A DNA stretch of 64,000 bases, taken from the IMG/VR virus record IMGVR_UViG_3300034355_001008. The stretch is one strand, 5' to 3'. Shown here one piece after another: positions 1-64,000 of the stretch. Position numbers and translations under genes: made by a program. Each line of letters opens with the position of its first letter. The first letter of the stretch is position 1. The notes beneath the pieces are model-generated. The model saw only the letters and a list, made by a program, of their open reading frames with translations, was not told the DNA's origin and searched no databases. Source of the DNA: a virus (Duplodnaviria > Heunggongvirae > Uroviricota > Caudoviricetes).

Positions 1-288
1 ACATGTGTAACTATTTCTACTATTTGGAAATTAAGTAAAATACATTTTAGGCATTTTATAGAAGATATTCGAGCATTTAATGAAGTTCAAGAATATTCGT
101 GTAAAATTCATTATGCTGAGGATATTTCAAAAATTCCTTTAATTCCATCCAGAGAAGCCGAAGCAATTAAAAAGGTACGAGAAACTGCTGCATCTAAATA
201 TAATTCCGAGATTACCGAAAAGATATTCGCAATACCAGAAGATATACAAAATAAAATTAACGAACAAATTTTAAAAGAGACTACTTAA
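1..288 (+). CDS. 3' end of an upstream gene (partial, product unknown)
   Basis: Open frame from window start to TAA at 286-288 (…IFAIPEDIQNKINEQILKETT*); no recognisable motif. Confidence 0.4.
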   Translation, partial: TCVTISTIWKLSKIHFRHFIEDIRAFNEVQEYSCKIHYAEDISKIPLIPSREAEAIKKVRETAASKYNSEITEKIFAIPEDIQNKINEQILKETT

Positions 289-291
289 ATT

Positions 292-1086
292 ATGGAAATT
301 AAATTATCAAAAGAAAATCTAGAAGGCAAAAAACTATTTGTTGCTACACCAATGTATGGCGGTAGTTGTCTTGGTGCTTATATGAAGTCTTGTTTAGACT
401 TACAAATGGCCGCATTGCAATATGGATTGGAAATTAAATTCTCGTTCTTATTTAATGAAAGTTTAATTCAGCGAGCAAGAAATTATTTAGTTGATGAATT
501 TTTACGTTCTGATTGTACTCATATGATGTTTATTGATGCTGATATTGGATTTAGTGCAGTAGATGTTATTGCAATGCTGGTATTAGATAAAGATATTATT
601 GGAGCTCCTTATCCCAAGAAAACTATTAAATGGGAAAATATTAAAAAGGCAATTATTAAAAATCCTAATATTTCGACTGGAGAATTAGAGAGATTAGGTG
701 GAGATATTGTATTTAATCCTGTTGCTGGAACTAAACAGTTTAATGTTACTGAACCATTACAAGTTCTTGAGATTGGAACTGGTATGATGATGATTCGTAA
801 AGATGTTCTATCTAAATTTAAAGAAGAGTTTCCGCAATATGAATATACGCCAGATCATGTTGGTACGCAACATTTCAGCGGTGATAGAAAAATTCATTCA
901 TATTTTAATGTTGAGATTGACGAAGAATCAAATCGCGTATTGAGCGAAGATTATCATTTCTGTCAACAATGCAGAAAAATCGGAATTGAAGTTTGGATGG
1001 CGCCATGGGTTAATTGCGTCCATGTCGGAAGTTATCAGTTCCAAGGTAATTTACCAGCTGTAGCAAATTATCTCGGCGAATTGTAA
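292..1086 (+). CDS. putative glycosyltransferase (GT-A-like, DxD)
   Basis: 264-aa ORF with a FIDADIGF DxD-type motif after a hydrophobic strand. Family assignment is by eye only. Confidence 0.4.
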   Translation: MEIKLSKENLEGKKLFVATPMYGGSCLGAYMKSCLDLQMAALQYGLEIKFSFLFNESLIQRARNYLVDEFLRSDCTHMMFIDADIGFSAVDVIAMLVLDKDIIGAPYPKKTIKWENIKKAIIKNPNISTGELERLGGDIVFNPVAGTKQFNVTEPLQVLEIGTGMMMIRKDVLSKFKEEFPQYEYTPDHVGTQHFSGDRKIHSYFNVEIDEESNRVLSEDYHFCQQCRKIGIEVWMAPWVNCVHVGSYQFQGNLPAVANYLGEL

Positions 1087-1104
1087 AATAATTTAAAAAA
1101 GTGC

Positions 1105-1133
1105 TTGACTTTATAGAGGTGTTAATATATAAT
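1105..1133 (+). promoter_or_regulatory. sigma70-like early promoter (TTGACT-17-TATAAT) upstream of tRNA block 1
   Basis: ttgact at 1105-1110, 17-nt spacer, tataat at 1128-1133. Confidence 0.55.
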
Positions 1134-1185
1134 ACCTCTATAATAAAAAAGTTGTAAAATTTGACTAAATAGAATAAAGTATTTT

Positions 1186-1193
1186 TATAAATA
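1186..1193 (+). promoter_or_regulatory. T4 late-promoter-like TATAAATA box
   Basis: Exact TATAAATA 16 nt upstream of tRNA-Thr. Function uncertain because tRNAs are not typical late genes. Confidence 0.25.
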
Positions 1194-1208
1194 GATACTT
1201 TACAAATT

Positions 1209-1284
1209 GCCAATGTAGCTCAATAGGTAGAGCGCTTCACTTGTAATGAAGATGTTGCGGGTTCGATTCCTGTCTTTGGCTCCA
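1209..1284 (+). tRNA. tRNA-Thr (anticodon UGU)
   Basis: Hand-folded cloverleaf. Acceptor GCCAATG/CTTTGGC with one T-T mismatch, D arm GCTC-AATAGGTA-GAGC, anticodon stem CTTCA/TGAAG with loop CTTGTAA, T loop TTCGATT, encoded CCA. Confidence 0.75.
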
Positions 1285-1292
1285 AATTATTA

Positions 1293-1369
1293 CTCCCATT
1301 AGCTCAGTCTGGTAGAGCGATCCGTTTGGGGCGGATAGGTCGGCAGTTCGAATCTGTCATGGGAGACCA
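1293..1369 (+). tRNA. tRNA-Pro (anticodon UGG)
   Basis: Acceptor CTCCCAT/ATGGGAG, D arm GCTC-AGTCTGGTA-GAGC, anticodon stem ATCCG/CGGAT with loop TTTGGGG, T arm GGCAG-TTCGAAT-CTGTC, encoded CCA. Confidence 0.8.
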
Positions 1370-1376
1370 AATATTA

Positions 1377-1444
1377 TGCGAAGTATATCAGTGGTAGATA
1401 GCTAGGCTCATAACTTGCGGTTCTATTCCACCCTTTCGCGTCCA
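1377..1444 (+). ncRNA. degenerate tRNA-like element (D arm and CAU-type anticodon loop; stems do not fold canonically)
   Basis: Has TATC-AGTGGTA-GATA D arm and a CTCATAA loop, and ends ...TTTCGCG-T-CCA. I could not find a 5-bp anticodon stem or a canonical T stem, so it may be a pseudo-tRNA or an unusual tRNA. Confidence 0.3.
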
Positions 1445-1459
1445 ATTTTTAGGTGATAA

Positions 1460-2281
1460 ATGAAAAAAACTATTATTTCGCATTTTTATAATGAAGAATA
1501 TTTACTTCCGTGGTGGTTAAATCACCATAAAAAATATTTTGATCATGGCATTTTGATTAATTATGCTAGTACAGATAAAAGTGTTGAAATTATTAAACAC
1601 ATTTGCCCTACTTGGGAAATAGTTAACAGCAAAAACCGAGACTTTAGTGCTAGTGACGTAGATCGTGAAGTGATGGATATTGAGGCAACTATAACTGATT
1701 GGAAAGTTTGTTTAAATACCACTGAATTTTTAATTGGCGATTTTGCTAGTTTAAATTCGACAAAAGAAGAAGAATTATATATTCCATGTTTATATTTTGT
1801 TGATGAATTAGAGTTTAGGGGATCAAATACGTTGTCGTATGACGTTCCTTTATGGGATGTTCTTAAAGTTGGTTTAGATGTTCCTAATACTATAGAACAC
1901 AGAGGTTCTCGTTTAATGCATTCTAATTCTGTTAGATATAGCCAAGGCAGGCATTACCCGAGATTAATTAATACAGCAAGATTTATTATTTTTAATTATG
2001 GTTTTGCTCCTATGACCGATGAATTTATAGCTAGAAAGTTGCAGATTCAAACGCGAGTACCTCTTAGCGATAGGTTTTCTATGGCTGGCGGTCAACATAC
2101 TGATAATAATAGTCCAACTGGATTAACTAAAGAAAAATTATTAGTTACGTTTAACGAACATTTATCCGAAAACGCTGAGAGTTATGAGCAATTACGAGAT
2201 ACTTTTAAATATCATGGAAGAATATTATTAAAACAAGATTTGTCAAATATTATGAATAAGTATTTGTCTTTACTTTCTTGA
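1460..2281 (+). CDS. putative glycosyltransferase (GT-A fold, DUF23/GT92-like N-terminal pattern)
   Basis: N-terminus IISHFYNEEYLLPWWLNHH…FDHGILINYASTD resembles the KNEAPYLLEWIEYH…DN.S.D pattern of GT92/GT2-like enzymes. Confidence 0.4.
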   Translation: MKKTIISHFYNEEYLLPWWLNHHKKYFDHGILINYASTDKSVEIIKHICPTWEIVNSKNRDFSASDVDREVMDIEATITDWKVCLNTTEFLIGDFASLNSTKEEELYIPCLYFVDELEFRGSNTLSYDVPLWDVLKVGLDVPNTIEHRGSRLMHSNSVRYSQGRHYPRLINTARFIIFNYGFAPMTDEFIARKLQIQTRVPLSDRFSMAGGQHTDNNSPTGLTKEKLLVTFNEHLSENAESYEQLRDTFKYHGRILLKQDLSNIMNKYLSLLS

Positions 2282-2285
2282 CGTT

Positions 2286-2909
2286 TTGGGTTATATTATG
2301 ATTATTGGGTTACTTGGTTTTATTGGTTCTGGAAAAGGAACTGCTGGCGATATTTTAGTAGAAAATAATTTTACTGCTCTATCTTTTGCTGGCTCATTAA
2401 AAGATGCAGTATCTTCTATTTTTGGTTGGGATAGAGCTTTATTAGAAGGTGACACCGAAGAATCTAGAGTTTTTCGTGAAACTGTTGATACTTTTTGGTC
2501 GGTTAAATTTAATAAACCTATAACACCTAGATATATACTACAGTATTTTGGTACAGAAGTTTGTAGAGAAAATTTACTTGATGGAATTTGGGTTGATTCT
2601 CTTGAGCGAAAAATTCAACAGTATGATAATGTAGTTATTACTGATGTTAGATTTAAAAACGAGATTAGTTTCTTAAAATCTATTGGAGCTGTATTTATTC
2701 AAATTGATAGAAAAGAAACACGACCTAACTGGTACGGTTATCTTGATTCGTTAGATAAATCTGTATTTGATGCTTATGCAGCATCGCAAAATATACATAA
2801 ATCTGAATACGATTGGTATGGAAATCCTCATATTGACTATATAATTGACAATAATGGAACTCTACAAGAATTAGAGTTAAAAATATTAGATGTAATTGTA
2901 AATAATTAA
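2286..2909 (+). CDS. 1: deoxynucleoside monophosphate kinase (T4 gp1-like)
   Basis: P-loop GFIGSGKGTAGD and C-terminal VVITDVRFKNEISFLKSIGAVFIQIDR align with T4 gp1 (SGVKRSGKDT … IVPDTRQDHEMDAARAMGATVIHVVR). Confidence 0.65.
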   Translation: MGYIMIIGLLGFIGSGKGTAGDILVENNFTALSFAGSLKDAVSSIFGWDRALLEGDTEESRVFRETVDTFWSVKFNKPITPRYILQYFGTEVCRENLLDGIWVDSLERKIQQYDNVVITDVRFKNEISFLKSIGAVFIQIDRKETRPNWYGYLDSLDKSVFDAYAASQNIHKSEYDWYGNPHIDYIIDNNGTLQELELKILDVIVNN

Positions 2910-2917
2910 AAGATAAA

Positions 2918-2994
2918 TCCCAGATGGGCGCAAGGTGTGCCAGCTGACTGTTAATCAGTTTATCAGGTAAGTTCGATTCTTACTCTGGGAGCCA
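2918..2994 (+). tRNA. tRNA-Asn (anticodon GUU), long 7-nt variable loop
   Basis: Acceptor TCCCAGA/TCTGGGA, D stem GGCG/TGCC, anticodon stem GCTGA/TCAGT with loop CTGTTAA, T arm GTAAG-TTCGATT-CTTAC, encoded CCA. Confidence 0.6.
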
Positions 2995-3011
2995 AATAAG
3001 ACCCATTAGGT

Positions 3012-3085
3012 GTGACTATGACGGAATTGGTAGACGTCCTCGATTGTGATTCGAGATTTTGTGGGTTCAAGTCCCACTAGTCACC
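3012..3085 (+). tRNA. tRNA-His (anticodon GUG)
   Basis: Acceptor GTGACTA/TAGTCAC, anticodon stem CTCGA/TCGAG with loop TTGTGAT, T arm GTGGG-TTCAAGT-CCCAC. No encoded G-1 or CCA. Flanked by a perfect 9-bp inverted repeat. Confidence 0.7.
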
Positions 3086-3108
3086 CCTAATGGGTTTAAA
3101 AAATAATT

Positions 3109-3183
3109 GTCGCTATCGTCTATCGGTTAGGACACAAGATTTTCATTCTTGTAAGCGGGGTTCGATTCCCCGTAGCGACGCCA
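3109..3183 (+). tRNA. tRNA-Glu (anticodon UUC)
   Basis: Acceptor GTCGCTA/TAGCGAC, anticodon stem CAAGA/TCTTG with loop TTTTCAT, T arm GGGG-TTCGATT-CCCC, encoded CCA. Confidence 0.8.
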
Positions 3184-3188
3184 ATACT

Positions 3189-3265
3189 GGGTAGGTAGTT
3201 TAATTGGATAAAACATGTGCCTCCAAAACACAAAGATGAGAGTTCGAGTCTTTCCCTGCCCGCCA
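3189..3265 (+). tRNA. tRNA-Trp (anticodon CCA)
   Basis: Acceptor GGGTAGG/CCTGCCC with one G·U pair, D arm GTTT-AATTGGATA-AAAC, loop CTCCAAA with U33, 4-bp anticodon stem plus a C-A mismatch, T loop TTCGAGT, encoded CCA. Confidence 0.6.
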
Positions 3266-3287
3266 ATTAATTTAATAAGAGAAAGTT

Positions 3288-3470
3288 ATGAAAACTTTAT
3301 TTTTAGTTAGTTTATGTTTATTTGTAACAGGTTGCGCTAGTTCAGGCGATTTAGCTAAGTTACAAGATGATCATGCTGCTTTAACTGCAAAGGTCGAATC
3401 TTTAACAAATTCAAATAAACAGTGCGATAAAAAATTAGATAATTTCTTTAAAAAAGTTCAGAAAAAATAA
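3288..3470 (+). CDS. small secreted lipoprotein (60 aa)
   Basis: Signal peptide plus lipobox MKTLFLVSLCLFVTGC, then a short charged tail. Sits between the tRNA sub-blocks. Confidence 0.5.
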   Translation: MKTLFLVSLCLFVTGCASSGDLAKLQDDHAALTAKVESLTNSNKQCDKKLDNFFKKVQKK

Positions 3471-3473
3471 TTC

Positions 3474-3502
3474 TTGACTAATACACGTTTACGTTATATA
3501 AT
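3474..3502 (+). promoter_or_regulatory. sigma70-like early promoter (TTGACT-17-TATAAT) upstream of tRNA-Met/Gly
   Basis: ttgact at 3474-3479, 17-nt spacer, tataat at 3497-3502. Confidence 0.55.
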
Positions 3503-3515
3503 AGTAATGTAATTT

Positions 3516-3592
3516 GCCCCTTTAGCTCAAATGGTTAGAGCGTCCGACTCATAATCGGTTGGTTCTAGGTTCAAGTCCTAGGAGGGGCACCA
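3516..3592 (+). tRNA. tRNA-Met (CAU anticodon; elongator Met or lysidine-Ile)
   Basis: Acceptor GCCCCTT/GAGGGGC, D arm GCTC-AAATGGTTA-GAGC, anticodon stem TCCGA/TCGGT with loop CTCATAA, T arm CTAGG-TTCAAGT-CCTAG, encoded CCA. Confidence 0.8.
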
Positions 3593-3598
3593 AATATT

Positions 3599-3672
3599 GC
3601 GGGATTAGTTTAATGGTAGAACAGCAGATTTCCAATCTCCTAGTGAGGGTTCGATTCCCTTATCCCGCTCCA
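3599..3672 (+). tRNA. tRNA-Gly (anticodon UCC)
   Basis: Acceptor GCGGGAT/ATCCCGC, anticodon stem GCAGA/TCTCC with one C-C mismatch and loop TTTCCAA, T arm GAGGG-TTCGATT-CCCTT, encoded CCA. Confidence 0.65.
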
Positions 3673-3712
3673 AATTTTTAAAATGATTCTTAACGATGAG
3701 GTGATATAAAAT

Positions 3713-4396
3713 ATGAAAATTTCTCAAGAAACAACTGCAATTCTAAAAAACTTTGCTCATATTAATCAAGGTATTTTCTTTAGAAAAGGTTCTACAGTTT
3801 CAACTATGAGTCCAGGTAAAAATATCTTATCTGTTGCAACTATCTCAGATACAATCCCCCAAGATTTCGGTATTTACGATTTAAATAACTTTTTATCAGT
3901 TGCTTCTTTATTTAAAGAAGGTCCAGAATTAGAATTTGATGATAAACATGTTATTATTAAAGGTCGTGGCGGTCGTAGTAAGATTAAATATCGTGTTGCT
4001 GATCAATCAATGATTGTTGTTCCGCCAGAAAAACTTCCTAATGTTCCAGCTCCAGATGTTAAATTTACATTCTCTAAAGAAGATTTTGAGTGGGTATTAA
4101 AAACTGCAACTGTTCTTGGTGCACCTCATGTTGCCGTTGAATCGGATGGAACTACTGTATCTTTAGTTACTTTTGATGAAGCAAATGATTCAAGTCATGT
4201 TAATTCATTAGAAATGGCTGACGTTGATCCAGAAGGTAAAGTATTTAAATTAGTATTTAAAGCTGAAAATTTAAAAGTTATTCCAGATACGTATTCGGTT
4301 GAGATTTCTAGTAAAGGTATTTCAGCATGGACTTCTACTACAGCTGAATTAAAATATTGGATTACTATTGAAACGAGTTCAACATTTGGTAAATAA
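3713..4396 (+). CDS. 45: sliding clamp (DNA polymerase processivity factor gp45)
   Basis: 227 aa. MKISQETTAILKNFAHINQGIFF…ISDT…FGIYDLNNFLSV aligns with T4 gp45 (MKLSKDTTALLKNFATINSGIML…ISDV…VAIYDLNGFLGI). Confidence 0.9.
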   Translation: MKISQETTAILKNFAHINQGIFFRKGSTVSTMSPGKNILSVATISDTIPQDFGIYDLNNFLSVASLFKEGPELEFDDKHVIIKGRGGRSKIKYRVADQSMIVVPPEKLPNVPAPDVKFTFSKEDFEWVLKTATVLGAPHVAVESDGTTVSLVTFDEANDSSHVNSLEMADVDPEGKVFKLVFKAENLKVIPDTYSVEISSKGISAWTSTTAELKYWITIETSSTFGK

Positions 4397-4577
4397 AATA
4401 TGAGCGATTTTAATAATACAATGTTAGATAACTGGAATTCTTATATTCCAGCTACTTCAAGTTATAAAATGAAACAAATATTTTTATTTACTTTATTAGA
4501 TGCTTATATTAGTGAAGAAGTTGATAAAAAAGAATTAATACATGGCATTAAATCAATTTTGACAGAGGAATAATATT

Positions 4578-4862
4578 ATGACTGAAACTTTAGAAACTGT
4601 ATTTGGTACGCTTGATGATAAACAATTAAAAATTCTTACTGATGGATTAAAAGAAATTTCAGTTCATTTTTCTAGAGTTGAGCGCGAAAAAGAAGCAATT
4701 AAAGATATCGTTGATGCTGTTAAAGATCAAATTGAGTTACCAAAGAAAATTATTAATCGTTTAGCTAAAACGTATCATAAACAGAATTTTGCTGAACAGA
4801 ATACTGAAGATAAAGAATTTGCTAAACTTTATGTAAGTGTTGTATCAGGTCATACAGCTTAA
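4578..4862 (+). CDS. hypothetical protein between clamp and clamp-loader genes
   Basis: 94-aa ORF followed by a rho-independent terminator. No recognisable motif. Confidence 0.4.
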   Translation: MTETLETVFGTLDDKQLKILTDGLKEISVHFSRVEREKEAIKDIVDAVKDQIELPKKIINRLAKTYHKQNFAEQNTEDKEFAKLYVSVVSGHTA

Positions 4863-4875
4863 TTATTGATTTTTG

Positions 4876-4899
4876 GGTGGCTTCGGTCACCCTTTTTAT
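4876..4899 (+). terminator. rho-independent terminator (GGGTGGC-TTCG-GTCACCC + T5)
   Basis: 7-bp GC-rich stem with a TTCG tetraloop followed by TTTTT. Confidence 0.6.
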
Positions 4900-4922
4900 T
4901 ATTTTTATTGTGAGATTATATT

Positions 4923-5861
4923 ATGCGTGAACATGTACTTTGGGTTGAAAAATACAGACCAGAAAAAATTGCCGATTGTATTCTTCCTGAATCAATCAAA
5001 TCAACGTTTCAAGAATTTGTTACTCAAAACAAAATCCCTCATTTATTAATTGCAGGTTCAGCTGGCGTTGGTAAAACAACTATTGCAAAAGCCTTATGTA
5101 AAGAAACAGATTGCGACTATATTGTCATTAATGGTTCTGATGAAAATGGTATTGATGTTCTTCGTGGTAAAATTAAAAATTATGCTTCATCAGTTAGTTT
5201 ATCTGGCGGACGTAAAGTAATTATTATTGATGAAGCAGATTATTTAAATGCTAATTCACTACAACCAGCTTTGCGTAATGCAATTGAAGAGTTTTCTCGT
5301 AACTGTTCTTTTATATTTACTTGTAACTATAAAAATCGTATTATTGAACCGCTACATTCAAGATGTTCAGTTGTTGATGTAAAGATTACAAAAGATGATA
5401 AGCAGAAATTAATGGCTCAGTTTTTTAAACGAGTTTGTTGGATTTTAGATGAAGAAAAAGTTGAATATAACAAAGAAGTTGTAGCTCAGGTTATTGCTAA
5501 ATATTATCCAGATAATCGTAGAGTTTTAAATGAACTTCAGCGTTATGCAATGGGTGGTGTTATTGATGCTGGTTTATTATCACAAGTTTCTGATGTAAAT
5601 TTAACACCATTAATCAAAGGTTTAAAAGAAAAATCATTTGCTGATGTTAGAAAGTGGGTTGTTGATAACTTAGATAACGATAGTCAAACAATTTATCGCA
5701 AGATGTATGATTCAATGTATGATATTTTAAAGCCGAATTCAATTCCACAGTTAGTATTATTAATTGGTCGTTATCAATATCAAACAGCTTTTGTTATTGA
5801 TCATGAGATTAATTTAATGGCTTTCTTTACAGAATGTATGGTTGACTTAGAATTCAAATAG
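4923..5861 (+). CDS. 44: clamp loader large subunit gp44 (AAA+ ATPase)
   Basis: KYRP…CILP…IPHLLIAGSAGVGKTTIAKAL Walker A, IIDEADYL Walker B, SRC motif. Overall collinear with T4 gp44. Confidence 0.9.
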   Translation: MREHVLWVEKYRPEKIADCILPESIKSTFQEFVTQNKIPHLLIAGSAGVGKTTIAKALCKETDCDYIVINGSDENGIDVLRGKIKNYASSVSLSGGRKVIIIDEADYLNANSLQPALRNAIEEFSRNCSFIFTCNYKNRIIEPLHSRCSVVDVKITKDDKQKLMAQFFKRVCWILDEEKVEYNKEVVAQVIAKYYPDNRRVLNELQRYAMGGVIDAGLLSQVSDVNLTPLIKGLKEKSFADVRKWVVDNLDNDSQTIYRKMYDSMYDILKPNSIPQLVLLIGRYQYQTAFVIDHEINLMAFFTECMVDLEFK

Positions 5862-5868
5862 GTGATTT

Positions 5869-6252
5869 ATGGATTTGTTTAAAGAAGTTTTACCATCATT
5901 GCTTCAAACTAAAAAATCTATTATTACATCTGATAACGAAAAAGAATATGAACCTTATATTGTAAATCGCGCATTAAGCCAACATAATGATTGTTTGTTA
6001 TATGTAAATGAAATGAATCAGTATTCTGGCTTAGATAAAAAAATGCAATATGATTTTTATTTGTTTATTTTACATAGCAAAAAACGCCCATTTCAAAAAT
6101 GGTATAAAGCAAATGAATCAAAAGACATAGCATTAATTAAAGAGTATTTCGGTTATTCATCAGAAAAAGCCAAAGATGCGTTAAGAATTCTTACGTCTTT
6201 GCAGTTGGAAACTATAAGACAAATATTAGACAAAGGCGGGGTAATTAAATAA
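5869..6252 (+). CDS. 62: clamp loader small subunit gp62-like
   Basis: Called from position immediately downstream of gp44, as in T4. 127 aa with no strong motif. Confidence 0.5.
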   Translation: MDLFKEVLPSLLQTKKSIITSDNEKEYEPYIVNRALSQHNDCLLYVNEMNQYSGLDKKMQYDFYLFILHSKKRPFQKWYKANESKDIALIKEYFGYSSEKAKDALRILTSLQLETIRQILDKGGVIK

Positions 6253-6886
6253 TTTTATTACATTTCCATCCTTTGTGATGCTCTCTTAATTTATTGGAAA
6301 CTTTATACATATTTTGTTCTGAGAGATTATTTTCTTTACAAAATTGTTTTAACCCAGTTATAATAAATTTAGTACCTATTGGATTTATTACTTCGTATTG
6401 CTTTTCTTTTAGCTTTTTTTGTTGAAGTCTATATGTATTAGAATTATATTTTGATTTTAAATCTTCCCACTGTTCTTTTTTAATATTAGAACATTTTAAG
6501 TTTCTATCTTCATTATAAGGAGAATTATTTTTATTCCAATTATATTTTTGTTTTTGTGAAATTTTAATTTTTTGATTTTTTGTAAGAGTTCCGCTATCTA
6601 ACCCATTTTCCTGGATTAGATTAGCCCACTTATCTGATTCAACAATATTGTTTTCCGTAGAAAAATGTAACGCAATTTCTTTTATTGATGTATCATAATA
6701 TAAATCTGAAATCCATAAAGTTTTTACAAATTGTTTGCCGTGTTTTTTAATATGACTTTTCCATTTTATTCCTGATCCCAAATATGTGCGTGGATCTTTA
6801 GTTGTCTTACCGAAATATTTTAATCCGGTAATGGAATGTTGTTTAATATAAAGATATGTTGGTTTGATGGGTGAATATATATTCAT
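6245..6886 (-). CDS. GIY-YIG homing endonuclease (Seg-like) with C-terminal DNA-binding region
   Basis: TYLYIKQHSITGLKYFGKT gives GIY-(10 aa)-YIG spacing, with downstream R, H/K and E…N residues as in I-TevI. Opposite strand to its neighbours. 3' end overlaps gp62 by 8 nt. Paralogue of 62404-63204. Confidence 0.7.
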   Translation of the reverse strand: MNIYSPIKPTYLYIKQHSITGLKYFGKTTKDPRTYLGSGIKWKSHIKKHGKQFVKTLWISDLYYDTSIKEIALHFSTENNIVESDKWANLIQENGLDSGTLTKNQKIKISQKQKYNWNKNNSPYNEDRNLKCSNIKKEQWEDLKSKYNSNTYRLQQKKLKEKQYEVINPIGTKFIITGLKQFCKENNLSEQNMYKVSNKLREHHKGWKCNKII

Positions 6887-6950
6887 GCTGATTGTTCCTT
6901 AATAACAGTTAGTGTAAGTGGATGTTAGCGCATCGCGACTTACAAATATT

Positions 6951-6958
6951 TATAAATA
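6951..6958 (+). promoter_or_regulatory. T4 late-promoter-like TATAAATA box upstream of regA
   Basis: Exact TATAAATA 40 nt upstream of the regA ATG. Confidence 0.3.
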
Positions 6959-6997
6959 TATTATTATGATAATTTTGAATAAATAGGAAATATAAAA

Positions 6998-7399
6998 ATG
7001 AGTGACATTTTTAATGGATATGGCGTTGAGGTATTTATTGATGAGAATAATTTTTTAAAAATTAAAGAAACGTTATCTAGAATTGGCGTATTATCTAAAA
7101 AAGATAAAACTTTATATCAATCATGTCATATCTTACATAAACAAGGTAGATATGTAATTATCCATTTTAAAGAATTATTTGGTCTGGATAACAAATCTCA
7201 TGAAATTAGTGAAAATGATATTGCTAGAAGAAATACTATTGTAAACCTTTTAAGGGATTGGGAACTATTGGAAATTAGACATGAAGATGAATGTAAATCT
7301 CCATTAGTTCCAATTAGTCAAATTAAAATTTTATCGTATAAAGAAAAAGATGAATATAATTTGGTTAGTAAATATAACATCGGCAAAGTTAAAAAATAA
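6998..7399 (+). CDS. regA: RegA translational repressor of early genes
   Basis: FLKIKETLSRIGVLSKKDKTLYQSCHILHKQGRYVIIHFKE aligns with T4 RegA (FLKVKETLTRMGIANNKDKVLYQSCHILQKKGLYYIVHFKE). Confidence 0.85.
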   Translation: MSDIFNGYGVEVFIDENNFLKIKETLSRIGVLSKKDKTLYQSCHILHKQGRYVIIHFKELFGLDNKSHEISENDIARRNTIVNLLRDWELLEIRHEDECKSPLVPISQIKILSYKEKDEYNLVSKYNIGKVKK

Positions 7400-7662
7400 T
7401 GCCTGGAGTTACTAGAAAAGGTACGGATTCAGCTGGAGGTAAATTAGCTGCTGGATCCGGTGATGTATTTGTTAATGGAGCTGCAGCTGTTAGAAAAGGT
7501 GATGCAGTTACAGGTCATGGGGTCGCCCCTCATGATTCCCCAACTATGGCTGCTGGTTCTGGTTCAGTATTTGTTAATGGCATTGCAGTTTGTCGAGCTG
7601 GCGATGCCGCTACTTGTGGCCATTCAGCGTCAGGGTCGGGAGACGTTTTTGCTGGTGGCTAA
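7399..7662 (+). CDS. PAAR-repeat protein (tail-spike tip, gp5.4-like)
   Basis: 87 aa, Gly/Ala-rich with repeated VFVNGxAAVRxGDAxT(C)GH units typical of PAAR domains. Start overlaps the regA stop (TAATG). Locally GC-rich. Confidence 0.7.
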   Translation: MPGVTRKGTDSAGGKLAAGSGDVFVNGAAAVRKGDAVTGHGVAPHDSPTMAAGSGSVFVNGIAVCRAGDAATCGHSASGSGDVFAGG

Positions 7663-7743
7663 ATAGTTTTGCGAGAATGGTTCTCGTAGAAAAATGACCT
7701 GCTTCGGGGGTCGAAATTAAATCTTGCTTTTAAGGAGAAAAAT

Positions 7744-8172
7744 ATGTACGCTAAAGACTTAACTACTTTTAGAACAATTCATAATTCAGCATTAATTGGT
7801 TTTGACGAATTATTTCGTAGAATCACTGAATTGGAAAAGCCTCAAACTGGTTTTCCTCCATATGATATTATCAAACAGTCTGAAGAGAAGTTTGTTATCA
7901 AAATGGCAGTTGCTGGATATACAAAAGATCAAATCTCAGTTACTTTAGATACAGGTAAACTTGTTGTTACAGGTAAAATTAAACCAGATGAATCTAAAAA
8001 AGATTCGGAATTCTTATATAAAGGAATTGCTGAAAGAGATTTTACTAGAACATTTACCATAGCTGATACAGTTGAAGTCGATAAAGTATCATTATCCGAT
8101 GGTATGTTATATGTATCGCTAAGAAATGTAATACCAGATAATAAAAAGCCTAAAATATTTCAAATAGAATAA
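7744..8172 (+). CDS. small heat-shock protein, Hsp20/alpha-crystallin family
   Basis: 142 aa. Y..D…KFVIKMAVAGYTKDQISVTLDTGKLVVTGK…FTRTFTIADTVEVDKVSLSDGMLYVSL matches the alpha-crystallin-domain layout of IbpA/Hsp20. Confidence 0.8.
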   Translation: MYAKDLTTFRTIHNSALIGFDELFRRITELEKPQTGFPPYDIIKQSEEKFVIKMAVAGYTKDQISVTLDTGKLVVTGKIKPDESKKDSEFLYKGIAERDFTRTFTIADTVEVDKVSLSDGMLYVSLRNVIPDNKKPKIFQIE

Positions 8173-8190
8173 TTAGGTTTTATAACTATA

Positions 8191-8224
8191 GGGGCAATCA
8201 GAAATGGTTGCCCCTTTTTTTTTT
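8191..8224 (+). terminator. rho-independent terminator (GGGGCAA…TTGCCCC + T10)
   Basis: 7-bp perfect stem followed by ten T residues. Confidence 0.8.
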
Positions 8225-8226
8225 GC

Positions 8227-8255
8227 TTGACAAAAAACAACTTATATAGTATAAT
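8227..8255 (+). promoter_or_regulatory. consensus sigma70 early promoter (TTGACA-17-TATAAT)
   Basis: ttgaca at 8227-8232, 17-nt spacer, tataat at 8250-8255. Lies 30 nt upstream of the 8285 ORF. Confidence 0.65.
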
Positions 8256-8284
8256 ATTATTATAGTTTAAATGTAGGAGGTATT

Positions 8285-8557
8285 ATGTCTTATAGCCGTT
8301 GGTCTTGTTCAGATTGGTATGCATTTCATACAACTGAATCCGGTGAAACAAAAGAAACTCAAAAGTTAGCTTTATGGTATGCTGGAGCTGACGAAAATCC
8401 AATTTATACATATGAAGAATTAAAAACAATTACTCCCGAGATAATTAGATCAAGGTGCGATATGGAAATTAGCGAAAGTAATATGGAAGAAGCACTTTAT
8501 ATTATAAAGCAATTTATATTTGATATTGATGATGAATTTAATCCTGATAAAAAATGA
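8285..8557 (+). CDS. hypothetical protein
   Basis: 90-aa ORF downstream of a consensus promoter, good RBS (GGAGG). Overlaps the next gene by 4 nt. Confidence 0.5.
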   Translation: MSYSRWSCSDWYAFHTTESGETKETQKLALWYAGADENPIYTYEELKTITPEIIRSRCDMEISESNMEEALYIIKQFIFDIDDEFNPDKK

Positions 8558-9066
8558 AAGAAAAATTTGTTAAATACTTTATGGATGTCGCCGAGAGAAC
8601 TGCTCAGTTGTCCTATGCGACTCGTTTACAAGTTGGTACGGTCATAGTAAAGAATAATCGTATCATTAGCTGTGGGTACAATGGAATGCCTGCAGGGTGG
8701 ACGCCTAATGATTGTGAATATCCAGTTTCTATTGATAATGTTGAATTTTCAAAATTACCTATTGACGAACAAGCTAGATTCACGTATAATTCCAATAAAA
8801 ATGCATGGGAAGGGTTAAAAACTTATGATGAGTTAATTCATTCTGAGGCAAATGCAATTAGTCAACTAGCGCGTTCAACAGAATCTGGTATAGATGCAAC
8901 AATTATTTGTACTCATAGCCCTTGTTTACAGTGTGCAAAAATTATATACAGTTCTGGTATAAAAACATTATATTATAAAAACGAATATCGTTCATCCGCA
9001 GGTATTCGTTTTCTTGAAAAATGCGGTGTTAAAATCTATAAAATTGAGGAAGAAAATGACAGTTAA
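8554..9066 (+). CDS. cd: dCMP deaminase
   Basis: HSEANAI zinc-binding motif and PCLQCAK (PCxxC), 170 aa, collinear with T4 Cd. Confidence 0.85.
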   Translation: MKEKFVKYFMDVAERTAQLSYATRLQVGTVIVKNNRIISCGYNGMPAGWTPNDCEYPVSIDNVEFSKLPIDEQARFTYNSNKNAWEGLKTYDELIHSEANAISQLARSTESGIDATIICTHSPCLQCAKIIYSSGIKTLYYKNEYRSSAGIRFLEKCGVKIYKIEEENDS

Positions 9067-9379
9067 ACAATTTAAATTATTGTCTGGCGAAACAGTTTTA
9101 GGTACATATCTTGGTCCATGTGAAACGCGACCTGAGTGTGATTTGTTCGAGGATACAATTCAATTAGTTATTGCTGATTCGCTGGAAAACCCAAAAGAAC
9201 AATCAGTAGGATTTGCTCCTTTTCCAGAATATAATAACCCGAAAAATAAAAATAAGATTGAAATTAATAAAAATCTAGTTGTATTTTATATTGAACCAGA
9301 CGAACAATTTGTTGAACAATATAATAAAATTTTTGGTAAAATCTTAACTGCGCCACAAAAAATCTTTACAGGAAAATAA
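9056..9379 (+). CDS. hypothetical protein (probable start at ATG 9056 with GAGGAAG RBS; longer ORF from 9014 overlaps cd)
   Basis: ORF continuous to 9379; internal Met with a good RBS preferred. Confidence 0.4.
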   Translation: MTVKQFKLLSGETVLGTYLGPCETRPECDLFEDTIQLVIADSLENPKEQSVGFAPFPEYNNPKNKNKIEINKNLVVFYIEPDEQFVEQYNKIFGKILTAPQKIFTGK

Positions 9380-11896
9380 ATGTCAAAATTCTACACTGAC
9401 GTATCTATATTAGGGAATAGTATTTTATATAAAGGGATTGAGGATGGTAAGCGAGTTCAGTTTAAATATGAATATTCGCCTAAAGTTTATGTTAAATCAA
9501 ATAAACAAAGTGATTGGAAAAATCTTTTCGGTCAATATGTTGAAGAAATCCAACCTGGAGATATTAAAGAAACTCGCGATTTTATTAAAAGATACGAAGA
9601 TGTAGATAATTTTGAAATTTATGGTGATATCGGTTTCGATGTTCAATTTATCTCTGATCAATTTCCAAAAGTTATTGATTGGGATATAGAATTCATTAAT
9701 TCTTATGTATTGGATATCGAAACTTCAACTGAAAATTCCGGTTTTCCTTCGCCTGATGTTGCAGCAGAGGAAGTTCTTCTTATTACCATGAAAAACATGA
9801 AAACAAAACGCAGTACAACTTTTATGTCTAGAGAATATACTGGAGATAAAAAAGAAAACTGTGAGTTTATTTTGTGTGATGATGAGTATTCTTTATTAAA
9901 TCGTTTTGTTGATTTCTGGAAACGTAGTGATATCGATATTATTACAGGTTGGAACGTAGAAGGGTTCGATATAAAATATCTGGTTAATCGTATTACAAAA
10001 ATAGTTAGCGAAGATAGAGTTCGCGAATTAAGTCCATGGAACCGTATTAAAGAACGTAAAACAAAGGATGATTTTGGTAAACCAACAACTTTATTTGAAA
10101 TTGTCGGAGTTAACGTCATTGATTTTAGAGATCTTTATAAAAAATACGGTCAGAAAAAGCCAGAAAACTTGCGCCTAGAAACAGTTGCTCAACTAGTATT
10201 AGGTCATGGTAAATTAGACCATAGTGAATTTGATACATTTAAAGATTTCTATACCAATGGTTGGAATAAGTTTGTTGACTATAACATTATCGACTGTGAT
10301 AGAGTTGATGAGTTAGAAGATACAGAAAAACTTATTGATTTATGTTTAACTATGAGTTATCTGGCTAAGATTAATTATGGTGATATTTATAGTCAGATTA
10401 GAATGTGGGATGCAATTATTTTTAATCATTTAAAAGCCAATAAAATAGTAATTCCGCCTAGATCTAAAAATAGTAAAAGCGAACAGTTTGAAGGTGCATA
10501 CGTTCGCGAACCAGTTCCTGGATTTTATCGCGATATTGCTAGTTTCGATGCCACTAGTTTGTATCCAAGTATTTTACAAACATGGAATATTTCGTTGGAA
10601 ACTTTTACTGGTATGTTTGATGGTAATATTACAACTAAAGGTTTATTAGATAAAGAATATACTTTTCCAGAAGAATATGCTGTTGCAGCTAATGGAGCTA
10701 TGTATCGTAAAGATAAAGTTGGTATGATTCCTGAGTTGATTGACGTTTATATGAAAAAACGTAAAGAAGCAAAATCAACAATGTTAAAATATGAATCTGA
10801 GTTAGAAGCCTTAAAATCTAATAAAGATTATGATAAAAAAGAATACAAACGAATTTCAAATTTAATTTCCAAGTTTAATAATGAGCAGATGGCATTTAAA
10901 ATTGCTATGAACAGTTTGTATGGAGCTTTGGGTAATGCGTTTTTTAGATATTACACCTTAGAAAATGCTAGAGCTGTAACTTTATCTGGTCAATACATTA
11001 TTATTTCCGTTGGTGAATTTGTTAAATTAAAATTAGATAAAATGTTTAAAGCTGATTATCCATGGGTAATTTATCAAGATACAGATTCAATTTATCTTTC
11101 GTTAGAACCTATTGTTAATAAATTTTATTCTGATAAAGAATTTAAAGAAATTGTTCCTGTTTTAAGTAAAATTTGTAAAGAAAAGATTGATCCAATTATT
11201 AATGAATGTTGTGATGATTTGCAAGCCTATACTCATGTAAAACGTAACTGTATTTCATTTAAACTTGAGGGTATTAGTTCTAATGGTTTTTGGACTGGTA
11301 AAAAACGATATGCATTAAATGTGTATGAAAATGAAGGTGTTGTTTATAACGAACCTAAGATAAAAATTATGGGTCTTGAAGTTGTTAAATCTTCAACTCC
11401 ATTAGTTATTCGCGATAAACTTCGTAGTTCAGTTGGTTTGATTTTAAACGGAACTGAAGGTGATATTCAAGATTTTGTAGCTGCGGTTAAATCTAAGTTT
11501 AAAAATTATTCTGTTGAAGAGATTGCGTTTCCTCGTGGAGTAAATGGTATTGAAAAGTATTCTGATTCAGAAACGATTTATGGTAATAAATGCCCGATTC
11601 ATACTAAAGGATCGATACTATATAACAATAAACTTCGTGAAATGGGTCTTCAGAATAGATATGAAATGATTGGTGAAGGTGCGCATATTAAATTTTGTTA
11701 TTTAAAATTACCTAATCCATTAAAACATGAAGTAATTTCATTTCCAGTTTCAATTCCACCTGAGTTTGATTTAGAACAATATGTAGATTACGATAAACAG
11801 TATGAAAAAACTTTCTTGGATCCATTAAATGGTATGTTACAAGCCGTTGGTTGGTCGCATGAAAGAAGAAATTGTATTGATGACTTTTTTGCTTAA
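9380..11896 (+). CDS. 43: DNA polymerase gp43 (family B, with 3'-5' exonuclease)
   Basis: 838 aa. Exo I motif DIETS, YGDTDS-like polymerase motif YQDTDSIY, K…NSLYGALG motif. Confidence 0.9.
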   Translation: MSKFYTDVSILGNSILYKGIEDGKRVQFKYEYSPKVYVKSNKQSDWKNLFGQYVEEIQPGDIKETRDFIKRYEDVDNFEIYGDIGFDVQFISDQFPKVIDWDIEFINSYVLDIETSTENSGFPSPDVAAEEVLLITMKNMKTKRSTTFMSREYTGDKKENCEFILCDDEYSLLNRFVDFWKRSDIDIITGWNVEGFDIKYLVNRITKIVSEDRVRELSPWNRIKERKTKDDFGKPTTLFEIVGVNVIDFRDLYKKYGQKKPENLRLETVAQLVLGHGKLDHSEFDTFKDFYTNGWNKFVDYNIIDCDRVDELEDTEKLIDLCLTMSYLAKINYGDIYSQIRMWDAIIFNHLKANKIVIPPRSKNSKSEQFEGAYVREPVPGFYRDIASFDATSLYPSILQTWNISLETFTGMFDGNITTKGLLDKEYTFPEEYAVAANGAMYRKDKVGMIPELIDVYMKKRKEAKSTMLKYESELEALKSNKDYDKKEYKRISNLISKFNNEQMAFKIAMNSLYGALGNAFFRYYTLENARAVTLSGQYIIISVGEFVKLKLDKMFKADYPWVIYQDTDSIYLSLEPIVNKFYSDKEFKEIVPVLSKICKEKIDPIINECCDDLQAYTHVKRNCISFKLEGISSNGFWTGKKRYALNVYENEGVVYNEPKIKIMGLEVVKSSTPLVIRDKLRSSVGLILNGTEGDIQDFVAAVKSKFKNYSVEEIAFPRGVNGIEKYSDSETIYGNKCPIHTKGSILYNNKLREMGLQNRYEMIGEGAHIKFCYLKLPNPLKHEVISFPVSIPPEFDLEQYVDYDKQYEKTFLDPLNGMLQAVGWSHERRNCIDDFFA

Positions 11897-11909
11897 AGGA
11901 AAATAAAAT

Positions 11910-12992
11910 ATGAGTTTGTTAGATAAAATTAAAAAGAATAGTACAATTAAAGAAACTTCGGTTCTTTCTAAATCAAAATTCTTTGTTGATAAAGATATGA
12001 TTCAAACGCCAATTCCAATTATTAACGTGGCGTTATCAGGATCTTTAGATGGTGGGTTTACTCCTGGATTTACAATGTGGGCTGGTCCAAGTAAACATTT
12101 TAAAACTGCATTTAGTTTATTAATGGCTAAATCGTATATGGATAAATATCCAGAATCAGTTTTGTTATTTTATGATTCAGAGTTTGGTACGCCGCAATCA
12201 TATTTCCAATCTTTTGGTATTGATATGGATAGAGTGATCCACACTCCTCTTAAAAACGTCGAAGAATTGAAGTTTGATATAATGAATCAGATTGATAATA
12301 TTGTCCGTGGAGATCGAATTCTTATCCTTATAGACTCTATTGGTAATTTGGCTAGTAAGAAAGAAGTTGATGATGCCTTAGATGGTAAATCAACAGCTGA
12401 TATGACTAGAGCTAAACAGTTAAAATCTTTGTTTAGAATGATTACACCTCATTTAATGTTAAAAGATATTCCATTGGTAGCTGTTAATCATACCTATAAA
12501 ACTATGGAACTTTATGCAAAAGATGTTGTTGGTGGCGGTACTGGTTCATATTATGCAGCTGATAACATTTATATTTTAGGTCGTCAGCAAGAAAAAGAAG
12601 GAACTGAAGTAATTGGATATAACTTTATTATTAACGTTGAGAAATCTCGATATACCAAAGAGAAATCTAAAATTCCAGTTTGCGTAAGTTTTAAAGGTGG
12701 TATTAGTAAATGGTCTGGTTTAATTGATTTAGCATTAGAATCTGGTATCGTTATTAAACCGAGTAATGGTTGGTATCAAAAAGTTAATTTAGCAACTGGT
12801 GAACTTTTAGAGAAAAAATATCGATTAAAAGAAACTGAATCTGCTGAATTTTGGGATCCTATTTTGGAAAGCACTCAATTTAAAGCATTTATTGAAAGTA
12901 AATATAAAGTATCTCATGGAGATATTTTTGGTAATGATATTGATGAAGATATTGATGCTGTATTTGCTGATGAGGAATTGGAAGATGCATAG
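11910..12992 (+). CDS. uvsX: UvsX recombinase (RecA-like)
   Basis: Collinear with T4 UvsX: KFF…IPIINVALSG, Walker A AGPSKHFKT, LFYDSEFG, ILILIDSIGNLASKKE, TRAKQLKSLFRMITP, AVNHTYKT. Confidence 0.9.
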   Translation: MSLLDKIKKNSTIKETSVLSKSKFFVDKDMIQTPIPIINVALSGSLDGGFTPGFTMWAGPSKHFKTAFSLLMAKSYMDKYPESVLLFYDSEFGTPQSYFQSFGIDMDRVIHTPLKNVEELKFDIMNQIDNIVRGDRILILIDSIGNLASKKEVDDALDGKSTADMTRAKQLKSLFRMITPHLMLKDIPLVAVNHTYKTMELYAKDVVGGGTGSYYAADNIYILGRQQEKEGTEVIGYNFIINVEKSRYTKEKSKIPVCVSFKGGISKWSGLIDLALESGIVIKPSNGWYQKVNLATGELLEKKYRLKETESAEFWDPILESTQFKAFIESKYKVSHGDIFGNDIDEDIDAVFADEELEDA

Positions 12993-13188
12993 ATTAACTA
13001 GAATTGATATTAATGATATTTTTTATGTAACGCTTATTATTAGTTTTCTTTGTTGGACAATAGCATCTTGGTTTACTCATATTATAGTTTGTATTAACAA
13101 TAAAGAATGGTTATTTTTAATTGCCGGAGCCATTATGGCTCCAATTGCGTGGGTTCATGGAACTGGCGTTTGGTTTAATTTCTGGTAG
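12985..13188 (+). CDS. small membrane protein (2 TM helices), hypothetical
   Basis: Internal ATG at 12985 overlaps the uvsX stop. Hydrophobic segments FYVTLIISFLCWTIASWF and LFLIAGAIMAPIAWV. Confidence 0.35.
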   Translation: MHRLTRIDINDIFYVTLIISFLCWTIASWFTHIIVCINNKEWLFLIAGAIMAPIAWVHGTGVWFNFW

Positions 13189-13197
13189 GAGAAAAAA

Positions 13198-13536
13198 ATG
13201 GTTGACGAAAGAACCGTTGTAGAGTATAATTTCATTGAGGTCAATGGAGCAAATGGATTAAAATTAGAATCCGGTGAATTTGACGGGGTTATCGTAACAT
13301 TAAGCGATCTTAGTGTTCAAGATGATGGTACAGATAATCCAGATGGATCTGCTGTGTTAAGTTTTAATTATGATGTCGTTTATGACGCCGAAAAACCAAA
13401 AGAATTATTTGAAACTATAGATTTTAAAAATACTATAGGTGATATATTAATGAAAATTCTTACTGACAGTATTAAAGAAGCAGGAGAAAATATTGAATCT
13501 GAATACGCTGATTTTGAAGAACCTTCATTACTCTGA
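13198..13536 (+). CDS. acidic hypothetical protein
   Basis: 112-aa ORF, very acidic, with RBS GGAGAA. Overlaps the gp41 ORF by 44 nt. Confidence 0.45.
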   Translation: MVDERTVVEYNFIEVNGANGLKLESGEFDGVIVTLSDLSVQDDGTDNPDGSAVLSFNYDVVYDAEKPKELFETIDFKNTIGDILMKILTDSIKEAGENIESEYADFEEPSLL

Positions 13537-14890
13537 AGAATTTACGAGAAAAGTATTACCTTTTTTAAGGGCAGATTATTTTAATGATAGAAATGAACGA
13601 ACAATTTTTAACGAGATTAGTTCGTTCATTACAAATTATGGAAATATTCCAACATATGAAGCTCTTATTATTCAGTTAAATGAAAAAGCAGTTTCCGAAG
13701 AAGAACATAAAGAAACTCTTACATTATTAAATGAATTGCATGAAGCTAAATCTGAAACTGTAGATTTAGAATGGTTAGTTGATAAAACGGAAACTTTTTG
13801 TCAAGACCAAGCAATCTTTAATGCTGTTAGAGAATCTATTACAATTCTTGATGGAAAACATAAAGATTTATCTAAGGGAAGTATTCCTACATTATTATCT
13901 GAAGCATTATCAATATCATTTGATTCAAGCGTTGGTCACGACTATTTGGGTGATGCCGATAGTCGTTATGAATATTATCATAGAACTGAGGAAAAAGTTC
14001 CTTTTAGTTTAAATTATTTTAATTTAATAACAAATGGCGGCTTACCGAAGAAAACTCTAAATGTTATCTTAGCTCCACCCCATGGCGGCAAAAGTTTAAT
14101 GATGTGTAATTTCGCAGCTGATTTTCAGTTATCAGGTAAAAATGTTTTATACATAACTTGTGAAATGGCTGAAGAAGAAATCGCAAAACGTATTGATGCT
14201 AATTTGCTTAGAATATCTATGGATGATTTAATGCAATTGGATAAATCTTCTTTTGATAAAAAGATTAATTATGTTAAATCAAAAACGATTGGTAAGTTAT
14301 TTGTCAAAGAATACCCAACAGCTGCAGCTAATGTAAATCATTTTAGAACTTTATTAAATGAATTGCGTTTAAAAAAGAATTTCGTTCCAGATGTAGTTTT
14401 TATTGATTATTTAAATATTTGTGCTAGTTCTAGAATGAAGATGTCTGGTAGTATCAACACTTATACATATATTCAAGCTATTGCGCAAGAATTGCGGGGC
14501 TTCGCTCAAGAGTTTAGTATTCCTGTAGTAACAGCAACTCAGACAACTAGAAGCGGATCTCAAAGTAGTGATGTTGATATGAGTGATGTATCTGAATCAT
14601 TTGGTGTTCCTGCTATTGCTGATTTTATGTGTGCAATTATTAACAGCGAAGAACTATATGATTTAAATCAAATAATGATTAAACAATTAAAAAATCGATA
14701 TAGAGATTTAAATTTAAATAAACGTTTTGTTGTTGGCGTTGATAGAGCTAAGATGAAATTATTTGATGTTGAACAATCAGCGCAGGAAGGTATTACTGAT
14801 GCTGGAAGCATGGATCCATCTGAGTCATATAAATCTATGCAAAAACAAAATAAATTTGAAAAGAAATCATTTGATGGGTTTAAAGTATAA
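13493..14890 (+). CDS. 41: replicative DNA helicase gp41 (DnaB-like); apparent TTG start
   Basis: Walker A LAPPHGGKSL, ITCEMAEEEIAKRIDAN, FVPDVVFIDYLNIC. Collinear with T4 gp41 from residue ~4 (ILKNLHY vs ILSHLIF). No in-frame ATG near the start, so TTG 13493 is used. Confidence 0.85.
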   Translation: MNLNTLILKNLHYSEEFTRKVLPFLRADYFNDRNERTIFNEISSFITNYGNIPTYEALIIQLNEKAVSEEEHKETLTLLNELHEAKSETVDLEWLVDKTETFCQDQAIFNAVRESITILDGKHKDLSKGSIPTLLSEALSISFDSSVGHDYLGDADSRYEYYHRTEEKVPFSLNYFNLITNGGLPKKTLNVILAPPHGGKSLMMCNFAADFQLSGKNVLYITCEMAEEEIAKRIDANLLRISMDDLMQLDKSSFDKKINYVKSKTIGKLFVKEYPTAAANVNHFRTLLNELRLKKNFVPDVVFIDYLNICASSRMKMSGSINTYTYIQAIAQELRGFAQEFSIPVVTATQTTRSGSQSSDVDMSDVSESFGVPAIADFMCAIINSEELYDLNQIMIKQLKNRYRDLNLNKRFVVGVDRAKMKLFDVEQSAQEGITDAGSMDPSESYKSMQKQNKFEKKSFDGFKV

Positions 14891-15603
14891 TGAAAAGCGC
14901 GATAGTAATAATTCCTACAACAGGAGCTGACACTCTTATACAAGCAGTAGAGAGTATTTCTAAACAAACATACAAGGACGTTACTGCTCTTATTGTAGTT
15001 GATGGAAAAGAATTTGCTTCTAAAGTAAGAAAGATGTTTTTTGGTAGAGGTTTTGGTATTCCTATTCAACTAGTTTATCTAGAAGAAAACGTTGGTGCTG
15101 GTGGTTTTTATGGCCAACGAATTTATGCCTCTTTTTCTCATCTAGTAAACAAAGATTATTTGTTTTTCTTAGATCAAGATAATTGGTATGAACCTACTCA
15201 TATTGAATCTATGATTTCAACTATTGAATCAACTGGATCTCAATGGGCATATAGTTTGCGTAATATATATTCTCCTGCTGGAGAGTATTTGTTGCAAGAT
15301 AATTGCGAAAGTTTAGGAAAATGGTCTGCTTGGACTAATACAAATATGGTTGATACTAATTGTTATTGTATTCCAAAAGAAATTGCTATTAAAATTGCTT
15401 CATTCTGGCATTCCGGTTGGGGTGAAGATAGAGTAATTTTTAATGTATTGCATAATAATTTTAATAATTATGAATGTTCTGGTGAATATACAATTAATTA
15501 TCGATTGGGCGGTAACGAGGGTTCTGTGACAAAAGAATTTTTTGAGCAGGGTAATAAAATAATGAATGAAACATATAATGGGAAATATCCATGGAAGAAG
15601 TAA
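14890..15603 (+). CDS. glycosyltransferase family 2 (GT-A, DxD)
   Basis: AIVIIPTTG…ALIVVDGKE and FLDQD (DxD). Start overlaps the gp41 stop (TAATG). Confidence 0.6.
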   Translation: MKSAIVIIPTTGADTLIQAVESISKQTYKDVTALIVVDGKEFASKVRKMFFGRGFGIPIQLVYLEENVGAGGFYGQRIYASFSHLVNKDYLFFLDQDNWYEPTHIESMISTIESTGSQWAYSLRNIYSPAGEYLLQDNCESLGKWSAWTNTNMVDTNCYCIPKEIAIKIASFWHSGWGEDRVIFNVLHNNFNNYECSGEYTINYRLGGNEGSVTKEFFEQGNKIMNETYNGKYPWKK

Positions 15604-16283
15604 CTGTAGAATTAAGATGTATGTATTGGCAAAATGGTGAATATTTAATTGAATCGCATAAAAAAGTAACTGAACATTTAGGGTTACAGGTTCAATATGA
15701 TTTAACAACAATTCCTCATGGTCAATGGATGAATGAGGTTTTAGAAAATAGCACAGCTGACGTTGTTGGTTTTTTTGATAATGATTGCGTTCCCTTAAAT
15801 GCAGGTATTGTAGAATATGCTATTGCATATGCAACTGCAACAAAATCATTTATTGGAACAGCTCAAGCATCAAATCATATTGCTCCAAGAGCGCATATTT
15901 TTGCTGCTCCGTGCTTTTTCTTTATATATAGAGATACTTGGGTTAAAATGGGTAAACCATCTTTCTTAGAAAATTCAAGAAGCGATGTTGCTGAAGAAGT
16001 TTCATACGTTGCTGAAGATTTTATGGTTCCATATAAAGCATTGTATCCAACAAATTTTGAGCGTGAGCCGGTTGAAGGTGTTTGGAGATTGGGTAATTTT
16101 GGATATTACGGTATTGGAACAGTATTTGCTAATTCTGTATATCATTTATTTCAGGGAAGATATAAACAAAACGCTGACTTATTTAAATTAAGATGCGATG
16201 AAATAGTAGATGGAACGTTTTCTACTAATGGTATGTTTAATTCTATTGAAGTTTATTCTGGAAAAATTTGTAATTATTCGTAA
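15591..16283 (+). CDS. hypothetical protein, possible glycosyltransferase-like (DND motif)
   Basis: VVGFFDNDCVPLNAG resembles a GT-A DxD loop. Weak. Confidence 0.35.
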   Translation: MEEVTVELRCMYWQNGEYLIESHKKVTEHLGLQVQYDLTTIPHGQWMNEVLENSTADVVGFFDNDCVPLNAGIVEYAIAYATATKSFIGTAQASNHIAPRAHIFAAPCFFFIYRDTWVKMGKPSFLENSRSDVAEEVSYVAEDFMVPYKALYPTNFEREPVEGVWRLGNFGYYGIGTVFANSVYHLFQGRYKQNADLFKLRCDEIVDGTFSTNGMFNSIEVYSGKICNYS

Positions 16284-16298
16284 TTTGGGGGTTTTAAA

Positions 16299-17330
16299 AT
16301 GGCAAAAAGAGTATTAATAACAGGCGGAGCAGGTTTTATTGCACATCATGTTCTATATCATTTCCTAACAAATACTGACTGGGAAATTGTTACGTTAGAC
16401 AGATTAGATTTATCTGGTAATTTAAATAGATTAGCTGACGTTATTGCTAGAAATCCGGAATTTAAAAGTAGAATTAAATTCGTATTTCATGATTTAAAAG
16501 CTGAAATTTCAACATTAACACAGAATTTTATTGGTGAAATAAATTATATCCTACATTTAGCTGCAGGAAGTCATGTAGATCGATCTATTGAATTTCCTAT
16601 GGAATTTGTAATGGATAATGTTGTTGGTACTACAAATATCCTAGAGTTCGCTAGAAAACATAAAAGTTTAGAAAGATTTATCTATTTTTCTACTGATGAA
16701 ATTTTTGGTGTCGCCCCAGAGGGCGTTGATTATAAAGAACGCGATAGATATAATTCAACAAATCCATATTCAGCTTCTAAAGCTGCAGGCGAAGAATTGT
16801 GTGTAGCATATGAAAATACTTATGGAACTCCGATCTTTGTTACTCACACAATGAATGTGTTTGGTGAGCGTCAACATCCAGAAAAGTTTATTCCATTATG
16901 TATCCGTAGAGCTAGAGATGGAGATACAGTTTTTATTCATTCTAATGCTGATAAAACTCAAGCTGGTAGCCGCCATTATATTCATGCTAGTGATGTTGCT
17001 GATGCTATGTTATTCTTATTAAATTTAGATAATCCTTCTATCTACGAACCTGATTATGGTAATGCTAAATGCCCTAAATTTAATGTTGTTGGTAAAGAAG
17101 AAATTGATAATTTATCTTTAGCCAAAATGATTGCTGCTGCAGCGGGAAAAGAATTAAATTATGAAATGATTGATTTCCATACTTCTAGACCTGGACACGA
17201 TTTACGTTATGCTTTATCTGGTGAATATATGAAATCTCTAGGTTGGGAACCAAAAGTATCTCTTCAAGAACGTATTTCAGAAGTCGTTCATTGGTCATTA
17301 GATAATCAAGAATGGATTGAGTTAGCCTAA
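16299..17330 (+). CDS. NAD-dependent sugar-nucleotide 4,6-dehydratase/epimerase (SDR family, RfbB-like)
   Basis: LITGGAGFIAHH Rossmann motif and YSASKAAGE (YxxxK catalytic motif). 343 aa. Confidence 0.7.
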   Translation: MAKRVLITGGAGFIAHHVLYHFLTNTDWEIVTLDRLDLSGNLNRLADVIARNPEFKSRIKFVFHDLKAEISTLTQNFIGEINYILHLAAGSHVDRSIEFPMEFVMDNVVGTTNILEFARKHKSLERFIYFSTDEIFGVAPEGVDYKERDRYNSTNPYSASKAAGEELCVAYENTYGTPIFVTHTMNVFGERQHPEKFIPLCIRRARDGDTVFIHSNADKTQAGSRHYIHASDVADAMLFLLNLDNPSIYEPDYGNAKCPKFNVVGKEEIDNLSLAKMIAAAAGKELNYEMIDFHTSRPGHDLRYALSGEYMKSLGWEPKVSLQERISEVVHWSLDNQEWIELA

Positions 17331-18112
17331 TGAAAAAATATTTGTATTATCACATTTACCTTACTGATGATACTGGAACTTGGTCTAGTTTATTTATAGA
17401 CCAAGTTTATTTAACTATAAATTCCGGTTTATATGATGAATTGGAAAAAATGTATGTTAATTGTATCGGTTCACCGGAACAAATAAATTTATTTGTTGGA
17501 TTATGTACTCAGTTTAATAAAATTCAAGTATTAAATTGTTGTGAAACTAAATTAAATGATCAACAATTATCTTCTAATTATTTGGATAATCATAATCCTC
17601 ATGACGAAACTATAACAATGAAAGAATTACAGGCTCATGCTAAACGCGAAGATGCTTATTTTCTTTATCTTCATTCTAAAGGAGTTACTGCTACAAGTAG
17701 AATGAAACAAGCAGGCGATTTTAGAAGATATGTTAATTATTATAATTGGAGAAAGTTTTTAGAATGGGGTTGCGTTGAAAACTGGAAACTTTGTATTAAA
17801 GCATTAGAAACACATTCTTGCGCTGGAGTTAATTTGTGCGAATGGCCAACTCCTCATTATTCAGGAACAATTTGGTGGTCTAAATCTTCGCATATAAATA
17901 AACTCCCTGATATAATGGAAAATGATTGGTGGATAAATTTAATTAATTCTACTGATTTACGAACTTGGAATTCTATTAGGCTAAAAGCTGAAATGTGGAT
18001 AGGTTCAGTTTGTAATAGCGATTTCTATACAATAAAAAATGCTCCCTTTATGCCGCCAATTTCAAGTTTAGGTGAAACATACTTTCCTAGATCAATGTAC
18101 GAAAAGGATTAA
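17330..18112 (+). CDS. hypothetical protein in sugar operon (possible transferase)
   Basis: 260-aa ORF in an ATGA overlap with the upstream gene. FLYLHSKGVTAT motif of unknown family. Confidence 0.4.
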   Translation: MKKYLYYHIYLTDDTGTWSSLFIDQVYLTINSGLYDELEKMYVNCIGSPEQINLFVGLCTQFNKIQVLNCCETKLNDQQLSSNYLDNHNPHDETITMKELQAHAKREDAYFLYLHSKGVTATSRMKQAGDFRRYVNYYNWRKFLEWGCVENWKLCIKALETHSCAGVNLCEWPTPHYSGTIWWSKSSHINKLPDIMENDWWINLINSTDLRTWNSIRLKAEMWIGSVCNSDFYTIKNAPFMPPISSLGETYFPRSMYEKD

Positions 18113-18115
18113 ATA

Positions 18116-18865
18116 ATGCCAAAAATATCAATAATTGCCCCCATTCATACTTCTTCTATTAGAGAAGGTTATAGTGAAAGATTTTTAGTAGAATTTTTTG
18201 CTTCATTATCGTATCAACATTTTAAAGATTTCGATATTGTTGTTGCTGACCATAGTGTTGGTGATAATTTAAAAGCTATTTGTGACACTTTTTCTCATGT
18301 ATTAGATATTAAATACTATAAAAACGATTATATGCGAGGTTCTACTGCAGCCAATGTTAATTTTGGTATGAAAAAAGCTACTGGAGAAATATGTAAAATT
18401 TTATTTATGGATGATTTTTTTGTTGAACAAACTGGGTTGCAGGAAACTTGGGATGCGTTTCAAGCAAATCCAGATAAAAAGTGGTTGATTGCTGGCTTTG
18501 TTAATTGTAATGAAGATAGAACTGAATTTTTTAATGCTAGGCTACCTAGATTTGATAATGCATATGTTAACGGAGATAATTCAACGGGAAATCCTTCTAC
18601 TTATGCAGTTCGTAGAGAATTTGCTATTGATATGGATGAAAATTTACGATTCGTAGTTGATGGAGAATACTTTGTTAGATCGTACTGGCATTATGGTCCT
18701 CCAATTATGATTGAAAAAGTTGTTCATTGTTTTAGATATCACGAAGATGCTAATTATTTAAAACCTGAATTACAAGCTCTTGAAACAGAAGAACGTCAAT
18801 ATTCAGTAGAAAAATTTAGAAAAATGGATGAGGAAAGAGCTAATGCGAATCGCGTTCCACAGTAA
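18116..18865 (+). CDS. glycosyltransferase family 2-like
   Basis: ISIIAPIHTSS…DIVVADHS…LFMDDFF gives a GT-A-like layout. Confidence 0.5.
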   Translation: MPKISIIAPIHTSSIREGYSERFLVEFFASLSYQHFKDFDIVVADHSVGDNLKAICDTFSHVLDIKYYKNDYMRGSTAANVNFGMKKATGEICKILFMDDFFVEQTGLQETWDAFQANPDKKWLIAGFVNCNEDRTEFFNARLPRFDNAYVNGDNSTGNPSTYAVRREFAIDMDENLRFVVDGEYFVRSYWHYGPPIMIEKVVHCFRYHEDANYLKPELQALETEERQYSVEKFRKMDEERANANRVPQ

Positions 18866-19832
18866 TCAATTAGGTGAAAGAGGTACTGAAATTTGTCTCT
18901 ACAAATATGCAAAATATAATAGAGAAATTTTGGGTAATGAATCTATTATTATTTCCTCTGGATTAAAACCAACTCCATCTTTAAATCGATTTAAAGATTT
19001 TTCAACAATCTTATATGAAGAAGAATATAGAGATGGAGCTAAAAATAATAATGTTAGAACTGCTATAGAAAAAATTTGCGATAAGCAAAAGATTGATGCG
19101 TTCTATGCAATTAAAGCTGGAGAAAATGATGGTATAATGCCTACTAATGCTAAATCGTTGGCTCATTGTGTGTTTAGAATGCACGATCCTCATGCTGACG
19201 TTTATTCTGGGGTATGTAAATATATTTCAGAAAAATTTGGAGCAACTCATCCTTATGTTCATCATATTCTAGAAAAAGAAGCTTCAGATATGCATGATAC
19301 ATTTAGAGAAGAATTGGGTATCCCTAAAGATGCATTAGTTCTTGGGCGTCATGGTGGTAGAGAAACTTTTAACCTACAATTTGTTTATCCTGCAATTAAA
19401 AAAGCGTTAGAGGATCGTAAAGACCTCTGGTTCGTCTTTTTAAATACAGATAAGTTTATTGATCACGAACGAGTTATTCATCTTCCATGGACGATGGACG
19501 AGCAAGTAAAAGCGAAGTTTGTTAATACTTGTGATGCTATGATGCATGCAAGAGCTGATGGGGAAATATTTAGTTTATCTGTAGCTGAATTTACTATTAG
19601 AAATAAACCTGTTATTTCTTGGTTACCAAAAGAAATACCGCATTTTTATGATTATGGTCATATTTACTTAATGCAAAATAAAGCAATTTATTATGATACT
19701 GCCCAAGATCTATATAATATATTATGTTTCTTTGATAGAAATGAGATAGCTAAAATAGATTGGGATGGTTATACTGCTAATTATACTCCAGAAATCGTAA
19801 TGCAAGAATTTAAGGATGTTTATTTAACATGA
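18828..19832 (+). CDS. glycosyltransferase, GT-B fold (GT1/GT4-like C-terminal half)
   Basis: C-terminal LVLGRHGGRETFN…VFLNTDKF…CDAMMHARADGEIFSLSVAEF resembles the Rossmann donor-binding half of GT4 enzymes. Confidence 0.4.
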   Translation: MRKELMRIAFHSNQLGERGTEICLYKYAKYNREILGNESIIISSGLKPTPSLNRFKDFSTILYEEEYRDGAKNNNVRTAIEKICDKQKIDAFYAIKAGENDGIMPTNAKSLAHCVFRMHDPHADVYSGVCKYISEKFGATHPYVHHILEKEASDMHDTFREELGIPKDALVLGRHGGRETFNLQFVYPAIKKALEDRKDLWFVFLNTDKFIDHERVIHLPWTMDEQVKAKFVNTCDAMMHARADGEIFSLSVAEFTIRNKPVISWLPKEIPHFYDYGHIYLMQNKAIYYDTAQDLYNILCFFDRNEIAKIDWDGYTANYTPEIVMQEFKDVYLT

Positions 19833-20776
19833 TAGTAACGAATTGTCCATTAAGGGTTTCTTTATTCGGGGGTTCTACTGATAATCCTCTTTTTATTGAG
19901 AGATATGGATATGGCTCAGTAATAAGTTTTACTTGTGATTTAAAAACCTATGTTACAATTCATGAAGATAAAGTTGGTTATAACAAACATTTACATAAAT
20001 ATGTTCTTAATTATTCTATTAGAGAAGAAGAATCTTTTGCTAAAGATATAAAAAATGAAGTTGTTAGAGTTGTATTAGAATATTTTAATATAGATCCTCT
20101 AACAATTTCATTAACCAGCGATGTTTACTCACAAGGGAGTGGATTGGCATCTTCGTCAGCTTATATTATTTCTTTAATTAAAGCGATATCTATTAAAAAT
20201 GAATTACATTTAACTGATACTGAAATTTGTTTAATTGCTCTTGAATTAGAACAAAAGTTTAATCCGCATTGTGGATTACAAGATCCATTTGGTTGCGGGG
20301 TTGGCGGATTTAAGCGTATTGAATTTGAGAGAAATAATAAGGTTAGATATACATTCCTCCCAACAAAAATATTTGATATTTATGATATGCATTTAGTTTT
20401 TACAGGGGTTAATCGAAATTCAAAAAACGTATTAAAAGATGTTACTAATAATATAGAAAAATCTCGTGGACTAATTCAAATTGTTGAGTTGGCTCAACAA
20501 GCATTATATAATGAAGAATATGAGTTATTTTTGCAATATGTTTCTGATAGCTGGAAACTTAAAAAGGAAACAAGTAATTTAATTACCGAGAATGTAACTG
20601 TAGCTGAAATCGATCAAATATTATTAGATAACCCGACAGTATTAGCTCATAAATTATGCGGTGCAGGAAATGGCGGATTTTATCTTGTATTTTCAAAGAA
20701 AAACTGCTTGACTTTATCGTTACCTTATATTAAAATAAATGTAAGTTCATCAGGTGTAGAAGGTATAAAAATATGA
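19829..20776 (+). CDS. GHMP-family sugar kinase (D-glycero-D-manno-heptose 7-phosphate kinase HddA-like)
   Basis: PLRVSLFGGSTD and SSGLASSSA GHMP motifs. 315 aa. Confidence 0.7.
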   Translation: MIVTNCPLRVSLFGGSTDNPLFIERYGYGSVISFTCDLKTYVTIHEDKVGYNKHLHKYVLNYSIREEESFAKDIKNEVVRVVLEYFNIDPLTISLTSDVYSQGSGLASSSAYIISLIKAISIKNELHLTDTEICLIALELEQKFNPHCGLQDPFGCGVGGFKRIEFERNNKVRYTFLPTKIFDIYDMHLVFTGVNRNSKNVLKDVTNNIEKSRGLIQIVELAQQALYNEEYELFLQYVSDSWKLKKETSNLITENVTVAEIDQILLDNPTVLAHKLCGAGNGGFYLVFSKKNCLTLSLPYIKINVSSSGVEGIKI

Positions 20777-21288
20777 GTTTAATAAAAGATTGTATAGATA
20801 TTTTATCTAAAATGGAAGATTCCGAAGAATACAATAAATTTAAAAGCGTTTTTAAGCAAAACAATAAATTTATTATTATCGGTAATGGAGGAAGCAATTC
20901 AGTTGCTTCTCATATCTCGCAAGATTATGTTAAAAAGTGTCATAAACATTCTTTAACGTTTTCCGATCCATCTATGTTAACGTGTTTTATTAACGATTAC
21001 GGTATGGAAAATGCGTATTTAGAATTTGTAAAAGCATACAGAACTTATGATACATTTATTATTTTAATAAGTTCTTCTGGCGAATCAGAAAATATATTAA
21101 AGGTAATTAAATATTGCGAAGCAAATGATTACCCTTATGGAATATTAACTGGATTTGCAAAAAGTAACAGTGCTAGAGTTTTGGGTCGTTTAGGTCGTAA
21201 TGCCAAATTTGATTATCACGTTAATAGTAAAGATTATGGCGTAGTTGAGTGCGTACACCAAATATTTTTGCATGGAGTTGTTGAATGA
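20773..21288 (+). CDS. SIS-domain sugar-phosphate isomerase (phosphoheptose isomerase GmhA-like)
   Basis: FIIIGNGGSNSVASHISQD…DTFIILISSSGESENIL SIS motifs. 171 aa. Confidence 0.65.
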   Translation: MSLIKDCIDILSKMEDSEEYNKFKSVFKQNNKFIIIGNGGSNSVASHISQDYVKKCHKHSLTFSDPSMLTCFINDYGMENAYLEFVKAYRTYDTFIILISSSGESENILKVIKYCEANDYPYGILTGFAKSNSARVLGRLGRNAKFDYHVNSKDYGVVECVHQIFLHGVVE

Positions 21289-22013
21289 TTTATTGTTTTG
21301 ATTTAGACGGAACGATTTGTTCCTCTGTTGAAAATAGCGAATATTATAATTCTATTCCAGATAAAACTGTAGTTAATGAGATTAACCGTTTATATGATTC
21401 TGGCCATGAAATTATTATTATGACTGCAAGAGGTTGCGTTAGTGGAATTGATCATTATGATTTAACTGAAGACCAATTAAGAAAATGGGGTATAAAACAT
21501 CATAAATTGCTTATGGGTATTAAACCTCATGCTCATATTTTTATTGATGATAAAGGGGTTTCCATTGATGATTGGAAAAACTCAATTCCAAATAAATTTG
21601 GAGTATTAGCTGGAGCGTTTGATATTATTCATCCTGGATATGTTAGAATGTTTAAAGAAGCTAAATTACATTGCACTAATTTAACAGTATTATTAAATAT
21701 TTCTCCAGCAAATAAAATTACCCCAGTACAAACAGTAGAAGAACGTATTGAAATATTATCTGCAATTAGATATATTGATAATGTTATCTGTTATTCTACA
21801 GAAGAAGAATTGTATAATTTACTAGAGATAAATAATTTTGACATTCGTTTTTTGGGTTCTGATTATAAAGATAAAAGTTTCACTGGTAAAGATTTAGAAT
21901 TACCTGTTTATTTTATAGAACGCGATCATAGTTATTCTGCTACTGCATTGAAACAAAAAATATTTGATTCAATAAATTTATATTTTAAACAAACAATAAA
22001 TGGTGATGTATGA
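21285..22013 (+). CDS. bifunctional HAD-like phosphatase / HIGH-motif sugar-phosphate nucleotidyltransferase (GmhB-like + RfaE-domain-II-like)
   Basis: N-terminus MIYCFDLDGTIC is a HAD motif I. C-terminal GAFDIIHPGYVRMF is a cytidylyltransferase-like (H/T)xGH motif, as in HldE domain II. Confidence 0.55.
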   Translation: MIYCFDLDGTICSSVENSEYYNSIPDKTVVNEINRLYDSGHEIIIMTARGCVSGIDHYDLTEDQLRKWGIKHHKLLMGIKPHAHIFIDDKGVSIDDWKNSIPNKFGVLAGAFDIIHPGYVRMFKEAKLHCTNLTVLLNISPANKITPVQTVEERIEILSAIRYIDNVICYSTEEELYNLLEINNFDIRFLGSDYKDKSFTGKDLELPVYFIERDHSYSATALKQKIFDSINLYFKQTINGDV

Positions 22014-22915
22014 AAGTATTGGTTACTGGTGGTTGCGGGTTTATTGGAAGTCATTTAATTGATTTGTTAGTTGATTCTGGTTATACTGTTGTTAATGTTG
22101 ATGATTTATCAGCAGATAATGATCAATTTTATTTTAATGAGAATATTAAAAATTATCATTTTGATATTTGTAATACTAAGCAATTAATATCAGTTAGTAG
22201 AGGGTGTGAATTTATATTTCATTTAGCAGCAGAATCGCGATTAGGTGCTTCTATTGCTAATCCAAGAAAAGCAATTGATTCTAACATTAAAGGCGTTGTT
22301 TCGGTATTAGAAGCAGCAAAAGCAAATAAGATTAAAGGTATTGTTTTCTCTTCAACATCTTCAATATATGGATTAAATACAAATTTTCCGCTAAAAGAAA
22401 CTGAGCGAGAAGATTGTTTAAATGCGTATGCATCAACTAAGTATGCAGCAGAATTATTTTTGAGAAACTATTATGAAATCTACGGAATTAAATCAGTTAT
22501 TCTTCGTTATTTTAATGTTTATGGTGAACGTTCTCCCAAATCTGGTCAATATGCGCTAGTATTAGGTATCTTTGAAAAATTATTAAAAGATGGTAAACCA
22601 TTAACAGTTACTGGTGATGGAACCCAAGAGCGAGATTTTATACATGTAAAAGATATTGCTCAGGCTAATATACGATGTATTGATAATTTTGATACAAATC
22701 CAGATATGTGGAAAGCTCAAGTATTTAATATTGGATATGGAGAAACAAAAACTATTAATGAAATTGCTAATACTCTATCAGATAGTATTGTTTATATTAA
22801 AAAACCAGCTGGCGAAGCATTAAATAATTTATCAGATAATACTAAATTTAAATTAGCAACAAATTGGGTTCCAACTATAAATGTGATTGACTGGATTAAA
22901 GAAAAACTATTATAA
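22010..22915 (+). CDS. NAD-dependent nucleotide-sugar epimerase (SDR; HldD/GalE-like)
   Basis: VLVTGGCGFIGSHL and YASTKYAAE (YxxxK). 301 aa. Confidence 0.7.
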   Translation: MKVLVTGGCGFIGSHLIDLLVDSGYTVVNVDDLSADNDQFYFNENIKNYHFDICNTKQLISVSRGCEFIFHLAAESRLGASIANPRKAIDSNIKGVVSVLEAAKANKIKGIVFSSTSSIYGLNTNFPLKETEREDCLNAYASTKYAAELFLRNYYEIYGIKSVILRYFNVYGERSPKSGQYALVLGIFEKLLKDGKPLTVTGDGTQERDFIHVKDIAQANIRCIDNFDTNPDMWKAQVFNIGYGETKTINEIANTLSDSIVYIKKPAGEALNNLSDNTKFKLATNWVPTINVIDWIKEKLL

Positions 22916-22923
22916 TATAAATA
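22916..22923 (+). promoter_or_regulatory. T4 late-promoter-like TATAAATA (overlapping a TATAAT)
   Basis: Exact TATAAATA 38 nt upstream of the ligase-like gene. Confidence 0.3.
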
Positions 22924-22960
22924 GTTAATTATATTATATACATTAAGCCAGAGAGGTTAT

Positions 22961-24133
22961 ATGCTAAGTTTTAAAGATTTTCTTGTTGAGAACGAGGAAG
23001 AAGGTGCTAAATTAAAGCACATTAAACATCCAGAAGATAGAGTTTTTGAAGGTTCAAATGGATATGCTCATGCTAAAGGTGCATTGCATCATGCTCATGA
23101 TGCAATTAAATCTGGAGAACATAGCACTAACCTTACTATGAAATACGATGGATCTCCTTCCATCGTATATGGTCATCATCCAGAGAATGGTAAATTCTTT
23201 GTAGCCAGTAAATCTGCATTTAATAAAAATCCAAAAATAAATTATACTCACGAAGATATTGAGCAAAACCATGGCCATGCTCCTGGATTAGTTGAGAAGT
23301 TAAAAGATTCGTTGGATCATTTACATAAAATTACTCCAAAAAAGGGTGTATATCAAGGCGATTTAATGTTTAGTGGAGATGATAAGAAACATAATGATAA
23401 TGGATCCGTATCATTTACTCCAAATACAATTAAATATACTGCTCACGGCGAAGAAGCAGATAAAGTTAAAAAAGCAAAATTAGGTGTTGTTACTCATACA
23501 CAGTATCATGGAAATACCTTATCTTCTATGAAAGCTGATCCTCATCCAGATTTACATAATTTTAAATCTCATTCAGATGTTTGGAGTAAAACTCCAGAAC
23601 ACGATACCAAAAACGTTCATTATAGCGAAGCTGATCAAGCTAAATTTCAAAAACATATGGATGCTGCTGATAAAATTCATAAAACGCATAAAGATACTAT
23701 GTATGATGCTACAGCTCCTCATGGTGGTGACAGCGGTCATTTAGCAACATATATTAATCATACGGTTAGAACTGGCGAAAAACCTTCTGCAGATGGATTG
23801 CAGAATCATATAGTAGGTAAATATGAAAAACAAATTGATAAGTTAAAAAGTGATGCAGGTAAAGCTAGAAAACATACTGAACTGACTAGTCATCTATCTC
23901 ATATTGCTGGTAATTCTGATCATTATAATCGTTTATTAAAAATGCATGGCCATTTACAGTCGGCTAAAAATATTTTAACCAAAACATTAAATCAACATGA
24001 AGGTGGATTAGAACACCATATTGGTGACAAAAGAACAAATCCGGAAGGATTTGTTATTCATCATAATGGAGAACCAACTAAACTTGTTAATAGAGAAGAA
24101 TTTTCTAAAGCTAATTTGTTAAAGGTACGTTAA
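22961..24133 (+). CDS. ATP-dependent polynucleotide ligase-like nucleotidyltransferase (Rnl2/RNA-ligase-like), His-rich
   Basis: Motif I LTMKYDGSPS (KxDG), motif III-like VYQGDLMFSG, motif V-like NTIKYTAHG. Unusually His-rich throughout its 390 aa. Confidence 0.45.
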   Translation: MLSFKDFLVENEEEGAKLKHIKHPEDRVFEGSNGYAHAKGALHHAHDAIKSGEHSTNLTMKYDGSPSIVYGHHPENGKFFVASKSAFNKNPKINYTHEDIEQNHGHAPGLVEKLKDSLDHLHKITPKKGVYQGDLMFSGDDKKHNDNGSVSFTPNTIKYTAHGEEADKVKKAKLGVVTHTQYHGNTLSSMKADPHPDLHNFKSHSDVWSKTPEHDTKNVHYSEADQAKFQKHMDAADKIHKTHKDTMYDATAPHGGDSGHLATYINHTVRTGEKPSADGLQNHIVGKYEKQIDKLKSDAGKARKHTELTSHLSHIAGNSDHYNRLLKMHGHLQSAKNILTKTLNQHEGGLEHHIGDKRTNPEGFVIHHNGEPTKLVNREEFSKANLLKVR

Positions 24134-24756
24134 TGAGCACTAAAAATCCTGTTGTTACTGCTTTTGGTAGAATGAATCCACCTACAACTGGGCACTTACA
24201 GTTAATTAATGCTGTTCGTTCTACTGCAGAAAAAGAAAATGCTGATCATGATATTATCGCTTCAGGTAGTCATGATCCAAAGAAAAATCCATTAACTTCA
24301 GAACACAAATTAAAACATTTATCTAGATATTCTCCTGGAACTAATTTTTCTGTAGCTGATTCTAAATCTCCAACATTATTACATCATTTATCTAAATTAC
24401 ACGATAAAGGTCATGATCATTTAATTTATGTTGCGGGTTCGGATCGCACAAAAGATATGGAAGAATTAATACATAAATATAATGGAGTGCCATCTAAACA
24501 TGGATATTATAATTTTAAAAAGATAGAAGTGCGTTCAGCTGGTCATAGAGATCCAAATGCAGAAGGAACTGCTGGTATGTCTGGAACTAAAATGCGAGAA
24601 TTTGCTAAAAACAATGATTTTCATTCATTTAGACAAGGAGTTCCATCTCACGTTTCAGATGATCATGCAAAAGAATTGATGAGTGATGTTAAATCTGGTA
24701 TGAATGTTCATGAATCATATATTCGTGGATTTTTAAACAAAATAAGACTATTTTAA
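24133..24756 (+). CDS. HIGH-motif nucleotidyltransferase (NMN/NaMN adenylyltransferase- or cytidylyltransferase-like)
   Basis: TAFGRMNPPTTGHLQLI resembles GRFQPxHxGH of NMNAT/PPAT-class enzymes. 207 aa. Confidence 0.45.
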   Translation: MSTKNPVVTAFGRMNPPTTGHLQLINAVRSTAEKENADHDIIASGSHDPKKNPLTSEHKLKHLSRYSPGTNFSVADSKSPTLLHHLSKLHDKGHDHLIYVAGSDRTKDMEELIHKYNGVPSKHGYYNFKKIEVRSAGHRDPNAEGTAGMSGTKMREFAKNNDFHSFRQGVPSHVSDDHAKELMSDVKSGMNVHESYIRGFLNKIRLF

Positions 24757-24757
24757 A

Positions 24758-25570
24758 ATGCAAAATAAACAAGCAATTTTTATTATCGGATCTCCTGGAT
24801 CCGGAAAGGATGTCGTAATTAGAGATATTGCATCTAATTACGGTATTGTAGAATTTACGTCAACTCAAATTGATGAGATGTTATATAATGACGCAGTATT
24901 TAAACGAGCTAAATCGGAAAAACAAGATTCTCTTTTAGAAAGATATTCTATACTCGTTACTGGAAATTCATTTGATTTAGGGTTTGTTATAACTAAAGAT
25001 ATATTAGAAGCAATTGGTTATACAACGCATTTAATTGTTGTTGAGGCTGATTTAGGAATTGCTGTTGAAAGATTAAAAGATAGAAAAAATTTAAAAGAAT
25101 CATTGGATAGAATTAGTGTTGGAAATGCAAATAGACAAGCAATTATTAGTTTATTTAACTCTTATATTACTGTGGATAATTCAAAATCATTGGATTTAAC
25201 TGAATCAAGAGAATTTATTTATGATATTTTAGAAGATTTAACATTTAAATCCGATTTGCGTTTAGAAGAAATTGTAAAAATTAATTTGAAGAAAAAGGTT
25301 AATAAAATTGTTCCATTAAAACTTCCTGCAGATACTTCTGATACGAGAAGTATGACTCCAGGGACGTGGTCTGTTTATAATGGAGTTGCTGAATCAGTTG
25401 AATCACCTAATTATGATATTTCCCCTATAGCTACCGGTCCTATGCAAAGTACCGCATCTTCAACAGTTAGTATGCAATCTGATCAAGATAAAGAAAATAC
25501 CAGAAAAGTGTTGAATAAAATTAAAAAAATAAATTTCAGAAAGGTAATCCCAAATGCCATCGAAAAATAA
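24758..25570 (+). CDS. P-loop kinase-like protein (polynucleotide kinase / zeta-toxin-like)
   Basis: N-terminal Walker A FIIGSPGSGKDVV (compare T4 Pnk GCPGSGKST). No HAD phosphatase domain seen. Confidence 0.45.
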   Translation: MQNKQAIFIIGSPGSGKDVVIRDIASNYGIVEFTSTQIDEMLYNDAVFKRAKSEKQDSLLERYSILVTGNSFDLGFVITKDILEAIGYTTHLIVVEADLGIAVERLKDRKNLKESLDRISVGNANRQAIISLFNSYITVDNSKSLDLTESREFIYDILEDLTFKSDLRLEEIVKINLKKKVNKIVPLKLPADTSDTRSMTPGTWSVYNGVAESVESPNYDISPIATGPMQSTASSTVSMQSDQDKENTRKVLNKIKKINFRKVIPNAIEK

Positions 25571-26303
25571 ACATAGTTCAAGTAGGTTTACTTCACTAAA
25601 AGGGGCATTTTCATCTACTCATCCATCGAAACATTTTCATGGAAAAGAAGCAAAACCTAGTGTAATTACTCCAGATTATTCTGATACATCAACCCCGCAG
25701 CTAGTTGCACATTCATCAGGAAAAAATTCGCCATTTTCATTATCATTCAAAGATAGATTAGTAATGAAATATCATGAAGAGTTTTGTGGATTAACTGAGG
25801 ATACAGATACTTCTGTTAGACAATATAAAAATCCAGAAACTGCTCGTTTTGCTAAAGCTGGTATTCATTTGCATTCAAGATATACAAATCCAAAAATTGC
25901 ACAATTAACTAATAAATTTAATAATCGCGAAAAAAAGGTAACTAAATCTGATAGCGAAATTAAAGCAGATACTATTTTAATGAATACTATGAATAGGGAA
26001 CATGAAAAAAATTATCAAAATAAATTTCATCATGAATATAAACCTCCGGAACGCGCAGTTCATTCAAAACCTCCTGTTAACACGCAACATTTGACTCATA
26101 CTGAACCTCATGTAGTTCCGCCAAGTCATCCTGTTCCGCATGCTCCTGTTCCACATATTCCAAATCATCCGCAACATCAAAGTAATCCTGCTATGCATGA
26201 TCCGCATATTATTGGACAAAAACAAGATTCTTTTGTTGTAAAACATACGCCGAAATTTAACCCGCCGGCTAAATTTCACCCAATTAAAAACAACAATAAA
26301 TAA
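25554..26303 (+). CDS. hypothetical His/Pro-rich protein
   Basis: C-terminal HVVPPSHPVPHAPVPHIPNHPQHQSNPAMHDPH low-complexity region. Confidence 0.4.
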   Translation: MPSKNKHSSSRFTSLKGAFSSTHPSKHFHGKEAKPSVITPDYSDTSTPQLVAHSSGKNSPFSLSFKDRLVMKYHEEFCGLTEDTDTSVRQYKNPETARFAKAGIHLHSRYTNPKIAQLTNKFNNREKKVTKSDSEIKADTILMNTMNREHEKNYQNKFHHEYKPPERAVHSKPPVNTQHLTHTEPHVVPPSHPVPHAPVPHIPNHPQHQSNPAMHDPHIIGQKQDSFVVKHTPKFNPPAKFHPIKNNNK

Positions 26304-26316
26304 TAGGAGAAGTTAA

Positions 26317-26733
26317 ATGGATTTTAAAGCCATAAAAGAGCTTAGATTAGAGAATTCTTTACAGGATATTGAAGTAACAGAAGAATTTGAACAAATCGAC
26401 GAAATTAGTAATTACGATCAAGTTGTTACATATTATAGACATCTAAAATTAGATCCATATAAATTGCGCGGGGTTGCTGGATCTAGGCTTCGTGAAAGAA
26501 TTAAAAACTCTCCTGCATTTAAAGCATGGCTTCAATTAAAAGCGCATAATGTAGAAAGTGTTGAAAGTAATTCAACAAAAACATTAATTGAAACTATTAA
26601 AGATGCTAAGAAAGATAGTGTTGGAAAAAAAGCAAAAGTTACTTTTTATGGTTATCCAGGTAAAGATGCTAAAATGAGTAATACCGATTTAGAACAGGCT
26701 AATACTCCAAATAATTACCTTAACCAAAATTAA
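26317..26733 (+). CDS. hypothetical protein
   Basis: 138-aa ORF with RBS AGGAGAAG. Confidence 0.45.
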   Translation: MDFKAIKELRLENSLQDIEVTEEFEQIDEISNYDQVVTYYRHLKLDPYKLRGVAGSRLRERIKNSPAFKAWLQLKAHNVESVESNSTKTLIETIKDAKKDSVGKKAKVTFYGYPGKDAKMSNTDLEQANTPNNYLNQN

Positions 26734-26749
26734 AAATAATATTATAATT

Positions 26750-27133
26750 ATGGATGACTTGACTGAAGATAATTTTTTATTATTTGCCGCAAAACATTAT
26801 TATTCTGTGCATTATTCTATGACTGAATTTAATTCCGATTTAAAAAGAATAATTTACATTAAACGATTGTTAAAGAAATATAAAAAATCCGGCGAATTAG
26901 CTGAACGGTTAATTTTAAATCATTTAATATTATTATATAACGTTTTTGAACCAACTATAGCTGTAAATAAAATGTTATTTTTTAAATTAGATGATAATTG
27001 CTATAGTGCATTAAAAACGTTTTTAGTTTATCTAAATAGAATGCCTACAGAAATTTTGTATGATGGAACTAAATTAATTTCCTCTGATATTCCTTTAGAT
27101 ATGGAAATCGCAAAAATATTAAGAGAATTATGA
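26750..27133 (+). CDS. hypothetical protein
   Basis: 127-aa ORF. Confidence 0.4.
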   Translation: MDDLTEDNFLLFAAKHYYSVHYSMTEFNSDLKRIIYIKRLLKKYKKSGELAERLILNHLILLYNVFEPTIAVNKMLFFKLDDNCYSALKTFLVYLNRMPTEILYDGTKLISSDIPLDMEIAKILREL

Positions 27134-27307
27134 AAACATTTAAACAATTTTTAGAAGAAGATGGAGAAGGTGCTCCTGCTGCGGTTAGTACCGCTCCAAC
27201 TAATACTACAAATGGTATAGCAGGACTTAAAGATCCTGGAGTAAGAGTGCCAAGAAAAAAACAATCTCCAGTTATGACTGGAACTCCAATAACAAGGGCA
27301 GGATAAA

Positions 27308-27832
27308 ATGGATAATAAATATAAAAATAAATTAACTTCTATTATTGAAGATTGCGGTTTTAATAGAACACGTAAAGCTAATCAAAAAGAAATAGAACAA
27401 GCTTTATTTGAAGCTACAAAACCTGGATATCCGCCTGAAGAAGCTCAAGATCCAAGTTCAAAAGAAGGAATTTCCAATGCAATTGCTTCTGAATTTTTTG
27501 CTCGTTGTAGAGCTCTAGCTACAACTACTCATTTTGCTCATTTAAGTACAGATTCTTTTTCGGAACATTCTGCTCTAACAACTTTTTATGAAGAAATTGT
27601 TGAAACTGTAGATAAATTCTGTGAAGCTTATATTGGATTATATGGTAAATTTATTAGTTTGCCTCCAATTGCTGCTGAAATGAAAATCGCAGTTGATGCT
27701 ATTATAGAATTTAGGGATTGGATTTCTAAAAATAGAGGATTAATTACTGATGATACTTCTATGCAAAATATAATTGACGAATCTGTTGAATTATGCAATA
27801 CTACAATTTATAAATTACAAAAATTGAAATAA
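27308..27832 (+). CDS. hypothetical protein
   Basis: 174-aa ORF with RBS AGGGCAGGA. Confidence 0.45.
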   Translation: MDNKYKNKLTSIIEDCGFNRTRKANQKEIEQALFEATKPGYPPEEAQDPSSKEGISNAIASEFFARCRALATTTHFAHLSTDSFSEHSALTTFYEEIVETVDKFCEAYIGLYGKFISLPPIAAEMKIAVDAIIEFRDWISKNRGLITDDTSMQNIIDESVELCNTTIYKLQKLK

Positions 27833-27844
27833 CTGGTATTTGTT

Positions 27845-28036
27845 ATGATGACTGTCAAAGAGGCAACCCCGATGATCCATTATAATAATTATAACGATAA
27901 AGAAATATTATCAAAAAGTAATATAGCAAAAAGACTTAACTTATTGCGATCTTTAGAAAATTATTCTCATAAACTAGATAAATTACTTGAACAAACATCA
28001 AAAATAGAAGATATTTCCCTAAAGGTGGGCAGATAA
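27845..28036 (+). CDS. hypothetical small protein
   Basis: 63-aa ORF. Confidence 0.3.
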   Translation: MMTVKEATPMIHYNNYNDKEILSKSNIAKRLNLLRSLENYSHKLDKLLEQTSKIEDISLKVGR

Positions 28037-28494
28037 TGGCAGATAATTCAACGTTGCATGATGTAAAAGTCGAAACGTTATCGGAATTAAAAGTTGAAGT
28101 TGCAGTCTTAAAACAAGAAGTCGGATTTATTAATAGGCTTTTTAGTAGAATCGAAGACGTAATTGATAAAATCGATACTCAACATGCAGCAGTATTAGAT
28201 AAAACTACGAAAATAGAATATAACCTTCTTAATACTAAAGATGAATTAGAAGATTTATATAAAATATTAGAAGACTCTGAGAAAAATATTTCAAGTAGAA
28301 TTAATGCTATTGAGAAGTTATTAACAGAGGAAATTAATTCTATGAATAAAACTTTAACTGATAGAGTTGATAAAAATGAAGCCAAAACTGTAGACCTATT
28401 ACAATACAAATGGTTATTGTGGGGCGGCGGTGTAGTTGTTTTATGGATATTTTCAAATATTGATATGCTCAAAAAATTATTTGTAATAAAATAA
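28036..28494 (+). CDS. coiled-coil protein with C-terminal transmembrane anchor
   Basis: Heptad-rich sequence with C-terminal WLLWGGGVVVLWIFSNIDML. Followed by a terminator. Confidence 0.45.
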   Translation: MADNSTLHDVKVETLSELKVEVAVLKQEVGFINRLFSRIEDVIDKIDTQHAAVLDKTTKIEYNLLNTKDELEDLYKILEDSEKNISSRINAIEKLLTEEINSMNKTLTDRVDKNEAKTVDLLQYKWLLWGGGVVVLWIFSNIDMLKKLFVIK

Positions 28495-28527
28495 TGCTTT
28501 ACTTTTTTATCTTTTCGTAGTATAATA

Positions 28528-28556
28528 AGCCTGAATATAAACTTCAGGCTTTTTTA
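28528..28556 (+). terminator. rho-independent terminator (AGCCTGAA…TTCAGGCT + T5)
   Basis: 8-bp stem, 6-nt loop, TTTTT. Directly precedes the primase ATG. Confidence 0.7.
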
Positions 28557-28558
28557 TA

Positions 28559-29560
28559 ATGAGCATTTGGATAGATAGAAAATACATTTTAATGTTATCA
28601 CCTAAGTTGGAACTCTTTAAACAAAAGAATACCAACCTATATACCATGCGTTGCCCATATTGCGGCGACTCTCAAAAAATGAAATCAAAAACTCGTGGAT
28701 TCGTTTATGCAAAAAACGATAATTATTTCTACACGTGTTTTAATTGCGATAAAGGAACAACTCTTAGATCTTTGCTTGGTTATCTAGATCCTCACCTAGA
28801 ACAAGAATATATCATGGAAAATTTCCAGGAAAAATTTACTGGAAAGAAAAATAATTCTATTGATAAACCTGCAATTCCAAAATTTAAAATTCAAGATAAA
28901 AAAATAGATTTACCTACTATTGCTGATTTAGATGATAGTCATATTGCTAAAAAGTATATCTTAGATCGCAAAATACCAGAAAAATATCTTAAATATCTAT
29001 TTTTTACTGATGATTTTAAAGCTTTTGTTGAATCCGTTTCTGATAAAAAACTTGATCAAACTGGTCCAAGGGTAATCATTCCATTTTATTCTAGATCTGG
29101 TGATTTAGTTGCATTTCAGGGAAGAGCTCTTGATAGTTATTCCATGAGATATATAACAGTAAAGATTGACAGGGAACAAGAAAAGATTTTTGGGCTGGAT
29201 AAAGTTGATCCAATGAAGCTGATTTATGTTGTAGAAGGTCCATTCGATTCTTTATTCCTACCAAACGCGATCGCAACTGCAGACTCAAATTTGGCCGCTG
29301 CAGCTAATGTGTTTGATAAGAGTAAGTTGATACTAATCCCTGACTGCGAGCCTAGAAACGCGAATATCGTTAAAAATATCGGGAAGTTTATTAAGAATGG
29401 GTTCTCTGTTTGTTTATTACCAGAATCATTTGGAGTTAAGGATATTAATGATGCAATAAAAAATGGCTTGACGCAGGAGGAATTATTAGTTATAATAAGT
29501 AATAACACCTTCTCTGGGTTACGAGCTGAACTGGAATACTTAAATTGGAAGAAAATATGA
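28559..29560 (+). CDS. 61: DNA primase gp61
   Basis: Zinc ribbon RCPYCGDSQKMKSKTRGFVY…CFNCD (T4: RCPVCGDSKTDQNKARGWYY). YITVKIDREQEKIFG and VEGPFDSLF align with T4 gp61 (YITIEAYPEATKIYG, LEGPIDSLF). Confidence 0.85.
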   Translation: MSIWIDRKYILMLSPKLELFKQKNTNLYTMRCPYCGDSQKMKSKTRGFVYAKNDNYFYTCFNCDKGTTLRSLLGYLDPHLEQEYIMENFQEKFTGKKNNSIDKPAIPKFKIQDKKIDLPTIADLDDSHIAKKYILDRKIPEKYLKYLFFTDDFKAFVESVSDKKLDQTGPRVIIPFYSRSGDLVAFQGRALDSYSMRYITVKIDREQEKIFGLDKVDPMKLIYVVEGPFDSLFLPNAIATADSNLAAAANVFDKSKLILIPDCEPRNANIVKNIGKFIKNGFSVCLLPESFGVKDINDAIKNGLTQEELLVIISNNTFSGLRAELEYLNWKKI

Positions 29561-29739
29561 CAACTAAAATAGAAAAAATTAATGCTAGCGAAGATGGAAA
29601 TACGAAATTCCTTATTGATGGTCTAGAATACATGAGAGTTAGTGGCATTTGGTTTAGATGGGATAAATATCAGGTAAAATATATTCCCGAAGATAGACCG
29701 GAATTAGAAAGTTTATATTTGGAGACTTTTGGAAAATGA
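29545..29739 (+). CDS. hypothetical small protein
   Basis: 64-aa ORF that overlaps both neighbouring genes. Confidence 0.3.
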   Translation: MEENMTTKIEKINASEDGNTKFLIDGLEYMRVSGIWFRWDKYQVKYIPEDRPELESLYLETFGK

Positions 29740-30602
29740 TTACAGCTAAAATGATTGCAGATTCTTATTACGATTTTGATAATAGAATTTGTACTTTACA
29801 ATTAAAATACCCTAGATTTATTCATGCAGAATTTATGACACATCGAGTATTTTCTAGATCTGCATCTAGTTCTAGAGCAATTCCAATTAGTAAAATTATT
29901 TCTCAAGTTTGGAATGACCCAGCTATGCCGGTTTACTGGGGAGCTAATGTTTCTGGAATGCAAGCTAATGAAGAATTAACTGGATGGAAATTATCTGCTG
30001 CTAAATTTATTTGGAAAACTTCAGCTAAAGTTGCTTGTATTTTTGCTTATGGATTTGATAAAATTGGATTACATAAACAAATTGGTAATAGAATTTTAGA
30101 GCCATGGCAATATATTAATGTTATTGTTACTTCAACAGAATGGGATAACTTTTTTGATTTAAGAATTCATCCGGATGCTCAGCCTGAGATTCAAACTCTA
30201 GCTAAAGCAATCTATGATGCTATTGAATCCAGTGAATCTGTTGAAAGAGAACATGCTGAGTGGCATTTACCGTACATTACTGATGAAGAACGTAAATATT
30301 ATGATGAAGAAGATTTATTAAAAGCTTCAACAGCTCGTTGTGCTAGAGTTAGTTACAGCAATCATGATGGTAGTGCTGCTAATTTAGCAAATGATATTAT
30401 ATTACACGATAGATTGGTTGGTTCGGTTCCAATTCATGCTAGTCCAGCTGAACATCAAGCAACTCCAGGAGATCCATCATATTGGTATCGTAACTTTAGA
30501 GGCTGGATACAGTATCGCGATAGAGTAGAGCAAAAATTAAATAAATTTAATGCAGAGGATCACCAATATGAGTTCCAGCTTGAATTACATAACAGCTATT
30601 AA
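29736..30602 (+). CDS. thyX: flavin-dependent thymidylate synthase ThyX
   Basis: ThyX signature RHRxxSxxxxSxR is present as MTHRVFSRSASSSRAIP. 288 aa. Confidence 0.85.
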   Translation: MITAKMIADSYYDFDNRICTLQLKYPRFIHAEFMTHRVFSRSASSSRAIPISKIISQVWNDPAMPVYWGANVSGMQANEELTGWKLSAAKFIWKTSAKVACIFAYGFDKIGLHKQIGNRILEPWQYINVIVTSTEWDNFFDLRIHPDAQPEIQTLAKAIYDAIESSESVEREHAEWHLPYITDEERKYYDEEDLLKASTARCARVSYSNHDGSAANLANDIILHDRLVGSVPIHASPAEHQATPGDPSYWYRNFRGWIQYRDRVEQKLNKFNAEDHQYEFQLELHNSY

Positions 30603-30792
30603 TGTTCAAAAACAATATTATTATGATTTAAATTTTAAATCTGATTTAGATCAAAAAATGGTTGAACAACAAGAGTTTAAACAAGTTCAATTACAAAATA
30701 AATGTCATAATGATAATTTAGTGTACGATCCATATTGGATTAATGGAGTAAATTATCATGCATCATTAAGTAAACACAATTATATTAGATAG
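30550..30792 (+). CDS. hypothetical protein (start uncertain; overlaps thyX 3' end)
   Basis: 80-aa ORF; the true start may be an internal Met. Confidence 0.25.
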   Translation: MQRITNMSSSLNYITAINVQKQYYYDLNFKSDLDQKMVEQQEFKQVQLQNKCHNDNLVYDPYWINGVNYHASLSKHNYIR

Positions 30793-30800
30793 AGGAAATT

Positions 30801-31211
30801 ATGAGTAAAGTTGAATTAAAAGATTATGAAGCATTTGTCCAATCAACAATTTCACAACCATCATCAATTTTTGGTATTCTGGAATCAAGGTTGAGCGAAT
30901 TGGATGGTAATAAATTAGGAATTTTAATTCCTGAATTATTAACTGCTTCTTTTGGTTTAACTGCTGAGGCAGGTGAATTTACTGAAGTTGTTAAGAAAAT
31001 CGTATTTCAAGGTAAACCGCTAGATGAAGATAATATCTTTCACTTGAAGCGCGAATTAGGTGATATTTTATGGTATGTAGTTGTTGCTTGTAATGCATTA
31101 AATATTACGTTAGAAGATGCTATTGTAATGAATGTCGAGAAGTTATCCGCTAGATATCCGCAAGGTTTTGATATTATTAAATCAGAAGTTAGACAAGAAG
31201 GTGACGTGTAA
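30801..31211 (+). CDS. mazG: MazG-like nucleoside triphosphate pyrophosphohydrolase
   Basis: EAGEFTE…ELGDILWYVVVACNALNI gives EExxE / E…D MazG motifs. 136 aa. Confidence 0.75.
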   Translation: MSKVELKDYEAFVQSTISQPSSIFGILESRLSELDGNKLGILIPELLTASFGLTAEAGEFTEVVKKIVFQGKPLDEDNIFHLKRELGDILWYVVVACNALNITLEDAIVMNVEKLSARYPQGFDIIKSEVRQEGDV

Positions 31212-31393
31212 TGGGTAGAGCAATTATTGAAGCAGGTTTTGTTTTAATATTGTATTTTTTGATTATCGGAATTGTTTGCCCGTATCTAGTTTCGGCTAGA
31301 GATGACATTGAAGTAATTTCCGGTTTTGTTTTAATTGTATTAACTGCTGCAACAGTACCATCTGTTGTAAAATATATTTTTAGAGGTGTGTGA
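31211..31393 (+). CDS. small membrane protein (2 TM)
   Basis: 60 aa, two hydrophobic helices. Possible partner of the downstream SPFH protein. Confidence 0.35.
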   Translation: MGRAIIEAGFVLILYFLIIGIVCPYLVSARDDIEVISGFVLIVLTAATVPSVVKYIFRGV

Positions 31394-31589
31394 TATGTTA
31401 ATTGAAAATGTTGAGATGTTTGTTGATAAAGATACGTTTGCGCCGAAAGCTAGAGTTACTCTTATTTTGGATATTGAATCATTAATGGATGCTACTGCAG
31501 TATTACCTAGAGAACAATTAGCCGAAATGTTTTTAAGTAAATGGGAAACGGCTTATGCTGATTATAAGAAAAAAATGATTGGAGAATAA
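31386..31589 (+). CDS. hypothetical small protein
   Basis: 67-aa ORF. Confidence 0.3.
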   Translation: MCDMLIENVEMFVDKDTFAPKARVTLILDIESLMDATAVLPREQLAEMFLSKWETAYADYKKKMIGE

Positions 31590-31591
31590 AA

Positions 31592-32437
31592 GTGAAAAAA
31601 TTATTATGGTTGTTAGTGATTCTATTCCTTGTTGCTTGTTCTAATGTTCCTCCAGGTTATACTGGAATTAAGGTATTTTTAAATGGCGGTGACAAGGGCG
31701 TGGATAGTCAAGTATTAGGCGTTGGGCGTTACTGGATCGGTGTTAATGAAGACTTATTCTTATTCCCAACATTTACGCAAAACCATGTTTGGACCAAAGC
31801 TTCTACTGAAGGTAGCCCAAATGATGATTCGTTTACATTTCAAACCAGACAAGGTTTAACTGTAAATACTGATGTTGGTATTAGTTATCATATCGAACCA
31901 GATAAAGTGACTGATATTTTTCAGAAATATCGCAAAGGCGTTAGTGAAATTACTCATGTTGTATTACGCAATAGCGTGAGAGATGCGTTTAACAAAGCTG
32001 CTTCATCTAGAGATATTGAATCTGTTTATGGTGAGGGTAAAAGTGCTTTAATTGATGATGTAACTACTCTTGTTCGTCATGATATGGATTCAGTTGGTAT
32101 TAAAATAGAAAGCATTTATTTGGTTGGCGATATGCGTTTACCTGAATCTATTGTTGAATCTATTAATGCTAAAATTCAAGCATTACAAAAAACTCAACAA
32201 CGAGAAAATGAAGTAGCGCAATCAAAAGCTGAGGCAGATAAAACTATTGCTGAAGCTCGAGGTGTAGCTGAATCTAAGATTGCTATTGCTAAAGCAGAAG
32301 CTGAGGCGATTGAAATTAAAGGTGCTGCATTGAGAAATAACCCAAGCGTGCTTGAGCTAAATAAAATCGATAAATGGAATGGTGAATTGCCTCAGTATAT
32401 GACTGGACCAGTTCCAATGTTAAATTTTACAAAATAA
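31592..32437 (+). CDS. SPFH/band-7 (prohibitin-like) lipoprotein
   Basis: Signal peptide plus lipobox LLVILFLVAC, SPFH-like core, and C-terminal coiled-coil rich in A/E/K (QQRENEVAQSKAEADKTIAEARG…). Confidence 0.65.
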   Translation: MKKLLWLLVILFLVACSNVPPGYTGIKVFLNGGDKGVDSQVLGVGRYWIGVNEDLFLFPTFTQNHVWTKASTEGSPNDDSFTFQTRQGLTVNTDVGISYHIEPDKVTDIFQKYRKGVSEITHVVLRNSVRDAFNKAASSRDIESVYGEGKSALIDDVTTLVRHDMDSVGIKIESIYLVGDMRLPESIVESINAKIQALQKTQQRENEVAQSKAEADKTIAEARGVAESKIAIAKAEAEAIEIKGAALRNNPSVLELNKIDKWNGELPQYMTGPVPMLNFTK

Positions 32438-32510
32438 AACTTTATAATTAGTATATGGATAATGAGTTGCAGGGATGCAACTATTTTAATTTTTATTGAA
32501 AAGGACTAAT

Positions 32511-33500
32511 ATGGCTATTAGATTACTGACGCCAAAGGAAACATACACTGTTGATTACCCAGTGGCGATTGAATTTGCTAGAAAACAGCAAGAAATTATG
32601 TGGTTTGATTTTGAAATTGAGGTCGAAAAAGACCTACATGATATAAGAACTAATTTTAACGAAGCGGAACTCTATGGATTGACTTCTACTTTAAAATTAT
32701 TTACCAAATATGAAATTTCAGTTAATGAATACTGGAAAAATTATGTTGCTCAGGTGTTTCCGAGACCTGATATTCAAAGAATGGCTGATGCCTTTGCTTT
32801 TATGGAAACTAATGTTCATGCTCCTTTTTATAATAAAATTAATCAAGTTTTAGGTTTAGATACTGATGAATTTTACTTATCATATCTAGATGATGAAGTT
32901 TTAGTTAATAGAATGAAATGGATCGGTAAACGTTTATCGAAAAGAGAAACTTTAATGGATAAATTAAAATCTGTTGGAATTTTCTCTATGGTTGAAGGAG
33001 CTGTTTTATTTGGCCAGTTTGCTTTTATTAAACATTTTAATTCAAATGGTAAAAATAAAGCAATTAATGTAAATGCTGGAATTAACTTTTCCGCTATTGA
33101 TGAATCTTTACATTCGCAAGGCGGTGCTTGGTTATTTAGAACGTTATTAGCTGAAGCAAAAGTTGATGGACAATTTAGCGAAGAAGATGAATTGCATTTA
33201 CGTTCTGAATTAGAGGAAACTGCTCGAGTAATTAGAGAACATGATGGATTTATTAATGGTAAAACTTTTGAAAAAGGTCATATTAAAGGTGTTACAGAAA
33301 CTCAGTTAAATAATTTCACTGAATCTAGATTAGACATGTGTTTAAAACAATTAGGTTATAAATCTATTTTTAAACCGTCGTGGAATCCAATTGCAGAATG
33401 GTTTTATAAAGACTTAGAATCAACTACACTACACGATTTCTTTAGTTCGACTGGTAGTGACTACAACCGCAACTGGAAAGAGGCAAGATTTGTATGGTAA
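32511..33500 (+). CDS. nrdB: ribonucleotide reductase small subunit (NrdB-like, ferritin fold)
   Basis: Ferritin-like E…H motifs (FMETNVHA, IDESLHSQ) and an aromatic-rich helical layout. Precedes nrdA with a 7-nt overlap. Start taken at ATG 32511; the ORF track used TTG 32496. Confidence 0.55.
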   Translation: MAIRLLTPKETYTVDYPVAIEFARKQQEIMWFDFEIEVEKDLHDIRTNFNEAELYGLTSTLKLFTKYEISVNEYWKNYVAQVFPRPDIQRMADAFAFMETNVHAPFYNKINQVLGLDTDEFYLSYLDDEVLVNRMKWIGKRLSKRETLMDKLKSVGIFSMVEGAVLFGQFAFIKHFNSNGKNKAINVNAGINFSAIDESLHSQGGAWLFRTLLAEAKVDGQFSEEDELHLRSELEETARVIREHDGFINGKTFEKGHIKGVTETQLNNFTESRLDMCLKQLGYKSIFKPSWNPIAEWFYKDLESTTLHDFFSSTGSDYNRNWKEARFVW

Positions 33501-35203
33501 AGCAAGAAAAATCAATTTATGATGAATTGAGTGATGAGAGAAAAGAGTTACAAGAAACTGGTCAACTGCCTGCATGGTGCACAACTATTGCTTGGCAAAT
33601 GCTTAAGGAGAAAAACCTTTCTGCTGAGTGTCCAGATTTAAAATCAGTTTATAATCGAATAACTAAACATGCTGCAAAATATACTCCAAATCCTGATGAA
33701 TGGCAACCTAAATTTTTTGAATTATTATGGAATGGTTGGTTGGCTGCCTCTACTCCAGTTTTATCTAATATGGGAACTGGATTTGGTTGTCCTGTTAGTT
33801 GTTCTGGAGGAGAAATTCCAGATAGCGTTTTTGGATTCTATGGAGCTCAACAAGAGGCTGCTGTATTAAGTAAAAATGGTTTCGGTACTAGTGGCTACCT
33901 AGGAAAGATTAGACACCGTGGAGCTCCTATCAAGGGCGTTAAAGGAGGAGCTTCAGGCGTTCTCCCAGTCTTTAAAGATTTTATTCAAATGTCCAGAGAT
34001 ATTTCTCAAGGTAGTCAACGTCGCGGAGCTTGGGCTGGGTATATTGAAATTGATCATCCAGATTTTTATGAGATTGTAAATTTTATTAGCAAAAACCCCG
34101 ATGATGCAAATCTTGGATGGGTTGTTACTGATGAATTTATTGCTCGATTAGATGCTAATGATAATGAAGCCACATTACGTTATCAATTAGCATTAAAAAC
34201 TAAAATGATTACTGGAAAAGGATATTTCTTTTTTGTTGATCGAGTTAATAATCTTAGTCCTCAAATGTATAAAGATAAAGGATTAAGAGTAAATGCATCT
34301 AATCTCTGTACGGAGATCGCTTTACACTCCAGCGAAGATTATACATTTAGCTGCGTTTTATCCTCGATGAATGCTTCACTTTATGATGAGTGGAAAGATA
34401 CTGACGCAGTATTTAATGCAACAGTATTCCTAGATTGTGTTAATCAAGATTTAATTGAAATCGGTAAAACACAACCTGGAATGGAAAAAGTTGTTGCTTT
34501 TGCTACAGCATCTAGAGCTCTTGGTTTGGGTATGCTTGGGTTCCATACATATTTACAAGACCATAATATTCCATTTGAATCAATGGACGCTTATTATAAA
34601 AATACTGAGATCTTTAAACATTTAGATGTGGAATCATTACGAGCATCTAAATGGATGGCAGAAAATTGGGGTGAACCGGAATGGTGTGTAGGTTATGGTG
34701 TAAGAAATACTCATCGAGTTGCTATTGCTCCAAATCTCAGTTCAGCTTTAATCTGTGGTTCTGTTAGTCAGGGAATTGAACCAATTTATAAAAATGCTTA
34801 TGTTCAAAATACCTCTGCTGGTAAAATGGATCGCGTTAACCCATCATTATTAACAGTGATGAAAAACAAAGGCGTTTATACAGATGCAGTGGTTAAAGAC
34901 ATTATAAGTAATAACGGTTCAGTTCAACATGTTACTTGGTTAGATGATAATGAAAAAGCAGTATTTAAAACAGCTTTTGAGATTGATCAAAAACAAATTG
35001 TTAGATTAGCATCAGCTCGTCAACGTTATATTGATCAAGCTCAAAGCATTAATTTCTTCTTTTCAGCTGATGAAGATGAAGAATATATTAGCGAAGTTCA
35101 TAAATTGGCATTTAAAGATCCATGGATTAAATCATTGTATTATGTTAGATCTGAAAATGGAGTAAATGTTACTAAAGGTGAATGTGTTGCTTGTCACGGT
35201 TAA
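33494..35203 (+). CDS. nrdA: ribonucleotide reductase large subunit NrdA (class I, no ATP cone)
   Basis: NLCTEIAL with the radical Cys, VSCSGGEI, and a C-terminal CVACHG redox pair. 569 aa, so about 150-190 N-terminal residues are missing relative to E. coli NrdA. Confidence 0.75.
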   Translation: MVKQEKSIYDELSDERKELQETGQLPAWCTTIAWQMLKEKNLSAECPDLKSVYNRITKHAAKYTPNPDEWQPKFFELLWNGWLAASTPVLSNMGTGFGCPVSCSGGEIPDSVFGFYGAQQEAAVLSKNGFGTSGYLGKIRHRGAPIKGVKGGASGVLPVFKDFIQMSRDISQGSQRRGAWAGYIEIDHPDFYEIVNFISKNPDDANLGWVVTDEFIARLDANDNEATLRYQLALKTKMITGKGYFFFVDRVNNLSPQMYKDKGLRVNASNLCTEIALHSSEDYTFSCVLSSMNASLYDEWKDTDAVFNATVFLDCVNQDLIEIGKTQPGMEKVVAFATASRALGLGMLGFHTYLQDHNIPFESMDAYYKNTEIFKHLDVESLRASKWMAENWGEPEWCVGYGVRNTHRVAIAPNLSSALICGSVSQGIEPIYKNAYVQNTSAGKMDRVNPSLLTVMKNKGVYTDAVVKDIISNNGSVQHVTWLDDNEKAVFKTAFEIDQKQIVRLASARQRYIDQAQSINFFFSADEDEEYISEVHKLAFKDPWIKSLYYVRSENGVNVTKGECVACHG

Positions 35204-35212
35204 GGAATTATT

Positions 35213-35542
35213 ATGGCTAAATTAAGTAAATTGGTTTTTACGCTTTCTGATAAAAAAGAATTAATTTTATCTAATCATGATGCATTAGAATTGTATAATG
35301 AGTTGCATAAAATTTTCGACGGAAAATTATCTATTGGAGAAAAATCTACTGTTATTACAGAAAGCGTAGGCGTTGGTCCTATAGGAGGAGTGGGCGGAGG
35401 AGTTCAACCTCCATGGTATCCAAATGATAACTCTTATGTTAAATTTGAAGGAGATACAATTACATTACCTAATTCTATTGATGAACACCCATATGATTGG
35501 ACTTCAGCTCCGCCTGCTAAAAAATACTGTCAATGCAGTTAA
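35213..35542 (+). CDS. hypothetical protein
   Basis: 109-aa ORF with a Gly-rich centre (GVGPIGGVGGGVQPP). Confidence 0.4.
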   Translation: MAKLSKLVFTLSDKKELILSNHDALELYNELHKIFDGKLSIGEKSTVITESVGVGPIGGVGGGVQPPWYPNDNSYVKFEGDTITLPNSIDEHPYDWTSAPPAKKYCQCS

Positions 35543-35578
35543 ATGCTAAATAAGGTAAGAAAACTAAATTTCATTGCT

Positions 35579-35612
35579 TTACTGGGGTTATTTTTAATCC
35601 CAGTAATTTTTA
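35579..35612 (+). terminator. rho-independent terminator (TTACTGGGG…CCCAGTAA + T5)
   Basis: 8-9-bp inverted repeat with an AT loop, followed by TTTTT. Confidence 0.6.
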
Positions 35613-35660
35613 CAACAACTATTTTTTATTATGCTCTACTGTTGATAATAGGATTATACT

Positions 35661-35843
35661 ATGCCATTACGCGATTACGAATGCCCAAGCTGTAAACAAG
35701 TTTGGGAAGAATTAAGAAAAGACCAATCTGACCCTCTAAACTGTAAATATTGTGCAGCTGAATCTCCTAAAAGATTAATCGCTCGTACTAATTTTGCGTT
35801 AAAGGGTAATGGATGGTATAAAACAGACTTTAAACATAAATAA
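35661..35843 (+). CDS. FmdB-family zinc-ribbon protein
   Basis: MPLRDYECPSCKQVWE…CKYCAAE…LKGNGWYKTDFK matches the FmdB pattern (YEYRC..C……CP.CG…F.LKGSGWY.TDFK). Confidence 0.65.
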   Translation: MPLRDYECPSCKQVWEELRKDQSDPLNCKYCAAESPKRLIARTNFALKGNGWYKTDFKHK

Positions 35844-35862
35844 AAAGAGGACAAGGAAGTCT

Positions 35863-36018
35863 ATGATAACAAAAATAACTTGTTTTGAATGCGACTCAGA
35901 ATATCAAATTCACTCTCAACAGGGATGCCTTACCGATGATATTAGGTATTGTATTGTTTGTGGTAGTGAAATTGAAACGGAAATTGATGACGAAGAAGAA
36001 ATTGAAGACGAAGAATAA
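35863..36018 (+). CDS. small zinc-ribbon protein with acidic tail
   Basis: CFECD…CIVCGSE (CxxC…CxxC) followed by DDEEEIEDEE. ATG 35863 preferred for its RBS (AAGGAAG). Confidence 0.4.
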   Translation: MITKITCFECDSEYQIHSQQGCLTDDIRYCIVCGSEIETEIDDEEEIEDEE

Positions 36019-36058
36019 CCCTAAGTAAAGTTATCTTAACTTGAACAGGTAAAAATCA

Positions 36059-36481
36059 ATGTGGCTTTACAACAACGAACCATTAACTGCTCCCCCAGAA
36101 AAAGCAATTGGGTTTGTTTATCTAATTACCAACACCCAAAATAACAAAAAATATATTGGTAAAAAAGTTTTCCATTTTAGTAAAACTATCCAGAAGAATT
36201 TAAAAAAGAAAAAAGTAAAGGTTGAATCCGATTGGAAAACATACACCGGATCCAACGACGATTTAAATACTGATATAAAAACAAATAACCCAGAATTAAA
36301 GAAAGAGATATTGGAAATTTGTCATTCCAGATCTCAACTTTCTTACTTGGAAGCCTATTATCAGTTCATCAACAACGTACTAATAGATTCCAGTTATTAC
36401 AATAATTGGATATCAGTGAGAGTAACACGTCGTCACCTAACGAAATATAAAAAAGAACTTGACGAATCGAATTCCATATAG
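36059..36481 (+). CDS. stand-alone GIY-YIG nuclease domain protein (I-TevI catalytic-domain-like, no DNA-binding domain)
   Basis: GFVYLITNTQNNKKYIGKK compares with I-TevI GIYQIKNTLNNKVYVGSA. Downstream H/R and E…N residues present. Only 140 aa. Confidence 0.55.
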   Translation: MWLYNNEPLTAPPEKAIGFVYLITNTQNNKKYIGKKVFHFSKTIQKNLKKKKVKVESDWKTYTGSNDDLNTDIKTNNPELKKEILEICHSRSQLSYLEAYYQFINNVLIDSSYYNNWISVRVTRRHLTKYKKELDESNSI

Positions 36482-36519
36482 TATAATAAAGTAATCCTAA
36501 TCTATACCAATAACTCTAT

Positions 36520-36678
36520 ATGGAAATCTTTCTCCTGATAATTATTATTCTGATCCTTGCTAATAATGAATCTAATGCTCTATCCTTTCTTGTCTCTATT
36601 CTGCTTCTAGGTCTTGCTGCCTATGCAGTTATTTGGATCGGTGCTCTTGCCTTTGTTGTTGCTCTTATCGGAAATTGA
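36520..36678 (+). CDS. possible 52-aa hydrophobic peptide (MEIFLLIIIILILANNESNALSFLVSILLLGLAAYAVIWIGALAFVVALIGN)
   Basis: Short ORF not in the supplied track. CT-rich codon usage atypical of the rest of the window. Low confidence that it is coding. Confidence 0.2.
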   Translation: MEIFLLIIIILILANNESNALSFLVSILLLGLAAYAVIWIGALAFVVALIGN

Positions 36679-36810
36679 ATTCACTCGATTCCTCGGAAAT
36701 TGATTCCTCTGTCTTCGGAGTCTGCCTTTTCTGATAATGATTTAATGGGAATTTCCAAATTATGAGAATTACTAAGTAGTCTAAGTCAAAAAAGACAGTT
36801 TTGCAAGACT

Positions 36811-36890
36811 TCAGATAACCTCAGTAAACTTCAGATAACCTCAGTAAACTTCAGATAACCTCAGTAGACTTCAGATAACCTCAGTAATAC
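36811..36890. repeat. 4 x 20-bp perfect or near-perfect tandem direct repeat ACTTCAGATAACCTCAGTAA
   Basis: Read directly: cttcagataacctcagtaaa occurs four times in tandem, one copy with a single substitution. Each unit is itself two degenerate 10-mers, CYTCAGWWAA. Confidence 0.9.
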
Positions 36891-37011
36891 CTCATAATAT
36901 TCCCCTATTATTCTAATCGAAGATTCTCCGATACTCTAAAGAATTTCCAATACTTACTAAATCACTTTAATAAATTATTCTATTGCGCCTAAGAAAACGC
37001 CAATATTTATA

Positions 37012-37110
37012 TTCGCTTCATAATAGGGCGAACTACCCAAATATATGAATAAATTATAATATTATTCGCTTTATTATAGGGCGATCGCCCCATTTTAGGG
37101 CGAGTTATAG
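37012..37110. repeat. three spaced copies of a TAGGGCGA-containing motif (two 23-bp near-repeats ATTCGCTTYATWATAGGGCGA)
   Basis: attcgcttcataatagggcgaac (37012-37034), attcgctttattatagggcgatc (37064-37086), ttttagggcgagtta (37094-37108). Confidence 0.8.
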
Positions 37111-37134
37111 ATTAATAGAATTACTGTGTAGGCA

Positions 37135-37620
37135 TTACTGCTGATTTAATTTATAGAGAAAGCTTCTTGACAGAGTTTCATCATTATCTTTCATAACTTG
37201 GTTAGTAAGAGTAAATTCAGTAAGATTTGGAGGAATGGTAGATATAGTAACCGAAGATTTATATTGATCAGCACTATCCACTAGAGTAATATCATTATTA
37301 CTACAAGTCCAGAAAGAATTAGCGATAGATTCATTTGGAAGCAACCAGAGATTCCATGGAACAGCATTAAAGGTAGCAGATCCAGAGACAGTTTCCTCTG
37401 GACCCCATAAGGGTTCACTAGAACCAGATATTCCATTAATAGAGCATTGGTAGTAGTAGCCATTATCATTACTAGGGCGAGTAACATCACCAGATCTATA
37501 GACAGTAAGAGTAGAGAACACAGGCGCATTCCAATAGACTTTTACCGTAGTAACATCATCCGGATCAATAAAGCCAGATATTTTAAGAGGACCTTTAAGA
37601 GTAGGAGGATAGATTTGCAT
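37135..37620 (-). CDS. hypothetical protein (Trp/Cys-containing), downstream of the giant repeat protein on - strand
   Basis: 161-aa ORF co-oriented with 37631-40765. Possibly structural. Confidence 0.5.
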   Translation of the reverse strand: MQIYPPTLKGPLKISGFIDPDDVTTVKVYWNAPVFSTLTVYRSGDVTRPSNDNGYYYQCSINGISGSSEPLWGPEETVSGSATFNAVPWNLWLLPNESIANSFWTCSNNDITLVDSADQYKSSVTISTIPPNLTEFTLTNQVMKDNDETLSRSFLYKLNQQ

Positions 37621-37630
37621 TTTAATACCT

Positions 37631-40600
37631 TTATATTGTTATTAGATTATCATTAGGATTATGGGTTATCATTAGAACATTAATACTAATAGAATTAGGA
37701 GAACTCGTCACAAGTGGTAATACATTATAATCAATTACTTGCACTAGATTATCATTAGGATTATGAGTAATCAATAATTTATATAATCTATTAACTTTTT
37801 TAACAAGTAAATCAGCAGATTGTATATTGCACGAATTATTCGATGCAATTTGGCACGCTAATTGAATAGAAGTTGTTATAATACCAAAGGATATTGTATT
37901 AGAACGTAGCGTAGTAGAAGTTAATGATATTTCCGTGAATAGGTTTGAATATACATTAACTTCTACTAGTGCATTAGCCAATAGCACAATGCCTGTATTT
38001 AATTGAGCAGCATTAGATACAATACAAGAATCAATTGAGGCTAATTCAATAGAGGTAAATAGATCTGCTGCAGCGTTTACTTCAACTACGATATTACTAG
38101 ATGCAGTAATATTTGTATCCAGAGTAGTTGCCAGAGCAGATACTTCAGAGAATATTGCAGAATCTACTGGAAGATAGGCAGTTAGATCAGCAAATACTTG
38201 GCAATATGTAATTGCTCGAGCAATTACATATATTTCAGTAAATAGATTTGCTGTGGTATTTGATTCACCATTACCCTGAGCAATTGCATATATTTCAGTA
38301 AATAGATTTGCTGTGGTATTTGATTCACTTATAATAGAGGCAAGTAAAACAACGCCTGTATTTAGCTGAGCAGCATTAGATACAATACAAGAATCTGTTG
38401 CTTGTAGTTCAATAGAAGTTAATAAATTCCCTTGACTGCCTATAGAACCAGATATAACTGCCTGCGTTTCTATACTTGTCGTTAGATCAGCAAGAGTAGA
38501 AAAACTGCCAAGTGCCATGGCAGTAATATTAACTTCAGTAGTTAATGTACCTATATTAGATACAATACAAGAATCTGTTGCTTGTAGTTCAATAGAAGTA
38601 GATAGAGCAGAGTTAGCAGAAGCTACATCAACTATTAATCCAGCTATTTTAATATTTGTAGATAGGTTTGGATATACATTAACTTCTACTAGTGCATTAG
38701 CCAATAGCACAATGCCTGTATTTAATTGAGCAGCATTAGATACAATACAAGAATCTGTTGCTTGTAGTTCAATAGAAGTAGATAGAGCAGAGTTAACAGA
38801 GGCTACATCAACTATTGATCCAGCTATTTTAATATTAGTAGATAGACTTGAATATACGGTGGATATACTTACTGCAGAGGCAAGTAAAACAAGACCTGTA
38901 TTTAATTGCGCTGCATTAGATACAATACAAGAATCAATTGAGGCTAATTCAATATTAGTTAATAGATTACTTGTTGTTGAACATACAGATGATAATACAG
39001 GAGTAGTTAATCGTATATTAGTTGATAGATTACTTACTGAATTAACTCTAGTCAACGCATTTGCAAGTAAACTAACTTGTGTTTGCAATGCTGCAATATT
39101 AGTTACAATACAAGAATCGATTGAGGCTAATTTAATATTGGTTAATAGATTACTTGTTGCAGTTGTTGTAATTACAACATTCGCGCCAGTTATAATATTG
39201 GTTGTTAGCGCAGAAGAAACTGTAGATCTACTTGCCGTAGAACCTAGTAGAACAAGACCTGTATTTAATTGAGCTGCATTAGATACAATACAAGAATCAA
39301 TTGAGGCTAATTTAATATTGGTTAATAGATTACTTGTTGCAGTTGTTGTAATTATAATATTTGCAAAAGTTGTAATATTAGTTGTTAGCGCAGAAGAAAC
39401 TGTAGATCTACTTGCCGTAGAACCAGAAATAATTAACTCAGTTGTTAAATTTGCATTAGAAGATACCACGCATGAATTTATAGAATTTAATCTACTGCGA
39501 GTTCTAAGATTACCTGATGCATTTGATGCGCAAGCTGCTGTAGAATTAAGTAATATTTGCGTGGTTAAATTAGAATTAGCCGTGGCATTACATATTAATG
39601 CCGCAGGAATCATTCTAGATAAGTTTATATCTGAATAAACCGACAATTCAACTGTTGCGTTAAGTAAAACTCTTGTAATTATATTAGGAGTATTAGCTGT
39701 TACAACGGTATATACGGCAGCAGCAGTTTCTATACTTGTTGTTAAAGCTGAATTAGCAGAAACAATTGATAATGTTGAACCTAGTAAAACAATTCCAGTA
39801 TTTAATTGAGCAGCATTAGATACAACACAAGAATCTATTGAACGTAATTCAATAGATGTAATTATATTAGGAGTATTAGCTGTTACAACGGTATATACAG
39901 CAGCAGCAGTTTCTATACTTGTTGTTAAAGCTGAATTAGCAGAAGTTACGCTTAACCCTGTTCCAGAAGCAATTATACTTGTAATTAGAGTTGTTGCATT
40001 AGCTGTAACAACATCATATACGTCAGCGGCAGCTTCTATGCTAGTTGTTATAGCAGAATTAGTTGAAACAATACTTGCCGAAGAACCTAGTAAAACAATT
40101 TCAGTATTTAAATATGCTGCATTAGATACAATACAAGAATCAATTGAGGCTAATTTAATAGACGTGATTAGAGTTGTTGCATTAGCAGTTGCGATATCTA
40201 ATATAGATGCTGCAGCTTCTATGCTAGTTGTTAAAGCAGAATTAGCATTTGCAACAGAATATACTGTAGCATTGGTCTGTATGTTTGTAGTTAGAGCCGA
40301 ATTGGCAGAAGAAATATCTACAGCTAAACCTAGTAAAACAATTCCAGTATTTAACTGAGCTGAATTAGATACAACACAAGAATCTATTGAGGCTAATTCA
40401 ATTGATGTGTGTAAATCTGATGTAGCTGTAACTATATCAATTATAGAAGTATTAAGTTTAACTAGTGTTGCTAATGTAGCGCCACTAGTTGCAAGCGAAG
40501 CAGCTTGAGCAGCTAGATTTATTTGAGTATTAATCGTTGCGGTGCTTAATACTAAAATATCAGTTATTGACGCTGCAATAGTTATACTGGTTGATAATAG

Positions 40601-40765
40601 AGCAGTGGATATAGTTGTTATTGTTGATACTGTAGAATTAAATAAAATTTGAGTTGTAAGATTCGCTGCAACAGAACTTGTTGCATTTAATGCGGTTTCT
40701 AGTTCTATTGGATTAGAACCAGAAGACGATATTGGATTAGAACTTATTGCATAAAATCCTAGCAT
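37631..40765 (-). CDS. 1044-aa tandem-repeat Ser/Thr/Ala/Ile/Asn-rich protein (putative fibrous/beta-solenoid structural protein)
   Basis: Uninterrupted 3.1-kb ORF on the - strand. About 55-60-aa units such as IELASIDSCIVSNAAQLNTGIVLLGS…SANSALTTSIE repeated more than 15 times, with near-identical DNA units (for example 38218-38277 vs 38279-38338). Confidence 0.7.
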   Translation of the reverse strand: MLGFYAISSNPISSSGSNPIELETALNATSSVAANLTTQILFNSTVSTITTISTALLSTSITIAASITDILVLSTATINTQINLAAQAASLATSGATLATLVKLNTSIIDIVTATSDLHTSIELASIDSCVVSNSAQLNTGIVLLGLAVDISSANSALTTNIQTNATVYSVANANSALTTSIEAAASILDIATANATTLITSIKLASIDSCIVSNAAYLNTEIVLLGSSASIVSTNSAITTSIEAAADVYDVVTANATTLITSIIASGTGLSVTSANSALTTSIETAAAVYTVVTANTPNIITSIELRSIDSCVVSNAAQLNTGIVLLGSTLSIVSANSALTTSIETAAAVYTVVTANTPNIITRVLLNATVELSVYSDINLSRMIPAALICNATANSNLTTQILLNSTAACASNASGNLRTRSRLNSINSCVVSSNANLTTELIISGSTASRSTVSSALTTNITTFANIIITTTATSNLLTNIKLASIDSCIVSNAAQLNTGLVLLGSTASRSTVSSALTTNIITGANVVITTTATSNLLTNIKLASIDSCIVTNIAALQTQVSLLANALTRVNSVSNLSTNIRLTTPVLSSVCSTTSNLLTNIELASIDSCIVSNAAQLNTGLVLLASAVSISTVYSSLSTNIKIAGSIVDVASVNSALSTSIELQATDSCIVSNAAQLNTGIVLLANALVEVNVYPNLSTNIKIAGLIVDVASANSALSTSIELQATDSCIVSNIGTLTTEVNITAMALGSFSTLADLTTSIETQAVISGSIGSQGNLLTSIELQATDSCIVSNAAQLNTGVVLLASIISESNTTANLFTEIYAIAQGNGESNTTANLFTEIYVIARAITYCQVFADLTAYLPVDSAIFSEVSALATTLDTNITASSNIVVEVNAAADLFTSIELASIDSCIVSNAAQLNTGIVLLANALVEVNVYSNLFTEISLTSTTLRSNTISFGIITTSIQLACQIASNNSCNIQSADLLVKKVNRLYKLLITHNPNDNLVQVIDYNVLPLVTSSPNSISINVLMITHNPNDNLITI

Positions 40766-40881
40766 AATCTCTCTATTTAATTCTTAGATTAGTAATCAAG
40801 TATTTATTAAATGTAATAAATAGTTTATATTATATTTAGGATTGTTCAAGGAACTGGTATGGATTTATTAGGAGTAGTTGT

Positions 40882-43509
40882 ATGGCATTACAATTAAACG
40901 ATAGGGTAAAAGAATCTTCTATTACAACTGGAGTTGCGCCTATTGTATTAACTGGAGCTTCAACTGGATATCAAAATGTTGCTTCAAGCATATCAACATC
41001 TAATACTTTTCCATATGTTGTTGAATTAGTTGGTGGATCTGAGTGGGAAATTGGTATTGGCCAATATGTAAGTTCTAATAATTCAATAATACGAACTCAG
41101 ATATTAAACAGTTCAAATAGTAGTAATATAGTAAATTTTTCAGCTGGAACAAAAAACGTATTTATATCTGTTCCTGCTGTATATATGGCATTAACTGCTA
41201 GTGGATTATCTCAATTTTCTTCTACTACTAGTGCTGAATTGGCAAGTATAATTTCTGATGAAACTGGATCGGGTAAATTAGTATTTTCAAATAATGCAAT
41301 TTTAGTTACGCCAGATATTGGTAGAGCTAATGGCACATCATTAACATTATCTGGAGATTTATCGGTAACTGGAAATGTTTATTTAAGCGGAAATGTTACT
41401 ACATTAAGTTCTAATAATCTTTCTATTAATGATTCGTTAATTTATCTTGCACAGGATAACCCAGCTAATCTACAAGATATTGGCATTGTTGGTCATTTTA
41501 CAACTGATCATTATCAGCATACTGGATTTGTTAGAGATGCCAGTGATGGAGTTTGGAAATTATTTTCTAATGTTTCTAGCGAACCAACAACTACAATAGA
41601 TTTTACTGGTGCTATATATGACACAATTCAAGTTGGATCGGTAAATACATCAAATGCCATTTTTTCTACTGCAAATGGCTCTGCGCCGTTTACAGTTGTA
41701 TCTAATACCTTAGTATCAAATCTTAATGCGGATCTTCTTGACGGACAACATGGAACGTATTATACTGGATTAACCAGTTCTGCATTTAATCAAGCCAATT
41801 CAGCATATACAACTGCTAATACTGGAGTTTTTATTGGCCAAGGAGCGTTTACTCAGGCTAATGCTGCATACATGCAAGCTAATACTTCATTAATTGTTGG
41901 GCAATCTGCATTTAGTCAAGCTAATGCTGCTTATAACAAAGCAAATACAGTTACCTCTGGATTAACTCCTACCTCTATTCAAACTGCTAATTATACAGCT
42001 GCTGTTAATGATTTAGTTCGTTGCAATACAGCTGCTGGCGCATTTTCTGTAACCTTCCCTGCTAGTCCGGTTGATGGTTCTATAATTGGTGTTGTTGATA
42101 TTGCTGAAACATTTAATAATTATAATTTAACTATTTTGCCAAATGGTAAAAATATAGAAAGCGATTCAACTTCTCTTGCGTTAGATATGAATGGAACTTA
42201 TGTTTCTTTCATATATAATTCTTCTACATCAAATTGGAGATTATTAGAAACTCCAGTTGGCACGTTAACTAGTTCTTCTCTTAAAACCATTACAAATATT
42301 TCTAATGCATACACGATAATTTTATCAGATCTTGGTAAAATTATCAACTGTACGGCTAATACATTTACCGTTGGATTAACAGCAGCTGCGTCGTTGGGTA
42401 GTGGGTTTACTTGTACTATTTGGAATACTGGCTCAGGTGCAATAACGATTGACCCTAATGCGTCTGAAACGATTGATGGTGTTGCTACACTTATTCTTCG
42501 TCAAGGTGAAGGTTTAGCTATCGTTTGTAATGGTACAAATTGGGAAACTGATAATAAAAAACCAATGCGCGGGTATGCTGAGAATTTAGTTTCTACAGCG
42601 GTTAGACCAGTTGCATCCGGCGATAAAGCTGTAGCAATAATGCAACAAAGTACCGCAAGTGGCGCAGGAGCATTGGCTATTGGTTATGGTGCGACTGCGT
42701 CTGCACAAGGTGCAATTGCTATAGGATATGGTACTCCGGTAGCATCTTCAACATATTCTACTGCTATAGGGAGTGCTTCTCTCGGCTATGCATCACAAGC
42801 AGTAACAGGCGCAGGAGCAATGGCACTAGGTGGCTCATACGCTTCCGGTGCTGACAGTTTCGCTGCGGCTATTGGTGATAATACAAGCAGTTATGGGGCG
42901 ACTGGGGCAAATAGTATTGCTATTGGGTATCAAAATAAATCAAGCGGTCAGTATGGAGTTAGTTTAGGATATTTTAATATATCTTCTGGTAGTGCCTCGT
43001 TTACTGTTGGTCTTGGTAACACAGCTTCTGGTGAGTATTCCGCTGCATTTGGTAGATACTCAAGGGCTGCTCAATCTGGAAAATATGCGTTTGGTTCGGC
43101 ACAAAATGCCTCTTGGGCGCAAGGGGGTAAAATTGTATTAAGTGCAGCAACCACAACCACAACAGCCGTAGTATTAACCTCCGATGGTAGTACTGCATCA
43201 ACAACTAACCAACTTATCATAGCAACAAACCAAGCAATGACTTTCTGGGGAACATTGATAGCTAAACAATCTGCCTCTGCAAATATGGCTTCTTATATGT
43301 TTAAAGGTGCTATTGTGAATAATGGCGGAACAGTATCAATTTCAAGTATTTCTTTAGATACAATTGTTGATACCATAGGATTAGGAGCAGTTCCAACTTT
43401 TACTGCCGATAATACAAATAAAGCATTAGCGGTTACAAGTGGATATAAATCAGCTACAAATATTCGTTGGGTTTGTAATATTGATTCAGTTGAATTGACA
43501 TATGCATAA
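40882..43509 (+). CDS. tail fibre-like protein, paralogue 1 (875 aa)
   Basis: QANAAY repeats. Shares a GSGFTCTIWNTGxGAITIDPNASETIDGVATL…NGTNWETDxKKPMRGYAEN block and a GAGAMALGGSYASGxDSFAAAIG block with 49669, 58205 and 59776. Gly/Ser/Thr-rich. Confidence 0.65.
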   Translation: MALQLNDRVKESSITTGVAPIVLTGASTGYQNVASSISTSNTFPYVVELVGGSEWEIGIGQYVSSNNSIIRTQILNSSNSSNIVNFSAGTKNVFISVPAVYMALTASGLSQFSSTTSAELASIISDETGSGKLVFSNNAILVTPDIGRANGTSLTLSGDLSVTGNVYLSGNVTTLSSNNLSINDSLIYLAQDNPANLQDIGIVGHFTTDHYQHTGFVRDASDGVWKLFSNVSSEPTTTIDFTGAIYDTIQVGSVNTSNAIFSTANGSAPFTVVSNTLVSNLNADLLDGQHGTYYTGLTSSAFNQANSAYTTANTGVFIGQGAFTQANAAYMQANTSLIVGQSAFSQANAAYNKANTVTSGLTPTSIQTANYTAAVNDLVRCNTAAGAFSVTFPASPVDGSIIGVVDIAETFNNYNLTILPNGKNIESDSTSLALDMNGTYVSFIYNSSTSNWRLLETPVGTLTSSSLKTITNISNAYTIILSDLGKIINCTANTFTVGLTAAASLGSGFTCTIWNTGSGAITIDPNASETIDGVATLILRQGEGLAIVCNGTNWETDNKKPMRGYAENLVSTAVRPVASGDKAVAIMQQSTASGAGALAIGYGATASAQGAIAIGYGTPVASSTYSTAIGSASLGYASQAVTGAGAMALGGSYASGADSFAAAIGDNTSSYGATGANSIAIGYQNKSSGQYGVSLGYFNISSGSASFTVGLGNTASGEYSAAFGRYSRAAQSGKYAFGSAQNASWAQGGKIVLSAATTTTTAVVLTSDGSTASTTNQLIIATNQAMTFWGTLIAKQSASANMASYMFKGAIVNNGGTVSISSISLDTIVDTIGLGAVPTFTADNTNKALAVTSGYKSATNIRWVCNIDSVELTYA

Positions 43510-43539
43510 TAAATATTTAATTTAGTAAAGGAATAAAAG

Positions 43540-43893
43540 ATGTCAACTTTAAAAAATGGTTCTAGTATTTTTGAGATAACTGGGTTAGGGCAAACTAAAG
43601 TTGCTATAGCAGCCAGCGATATAAATTTACTATTAGGTAATGCATTTACTAAAACTATATCTAGTGCAACCACAATGACAATTAGTAATGTTCCTGCTAC
43701 AAATACGTTAGCATCTTTTATTTTAGATTTAACTAATGGAGGATCCGCTACCATTACTTGGTGGAGTAATCTAAAATGGGTATCTGGAACTGCTCCTACA
43801 TTAACTGCTTCTGGTCGAGATTCTTTAGGTTTTTATACTTACGATAACGGTTCCACTTGGACTGGAGTTCTTATCGGAAAGGATATTAAATGA
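43540..43893 (+). CDS. conserved 117-aa protein of fibre module (paralogue of 51556-51906)
   Basis: MST(L/I)KN…EITGL…TKVA…GGSAT(I/V)TWWS…GTAPTLT(A/S)SGRD shared with the 51556 ORF. Confidence 0.55.
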   Translation: MSTLKNGSSIFEITGLGQTKVAIAASDINLLLGNAFTKTISSATTMTISNVPATNTLASFILDLTNGGSATITWWSNLKWVSGTAPTLTASGRDSLGFYTYDNGSTWTGVLIGKDIK

Positions 43894-46800
43894 GTGTTGA
43901 TAATATTATTATGGCAGCTGGAAGTGGTAGTAGTTCAACTGCTGCTGTTTCTACGAATTCCGATCAATATTATGATAATGTTGCATTATTGATATCTAGT
44001 AATACCGTTATTGATCAATATTTTGCAAACGTATCTTTGTTGTTAACTGGTAACGATTTGCTGGATAAATCTAATTATAAAACGACTATTACAAATAGCG
44101 CTACGGCTGTTACTTCTAACACAACTATTAAAAAATTCGGAACTGGAAGTTTAGATTTTACGACAACTTCTCGATATTTAACTGTTCCTAATACTAATAT
44201 GCAATTCGGTACAGGGGATCTTACGGTAGAATTTTGGTTATATTACAATTCCGCCACCGCTCCTACATATGGTACGTTTTTGGATAATGGAGGTCAGGGC
44301 GTATTTTTTAGTTATGGTGATACTGGTAGTAAATTGTTATTTTTTAATCCATCATATGCTTCTGCAGCAGTTGGATTTGTGCATAATATGGTGAATAATA
44401 CATGGAATCATATAGCATTCGTTAGATATGGAACTTCGGGGTCGATTTACGTCAATGGAACAAGTATAGGATCAGTCACGCTTAGTTCTTCTGCAAATTT
44501 AAATGGCTCTGGGTCTACTGCATATATTGGCGCGTATTCCGGATCTCCTGGATCTTCTTATACAGCTGCTGGATACATTGACGATTTTAGAGTAACAAAA
44601 GGGCTAGCAAGATATACTACTAATTTTACTCCACCAACTGTATCATTTCCAACACATCAAATCGTAGATAGTTCAGTTTATAGATTACCTGTGACAACTT
44701 ACGGTAACGCTAGGATTGATACAGCCAATAAGAAGTTTGGTACTGGTGCTATGTATTTTGATGGCAGTGGGGATTATTTGTTAATTCCTGTAGCGAGTTT
44801 AGGTACTGCTGATTTTACAATCGAAGGTTGGTTTAATAATTCAGCGCAAAATACTGGTATATTTCAATTATTGAATTCCTCATCATTACCGACCGGAGGC
44901 GCTAAACCTCTTGCGCTTGGCGTTTACACAACTAATGTATTTAATTTAGCATACTCTGGCTCAGATGGTATATATTCTACAGGATCTTTTACTCCAAGTA
45001 TTTGGAATCATTTTGCAGTAGTGCGATATAATGGTGTATTAAACGTTTATTTGAACGGTCAACCTGTAGCTGGACATACTAATTTAACTGATACATTTAA
45101 TTATGTAAATACATATTGCTGGGTGGGCGGTATGTTTAATTCAGGATATGTTTATAATGGTTACATAGACGATTTTCGTATAACCAAAGGTGTAGCTAGA
45201 TATACTGCTAATTTTCCTGTTCCTACGACATCATTGCCGACAATACCTCCAACTATCGCAGCTGACCCATGGTGGGGCAATGTATCATTATTATTAGACG
45301 GTACAAGTGTTAAAAATGACCCTTATTGGGGGAATGTAGGATTATTATTAACTGGAGAAACTTTAGCAGACGCTTCTGATCAAAATGTTCCAGTTACAAA
45401 TAACGGAGCAGTAGTAACTACTTCAAAACAAAAATATGGAACTAGTAGTATTCAAGTAGCTTATTCTACTGGAGTTACTGTCCCTGCTTCAGTATTTAAT
45501 TTTGGAACTACAACCGATTTTACTATAGAGTTTTGGGTATATTTAAATTCACGTACATCGTACTCAACCTTTTGCGGTCAATGGGGTAGTACGGTACGAT
45601 TTAATATAATGCTAAATACAAGCTCTAACGCTTATATGGTAGGTATACAATATATTAATACCGGAGGAGCTGATGTGTTTGCCAGTTCTGGTTTCGATTC
45701 TTCAAATTTACCGTTGCAACAATGGAATCACGTTGCTTTTTCAAGATCTGGCTCTACTTGTAAATGTTTTATCAATGGCGTAGGAGCAACACTGTCTAGT
45801 AATCCAAATATTGCACCAATAGGTCCGGTCGGAGTTGGGAATGTTAGTGATCAATTTAGTTATGGAATTGACGGTTATTTTGCTGATTTCAGAGTAACTA
45901 AAAATGTTGCTAGATACATAAGTAATTTTACTGTACCTGACGTAGCATTTTCATCAACTAAAATAGCTGATAGAACTCAAAACAATCTTACAATTACACC
46001 TTATGGCAATGTTCAACTTAGCACTGATGTTAAGAAGAATGGTACTGGTAGTATGTTCTTTGATGGTACTGGGGATTATATAGCTATTACACCCACTACA
46101 AATTTAGTATTAGGTACAAGTGATTTCACAATTGAAGGTTGGTTTTATCAAATAGCTGGAGGGACGTACGCACACATATTTACAACTACCGCTAGTTATC
46201 TGACCGCAAATCAACTTAGAATGACTAATCAAAGTGGCACAACATTATCTGTATTCTCGGGAGGAAGCACCACAATACTCACGGCATCAACATCATACAC
46301 ACAAAATACCTGGAACCATTTTGCATTAGTTCGTAGTGGTACTACCATAACACTATACTTAAACGGCGTATCAGTAGGGTCAAATACTTCGGTATCTACT
46401 AGTTTTGTGGCAGACGCATCGTGGTACGTTGGGTCCGATTCTTTATATAACTATTCTTGGAATGGGTATATTGATGATTTTCGGGTTACCAAAGGCTACG
46501 CCAGATACACCCAAAACTTTACTCCACCTAGCCAGTCATTTGCTACTCAGTATCTTTCCACTGGTTATGATCCAAACTATGTAGATGTTACTTTATTGTT
46601 AAACGGTAATGGAACTAATGGAAGTACAACATTCACAGATTTGAGTAGTAGTCCTAAGACTATTACTAATAATGGTTCAGTAACTACTAACACTGCTATT
46701 AAAAAATATGGTACTGGTAGTATATACTTTAGCGGAACCAACACATTATCAGCAGGTAGTATAGTTCTTGGTACTAACAATTTTACAATTGAGTTTTGGT

Positions 46801-49208
46801 TCAACCAAACCTCACAAATGCCGTATTCGCATTTATTTACCACTACCGCAAGCTATGGTACCGCAAATGGGCTTAGAGTCACAACAGGTGGTTCAAATTT
46901 AACAGTTTTTTCAGCAAGTACAGCGCTAATACAACCAGCTATCACTATATCAAACGGATCTTGGTATCATTTTGCATTAGTTCGTAATGGTACAACGTTA
47001 ACGTTATATCAAAATGGTGTTTCATTAGGATCTACTACCACCTCAATTAGTTTTGTTTCCGATACGTTTATGGTGGGGGGCGATACATCATATCCATATA
47101 ATGGTTATATTGATGATTTTAGGGTAACTAACGGCATCGCTCGTTACACTCAAAACTTCACGCCACCAACTTATCAATTATCAACTGATACTACTGGAAC
47201 TGTAATTGATCCATTAATTGCAAGCACTTCATTGTTATTAAGAGGAAACGGAACTAATGGTAGTACATCGTTTACAGATGAATCGCCTAATAACTTGACT
47301 ATTACTAATAATGGTTCTGTTACTGTTAATACTACTACTAAGAAATATGGTACGGGTAGTATGGCGTTTAGTGGTAGTAATTATTTAAAAAATTCTGGCC
47401 TCGGTTATGTAACAGCGTATGGAACAGCAGATTTTACATTTGAATTTTGGTTTAATTGGTCTAATTCAATCAGTTCAGCTAATCTTATTTTCGATTGCAG
47501 ACCAGACGGTGGTACCGGAAATCATTTTTGTGTATATATTACAAGTGCTAGCATACTACGATTTTTTAGTAATGGCGCTACAGCAATTGAAGGTAGTGGC
47601 ACTATATCTACTAATACTTGGTACCATTTAGCTATTTGTAGAAATAATGGAATCACGAAAATGTTTTTAAATGGAACTCAAACTGGTTCATCATATTCTG
47701 ATTCAAATAATTATACAGGAGTAATTAATGGACCAAGAATTGGCGGTTCTTCTGCTATTAGTGCCGATAGTTTTGTTGGTTACATCGACGATTTCCGTAT
47801 AACCAAAGGCTACGCGCGATATACAGCTAACTTTACTCCACCAACATACGAAGACCCAATCATAACAGGTAATCCAGTTGACTATAATTTTGCTCAAGTC
47901 GCGTTATTAGTAAATGGTAATGGAACCAATGGTAGCACAACGTTTACCGATTCGAGTATCAATAAAACTGCGATTAATGTTACTAATTCGATTACATGCA
48001 ATACGTCCATTAAAAAATTCGGAACTGGGTCCATGTATTATTCTGGAGCAGGTAATTATTTGTCAACAGTTACTTCTGCTGCGTTATTTAATTATGGAAC
48101 TTCCGATCTTACGATAGAAGGATGGTATTATAAACTCGGTACTACTGGTAATGGATTGAATACCTATTTTTCGGCTGGCGCATATACTGATGGTATATTA
48201 TTACGAGAACAAGATGGATTATACATGGGTGGTAGTAATGTTGGTAATGCGGCATTTGAAAGTAATTATTCTACAAATAAATGGTTTCATTTAGCATTCG
48301 TTCGTTTTGGTAATAATATTTCTGTTTATATTAACGGTATTTCTAAGTTATCAATTACTCGATCAACTGCTATAAATCCGGGATCAGCATTAATTTATAT
48401 CGGCGCGGCAGTTCATAATGCAGGTTCAGAAGGATGGTACGGTTATATTGATGATTTTAGAGTAACAAAAGGGCTAGCAAGATATACTGCTAATTTTACT
48501 CCGCAACCATATGAAAATTCAGTTACTCCTGTTATTACGTTAGCTGATTATTATTATGCCAATACTACGCTGCTATTAACTGGAGATAGTGTTGATGGTA
48601 GTAATACGTTTACAGATTTAAGTAGCAGCCATCAAACTATTACAAATATCGGTAATCCTCAAGCCAATACATCTGTTGTAAAATATGGTTTAGGAAGTAT
48701 TTATTTTAACGGTTCTAGCGGCATAAGAACTGCAAATTTAACTTCTACGACGTTAATTGATACTTCTTCTTCGTTTACAGTAGAAGGATGGATTAATATG
48801 CTAGCGACAGGGGAACAAGAAGTAATAGTTATTAACGGAAATGGTAGCGGTAGCGCTGGAATATGTTTAGTTGCTTATGGAACTAGTTTAAAATTTTGGT
48901 ATAATGGATACACGGCTCAAGCTGGGTCAACCGCGACTAGCTTAGGAACTTGGTATCATTTTGCTATAGTTAAATTTGGAACTAATATTAGTTTTTATGT
49001 AAACGGAACATTAGTTTCTTCAACTAATAATCCAACATTTACAGCTGGTACTGCTAATTATGTAGAAATCGGTTCTGTCACATCTGGAGCAACTTGGGAT
49101 GCTAATAGATATTTTACTGGATATTTAGATGACGTTCGTATAACAAAAGGTATAGCTCGTTATACCGGAACGTTTACTCCGCCTACTGCTCCACTACCAA
49201 TATCTTAA
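43890..49208 (+). CDS. giant structural protein with about 8 tandem LamG/concanavalin-A-like repeats (1772 aa)
   Basis: A unit of about 190-200 aa starts …LLL(N/T)G(N)GTNGSTTFTD and ends GYIDDFR(V/I)TKGxARYTxNFTPPT. It is repeated at protein positions ~238, 440, 650, 845, 1040, 1250, 1450 and 1750. Confidence 0.65.
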   Translation: MSVDNIIMAAGSGSSSTAAVSTNSDQYYDNVALLISSNTVIDQYFANVSLLLTGNDLLDKSNYKTTITNSATAVTSNTTIKKFGTGSLDFTTTSRYLTVPNTNMQFGTGDLTVEFWLYYNSATAPTYGTFLDNGGQGVFFSYGDTGSKLLFFNPSYASAAVGFVHNMVNNTWNHIAFVRYGTSGSIYVNGTSIGSVTLSSSANLNGSGSTAYIGAYSGSPGSSYTAAGYIDDFRVTKGLARYTTNFTPPTVSFPTHQIVDSSVYRLPVTTYGNARIDTANKKFGTGAMYFDGSGDYLLIPVASLGTADFTIEGWFNNSAQNTGIFQLLNSSSLPTGGAKPLALGVYTTNVFNLAYSGSDGIYSTGSFTPSIWNHFAVVRYNGVLNVYLNGQPVAGHTNLTDTFNYVNTYCWVGGMFNSGYVYNGYIDDFRITKGVARYTANFPVPTTSLPTIPPTIAADPWWGNVSLLLDGTSVKNDPYWGNVGLLLTGETLADASDQNVPVTNNGAVVTTSKQKYGTSSIQVAYSTGVTVPASVFNFGTTTDFTIEFWVYLNSRTSYSTFCGQWGSTVRFNIMLNTSSNAYMVGIQYINTGGADVFASSGFDSSNLPLQQWNHVAFSRSGSTCKCFINGVGATLSSNPNIAPIGPVGVGNVSDQFSYGIDGYFADFRVTKNVARYISNFTVPDVAFSSTKIADRTQNNLTITPYGNVQLSTDVKKNGTGSMFFDGTGDYIAITPTTNLVLGTSDFTIEGWFYQIAGGTYAHIFTTTASYLTANQLRMTNQSGTTLSVFSGGSTTILTASTSYTQNTWNHFALVRSGTTITLYLNGVSVGSNTSVSTSFVADASWYVGSDSLYNYSWNGYIDDFRVTKGYARYTQNFTPPSQSFATQYLSTGYDPNYVDVTLLLNGNGTNGSTTFTDLSSSPKTITNNGSVTTNTAIKKYGTGSIYFSGTNTLSAGSIVLGTNNFTIEFWFNQTSQMPYSHLFTTTASYGTANGLRVTTGGSNLTVFSASTALIQPAITISNGSWYHFALVRNGTTLTLYQNGVSLGSTTTSISFVSDTFMVGGDTSYPYNGYIDDFRVTNGIARYTQNFTPPTYQLSTDTTGTVIDPLIASTSLLLRGNGTNGSTSFTDESPNNLTITNNGSVTVNTTTKKYGTGSMAFSGSNYLKNSGLGYVTAYGTADFTFEFWFNWSNSISSANLIFDCRPDGGTGNHFCVYITSASILRFFSNGATAIEGSGTISTNTWYHLAICRNNGITKMFLNGTQTGSSYSDSNNYTGVINGPRIGGSSAISADSFVGYIDDFRITKGYARYTANFTPPTYEDPIITGNPVDYNFAQVALLVNGNGTNGSTTFTDSSINKTAINVTNSITCNTSIKKFGTGSMYYSGAGNYLSTVTSAALFNYGTSDLTIEGWYYKLGTTGNGLNTYFSAGAYTDGILLREQDGLYMGGSNVGNAAFESNYSTNKWFHLAFVRFGNNISVYINGISKLSITRSTAINPGSALIYIGAAVHNAGSEGWYGYIDDFRVTKGLARYTANFTPQPYENSVTPVITLADYYYANTTLLLTGDSVDGSNTFTDLSSSHQTITNIGNPQANTSVVKYGLGSIYFNGSSGIRTANLTSTTLIDTSSSFTVEGWINMLATGEQEVIVINGNGSGSAGICLVAYGTSLKFWYNGYTAQAGSTATSLGTWYHFAIVKFGTNISFYVNGTLVSSTNNPTFTAGTANYVEIGSVTSGATWDANRYFTGYLDDVRITKGIARYTGTFTPPTAPLPIS

Positions 49209-49218
49209 GGAATAAATA

Positions 49219-49659
49219 ATGGAAATAGCACAAATAAATAACGATGTAATAATTCAAATTGGCCACTATAAACAAATGTTTCCAAATGTATCTTTTCCAT
49301 CAACTGGACCAGACGAAAGTTTTATGGAAACAAATTCTTGTGTTGGTGTTACAGTATGGAAACCTCACGATAAAATTACGCAGAAATTAGTTTCGTGCGC
49401 TCCATATATTGAGGATAATCAAGTTTTTACCGTAGAAGTTGTTGATAAAACGCAAGAGGATTTAGATTTTGACAACCTAAATACTGCTAATGAAATTCGA
49501 GTAAAACGTAATAATTTGTTAATTGCTTCTGATTGGACTCAAGTTGCTGATGCTCCAGTTGATAAAGTTGCTTGGGCAACTTTTAGACAGGAATTAAGGG
49601 ATATTACTGTTCAGGAGCAATTTCCGTCTACTATTGTTTGGCCAAATACACCAGAATAA
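49219..49659 (+). CDS. putative tail-fibre assembly/chaperone-like protein (paralogue of 57709-58191)
   Basis: C-terminal NLLIASDWTQVADAPVDKVAWATFRQELRDIT compares with LLKDSDWTQVVDATADKTAWLAYRQELRDIT in the paralogue. Resembles the C-termini of Tfa-type fibre assembly proteins. Confidence 0.4.
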   Translation: MEIAQINNDVIIQIGHYKQMFPNVSFPSTGPDESFMETNSCVGVTVWKPHDKITQKLVSCAPYIEDNQVFTVEVVDKTQEDLDFDNLNTANEIRVKRNNLLIASDWTQVADAPVDKVAWATFRQELRDITVQEQFPSTIVWPNTPE

Positions 49660-49668
49660 GGGATACAA

Positions 49669-51546
49669 ATGGCAAAAAGCCTTTCTAATATATTAAAAGC
49701 CGGTAGTGGAACTAATCCACTAGGAATACCGTATGGCGGTACAGGATTAACAACCATTACAGCTAATACTATATTGTTGGGTAATGGAACTGGCGTCATT
49801 CAAACAGTAGCTCCAGGAAATACTGGCAATTTATTAACTTCAAATGGAAATACTTGGGTTTCAAGTGCTCCTCCGATTACTTTACCAACGCAAACTAATA
49901 ATGGTGGAAAATATTTAACAACTGATGGTAGTAACGCATCTTGGGCAAATGTTGTTTCTGGATTGGTTTCGACTTCTATTCAAACAGCGAACGTCAATGC
50001 CTCTGTGAACGATTTAGTTCGCTGTAATACTACGGCTGGGGGTTTTGCTGTAACGTTCCCTGCAAGTCCTGCAGATGGCTCTATTATTGGTATTTTAGAT
50101 ACAGCTAACAAATTCGCTGCAAATAATGTTACAATTTTACCAAATACAGGTAAAACGATTGAAGGCGATTCTACATCAATGATTTTAGACATAAATGGAA
50201 CATATGTTACGTTTATGTATATTTCTTCAACGTCAAATTGGAAATTACAAGAAACCCCTAGACCCCAAACATTAGTCGGCGTTAAAAATATAGTAAATAT
50301 TTCAAATGCTTACACTGTAACTGCTAACGATTTGGGTAAAATTGTTAACTGTACGGCTAATACGTTTACTGTCAGCTTAACAGCCGCTGCAACGTTAGGT
50401 AGTGGGTTTACTTGCACTATTTGGAATACCGGCACAGGTGCGATTACGATTGACCCTAATGCGTCTGAAACAATTGATGGTGTTGCTACACTTGTATTAC
50501 AAAGAGGTGAAGGTTTAGGTGTTATTTGCGATGGAACGAATTGGCAGACAGATGATAAAAAGCCGATGCGGGGGTATGCTGAGAATTTTTCATCTGGAGG
50601 TATAAGACCAATTGCTTCTGGTTCATATTCTGAAAGTTTTGGGCAAGGGTCATCTTCAACAGGCGCGGGAGATTTTTCATTTGGGCATATTGCCAGTGCT
50701 TCTGGTAGCTTCTCAATAGGGATAGGAAACGGTACTTCTGCTACTTCTATATACTCTGCTTCAATAGGTACTAACTCTGGAGGGAACGGCTCAGTCACCG
50801 CCACAGGTGCAGGAGCAATGGCATTAGGCGGTTCTTATGCTAGCGGTACAGATAGTTTCGCAGCGGCTATTGGGAACAATACGAGTAGTTATGGGGCGAC
50901 TGGACTTCATTCTATTTCGTTTATGTATAATTCCAAATCAACTAATAACGATTCTGTTGCGATTGGAAATGGAGCGATCGCTTCTGGAGATAGTGCATAT
51001 GCGGTTGGTAAAGCTGCAACCGCATCTGGAACTGGAGCTTGGGCGACACAATACGGTACAGCTTCTGCTCTATCGTCCGTTACGTTTGGCGGATTATCTG
51101 CACAAATTGGTAAATATACTTATGCAAATGGTTACAATTTTTCTAATGGTATTGCACAATCAGGTAAAATAGTTTTATATGCCATTACGTCCACTACAAC
51201 CGCAGTCATTTTAACGTCTAATGGAAGTGGAGCATCTACGGACAACCAACTTATCGTAGCACCAAGTCAAGCAATGGTATTTTTCGGAACGTTAATTGCC
51301 AAACAATCCGGTTCAAATAATATGGCGGCATATAAAATATCTGGAGCTATCTCGAATAGTGGCGGAACTATTGTATTATCAGCCGTTACAGTTGAAAAAA
51401 TAATAGATAGTATAGGGTTAGGTGTTGAACCAACGTTTACTGCAGATAGTACAAATAAAGCTCTTTCTGTAACATCAGGATATAAATCGGCAACTATTAT
51501 ACGATGGGTAATTAATTTAGATACAGCTGAAGTCACTTTAGTTTAA
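49669..51546 (+). CDS. tail fibre-like protein, paralogue 2 (625 aa)
   Basis: Shares the N-proximal SIQTAN…VRCNTxAGxFxVTFPASPxDGSIIG block and both conserved cassettes with paralogue 1. Confidence 0.65.
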   Translation: MAKSLSNILKAGSGTNPLGIPYGGTGLTTITANTILLGNGTGVIQTVAPGNTGNLLTSNGNTWVSSAPPITLPTQTNNGGKYLTTDGSNASWANVVSGLVSTSIQTANVNASVNDLVRCNTTAGGFAVTFPASPADGSIIGILDTANKFAANNVTILPNTGKTIEGDSTSMILDINGTYVTFMYISSTSNWKLQETPRPQTLVGVKNIVNISNAYTVTANDLGKIVNCTANTFTVSLTAAATLGSGFTCTIWNTGTGAITIDPNASETIDGVATLVLQRGEGLGVICDGTNWQTDDKKPMRGYAENFSSGGIRPIASGSYSESFGQGSSSTGAGDFSFGHIASASGSFSIGIGNGTSATSIYSASIGTNSGGNGSVTATGAGAMALGGSYASGTDSFAAAIGNNTSSYGATGLHSISFMYNSKSTNNDSVAIGNGAIASGDSAYAVGKAATASGTGAWATQYGTASALSSVTFGGLSAQIGKYTYANGYNFSNGIAQSGKIVLYAITSTTTAVILTSNGSGASTDNQLIVAPSQAMVFFGTLIAKQSGSNNMAAYKISGAISNSGGTIVLSAVTVEKIIDSIGLGVEPTFTADSTNKALSVTSGYKSATIIRWVINLDTAEVTLV

Positions 51547-51555
51547 GGAATAATA

Positions 51556-51906
51556 ATGTCAACAATAAAAAATACCAGTGGCGTCTATGAAATTACAGGT
51601 TTAGCTGAAACCAAAGTTGCAATGTCAGCAAGTGCAATAGATTTATCGCTTGGTAATTATTTTAGTAAAACTATTTCCGGAGCGACTACGCTTACTATTT
51701 CAAATACCCCAACAACTGGAACCGTTGCTGAATTTGTATTGGATTTAACTAATGGCGGATCGGCTACAGTTACTTGGTGGTCTGGAGTAAAATGGGTTGG
51801 AGGAACTGCTCCAACTTTAACATCTTCTGGTAGGGATGTGCTTGCATTTTTTACGCATGATGGCGGAACGACTTGGACTGGAGTTGTAAATAAGGATTTT
51901 AAATAA
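51556..51906 (+). CDS. conserved 116-aa protein of fibre module (paralogue of 43540-43893)
   Basis: See 43540-43893. Confidence 0.55.
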   Translation: MSTIKNTSGVYEITGLAETKVAMSASAIDLSLGNYFSKTISGATTLTISNTPTTGTVAEFVLDLTNGGSATVTWWSGVKWVGGTAPTLTSSGRDVLAFFTHDGGTTWTGVVNKDFK

Positions 51907-54900
51907 TGAGCGTTAAAAAAGTCATACAAGGAATGTTAGGCGGAGGAACGTCAAGTTCATCTGTTGCTGCTACTGCTTATAATATAGAAGATCCATATTT
52001 TAATAATGTTAGTTTATTAGTAACTAGCGAAGTTGAAGATCCTAATTGGTCATCAGTTAAGTTATTAATGTCAGGAGAAGATTTATTAGATCATTCTACT
52101 AACGCATACGCATTAACAATGACTAATACTGTATCTGTTAATACTGCATACAATAGATATGGTGCTGGAAGTTTGTATTTTGATGGAACGAGTAAGTTAT
52201 ATAATTATTCAAATTATTTAATAGGTGCTACCGATAATACATTTACTGTTGAGATGTGGGTGTATATGACTGCTGCTCCTTCTGGCACTTATAGTACAGT
52301 TCCTTCTGGAATAGCTCTTAATAGTACTGGAGGTACTCATTATACTTCCTTTGGCGTATTGCCTAATAGAAAGTTGGGTATGTATTATTATCCAGGAACG
52401 AATAGTTATGCTACTACGGTATTAAATCTTAATCAATGGTATCACATAGCTGTTTCTGTATCGAATAATACTATTAAATATTTTATTAATGGAGTACAAG
52501 ATGCTACGGATTTTCCTACTTTAACTAACAGAAGCGGCGATGCTACTGGATTTGAAATTGGGACAAATTCATACACTACATTTACAGGTTACATAGATGA
52601 CCTAAGAGTAACAAATGGAGTTGCTAGATACACTGCTAACTTTACTCCGCCAACTACTTCGTTACCTGGATACATTACAGATAAATCGAATCTGAATAAT
52701 TCGTTTACTGTTAAAGGTAATACTGCAATTAATACCACAACTAAAAAATATGGTAATAGTTCTGTATATTTTGATGGTACAAATAGCTATGTTACTGTAC
52801 CGCACAGACAAGATTTGGAATTTGGTAGTGCTGATTTTACTGTAGAATGGTGGATGAATTGTACAGCAGTAAGAACGCAGGGCATTTATGTTAAAGGTTA
52901 TCACAATATACAAATAGGGATATATAACACGACATTACAAGTAAACGATTCATATGAAAGAGTCATAGGATACAGTAATTCCTCATTTGTAACTAATGTG
53001 TGGTATCATGTTGCTGTTGTTAGGCAAGGTAACATGATTCACATTTACATAAATGGTAATTTAGATAACTCGTTAACGTGCACTGGCACTGATGTATTTA
53101 CAGGAACAGATCCAGTTTGTATCGGGGCTGATAATTCAGTTGGTATATCTGGATATTTTAGTGGATATATCGACGATTTGCGTGTAACATCAGGAATCGC
53201 TAGATACACTGGACCATTTACTCCTCCTATTGAAGGATTATCAACTACTGTCCCAACTACTGATCCGTATTTTAATAATGTAACTTTACTTTTAAATGGA
53301 GATACAGAAGATGTAGATCCATATTGGTCAAGCGTTTCGTTATTATTGTCAGGCGATGGCGCTAATACTAGCACTACATTTACAGATTCATCTACTAATA
53401 ATTTATCAATTACTAATAGTAGCACCGTTTCCATTAACGCATCAATTAAGAAATATGGAACTGGTAGTATGTATTTTGATGGAGCTGGTAATGTTTTAAC
53501 AGTTAGTAATTTTCCAGTTCTTGGAACTGGAGATTTTACAATTGAAACTTGGGTATATAAAATTTCTGGTTCAAATAATGGATTTTTGCAGTTATTAAGC
53601 TCTACTACGTGGCCAAGTACAAGTAGCCCGTTAGCATTAGGGCATTATACTGGTGGTGGATCTTGGTTAGTTGATTGTGGCGGATCTGGGCAAAAATACT
53701 CATCATTAACAGTTTCTAATAATACTTGGTATCATGTTGCATTAGTTAGAAGTTCTGGTGTAACGAAATTTTATGTAAATGGGGTTTATGATAGTAGTAT
53801 TGGAGCAATAACAGATACTACCAATTACACATATACTTATTTGGGTATAGGTGCATATTGGACAACATCTTACAGTTGGAATGGATATTTAGACGATATT
53901 AGAGTGACCAAAGGCATAGCTCGTTATACGGCTAACTTTACTCCGCCAACTGCTAGATTACCATCATTACAAGTTTATGATAAATCTAATAAATTAGTTC
54001 CAATAACTCCATATGGTAATGCTAGGATTAATTCTTCTACTGTAAAATATAATACTGGTTCAATATATTTTGATGGAACAGACGATCGTATTATTATAAA
54101 TTCGTCTACGATATTAACTGGTGATTTTACTATAGAAGCTTGGGTAAACAGATCAACGTTATCGGATAATCGAGTATTAGCTGGTTCTGGTAGTACTGGA
54201 TGGGTGGGTTGGAATAACAATACTACATTTTTTGTAGAAACTCTCACTGAAAATGGTACATTTACGATAGCCAATACTACAGATTTATGGGCGCATTATG
54301 CTATAGTGCGGAGTTCTGGAGTAATTAGAGTTTTCGTTAATGGCGTTATGGCATCACAATCAATAACAAATTCCACAGGAACATTAACGATTGCTCAAAT
54401 TAACGGACAAGGTAACGGGTATTTGTTTACAGGTTACATTGACGATTTTAGAATCACTAAAGGAGTAGCTAGATACACAGCAACATTTACTCCACCAGCT
54501 AGAGCGTTACCAACATTATTAGATCAAAATATAGATCCATATTACGATAAAGTGGGGTTATTATTAAGCGGCGATCCATATGACGATCCATTTTATTCTA
54601 ATGTTAAATTGTTAATGAATGGTAATGATTTACTCGATAAATCTCCTTCACCAGTAACGCTTACAACAAACGGTAGCGTTGCAGTAACTGCAAATACTAG
54701 AATATCTGGCTCAGGAAGCATATATTTTGACGGTTCTAGTTATCTGTCGCTTTCATTAAGCACAACCGCCGCATTTACTTTTGAGTGTTGGTTTTATCGA
54801 ACAGCAGCAGTATCAAGCGCAAGTTTTAATTTTTTTATAGGTACTTCTGGAACGGGTATTGCATTTTATAATAATGGTTCAACTATTAGAGTTGGTAGTC

Positions 54901-57701
54901 AAGCATTTACCGTGCCAGACTTAATTAACCAATGGGTACATTTAGCCGTCACCAGAGATTCTTCTAATAATATTCGAGTATTCTTTAATGGAATTGAATC
55001 AATAACTGGCACTTTAAATGAAGCAGGTACATTTGGTTGGACTAGAATTGGTGCATACAATACTATGTATTTTTTCCAAGGATATATGGATGATATTAGG
55101 CTTACTAATGATGTCGTTAGATACACCTCAAATTTCGTTCCTCCTACCTCATTATCGTTTAATAATATATCAGATAAATCGCAATATGCTAATACAGTTA
55201 TATTAACTGGCGATACCAAAGTTGATACAAATGTAAAAAAATATGGATATGGGTCGATATATTTTGATGGTGCAGGTGATAAATTACAAGTTTCTAGAGA
55301 TAATATTAATTTAAGTTTCGGGGATTTTACATACGAATCCTGGATTTATCCAACTAATTCTTCTGGAGCCGGTACACTAATAACAACTGGAGCGGATTTA
55401 TCAGCTTACTATGACTGGTTTAATATATGGCAAGTTGGTACAAGCATTAGATTATATATTAACGGAACTACTGGCGGATGGAATATAGCAGGTGGAACAA
55501 ACGTAGCTGGTGTAACGGTAAATGCTTGGAATCATATAGCATTCGTTAGATATGGAATTAATTTTTATTTATTTATAAATGGCGAACAAAAATGGACGAC
55601 TACGTCATCTGAAAATTTAAACGGTAATACTCCATTCAATAACATTTATATTGGGGGTTCAGCTAGCGGTTCTGTACCATATACTGGTTACATGGATGAC
55701 ATTCGTATCACAAAAGGTGTCGCTAGATATATAACTAATTTTACTCCACCCAGAAGATCTTTGCCAACTGCAGGTTTACCAACTATTACCACAAATTATG
55801 TGGATGATGTATTTAATGTGTATGCTTATGCTGGAACTAGCGCAAAAAATGATATTAAAACTGGAATCAATTTAACTAACGAAGGAGGTTTAGTTTGGAT
55901 TAAATCTAGAGATAATTCTATTTTTGGCGGTAATTCTTTGTATGATACAGTAAGAGGCAAACAATATCTTTTAAGTTGTTCTGGTGATGGATCGCAAGTG
56001 GCTACAAGTGCTCAAGTTAATACATACGACGGAACAAATAACTTCCTTTCGTTTAATTCAGATGGATTTTCTTTAGGAGCAGATTCTTGGTATTACAAAA
56101 ATAATAGCGGGAATTCTTATGTAGCTTGGACTTTTAAACGAGCTCGTAAGTTTTTTGATGTAGTGACAACAACAAACGGTGGTAATGTAACAATAACCCA
56201 CTCTCTTGGAACAGCTCCTGGAATGATTTTAGCAAAACGTATAGATTCTTCTGAAAACTGGTGGGTATATCACCGAGGTTTTGCCAATACCGACTTAGCA
56301 AATTGTGACCTATTAAAGTTGAATCTGACAGATGCAGTAGTAACAGGAAACGGCACATTTGGTAATGTTACAGCTTCAAACTTTTTCTTTAGAGGAAATT
56401 CAGGTGGTGCTTACGTTTTTTATTTATTCGCCCACGATCCGTCAGCAGATGGAATTATCCAGTGCGGGTCTTTTACTGCGTCAAACGATTTGGTTATAAA
56501 CCTTGGTTGGGAACCACAGTTTATAATGGTAAAAAGGACTAATGGTACAGGGGATTGGGAAATATTAGATACGACCCGTGGTTGGAAATGGGGCAATAAC
56601 TACGATTCGGCGGTAGCTAAGGTGTTGTGCGCTAACCTTTATGGAACTGAATCTGCTGAAAAATCCGCAGCATCATCTATATCACCATACAGCTCTGGGT
56701 TTAGGATTCCTGGTTATGGTGGCTGGAGCGCCGATTTCATTTATATGGCAATCCGTCGCCCAAACAAGCCGCCTACAACGGGGACGCAGGTGTTTAGTCC
56801 TGTTGCTAGAACAAATACTGGAGCTGCTACTACGGTTTCCTCTGGGTTTCCTGTAGATACAGTAATACATGGTAGAAGAGCATCTGGTGGTTTATATTGG
56901 ATGAATCGGATAACTGGAAATTCTTTATATATGAATTCTAGCTCTGCAGCAGTTGAAGCAACTACATATACTGGATTTGATTCATCTACAGGAATAAAAT
57001 TGGATTCTTCCAATTTTAACGATACACCTTTTGTTGATTATTTTTTTAAACGTGCGCCTGGATTTTTTGATGTGGTTTGTTGGACTGGAACTGGATCAAC
57101 TCCTACTATATATCATAAATTAGGGGTAACTCCGGAAATGATTATTATTAAGTCAAGAACTAATGATACGATTGTTGGTAATAATTGGTTGACGTGGGTT
57201 GCTGGGTTAAAAAATGGAAATTATGTAAACCTTTCAACCGGAGGAAACTGGCCGATGGCGATATCGTTAAATTCTAACGGTGACATGGGAACGTATAATG
57301 GTTGGATGACAGTAAATAACACTACGAACATTCAACCTACATATCATTACAGCACCGGAGTTAACTATATCGCTTATTTTTTCGCTTCTTGCGCCGGAGT
57401 AAGTAAAATCGGTTCTTATACAGGAAATGGTGGAACTCAAACAATTAATTGCGGTTTTGCATCTGGAGCTAGGTTCGTTCTCATTAAACGAACAAACTCT
57501 ACAGGTGATTGGTATGTATGGGATTCCGCTAGAGGTATTGTTGGAGCTAACGACCCGCATTTATCTTTTAACACATCGTCAGCGGAAGTAACAACTGACG
57601 ATTCGGTAGATCCACATAGTAGCGGTTTTACTGTTAATCAGCTTGCAGCTACAAATATAAACGTATTAAATGCATCTTACATTTTCTTAGCAATAGCATA
57701 G
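51906..57701 (+). CDS. giant structural protein with about 9 LamG-like repeats plus a distinct ~650-aa C-terminal region containing three internal repeats of ~230 aa (1931 aa)
   Basis: Same GYIDD(L/F)R(V/I)T(K/N)GxARYTxNFTPPT repeat ends as 43890-49208. The C-terminus has three copies of a …FFDVV…TGxG…I.H.LG…P..I..K…W.V… unit. Confidence 0.65.
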   Translation: MSVKKVIQGMLGGGTSSSSVAATAYNIEDPYFNNVSLLVTSEVEDPNWSSVKLLMSGEDLLDHSTNAYALTMTNTVSVNTAYNRYGAGSLYFDGTSKLYNYSNYLIGATDNTFTVEMWVYMTAAPSGTYSTVPSGIALNSTGGTHYTSFGVLPNRKLGMYYYPGTNSYATTVLNLNQWYHIAVSVSNNTIKYFINGVQDATDFPTLTNRSGDATGFEIGTNSYTTFTGYIDDLRVTNGVARYTANFTPPTTSLPGYITDKSNLNNSFTVKGNTAINTTTKKYGNSSVYFDGTNSYVTVPHRQDLEFGSADFTVEWWMNCTAVRTQGIYVKGYHNIQIGIYNTTLQVNDSYERVIGYSNSSFVTNVWYHVAVVRQGNMIHIYINGNLDNSLTCTGTDVFTGTDPVCIGADNSVGISGYFSGYIDDLRVTSGIARYTGPFTPPIEGLSTTVPTTDPYFNNVTLLLNGDTEDVDPYWSSVSLLLSGDGANTSTTFTDSSTNNLSITNSSTVSINASIKKYGTGSMYFDGAGNVLTVSNFPVLGTGDFTIETWVYKISGSNNGFLQLLSSTTWPSTSSPLALGHYTGGGSWLVDCGGSGQKYSSLTVSNNTWYHVALVRSSGVTKFYVNGVYDSSIGAITDTTNYTYTYLGIGAYWTTSYSWNGYLDDIRVTKGIARYTANFTPPTARLPSLQVYDKSNKLVPITPYGNARINSSTVKYNTGSIYFDGTDDRIIINSSTILTGDFTIEAWVNRSTLSDNRVLAGSGSTGWVGWNNNTTFFVETLTENGTFTIANTTDLWAHYAIVRSSGVIRVFVNGVMASQSITNSTGTLTIAQINGQGNGYLFTGYIDDFRITKGVARYTATFTPPARALPTLLDQNIDPYYDKVGLLLSGDPYDDPFYSNVKLLMNGNDLLDKSPSPVTLTTNGSVAVTANTRISGSGSIYFDGSSYLSLSLSTTAAFTFECWFYRTAAVSSASFNFFIGTSGTGIAFYNNGSTIRVGSQAFTVPDLINQWVHLAVTRDSSNNIRVFFNGIESITGTLNEAGTFGWTRIGAYNTMYFFQGYMDDIRLTNDVVRYTSNFVPPTSLSFNNISDKSQYANTVILTGDTKVDTNVKKYGYGSIYFDGAGDKLQVSRDNINLSFGDFTYESWIYPTNSSGAGTLITTGADLSAYYDWFNIWQVGTSIRLYINGTTGGWNIAGGTNVAGVTVNAWNHIAFVRYGINFYLFINGEQKWTTTSSENLNGNTPFNNIYIGGSASGSVPYTGYMDDIRITKGVARYITNFTPPRRSLPTAGLPTITTNYVDDVFNVYAYAGTSAKNDIKTGINLTNEGGLVWIKSRDNSIFGGNSLYDTVRGKQYLLSCSGDGSQVATSAQVNTYDGTNNFLSFNSDGFSLGADSWYYKNNSGNSYVAWTFKRARKFFDVVTTTNGGNVTITHSLGTAPGMILAKRIDSSENWWVYHRGFANTDLANCDLLKLNLTDAVVTGNGTFGNVTASNFFFRGNSGGAYVFYLFAHDPSADGIIQCGSFTASNDLVINLGWEPQFIMVKRTNGTGDWEILDTTRGWKWGNNYDSAVAKVLCANLYGTESAEKSAASSISPYSSGFRIPGYGGWSADFIYMAIRRPNKPPTTGTQVFSPVARTNTGAATTVSSGFPVDTVIHGRRASGGLYWMNRITGNSLYMNSSSAAVEATTYTGFDSSTGIKLDSSNFNDTPFVDYFFKRAPGFFDVVCWTGTGSTPTIYHKLGVTPEMIIIKSRTNDTIVGNNWLTWVAGLKNGNYVNLSTGGNWPMAISLNSNGDMGTYNGWMTVNNTTNIQPTYHYSTGVNYIAYFFASCAGVSKIGSYTGNGGTQTINCGFASGARFVLIKRTNSTGDWYVWDSARGIVGANDPHLSFNTSSAEVTTDDSVDPHSSGFTVNQLAATNINVLNASYIFLAIA

Positions 57702-57708
57702 GTTAAAT

Positions 57709-58191
57709 ATGGAAATTTTATTAAAAGATACTCAACAAGTAATTACGGATATTGAATTTAAATTAATGTATCCAAATACAAGTTTTCCTCAGATTTTAAC
57801 AGAGGAAATTCTTGCTGAATATAACGCAGTTGTTATTATGGAAGGTCCTCAAGCCGTTCCAACAAATCCATATGAATATAGTTTTAGAAACGGCATTCAA
57901 GAAATTAATGGAAAATGGTTTACAAAATACGAAATCGGTCCAGTATTTGTAGATAATGATAATAAAACAGCAGAAGAACAACTTGCTGAATATAAATATA
58001 AAATAGATACTACATTTGCTAATAGTATAAGACAGCAAAGAAATCAATTATTAAAAGATTCTGATTGGACTCAAGTAGTTGATGCTACAGCAGATAAAAC
58101 TGCATGGTTAGCATATAGACAAGAATTGAGAGATATTACGACTCAAGAATCGTTTCCATTTGATATTCAATGGCCAGAACAACCAACTTAA
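57709..58191 (+). CDS. putative tail-fibre assembly/chaperone-like protein (paralogue of 49219-49659)
   Basis: See 49219-49659. Confidence 0.4.
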   Translation: MEILLKDTQQVITDIEFKLMYPNTSFPQILTEEILAEYNAVVIMEGPQAVPTNPYEYSFRNGIQEINGKWFTKYEIGPVFVDNDNKTAEEQLAEYKYKIDTTFANSIRQQRNQLLKDSDWTQVVDATADKTAWLAYRQELRDITTQESFPFDIQWPEQPT

Positions 58192-58204
58192 TATAGGAAT
58201 ATAG

Positions 58205-59758
58205 ATGTCTGTTAATCTTTCAAATATACTAAATGGCGGAACTTTACCTGCTGCTGGAGGGGGGACTGGATTAACATCATCTGGAAATACTGGCAATGTT
58301 TTAACGAGCACTGGATCTGGTTGGATTAGTTCAGCATTACCAACTGCTAACACAACAACGTTGGGTGGAGTTAAAGTTGATGGAACGACTATAGTTGCTA
58401 ATAATGGAATTATTAGCGCAAATGTTAGTTCCGGAGCAAGTGCAACCAAAACCATCTCAAACAAAACTGGCGCATACACAATTGTATCGGGTGACTTAGG
58501 TAAAATCATCAACTGCACTAGCGGTACATTTACCGTTAGCTTAACTGCCGCTGCGTCATTAGGTAGTGGGTTTACTTGTACGATTTGGAATACTGGTACG
58601 GGGGCAATTACGATTGACCCTAATGCGTCTGAAACAATTGATGGTGTCGCTACACTTATTTTGCGACAAGGTGAAGGTCTGGCTGTTGTGTGTAACGGCA
58701 CTAATTGGGAAACTGATGATAAGAAACCAATGCGGGGATATGCTGAGAATTTTGCAAAAACAGACACTAGACCATCAGTAGTAGCTGATGGGTCTGTGGC
58801 AATTGGTTGTAATGCGTCTTGTACGGCTGGTGGGTATTCTGTTGCATTAGGGGTAAATGCAACAACAAGTGATTCCTATAATACAGCCATCGGGCGTAAT
58901 GCAACTGCATCTACTACTAATGCAACTGCTATAGGTTCAAACTCAGCAAGTAACGGTTCACAAGCAGTAACAGGCGCAGGAGCAATGGCGTTAGGTGGTT
59001 CATACGCTTCCGGTACAGATAGTTTCGCTGCGGCTATTGGTAATAATACGAGTAGTTATGGGGCAATTGGAGCAAATGCTGTTGCGATTGGATACCTCTG
59101 CAAAGCAAGCAGCGGATCGTATTCCGTTTCAATAGGTAGAGAAAATGTTATAACTTGTTCTTTTGGAATTGGAATAGGTTATGGAAATATTGCTAATAAT
59201 GCTGATAATGGTACGGCTATTGGTTACACAAATACAGCGGCATATGGTTATGCAATAGGAAATAATAATTATGCTAATGGGTGGTATTCATTTGCGATGG
59301 GTTATAACGCAAAAACTTCTCAACTAGGAAAATATGCTTTTGCTAGTGGAACTATTGCAACACAAGGAGATGCCCAATACGGTAAAATGGTTCTTCGCGG
59401 AACGACTGGCGACGCTACTCCAAAAGTAATAACATCCGATGCTGGAACTGCTGGAACAACTAATCAAGTTGTATTACCAAATTCTGGTGTATTTACGTTT
59501 TCTATTTTAGTTACTGCAGTTAGAACTGTAGGCGAAGCCGCTGGATGGAAATTCGAGGGCGTTATCCTAAGAACAGGTTCTGCATCAGGAACTTCTATAG
59601 TTGATTATACAAAAACTGTTTTAGGTAAAACAACTTCATCTTGGGATTGCAACATTTCAGCAGATACAACAAATGGCGCATTAGCGGTAACTGTTACTGG
59701 AGCTGCATCGTCAACAAAATGGGTAGCTGTAGTAGATACAGCTGAAGTAATAGGTTGA
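58205..59758 (+). CDS. tail fibre-like protein, paralogue 3 (517 aa)
   Basis: Carries the conserved GSGFTCTIWNTG… and GAGAMALGGSYASGTDSFAAAIG cassettes. Confidence 0.6.
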   Translation: MSVNLSNILNGGTLPAAGGGTGLTSSGNTGNVLTSTGSGWISSALPTANTTTLGGVKVDGTTIVANNGIISANVSSGASATKTISNKTGAYTIVSGDLGKIINCTSGTFTVSLTAAASLGSGFTCTIWNTGTGAITIDPNASETIDGVATLILRQGEGLAVVCNGTNWETDDKKPMRGYAENFAKTDTRPSVVADGSVAIGCNASCTAGGYSVALGVNATTSDSYNTAIGRNATASTTNATAIGSNSASNGSQAVTGAGAMALGGSYASGTDSFAAAIGNNTSSYGAIGANAVAIGYLCKASSGSYSVSIGRENVITCSFGIGIGYGNIANNADNGTAIGYTNTAAYGYAIGNNNYANGWYSFAMGYNAKTSQLGKYAFASGTIATQGDAQYGKMVLRGTTGDATPKVITSDAGTAGTTNQVVLPNSGVFTFSILVTAVRTVGEAAGWKFEGVILRTGSASGTSIVDYTKTVLGKTTSSWDCNISADTTNGALAVTVTGAASSTKWVAVVDTAEVIG

Positions 59759-59775
59759 TATATTAAAGGATAATA

Positions 59776-61539
59776 ATGGCTATTAATTTCAATCATGCAA
59801 CAAATAATATAACAGCCGATTCCGGTAGCGTATCGCTAAATGGTGCTGTTCCGAGTTCAGGCGGCTCAACCAAAACCATCTCAAACAAAACTGGCGCATA
59901 CACAGTCGTAGCAGGTGATTTAGGCTCAATCATCAACTGTACGGCTAACAGCTTTACTGTCAGCTTAACTGCTGCTGCAACACTAGGTGCTGGGTTTACT
60001 TGTACGATTTGGAATACGTCTAATATATCAACAGACGCAATCACAATTGATCCTAATGCGTCTGAAACTATCGATGCAAAGTCGGTTCGTGTTTTAAGAA
60101 TTGGTGAAGGCTTAGACATAGTATGTGACGGTACAAATTGGGAAATTTCTTATAAAAAGACTATGCGCGGCTATACTGAAAACTACGATAAGAATGGAGA
60201 TAGACCGGTGGCTAGTGGTGATGGAGCTACAGCAATAGGCTATCAAACAACAGCTTCGGCAGTTAGGGGAGTTGCAATTGGTGCAAATTCTAACGGTAGC
60301 GGGTCAGTAGCAACAACAGGCGCAGGAGCAATGGCATTAGGCGGGTCTTATGCTTCTGGTACAGACAGCTTCGCAGCAGCTATTCTTAGTGCTTCAGGTA
60401 GTTATGGGGCGACTGGGGCGAATAGTGTTGCTATTGGGTATCAAAATAAATCAATGAGTCAAGGCGCTATAGCCATTGGATATGGGAATGTTGTTACTGC
60501 AATGGGTGGTTATCCTTTTTCATTAGCAATAGGATTTCAGAATACTGTTAGAGCTAATTGCATAGTATTGGGGACTTATAATAATATTCCAAATGGCGCT
60601 GGAGATGATTGTATAGCAATTGGCGGCAATCATACTAATAATACTCATCAAACCTTTAATTTTGGTCTTGGTAATACTACAACAGGTGCTGGTGCAATGG
60701 CATTGGGTTGGGGTGTATCTGTTACGTCTGCAAAATCAACTGGAATAGGTATGAACTCCGGTGGATTTGGGTCAGTTGCTATAACAGGGCAAGGCGCAAT
60801 GGCACTAGGCGGCTCTTACGCTAGCGGTACAGATAGTTTCGCAGCAGGTATTGGGAATAATAGCAGTAGTTATGGGGCAACCGGTGGCGGTAATAGTATT
60901 GCAATGGGATTCACAGCTAAGACCACATCTACTTCTGTATATTGCGGTATTGCTATTGGTTCAGTAGCTTATCAGAATAGTATTTATGGGGGGATTGCAA
61001 TTGGGTATCATACACTTGCATCGGGGTCGCAAACAACCGCAATTGGATATTATGCAAGTGCAACTGCGGATTATGCTACTGCTATTGGTGGAGCTAATGC
61101 TACCGCAGCGCAATCTGGAAAGATAGCTTTTGGGTCAGCATCCGGTTCAATTGCCCAAGCAGGTAAAATTGTACTAATTGCAACAGTATCATCACCTGCG
61201 GTAGTGCTTACATCTGATGGTGGCGCAGCATCAACAACTAACCAGCTTATTGTAGCGACAGGTCAATCAATGGCTATCCAAGGTACATTGATAGCTAAAC
61301 AATCTGGTAACGGTAATATAGCTGCATGGAATATTACAGGAGCTGTATCAAATAACGGTGGAACATTAACTAGTACGGGTTTAGCTTTAACACTTATTGG
61401 TACAGATTCAATAGGTTTAGTAGCTCCTACAATATCGTTAGACACTACAAATAAAGCCGTTAAAATAACGTCAGGTTCAAGTGGGGCATCAACAAGATAT
61501 GTCGCAACACTAAATACTTCCGAAGTCACTTACGCATAA
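59776..61539 (+). CDS. tail fibre-like protein, paralogue 4 (587 aa; GAGAMALGG cassette present twice)
   Basis: Cassette copies at ~60310 and ~60783. N-terminus parallels paralogue 3. Confidence 0.6.
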   Translation: MAINFNHATNNITADSGSVSLNGAVPSSGGSTKTISNKTGAYTVVAGDLGSIINCTANSFTVSLTAAATLGAGFTCTIWNTSNISTDAITIDPNASETIDAKSVRVLRIGEGLDIVCDGTNWEISYKKTMRGYTENYDKNGDRPVASGDGATAIGYQTTASAVRGVAIGANSNGSGSVATTGAGAMALGGSYASGTDSFAAAILSASGSYGATGANSVAIGYQNKSMSQGAIAIGYGNVVTAMGGYPFSLAIGFQNTVRANCIVLGTYNNIPNGAGDDCIAIGGNHTNNTHQTFNFGLGNTTTGAGAMALGWGVSVTSAKSTGIGMNSGGFGSVAITGQGAMALGGSYASGTDSFAAGIGNNSSSYGATGGGNSIAMGFTAKTTSTSVYCGIAIGSVAYQNSIYGGIAIGYHTLASGSQTTAIGYYASATADYATAIGGANATAAQSGKIAFGSASGSIAQAGKIVLIATVSSPAVVLTSDGGAASTTNQLIVATGQSMAIQGTLIAKQSGNGNIAAWNITGAVSNNGGTLTSTGLALTLIGTDSIGLVAPTISLDTTNKAVKITSGSSGASTRYVATLNTSEVTYA

Positions 61540-61569
61540 TCTCTTTCAACAACAAAACAGGAAACAACA

Positions 61570-61863
61570 ATGGCTATTCAAATTGATTTACAAACAAGCA
61601 ACTTCGGCATTCCTTTCGCTGGAGCGTATTTTCGTATCGTTACATCGTCTATTAGTCGTCAACGCAATTCACAATTTTCAGTGATGATTGATGTGGTAGG
61701 CTATGCACAAAAACCAACTAATGATGATACCAAAGACATTGACTTCAGACGCTACCACACGTCACTTTTAGAAATAGAAGCGCAAAATGGCACAGCATTC
61801 CTAGAAAAGTCATATAACTGGGTAGCATCACAAGCCGATATGGCGGGTTCTACTGCAGTTTAA
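61570..61863 (+). CDS. hypothetical protein
   Basis: 97-aa ORF with RBS ACAGGAAACA; followed by a terminator. Confidence 0.4.
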   Translation: MAIQIDLQTSNFGIPFAGAYFRIVTSSISRQRNSQFSVMIDVVGYAQKPTNDDTKDIDFRRYHTSLLEIEAQNGTAFLEKSYNWVASQADMAGSTAV

Positions 61864-61880
61864 TTTGAACCATGAAAAAA

Positions 61881-61902
61881 GGGAGCCGAAGCTCCCTTTT
61901 TA
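61881..61902. terminator. bidirectional rho-independent terminator (A6-GGGAGC-CGAA-GCTCCC-T6) between convergent genes
   Basis: 6-bp GC stem and tetraloop flanked by an A-run upstream and a T-run downstream, so it can terminate on either strand. Confidence 0.7.
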
Positions 61903-61905
61903 TTC

Positions 61906-62352
61906 TTAGTTATCCAGCTGGATAGATAAAGCAGATGCCGAGAATGTCGGAGCAGCGTCACCATCATTTACAGTCTTTTGTGTTGTTAAATTTCCATAAA
62001 ATAATAGATTTCCGCCAGTAGCAGCATCATACATTCCAAATGAAGTAATAACTCCCCAATTTCCTCCAGTTGGAACTGGAAACGTAATTGCATTAATGTT
62101 ATATGTTGTTCCAGACGTACCAGAACTTGCTGAAGTTGAGCTAGAACTATCAGTTCCGGACCAGTTTAATAGAGATGAAGCAATACGCACTCTAGAATAA
62201 CCTCCACCAGAAACTTCAACTTGTCCAGTATTTGCATCATTTGAACTTGTAGTTAATAATCCAATCCAGGTATTAGCTGGTGCTGTATATGCTTGTTGTC
62301 TAAAAATGTAATCAATTAATTTATTCTCAAGATAATTCGACATTGCGCTCAT
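61906..62352 (-). CDS. hypothetical Ser/Thr/Gly-rich protein (possibly structural)
   Basis: 148-aa ORF with a TATAAATA late box (- strand, 62364-62371) and GGAGTT RBS just upstream. Confidence 0.5.
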   Translation of the reverse strand: MSAMSNYLENKLIDYIFRQQAYTAPANTWIGLLTTSSNDANTGQVEVSGGGYSRVRIASSLLNWSGTDSSSSTSASSGTSGTTYNINAITFPVPTGGNWGVITSFGMYDAATGGNLLFYGNLTTQKTVNDGDAAPTFSASALSIQLDN

Positions 62353-62363
62353 GTATAACTCCT

Positions 62364-62371
62364 TATTTATA
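62364..62371 (-). promoter_or_regulatory. T4 late-promoter-like TATAAATA (- strand) upstream of 61906-62352
   Basis: tatttata on the + strand equals TATAAATA on the - strand, 12 nt upstream of the start codon. Confidence 0.35.
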
Positions 62372-62403
62372 TATTATTTAAAGTATTTAGTATTTAGTAT
62401 TTA

Positions 62404-63204
62404 TTACTTATGTTTAAGCGATTCTAAATATTCATCTGATTTCATATACGCACCTTTTGGTAATTTTAATCCGTTAGCTTTGTATAATTGTTTTATTTCT
62501 TGATAAATGGGTCTAGCTGCTTTTGATTTTTGAAATGTACCATGTAATCCTGGATTATTATTTACAAAAGCATTTTTTCCATTTTCAATTTGTTTATAAA
62601 CTGGGTTTGTATCCCCTAAGAAAAAATGCGTTCCATCTTTTATTTTTGCTTTAGATGGATGATTATCATTTAAAAAATTATGCGTGCCGTTTTTAAGTCT
62701 TTTTTGTGCTAATTCTCGCTGAAATTCCCCGCCAATCCAATGATGCGTTCTATCTTTAAGCCTTTTTTGTTGAATTTTTCTTTGAAATTCTCCACCAATC
62801 CAATGATGTGTTCCATCATTAACTCTTTTTTGTTGTATTTTTTTCTGTTGTTCAGAAGTTGTTCCGCCATCCAATCCATTTTCTAATTTTAAATTAGCCC
62901 ATTCTTTAGATTTAACTATATTATATTTTTCTGATAAATTTATTGCTGTAGCAACTAATATATTAATATCATTAAATAATTCGCACCATATTGTATCAAC
63001 ATCTCTGCCATGTTTTTTTAAATGGGATAACCAATAATCTCCAGATCCGTTATATTTAATTGGATTTTTACAATTAGTTTTACACAAATATTTTAAACCT
63101 GTTAATTTATGTTGTTTTATCATTAAATATGTTGGTTTAAAATTTTTTATTTGTTGTTCTGTTATATAAATATTTTCGCTAGACATTATTCCTCCATATT
63201 TCAT
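62404..63204 (-). CDS. GIY-YIG homing endonuclease (Seg-like) with tandem NUMOD-like DNA-binding repeats
   Basis: PTYLMIKQHKLTGLKYLCKT…YNGSG…HLKKHG is paralogous to 6245-6886. C-terminal KKIQQKRVNDGTHHWIGGEFQR appears twice, with further degenerate THNF/THFF copies. Confidence 0.7.
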   Translation of the reverse strand: MKYGGIMSSENIYITEQQIKNFKPTYLMIKQHKLTGLKYLCKTNCKNPIKYNGSGDYWLSHLKKHGRDVDTIWCELFNDINILVATAINLSEKYNIVKSKEWANLKLENGLDGGTTSEQQKKIQQKRVNDGTHHWIGGEFQRKIQQKRLKDRTHHWIGGEFQRELAQKRLKNGTHNFLNDNHPSKAKIKDGTHFFLGDTNPVYKQIENGKNAFVNNNPGLHGTFQKSKAARPIYQEIKQLYKANGLKLPKGAYMKSDEYLESLKHK

Positions 63205-63254
63205 AATGTTTAGTGCTGGTGGGATGTAGGAGTCCGCGACCAGCTTTTTTTTTG

Positions 63255-63797
63255 TTAAGTTGCTTTATTTACGGCAATAGAATTGCCTGCAGCAATGTCA
63301 AGTATATTAAGTCTGCCGTATGGCCATGGAGCGGTAACGGTTGTATAATTTGTATTAGAATTTGCTGTTGTTACTGCTAAAGTTGCAACATTAATCCAAT
63401 TTGTTTGATTAGTTGAAACTTGAATTACTACATTTGAACTTCCGCCTGTAGAAAATGCTTGTAATATCGCACTTGGGTAATTTGTAAAGCTAAATGTAAA
63501 TGTATCTTGCGGTCCAGTTAATCCTGATCCATAATTTGGAGTTTTAGCTGCAACTCCAGTATTAGCATATTGTGGATTTGAGAAATCAATAACAGCTGTA
63601 TTTCCTGATACAGAAACAACTCTTGATGCGTATCTTGCATCGTTGTTTGTAAAATACAATGTTAAATCATTGTTGGCAAGTAAATATGGGTTTGAGTCGA
63701 ATACAATCGATGTATTACTATAAATGTATACACCTTTTACAACTCTTGTTAATTCAGTAATCATCGTTATTATTCCTAAATATGAGGTAATTTTCAT
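63255..63797 (-). CDS. hypothetical Thr/Asn/Ser-rich protein (possibly structural)
   Basis: 180-aa ORF. Confidence 0.45.
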   Translation of the reverse strand: MKITSYLGIITMITELTRVVKGVYIYSNTSIVFDSNPYLLANNDLTLYFTNNDARYASRVVSVSGNTAVIDFSNPQYANTGVAAKTPNYGSGLTGPQDTFTFSFTNYPSAILQAFSTGGSSNVVIQVSTNQTNWINVATLAVTTANSNTNYTTVTAPWPYGRLNILDIAAGNSIAVNKAT

Positions 63798-63803
63798 ATT
63801 ATT

Positions 63804-63811
63804 TATAAATA
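63804..63811 (+). promoter_or_regulatory. T4 late-promoter-like TATAAATA upstream of 63832 ORF
   Basis: Exact TATAAATA 21 nt upstream of the ATG. Overlaps a reverse-strand TATAAATA (63800-63807). Confidence 0.3.
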
Positions 63812-63831
63812 ATAATAAACGGAGATAATTT

Positions 63832-64000
63832 ATGATAGAGATAATGACGACTTTAGAAGATCGTTATAAATTTTTGAAATTAATGTCTTTAGAGGAAAAT
63901 TACCAGCAATATATAACAAATACTACTGGTAATTTAAAAGAAGAGAAAAAACTAATAGAAGAATTACCTTCTGATGTTGTGTGGATAATGAAATGTTTTT
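63832..64000 (+). CDS. 5' end of a gene running off the window (hypothetical)
   Basis: ATG 63832 with RBS ACGGAGA. Open to the window end. Confidence 0.4.
   Translation, partial: MIEIMTTLEDRYKFLKLMSLEENYQQYITNTTGNLKEEKKLIEELPSDVVWIMKCF

Follow-up and report, generated by a model that had tools for sequence, protein, structure and literature searches.

Two tandem paralogous modules encoding LamG-repeat giants in a T4-like phage: a probable dock-and-plug system for receptor binding

Two proteins of 1772 and 1931 residues are encoded close together in the genome of an uncultured phage, which raises the question of what such giants do and how they would be mounted on a virion. The window analysed here is a 64 000-nucleotide stretch of DNA (IMG/VR record IMGVR_UViG_3300034355_001008) from a metagenomic T4-like phage of ∼214 kb. 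Its assignment as T4-like comes from a DNA polymerase that is ∼45% identical to cyanomyophage polymerases and from further genes in the window for UvsX, a gp41-like helicase, primase and NrdAB; in one relative (L055) the genes for T4 gp13, gp14 and gp15 adjoin the same type of module. The giants belong to a tightly packed 21 kb operon of 11 genes (40882–61863, on the forward strand, as are all of the genes and protein segments given below) with intergenic gaps of -4 to 30 nt. The initial annotation of this DNA had described eight ORFs as two modules, A and B, each consisting of a fibre paralogue, an ∼116-residue protein, a giant and a Tfa-like protein; an ORF check returned exactly the coordinates and lengths that it had given, and the gene order is identical in the two modules. 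The gene set does not end at position 58191, as had been proposed, but continues in the same operon with C1, C2 and a 97-residue gene up to a strong hairpin terminator at 61876–61901 (no strand assigned; 11-bp stem with A and T runs on either side). This is the top-ranked terminator-like site in a scan of positions 42600–62500; here C3 and a Gp80-like gene converge and the 11-gene unit comes to its end. Counting against the reading developed below, the T4 late-promoter motif TATAAATA showed no enrichment and none was placed upstream of the operon. A glycan cluster (14890–22915) lies ∼18 kb upstream of the modules, with the primase, thymidylate synthase and nrdAB genes in between, and the initially suggested link between it and the giants is not supported. 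On balance, we take the products of the operon to be a set of exchangeable host-recognition proteins of this phage, a judgement made jointly with the dock-and-plug reading developed below.

Each module opens with a fibre paralogue that carries YadA-head-like repeats, as both Pfam and alignment confirm, and the operon holds four such genes: A1 (40882–43509, 875 residues; YadA_head, 33 bits), B1 (49669–51546, 625 residues; an ORF with homology to A1), C1 (58205–59758, 517 residues; YadA_head, 38 bits) and C2 (59776–61539, 587 residues; YadA_head, 45 bits in four stretches). A1 consists of a variable N-terminal region of ∼350 residues, a near-invariant domain of ∼100 residues that is common to all four paralogues in the alignment, YadA-head-like repeats, which are expanded in C2, and a conserved C-terminal domain of ∼140 residues. 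A1 is 62% identical to B1 over 533 residues and 52–58% identical to C1 and C2; counted from the other side, C1 shares 46–52% identity with A1 and B1, and C2 48–58% with A1. In the DNA of B1, a 300-nt stretch (repeat family D4) is 80–81% identical to A1 and C1. A1 ends in TAATAA followed by a Shine–Dalgarno sequence before A2 and is thus not fused to it. C1 is not followed by a dock, giant or Tfa gene. The last gene of the operon, C3 (61570–61863, 97 residues), is found with C2-type fibres: in L041 a copy with 80% identity lies directly behind an A1/C-type fibre, and L001 has one with 71%; a Pfam-type profile search found no family match for it. The four fibres and the two giants bring the number of candidate receptor-binding proteins to at least six, rather than two.

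The giants A3 (43890–49208, 1772 residues) and B3 (51906–57701, 1931 residues) together comprise 3703 residues, in line with the >3700 given initially. Both match the Pfam family Laminin_G_3 far above its cutoff of 27.6 bits, A3 with 430 bits (E = 3.7e-130) in eight stretches and B3 with 322 bits (E = 6.7e-97) in six, so that the earlier description of the units as LamG/ConA-like agrees with the profile match. The eight units of A3 span residues 1–250 (nucleotides 43890–44639), 251–446 (44640–45227), 447–684 (45228–45941), 685–881 (45942–46532), 882–1094 (46533–47171), 1095–1319 (47172–47846), 1320–1540 (47847–48509) and 1541–1766 (48510–49187). The array of B3 (51906–55754) has six, at residues 1–250 (51906–52655), 251–442 (52656–53231), 443–682 (53232–53951), 683–865 (53952–54500), 866–1081 (54501–55148) and 1082–1283 (55149–55754). 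The expected count of eight to nine units per giant therefore holds for A3 and fails for B3. The unit-end motif of the GYIDDFRVTKG type, which we write as GY[ILMF][DA]D.R.T..ARY..F.PP, was recovered 14 times, eight in A3 and six in B3. The units are 183–250 residues long (spacings of 183–240) and not ∼195; long and short units alternate at the first four positions of both giants, and the proposed LLLNGNGTNGSTTFTD-type start is found in the long units only, being absent from the short units 2 and 4 of A3 and 2, 4 and 6 of B3. A3 and B3 are 34% identical over ∼1400 residues (for the B3 array, given as residues 1–1300). Individual units are 26–51% identical to each other, with variable stretches between the conserved motifs, which points to old rather than recent duplications. 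The closest homologues of A3 are 43–49% identical, have ∼1570 residues and lie in the same dock–giant–Tfa context; a PDB sequence search with A3 gave one match, at the level of sequence only, to entry 4qvs_A (‘S-layer domain-containing protein’, E = 5.6e-8). PHROG assigns the LamG giants to virion, baseplate and tail families.

B3 differs from A3 in its C-terminal 648 residues (1284–1931; 55755–57701), which match Pfam DUF7483 with 208 bits in two stretches. The initial annotation was right that B3 alone has an extra region of ∼650 residues; it is built not of three ∼230-residue repeats but of six modules of ∼105 residues, five clear and one weak (343–417), each a β-sandwich. These read as two triplets, each of which matches the 330-position DUF7483 model, and an AlphaFold2 (AF2) model of the body is all-β with a pLDDT of 80. 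More than 4274 homologues are found, typically as stand-alone proteins of 620–655 residues. B3 combines a LamG array of the A3 kind with an entire DUF7483 tip protein, and the DUF7483 body is likely to be a distal receptor-binding tip.

Membership of the Laminin_G_3 family suggests that the LamG units may bind carbohydrate. The motifs conserved in all 14 units (W.H.A.VR, GYIDD.R.T and ARY..F.PP) look like fold-core strands, and hence no sugar-binding site can be identified from them. This would also suit arrays that act mainly as a spacer or shaft, setting the reach and flexibility of the appendage rather than acting as lectins, with recognition left to a terminal element (DUF7483 in B3; the last unit or a bound Tfa in A3) or to the A1, B1, C1 and C2 fibres. 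Unit number among homologues ranges from 0 to 12, as in the length-setting repeats of other fibres, and thousands of phages carry the DUF7483 body without LamG. Set against this, the divergence of the units between their motifs fits diversified binding surfaces as well as drift, and Laminin G3 and other concanavalin-fold lectin domains that phages carry on their tail fibres or virion components have been interpreted as adhesion and carbohydrate-recognition modules (PMC7824862). We regard the spacer role, and recognition by those other elements with it, as a tentative alternative; it is compatible with the dock-and-plug part of our explanation.

The functionally telling part of each module is the small protein that precedes the giant, A2 (43540–43893, 117 residues) or B2 (51556–51906, 116 residues), which from the predicted structure would be a docking domain of the gp10/XD type. 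The two are 68% identical, and a profile search places A2 in a family of 13 160 clusters, in keeping with its earlier description as conserved. In the AF2 model of A2 (pLDDT 87) residues 1–20 are disordered and residues 25–117 form a β-sandwich; its best structural matches include the XD domains of TSP4-N, although the fold match is only moderate, and Pfam and PDB sequence searches found no sequence-level relation to gp10. PHROG matches of A2 and B2 fall at the C-termini of ‘tail fiber protein’ families, and the A2-like domain is at the extreme C-terminus in 149 of the best 150 of the 13 160 clusters. Among relatives at 40 IMG/VR loci it mostly forms the C-terminal end of a fibre-like protein of 185–1086 residues and is stand-alone in a few; in L002 it ends a bona fide fibre shaft of 1061 residues. 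This very large family, which lacks a Pfam description, apparently serves as a plug-and-socket for the swapping of fibre tips.

The gene that follows a dock opens with a conserved 12-residue peptide, MSxxDIIMAAAG, whatever body comes after it. In A3 the peptide is MSVDNIIMAAGSG (43890–43928), its ATG overlapping the A2 stop codon (ATGA), and in B3 it is MSVKKVIQGMLGGG (51906–51947), with a start that overlaps the B2 stop by 1 nt. Of 39 non-redundant proteins whose genes come immediately behind an A2-like domain, 36 have a start that overlaps the stop of the dock by 1 or 4 nt; in the whole set, positions 2–13 carry 1.7–2.6 bits each, versus ∼0.8 bits at positions 16–30. The bodies behind the peptide belong to at least three unrelated classes (11 DUF7483, seven LamG and 21 other). 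Variants of the peptide go with variants of the dock: in L001 a B2-like dock (70% identical) precedes a B-like payload that opens with the B-type peptide MSVKNVLQGLVGVN, and behind their A2-like docks L001 and L056 have the A-type MSVDNIIMAAG or MSADNIIMAAG. In 59 loci fetched independently using the DUF7483 body alone, peptide class tracks dock class (ARI 0.63; maximum of 2000 permutations 0.11) and not body class (ARI ≤0.26), and spot checks of individual loci agree. Covariation between neighbouring genes is partly expected from co-inheritance, a concern that the body-cluster control lessens but does not remove. Plug and dock would, on this reading, bind each other physically.

The last gene of each module had been called Tfa-like, and A4 (49219–49659, 146 residues) and B4 (57709–58191, 160 residues) indeed match Phage_tail_APC, the Tfa C-terminus, with 72 and 69 bits; PHROG places A4 in tail fibre assembly families. 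They are 38% identical to each other and appear to be matched to their payloads: in L055, L056 and L057 the gene behind a LamG giant is an A4-type Tfa (52–71% identical), and in L001, L040 and L056 the one behind a DUF7483 protein is a B4-type Tfa (57–72%). In all, a Tfa gene follows the payload in the window, in L001, L055, L056 and L057 and in about 20 other loci. A further point counts against our reading. The usual clients of Tfa chaperones are trimeric fibre tips, whereas a LamG domain as a rule folds on its own as a monomer, and our reading therefore does not account for what A4 does for A3, whose last domain is a LamG unit.

The giants might instead be structural or decoration proteins of the baseplate, neck or head, with A2 and B2 as small independent fibre or knob proteins that are adjacent through operon packing. 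PHROG families matched by A3 and B3 are labelled ‘baseplate wedge subunit’ and ‘virion structural protein’, cyanophage tblastn matches fall under ‘baseplate wedge initiator’ and ‘structural protein’, a 2799-residue ConA-like protein of phiCbK was proposed by its authors to be a head filament (PMC3556154), and the moderate fold match of A2 can be read in the same direction. The PHROG matches are, however, confined to the shared LamG domains, in six to eight stretches each. Structural proteins that were neighbours by packing would not predict conservation of the N-terminal peptide, its overlap with the dock stop or the way it covaries with the type of dock. Bona fide fibre shafts, such as that of L002, terminate in this same dock domain, and a Tfa gene comes after the giants in every relative examined. 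We consider this interpretation unlikely.

We favour, as moderately probable, the explanation that the region encodes two paralogous dock-and-plug modules for receptor binding, each provided with its own Tfa chaperone and assembled from parts of familiar types. Production would begin with a fibre, A1 or B1, followed by the β-sandwich adaptor A2 or B2, which would serve as a socket of the T4 gp10/XD attachment-domain type. A3 or B3, translationally coupled to the adaptor, would be mounted on it through the ∼12-residue plug. The body would then extend as a beads-on-a-string, lectin-like LamG array of eight units in A3, or of six in B3 followed by the six-module DUF7483 tip, and most likely works as a long adhesin that binds host surface polysaccharide multivalently. 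Finally, the payload-matched A4 or B4 would aid folding or assembly of the distal part. Both giants and adaptors are accordingly expected in the virion. As the modules differ in dock and plug variants and in their distal ends, we propose that one virion carries two different adhesins; the distal ends (an extra LamG unit versus DUF7483) make dual receptor specificity a plausible candidate, and different specificities and glycan binding are what we infer from this arrangement.

Shared gene order and clear paralogy could also mean that one module merely duplicates the other, as a redundant or decaying second copy, in a phage of effectively single specificity. This seems improbable: none of the eight ORFs is broken, the copies diverged long ago (34% for A3/B3 and 38% for A4/B4), only B3 has DUF7483, and L001 and L056 keep both module types, each with its own dock and plug variant and Tfa type. 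The tandem duplication claimed at the outset is supported by gene order and paralogy (62, 68, 34 and 38% along the module) but is not a simple one, since B3 is composite and close B-like modules lack LamG, namely those of L001 (HMM search) and L056 (Pfam listing and BLAST), the closest relatives that have such a module. Tandem modules recur in relatives, as B-like then A-like in L001 and L056 and as three to four modules in L057. Other assemblies of the same phage break within a giant gene, as they might if the repeats or the duplication had arisen in the assembly of a metagenomic contig. A1, A3 and B3 are nevertheless on record, exact and at full length, in independent NCBI, JGI and ENA assemblies (three to four contigs each, the longest of 213 894 bp), which argues against misassembly, and the DNA of the repeat units shares only short stretches of 60–80% identity, not enough for an assembler to lose or multiply units; we hold an artefact to be extremely improbable.

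The modules are most readily compared with the branched or adaptor-mounted receptor-binding proteins (RBPs) of the gp10/XD systems: the K1-5/SP6 adapter gp37, G7C gp66/gp63.1, Klebsiella KP32/KP34 RBP1/RBP2 and CBA120 TSP4-N (PMC6872550, PMC13352976, PMC8825819). In both, a small β-sheet domain is the socket, a conserved N-terminal plug (7–11 or more residues there, ∼12 here) precedes an otherwise exchangeable protein, dock and payload genes adjoin and the peptide is specific to a phage group; in K1-5, too, the adapter is a protein of its own. The dock of RBP1 is internal, after an N-terminal anchor, whereas here it is at the extreme C-terminus or a stand-alone protein of 117 residues, so that the geometry is likely to be end-to-end rather than side-branching. 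Payloads there are β-helix depolymerases and here are LamG arrays, DUF7483 and other non-enzymatic folds; the cassette here includes a Tfa chaperone, and its dock–plug interaction is a predicted one. By this analogy, and with the same moderate confidence as for the reading as a whole, the modules would be a new variant of the known system of gp10 domain and conserved peptide.

The giants themselves resemble the multi-LamG proteins of cyanomyophages, jumbo phages and phiCbK-like phages in their Pfam domain and long tandem arrays. More than 2600 homologues have 1100–3100 residues and up to 12 units; tblastn matches occur in Synechococcus, Prochlorococcus, Pelagibacter and Caulobacter phages, with <35% identity to any isolated-phage protein. 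For jumbo phages, an association of lectin domains of the concanavalin fold, Laminin G3 among them, with tail fibres and further parts of the virion has been reported (PMC7824862). Such giants are mostly annotated as ‘hypothetical’ or ‘structural’ without a defined mode of attachment, whereas A3 and B3 have an N-terminal plug, a place between dock and Tfa genes and, in B3, a fusion to DUF7483. The fibre and Tfa cassettes of Mu, P2 and lambda (Caudo_TAP/Phage_tail_APC) share with A4 and B4 the Phage_tail_APC C-terminal domain, a position immediately downstream of the presumed client and a Tfa type that follows client type; the client here is a LamG array or DUF7483 and not a recognisable trimeric tip, and invertible or alternative C-terminal segments are absent. 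Pfam and PHROG searches of the region's proteins found no sequence homology to T4 gp34–38. The proteins, joints and distal domains of the T4 gp34-gp35-gp36-gp37-gp38 series all differ from those described here, while the plan is alike: in a T4-like genome, serial fibre segments are encoded in order, together with a small protein for the joint and a chaperone as the last gene.

The eight open reading frames of the two modules have exactly the coordinates and lengths first reported for them, and the two four-gene sets are paralogous and identical in order: the fibres A1 and B1 share 62% identity (over 533 aa), the small proteins A2 and B2 68%, the giants A3 and B3 34% (over ∼1400 aa) and the Tfa proteins A4 and B4 38%. 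Pfam profiles upheld the LamG, Tfa and fibre assignments (Laminin_G_3, Phage_tail_APC and YadA_head, respectively). The interval given in the initial annotation for the duplicated set, 40882–58191, does hold the eight frames, but the set runs past 58191 to two further fibre paralogues, C1 and C2, and the gene for a 97-aa protein. The 11 genes of this operon are spaced by −4 to 30 nt, and a strong terminator at 61876–61901 closes the unit. Independent NCBI, JGI and ENA assemblies contain identical copies of A1, A2, A3 and B3 (longest contig 213,894 bp), which excludes misassembly. The two-module observation is real, if in part misdescribed. As A1–A2 and B1–B2 are in-frame pairs, read-through or fusion was considered; it was ruled out by the TAATAA and further stops that end A1 and by the Shine–Dalgarno sequence and ATG that each small gene has of its own, and the layout is the same in L001, one of the related contigs (L001–L057) fetched from databases.

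The C-terminal motif of the units, GYIDD.R.T..ARY..F.PP, occurs 14 times in the giants, with eight copies in A3 and six in B3, at the protein level and also at the DNA level (family D3). The Laminin_G_3 profile (PF13385; gathering cutoff 27.6 bits) matches A3 with 430 bits in eight stretches (E = 3.7e-130) and B3 with 322 bits in six (E = 6.7e-97); the Laminin_G_2 and Laminin_G_1 profiles match as well, and a single PDB entry, 4qvs_A, was matched at the sequence level (E = 5.6e-8). These Pfam profiles place the units in the LamG/Concanavalin A-like lectin superfamily. The original count of 8–9 units per giant holds for A3, with eight, but not for B3, for which the protein motif, the DNA family D3 and Pfam agree on six; the unit length is 183–250 aa rather than ∼195 aa. 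In both giants units 1–4 alternate between a long form with a duplicated DPY..NV.LLL.G lead and a short form in which the lead is absent. Pairwise identity among units is only 26–51%, and the duplications are therefore old; recent tandem amplification can be discarded on this figure and on the A3 and B3 units showing no clear one-to-one orthology. Giants with multiple LamG units are common: a search with A3 gave more than 2638 matches of 1100–3100 aa with up to 12 units. Tail fibres and other virion components of phages have been reported to bear concanavalin-fold lectin domains, Laminin G3 included (PMC7824862), and a giant ConA-like protein of phiCbK has been proposed as the head filament (PMC3556154), so that the giants belong to a known kind. 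As first given, the observation is fairly ordinary for large environmental phages, and the dual receptor specificity proposed for the modules is plausible.

The last 648 residues of B3 (1284–1931), initially read as three repeats of ∼230 aa, are a full DUF7483 body (PF24299; 208 bits in two stretches; cutoff 27), built from a ∼105-aa module in five clear copies and one weak copy that can be read as two triplets. Stand-alone proteins of 620–655 aa align with 98% of this body at 40–47% identity. DUF7483 proteins abound, with more than 4274 matches, and those of the typical 620–655 aa consist of the body alone behind a plug, by which we mean the ∼12-residue N-terminal peptide of the protein encoded after an A2/B2-type domain; B3 therefore combines a plug and six LamG units with the whole of a DUF7483 body. 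A single LamG unit precedes DUF7483 in contigs L003 and L007, and LamG is absent from the B-like proteins of L001 and L056. The DUF7483 set is also found in podophage-like contigs (with an SU10 adaptor) and siphophage-like contigs (with a tape measure), and the cassette thus crosses tail morphotypes. In L051 and L053 (Logan SRR14368437 and JGI 3300027499) a DUF7483 tip is accompanied by a distant C-terminal dock upstream and a ∼185-aa protein downstream. A sequence search of the DUF7483 body against solved structures gave zero matches, and a literature search found no paper on DUF7483.

The Phage_tail_APC profile (PF16778; cutoff 26.6 bits) matches A4 with 72.4 bits and B4 with 68.6 bits. The Tfa gene follows the giant after 10 nt in module A and 7 nt in module B, and takes the same place in relatives. 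By profile and position A4 and B4 are Tfa-type tail fibre assembly chaperones, their activity being predicted; Tfa proteins are normally helpers of trimeric tips. The type of Tfa matches the type of payload (the body of the plug-bearing protein), A4-like proteins (52–71%) accompanying LamG giants and B4-like proteins (57–72%) DUF7483 bodies.

The small proteins A2 and B2, which we call docks or sockets, matched no Pfam family at E values up to 0.01, and A2 matched no PDB sequence at E values up to 10. The PHROG alignments of both fall on the C-termini of ‘tail fiber protein’ families. Relatives of A2 at 51–80% identity are encoded on 40 IMG/VR contigs, on most of which the dock is the C-terminal end of a fibre-like protein of 185–1086 aa, for example the 1061-aa Ala/Ser/Thr-repeat shaft protein of L002; among the window and these 40 contigs, a stand-alone dock is found only in the window, L001, L036 and L038. 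A profile search of 1.84 billion representatives gave 13,160 dock clusters, 956 of them at E ≤ 1e-30, and among the best 150 of the 13,160 clusters the dock ends at the C-terminus of the protein, with a single exception. Fold comparison with a model of A2 gave moderate matches to the tailspike of Acinetobacter phage Solidus (6.7), the proximal long-tail-fibre subunit of Klebsiella phage KP1 (6.4), N-terminal fragments of CBA120 TSP4 (6.1 and 6.0) and KP1 gp9 (5.0).

The start of the gene after the dock overlaps the dock stop by 1 or 4 nt in 36 of 39 non-redundant cases, and the 39 downstream proteins share the consensus plug M-[SAT]-x-[RHK]-[DN]-I-[LIV]-M-A-A-A-G. The information content is 1.7–2.6 bits per position at positions 2–13 compared with ∼0.8 bits at positions 16–30. 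Behind the plug the bodies differ and fall into at least three classes: 11 are DUF7483, seven are LamG arrays and 21 are others, some of which resemble propeller repeats by eye. Both A3 (MSVDNIIMAAGSG) and B3 (MSVKKVIQGMLGGG) carry the peptide, and the A-type and B-type variants recur behind A2-like and B2-like docks, respectively, in L001 and L056. LamG is not the usual payload behind an A2 dock, as it occurs in only L001, L003 and L007 among the 40 loci fetched with A2; further LamG giants in a dock context came to light only in the search with A3 itself.

The relation between plug and dock was examined in 80 loci fetched by the DUF7483 body alone, in 59 of which the upstream gene could be resolved. 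Here the N-terminal peptides form 23 classes (e.g. MPLQATSGAASYD, MLSxKLKEAAGNS, MDPxTQxLMMGA and MFSSNSS) and the C-terminal 110 residues of the upstream proteins form ten. Peptide class agrees with dock class with an ARI of 0.63 and an AMI of 0.65 (maximum of 2000 permutations, 0.11), and each multi-member peptide class corresponds to one dock class; the sole exception is an outlier in the largest class (19 loci). Spot checks showed DUF7483 proteins of the MSxxDIxMAAAG type to follow close A2-like domains (190 bits) and those with other peptides to follow only distant dock relatives (35, 26 and 20 bits). Some association of peptide and dock is expected, as neighbouring genes are co-inherited. 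The agreement of peptide class with the DUF7483 body cluster, however, has an ARI of at most 0.26, and body identity is 53% within peptide classes versus 47% between them; this contrast between dock and body speaks for a specific dock–plug relation, as judged from sequence. What the analysis adds is this relation of socket to plug, together with how large the unannotated family of sockets is.

The initial annotation proposed comparing copy number among related phages, and tandem modules are indeed present in L056 (two) and L057 (three to four). The closest A3-type giants are 43–49% identical, ∼1570 aa long and have related N-terminal peptides; in the T4-like contigs L055, L056 and L057 they have an A2-like dock on one side and an A4-like Tfa on the other. 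The module of L055 adjoins gp13, gp14 and gp15, and L056 has a B-like and an A-like module. In L057 (IMG 3300044984 contig, 1–24757) three to four dock/payload/Tfa modules stand in a row, with giants of >1068, 1574 and 2918 aa. As L056 and L057 hold several modules each, tandem arrays are a trait of the phage lineage. The 2918-aa giant carries 12 LamG motifs, and another module of L057 has an 864-aa Mtd_N-containing fibre with an A2-like dock at its end.

Upstream of the operon lies a T4-type replication set: UvsX, a gp41-like helicase, primase, thymidylate synthase, NrdAB and a family-B DNA polymerase that is ∼45% identical to those of Synechococcus myophages. Megablast of the 17-kb region found no close isolated phage; the tblastn matches were all below 60%, with those listed at 27–33%, and confined to LamG domains, and protein matches to isolated phages were below 35% and in LamG domains only, B1 having just short domain matches. 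As no isolated phage is close, we take the window to be a piece of an uncultured T4-like phage of ∼214 kb. A sugar-nucleotide/glycan cluster is encoded on the plus strand at 14890–22915 (two GT2 glycosyltransferases, two GDP-mannose-dehydratase/epimerase-like enzymes, a GHMP kinase and a cytidylyltransferase), followed by a DUF6267 protein (22961–24133, plus strand; E = 1e-99). The suggested link of the giants to this cluster found neither positional nor sequence evidence; the replication and nrd genes separate it from the fibre operon. Between nrdA and the fibre region there is a gene for a SegE-type GIY-YIG homing endonuclease (36059–36481, plus strand; Pfam E = 3.6e-34). The T4 late promoter motif TATAAATA occurs 15 times against 18.7 expected, with none upstream of the operon, and its lack of enrichment and wrong placement dismiss it as a sign of late expression; a sigma-70 scan gave fewer sites than expected.

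YadA_head (cutoff 25 bits) matches A1, C1 and C2 with 33, 38 and 45 bits; B1 has no Pfam match at E values up to 0.01, yet aligns through the same YadA-head-like repeat region. The four fibres (41932–43509, 49669–51546, 58205–59758 and 59776–61539) are conserved over their C-terminal two-thirds and share a nearly invariant domain of ∼100 aa (80–81% at the DNA level over 300 nt, with one 45-nt stretch at 91–93%). They diverge mainly at their N-termini, the stretch before the conserved domain ranging from ∼25 aa in C2 to ∼465 aa in A1. Fibres usually have a conserved anchor and a variable tip, and these four reverse that pattern, which may be due to gene conversion or to different attachment sites. 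The 97-aa protein (61570–61863) is 71–80% conserved in L041 (5521–5814) and L001 (1463–1756) and has no family match. In L041 as in the window, its gene stands directly behind an A1/C-type fibre, pointing to a second type of fibre–partner pair; in L001 it precedes the first fibre gene by ∼600 nt. Divergent from the operon is a 1044-aa frame (37631–40765, minus strand), which the ENA and JGI records annotate as a gene, with tandem repeats rich in Ser, Thr, Ala, Ile, Leu and Asn, a recurring ‘LASIDSCIVSNAAQLNTGIVLLG’ and DNA repeats at 40000–40422. It has no Pfam or PHROG match, and may be another fibre or shaft protein. Homologues of podophage GP4 fibre parts flank the operon on both sides, on the opposite strand, inside this T4-like genome: a Gp80-like gene (61906–62352, minus strand; Pfam Gp80, GP4 ‘fiber I protein gp80’, E = 1.2e-40) and a gp77-like gene (37135–37620, minus strand) with a weak match to the GP4 ‘fiber-tail adaptor gp77’ (E = 1.3e-3).

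Phage host range is set by receptor-binding proteins, and host-range engineering needs knowledge of how these are mounted. We propose a model that rests on the observed order and domain content of the genes, the conservation of the peptide and its covariation with the dock, in which each module would encode one adhesin branch composed of a fibre, a socket (A2 or B2), a plug-bearing giant and a chaperone. The plug would bind the socket, the proteins would be part of the virion, the LamG units would act as lectins, or the arrays might mainly be spacers, and the two branches would differ in specificity. A wider reading, which we consider tentative and on balance doubtful, is that A2/B2 founds a very large, hitherto undescribed family of fibre-end sockets whose co-varying plugs of ∼12 residues make up a general, partly orthogonal ‘connector code’ across myophages, siphophages and podophages, the two orthogonal pairs here routing two giant, probably monomeric LamG ‘tentacles’ (∼30–40 nm) to separate sites. 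If so, a fibre tip could accept any payload, be it a LamG string, DUF7483, a propeller-like body or another, and the ‘tentacles’ would be a type of appendage as yet unseen structurally.

T4 gp34–gp38 homology was absent from the Pfam and PHROG matches of the eight module proteins and C1, and from the Pfam matches of C2 and C3. Among known mechanisms, the nearest is the T4 gp10-like branching domain with a conserved N-terminal docking peptide, as found in K1-5/SP6, G7C, CBA120 and Klebsiella KP32/KP34, which has lately been proven by engineering and was worked out in a small number of groups of coliphages and Klebsiella phages (PMC6872550, PMC13352976, PMC8825819). The likeness is the short conserved N-terminal peptide on the partner, which is independent of the partner body. 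Unlike the gp10-domain systems, the socket described here has no detectable sequence relation to gp10 (Pfam and PDB sequence searches gave no sequence-profile relation of A2/B2 to gp10 domains 2 and 3, the criterion of PMC6872550), it is found at the far end of the fibre or stands alone, the payloads are non-enzymatic β-sandwich arrays and the cassette includes a Tfa. The sequences suggest that thousands of environmental phages follow a similar rule, based on another and much commoner socket at the fibre end, and that this rule explains the exchange of very different tips, giant LamG arrays included. Under such a rule many ‘hypothetical’ giant proteins could be annotated as fibre-tip payloads, tip–fibre pairing would become predictable and chimeric tips could be designed; for the window phage, it predicts that the virion carries six or more candidate adhesins.
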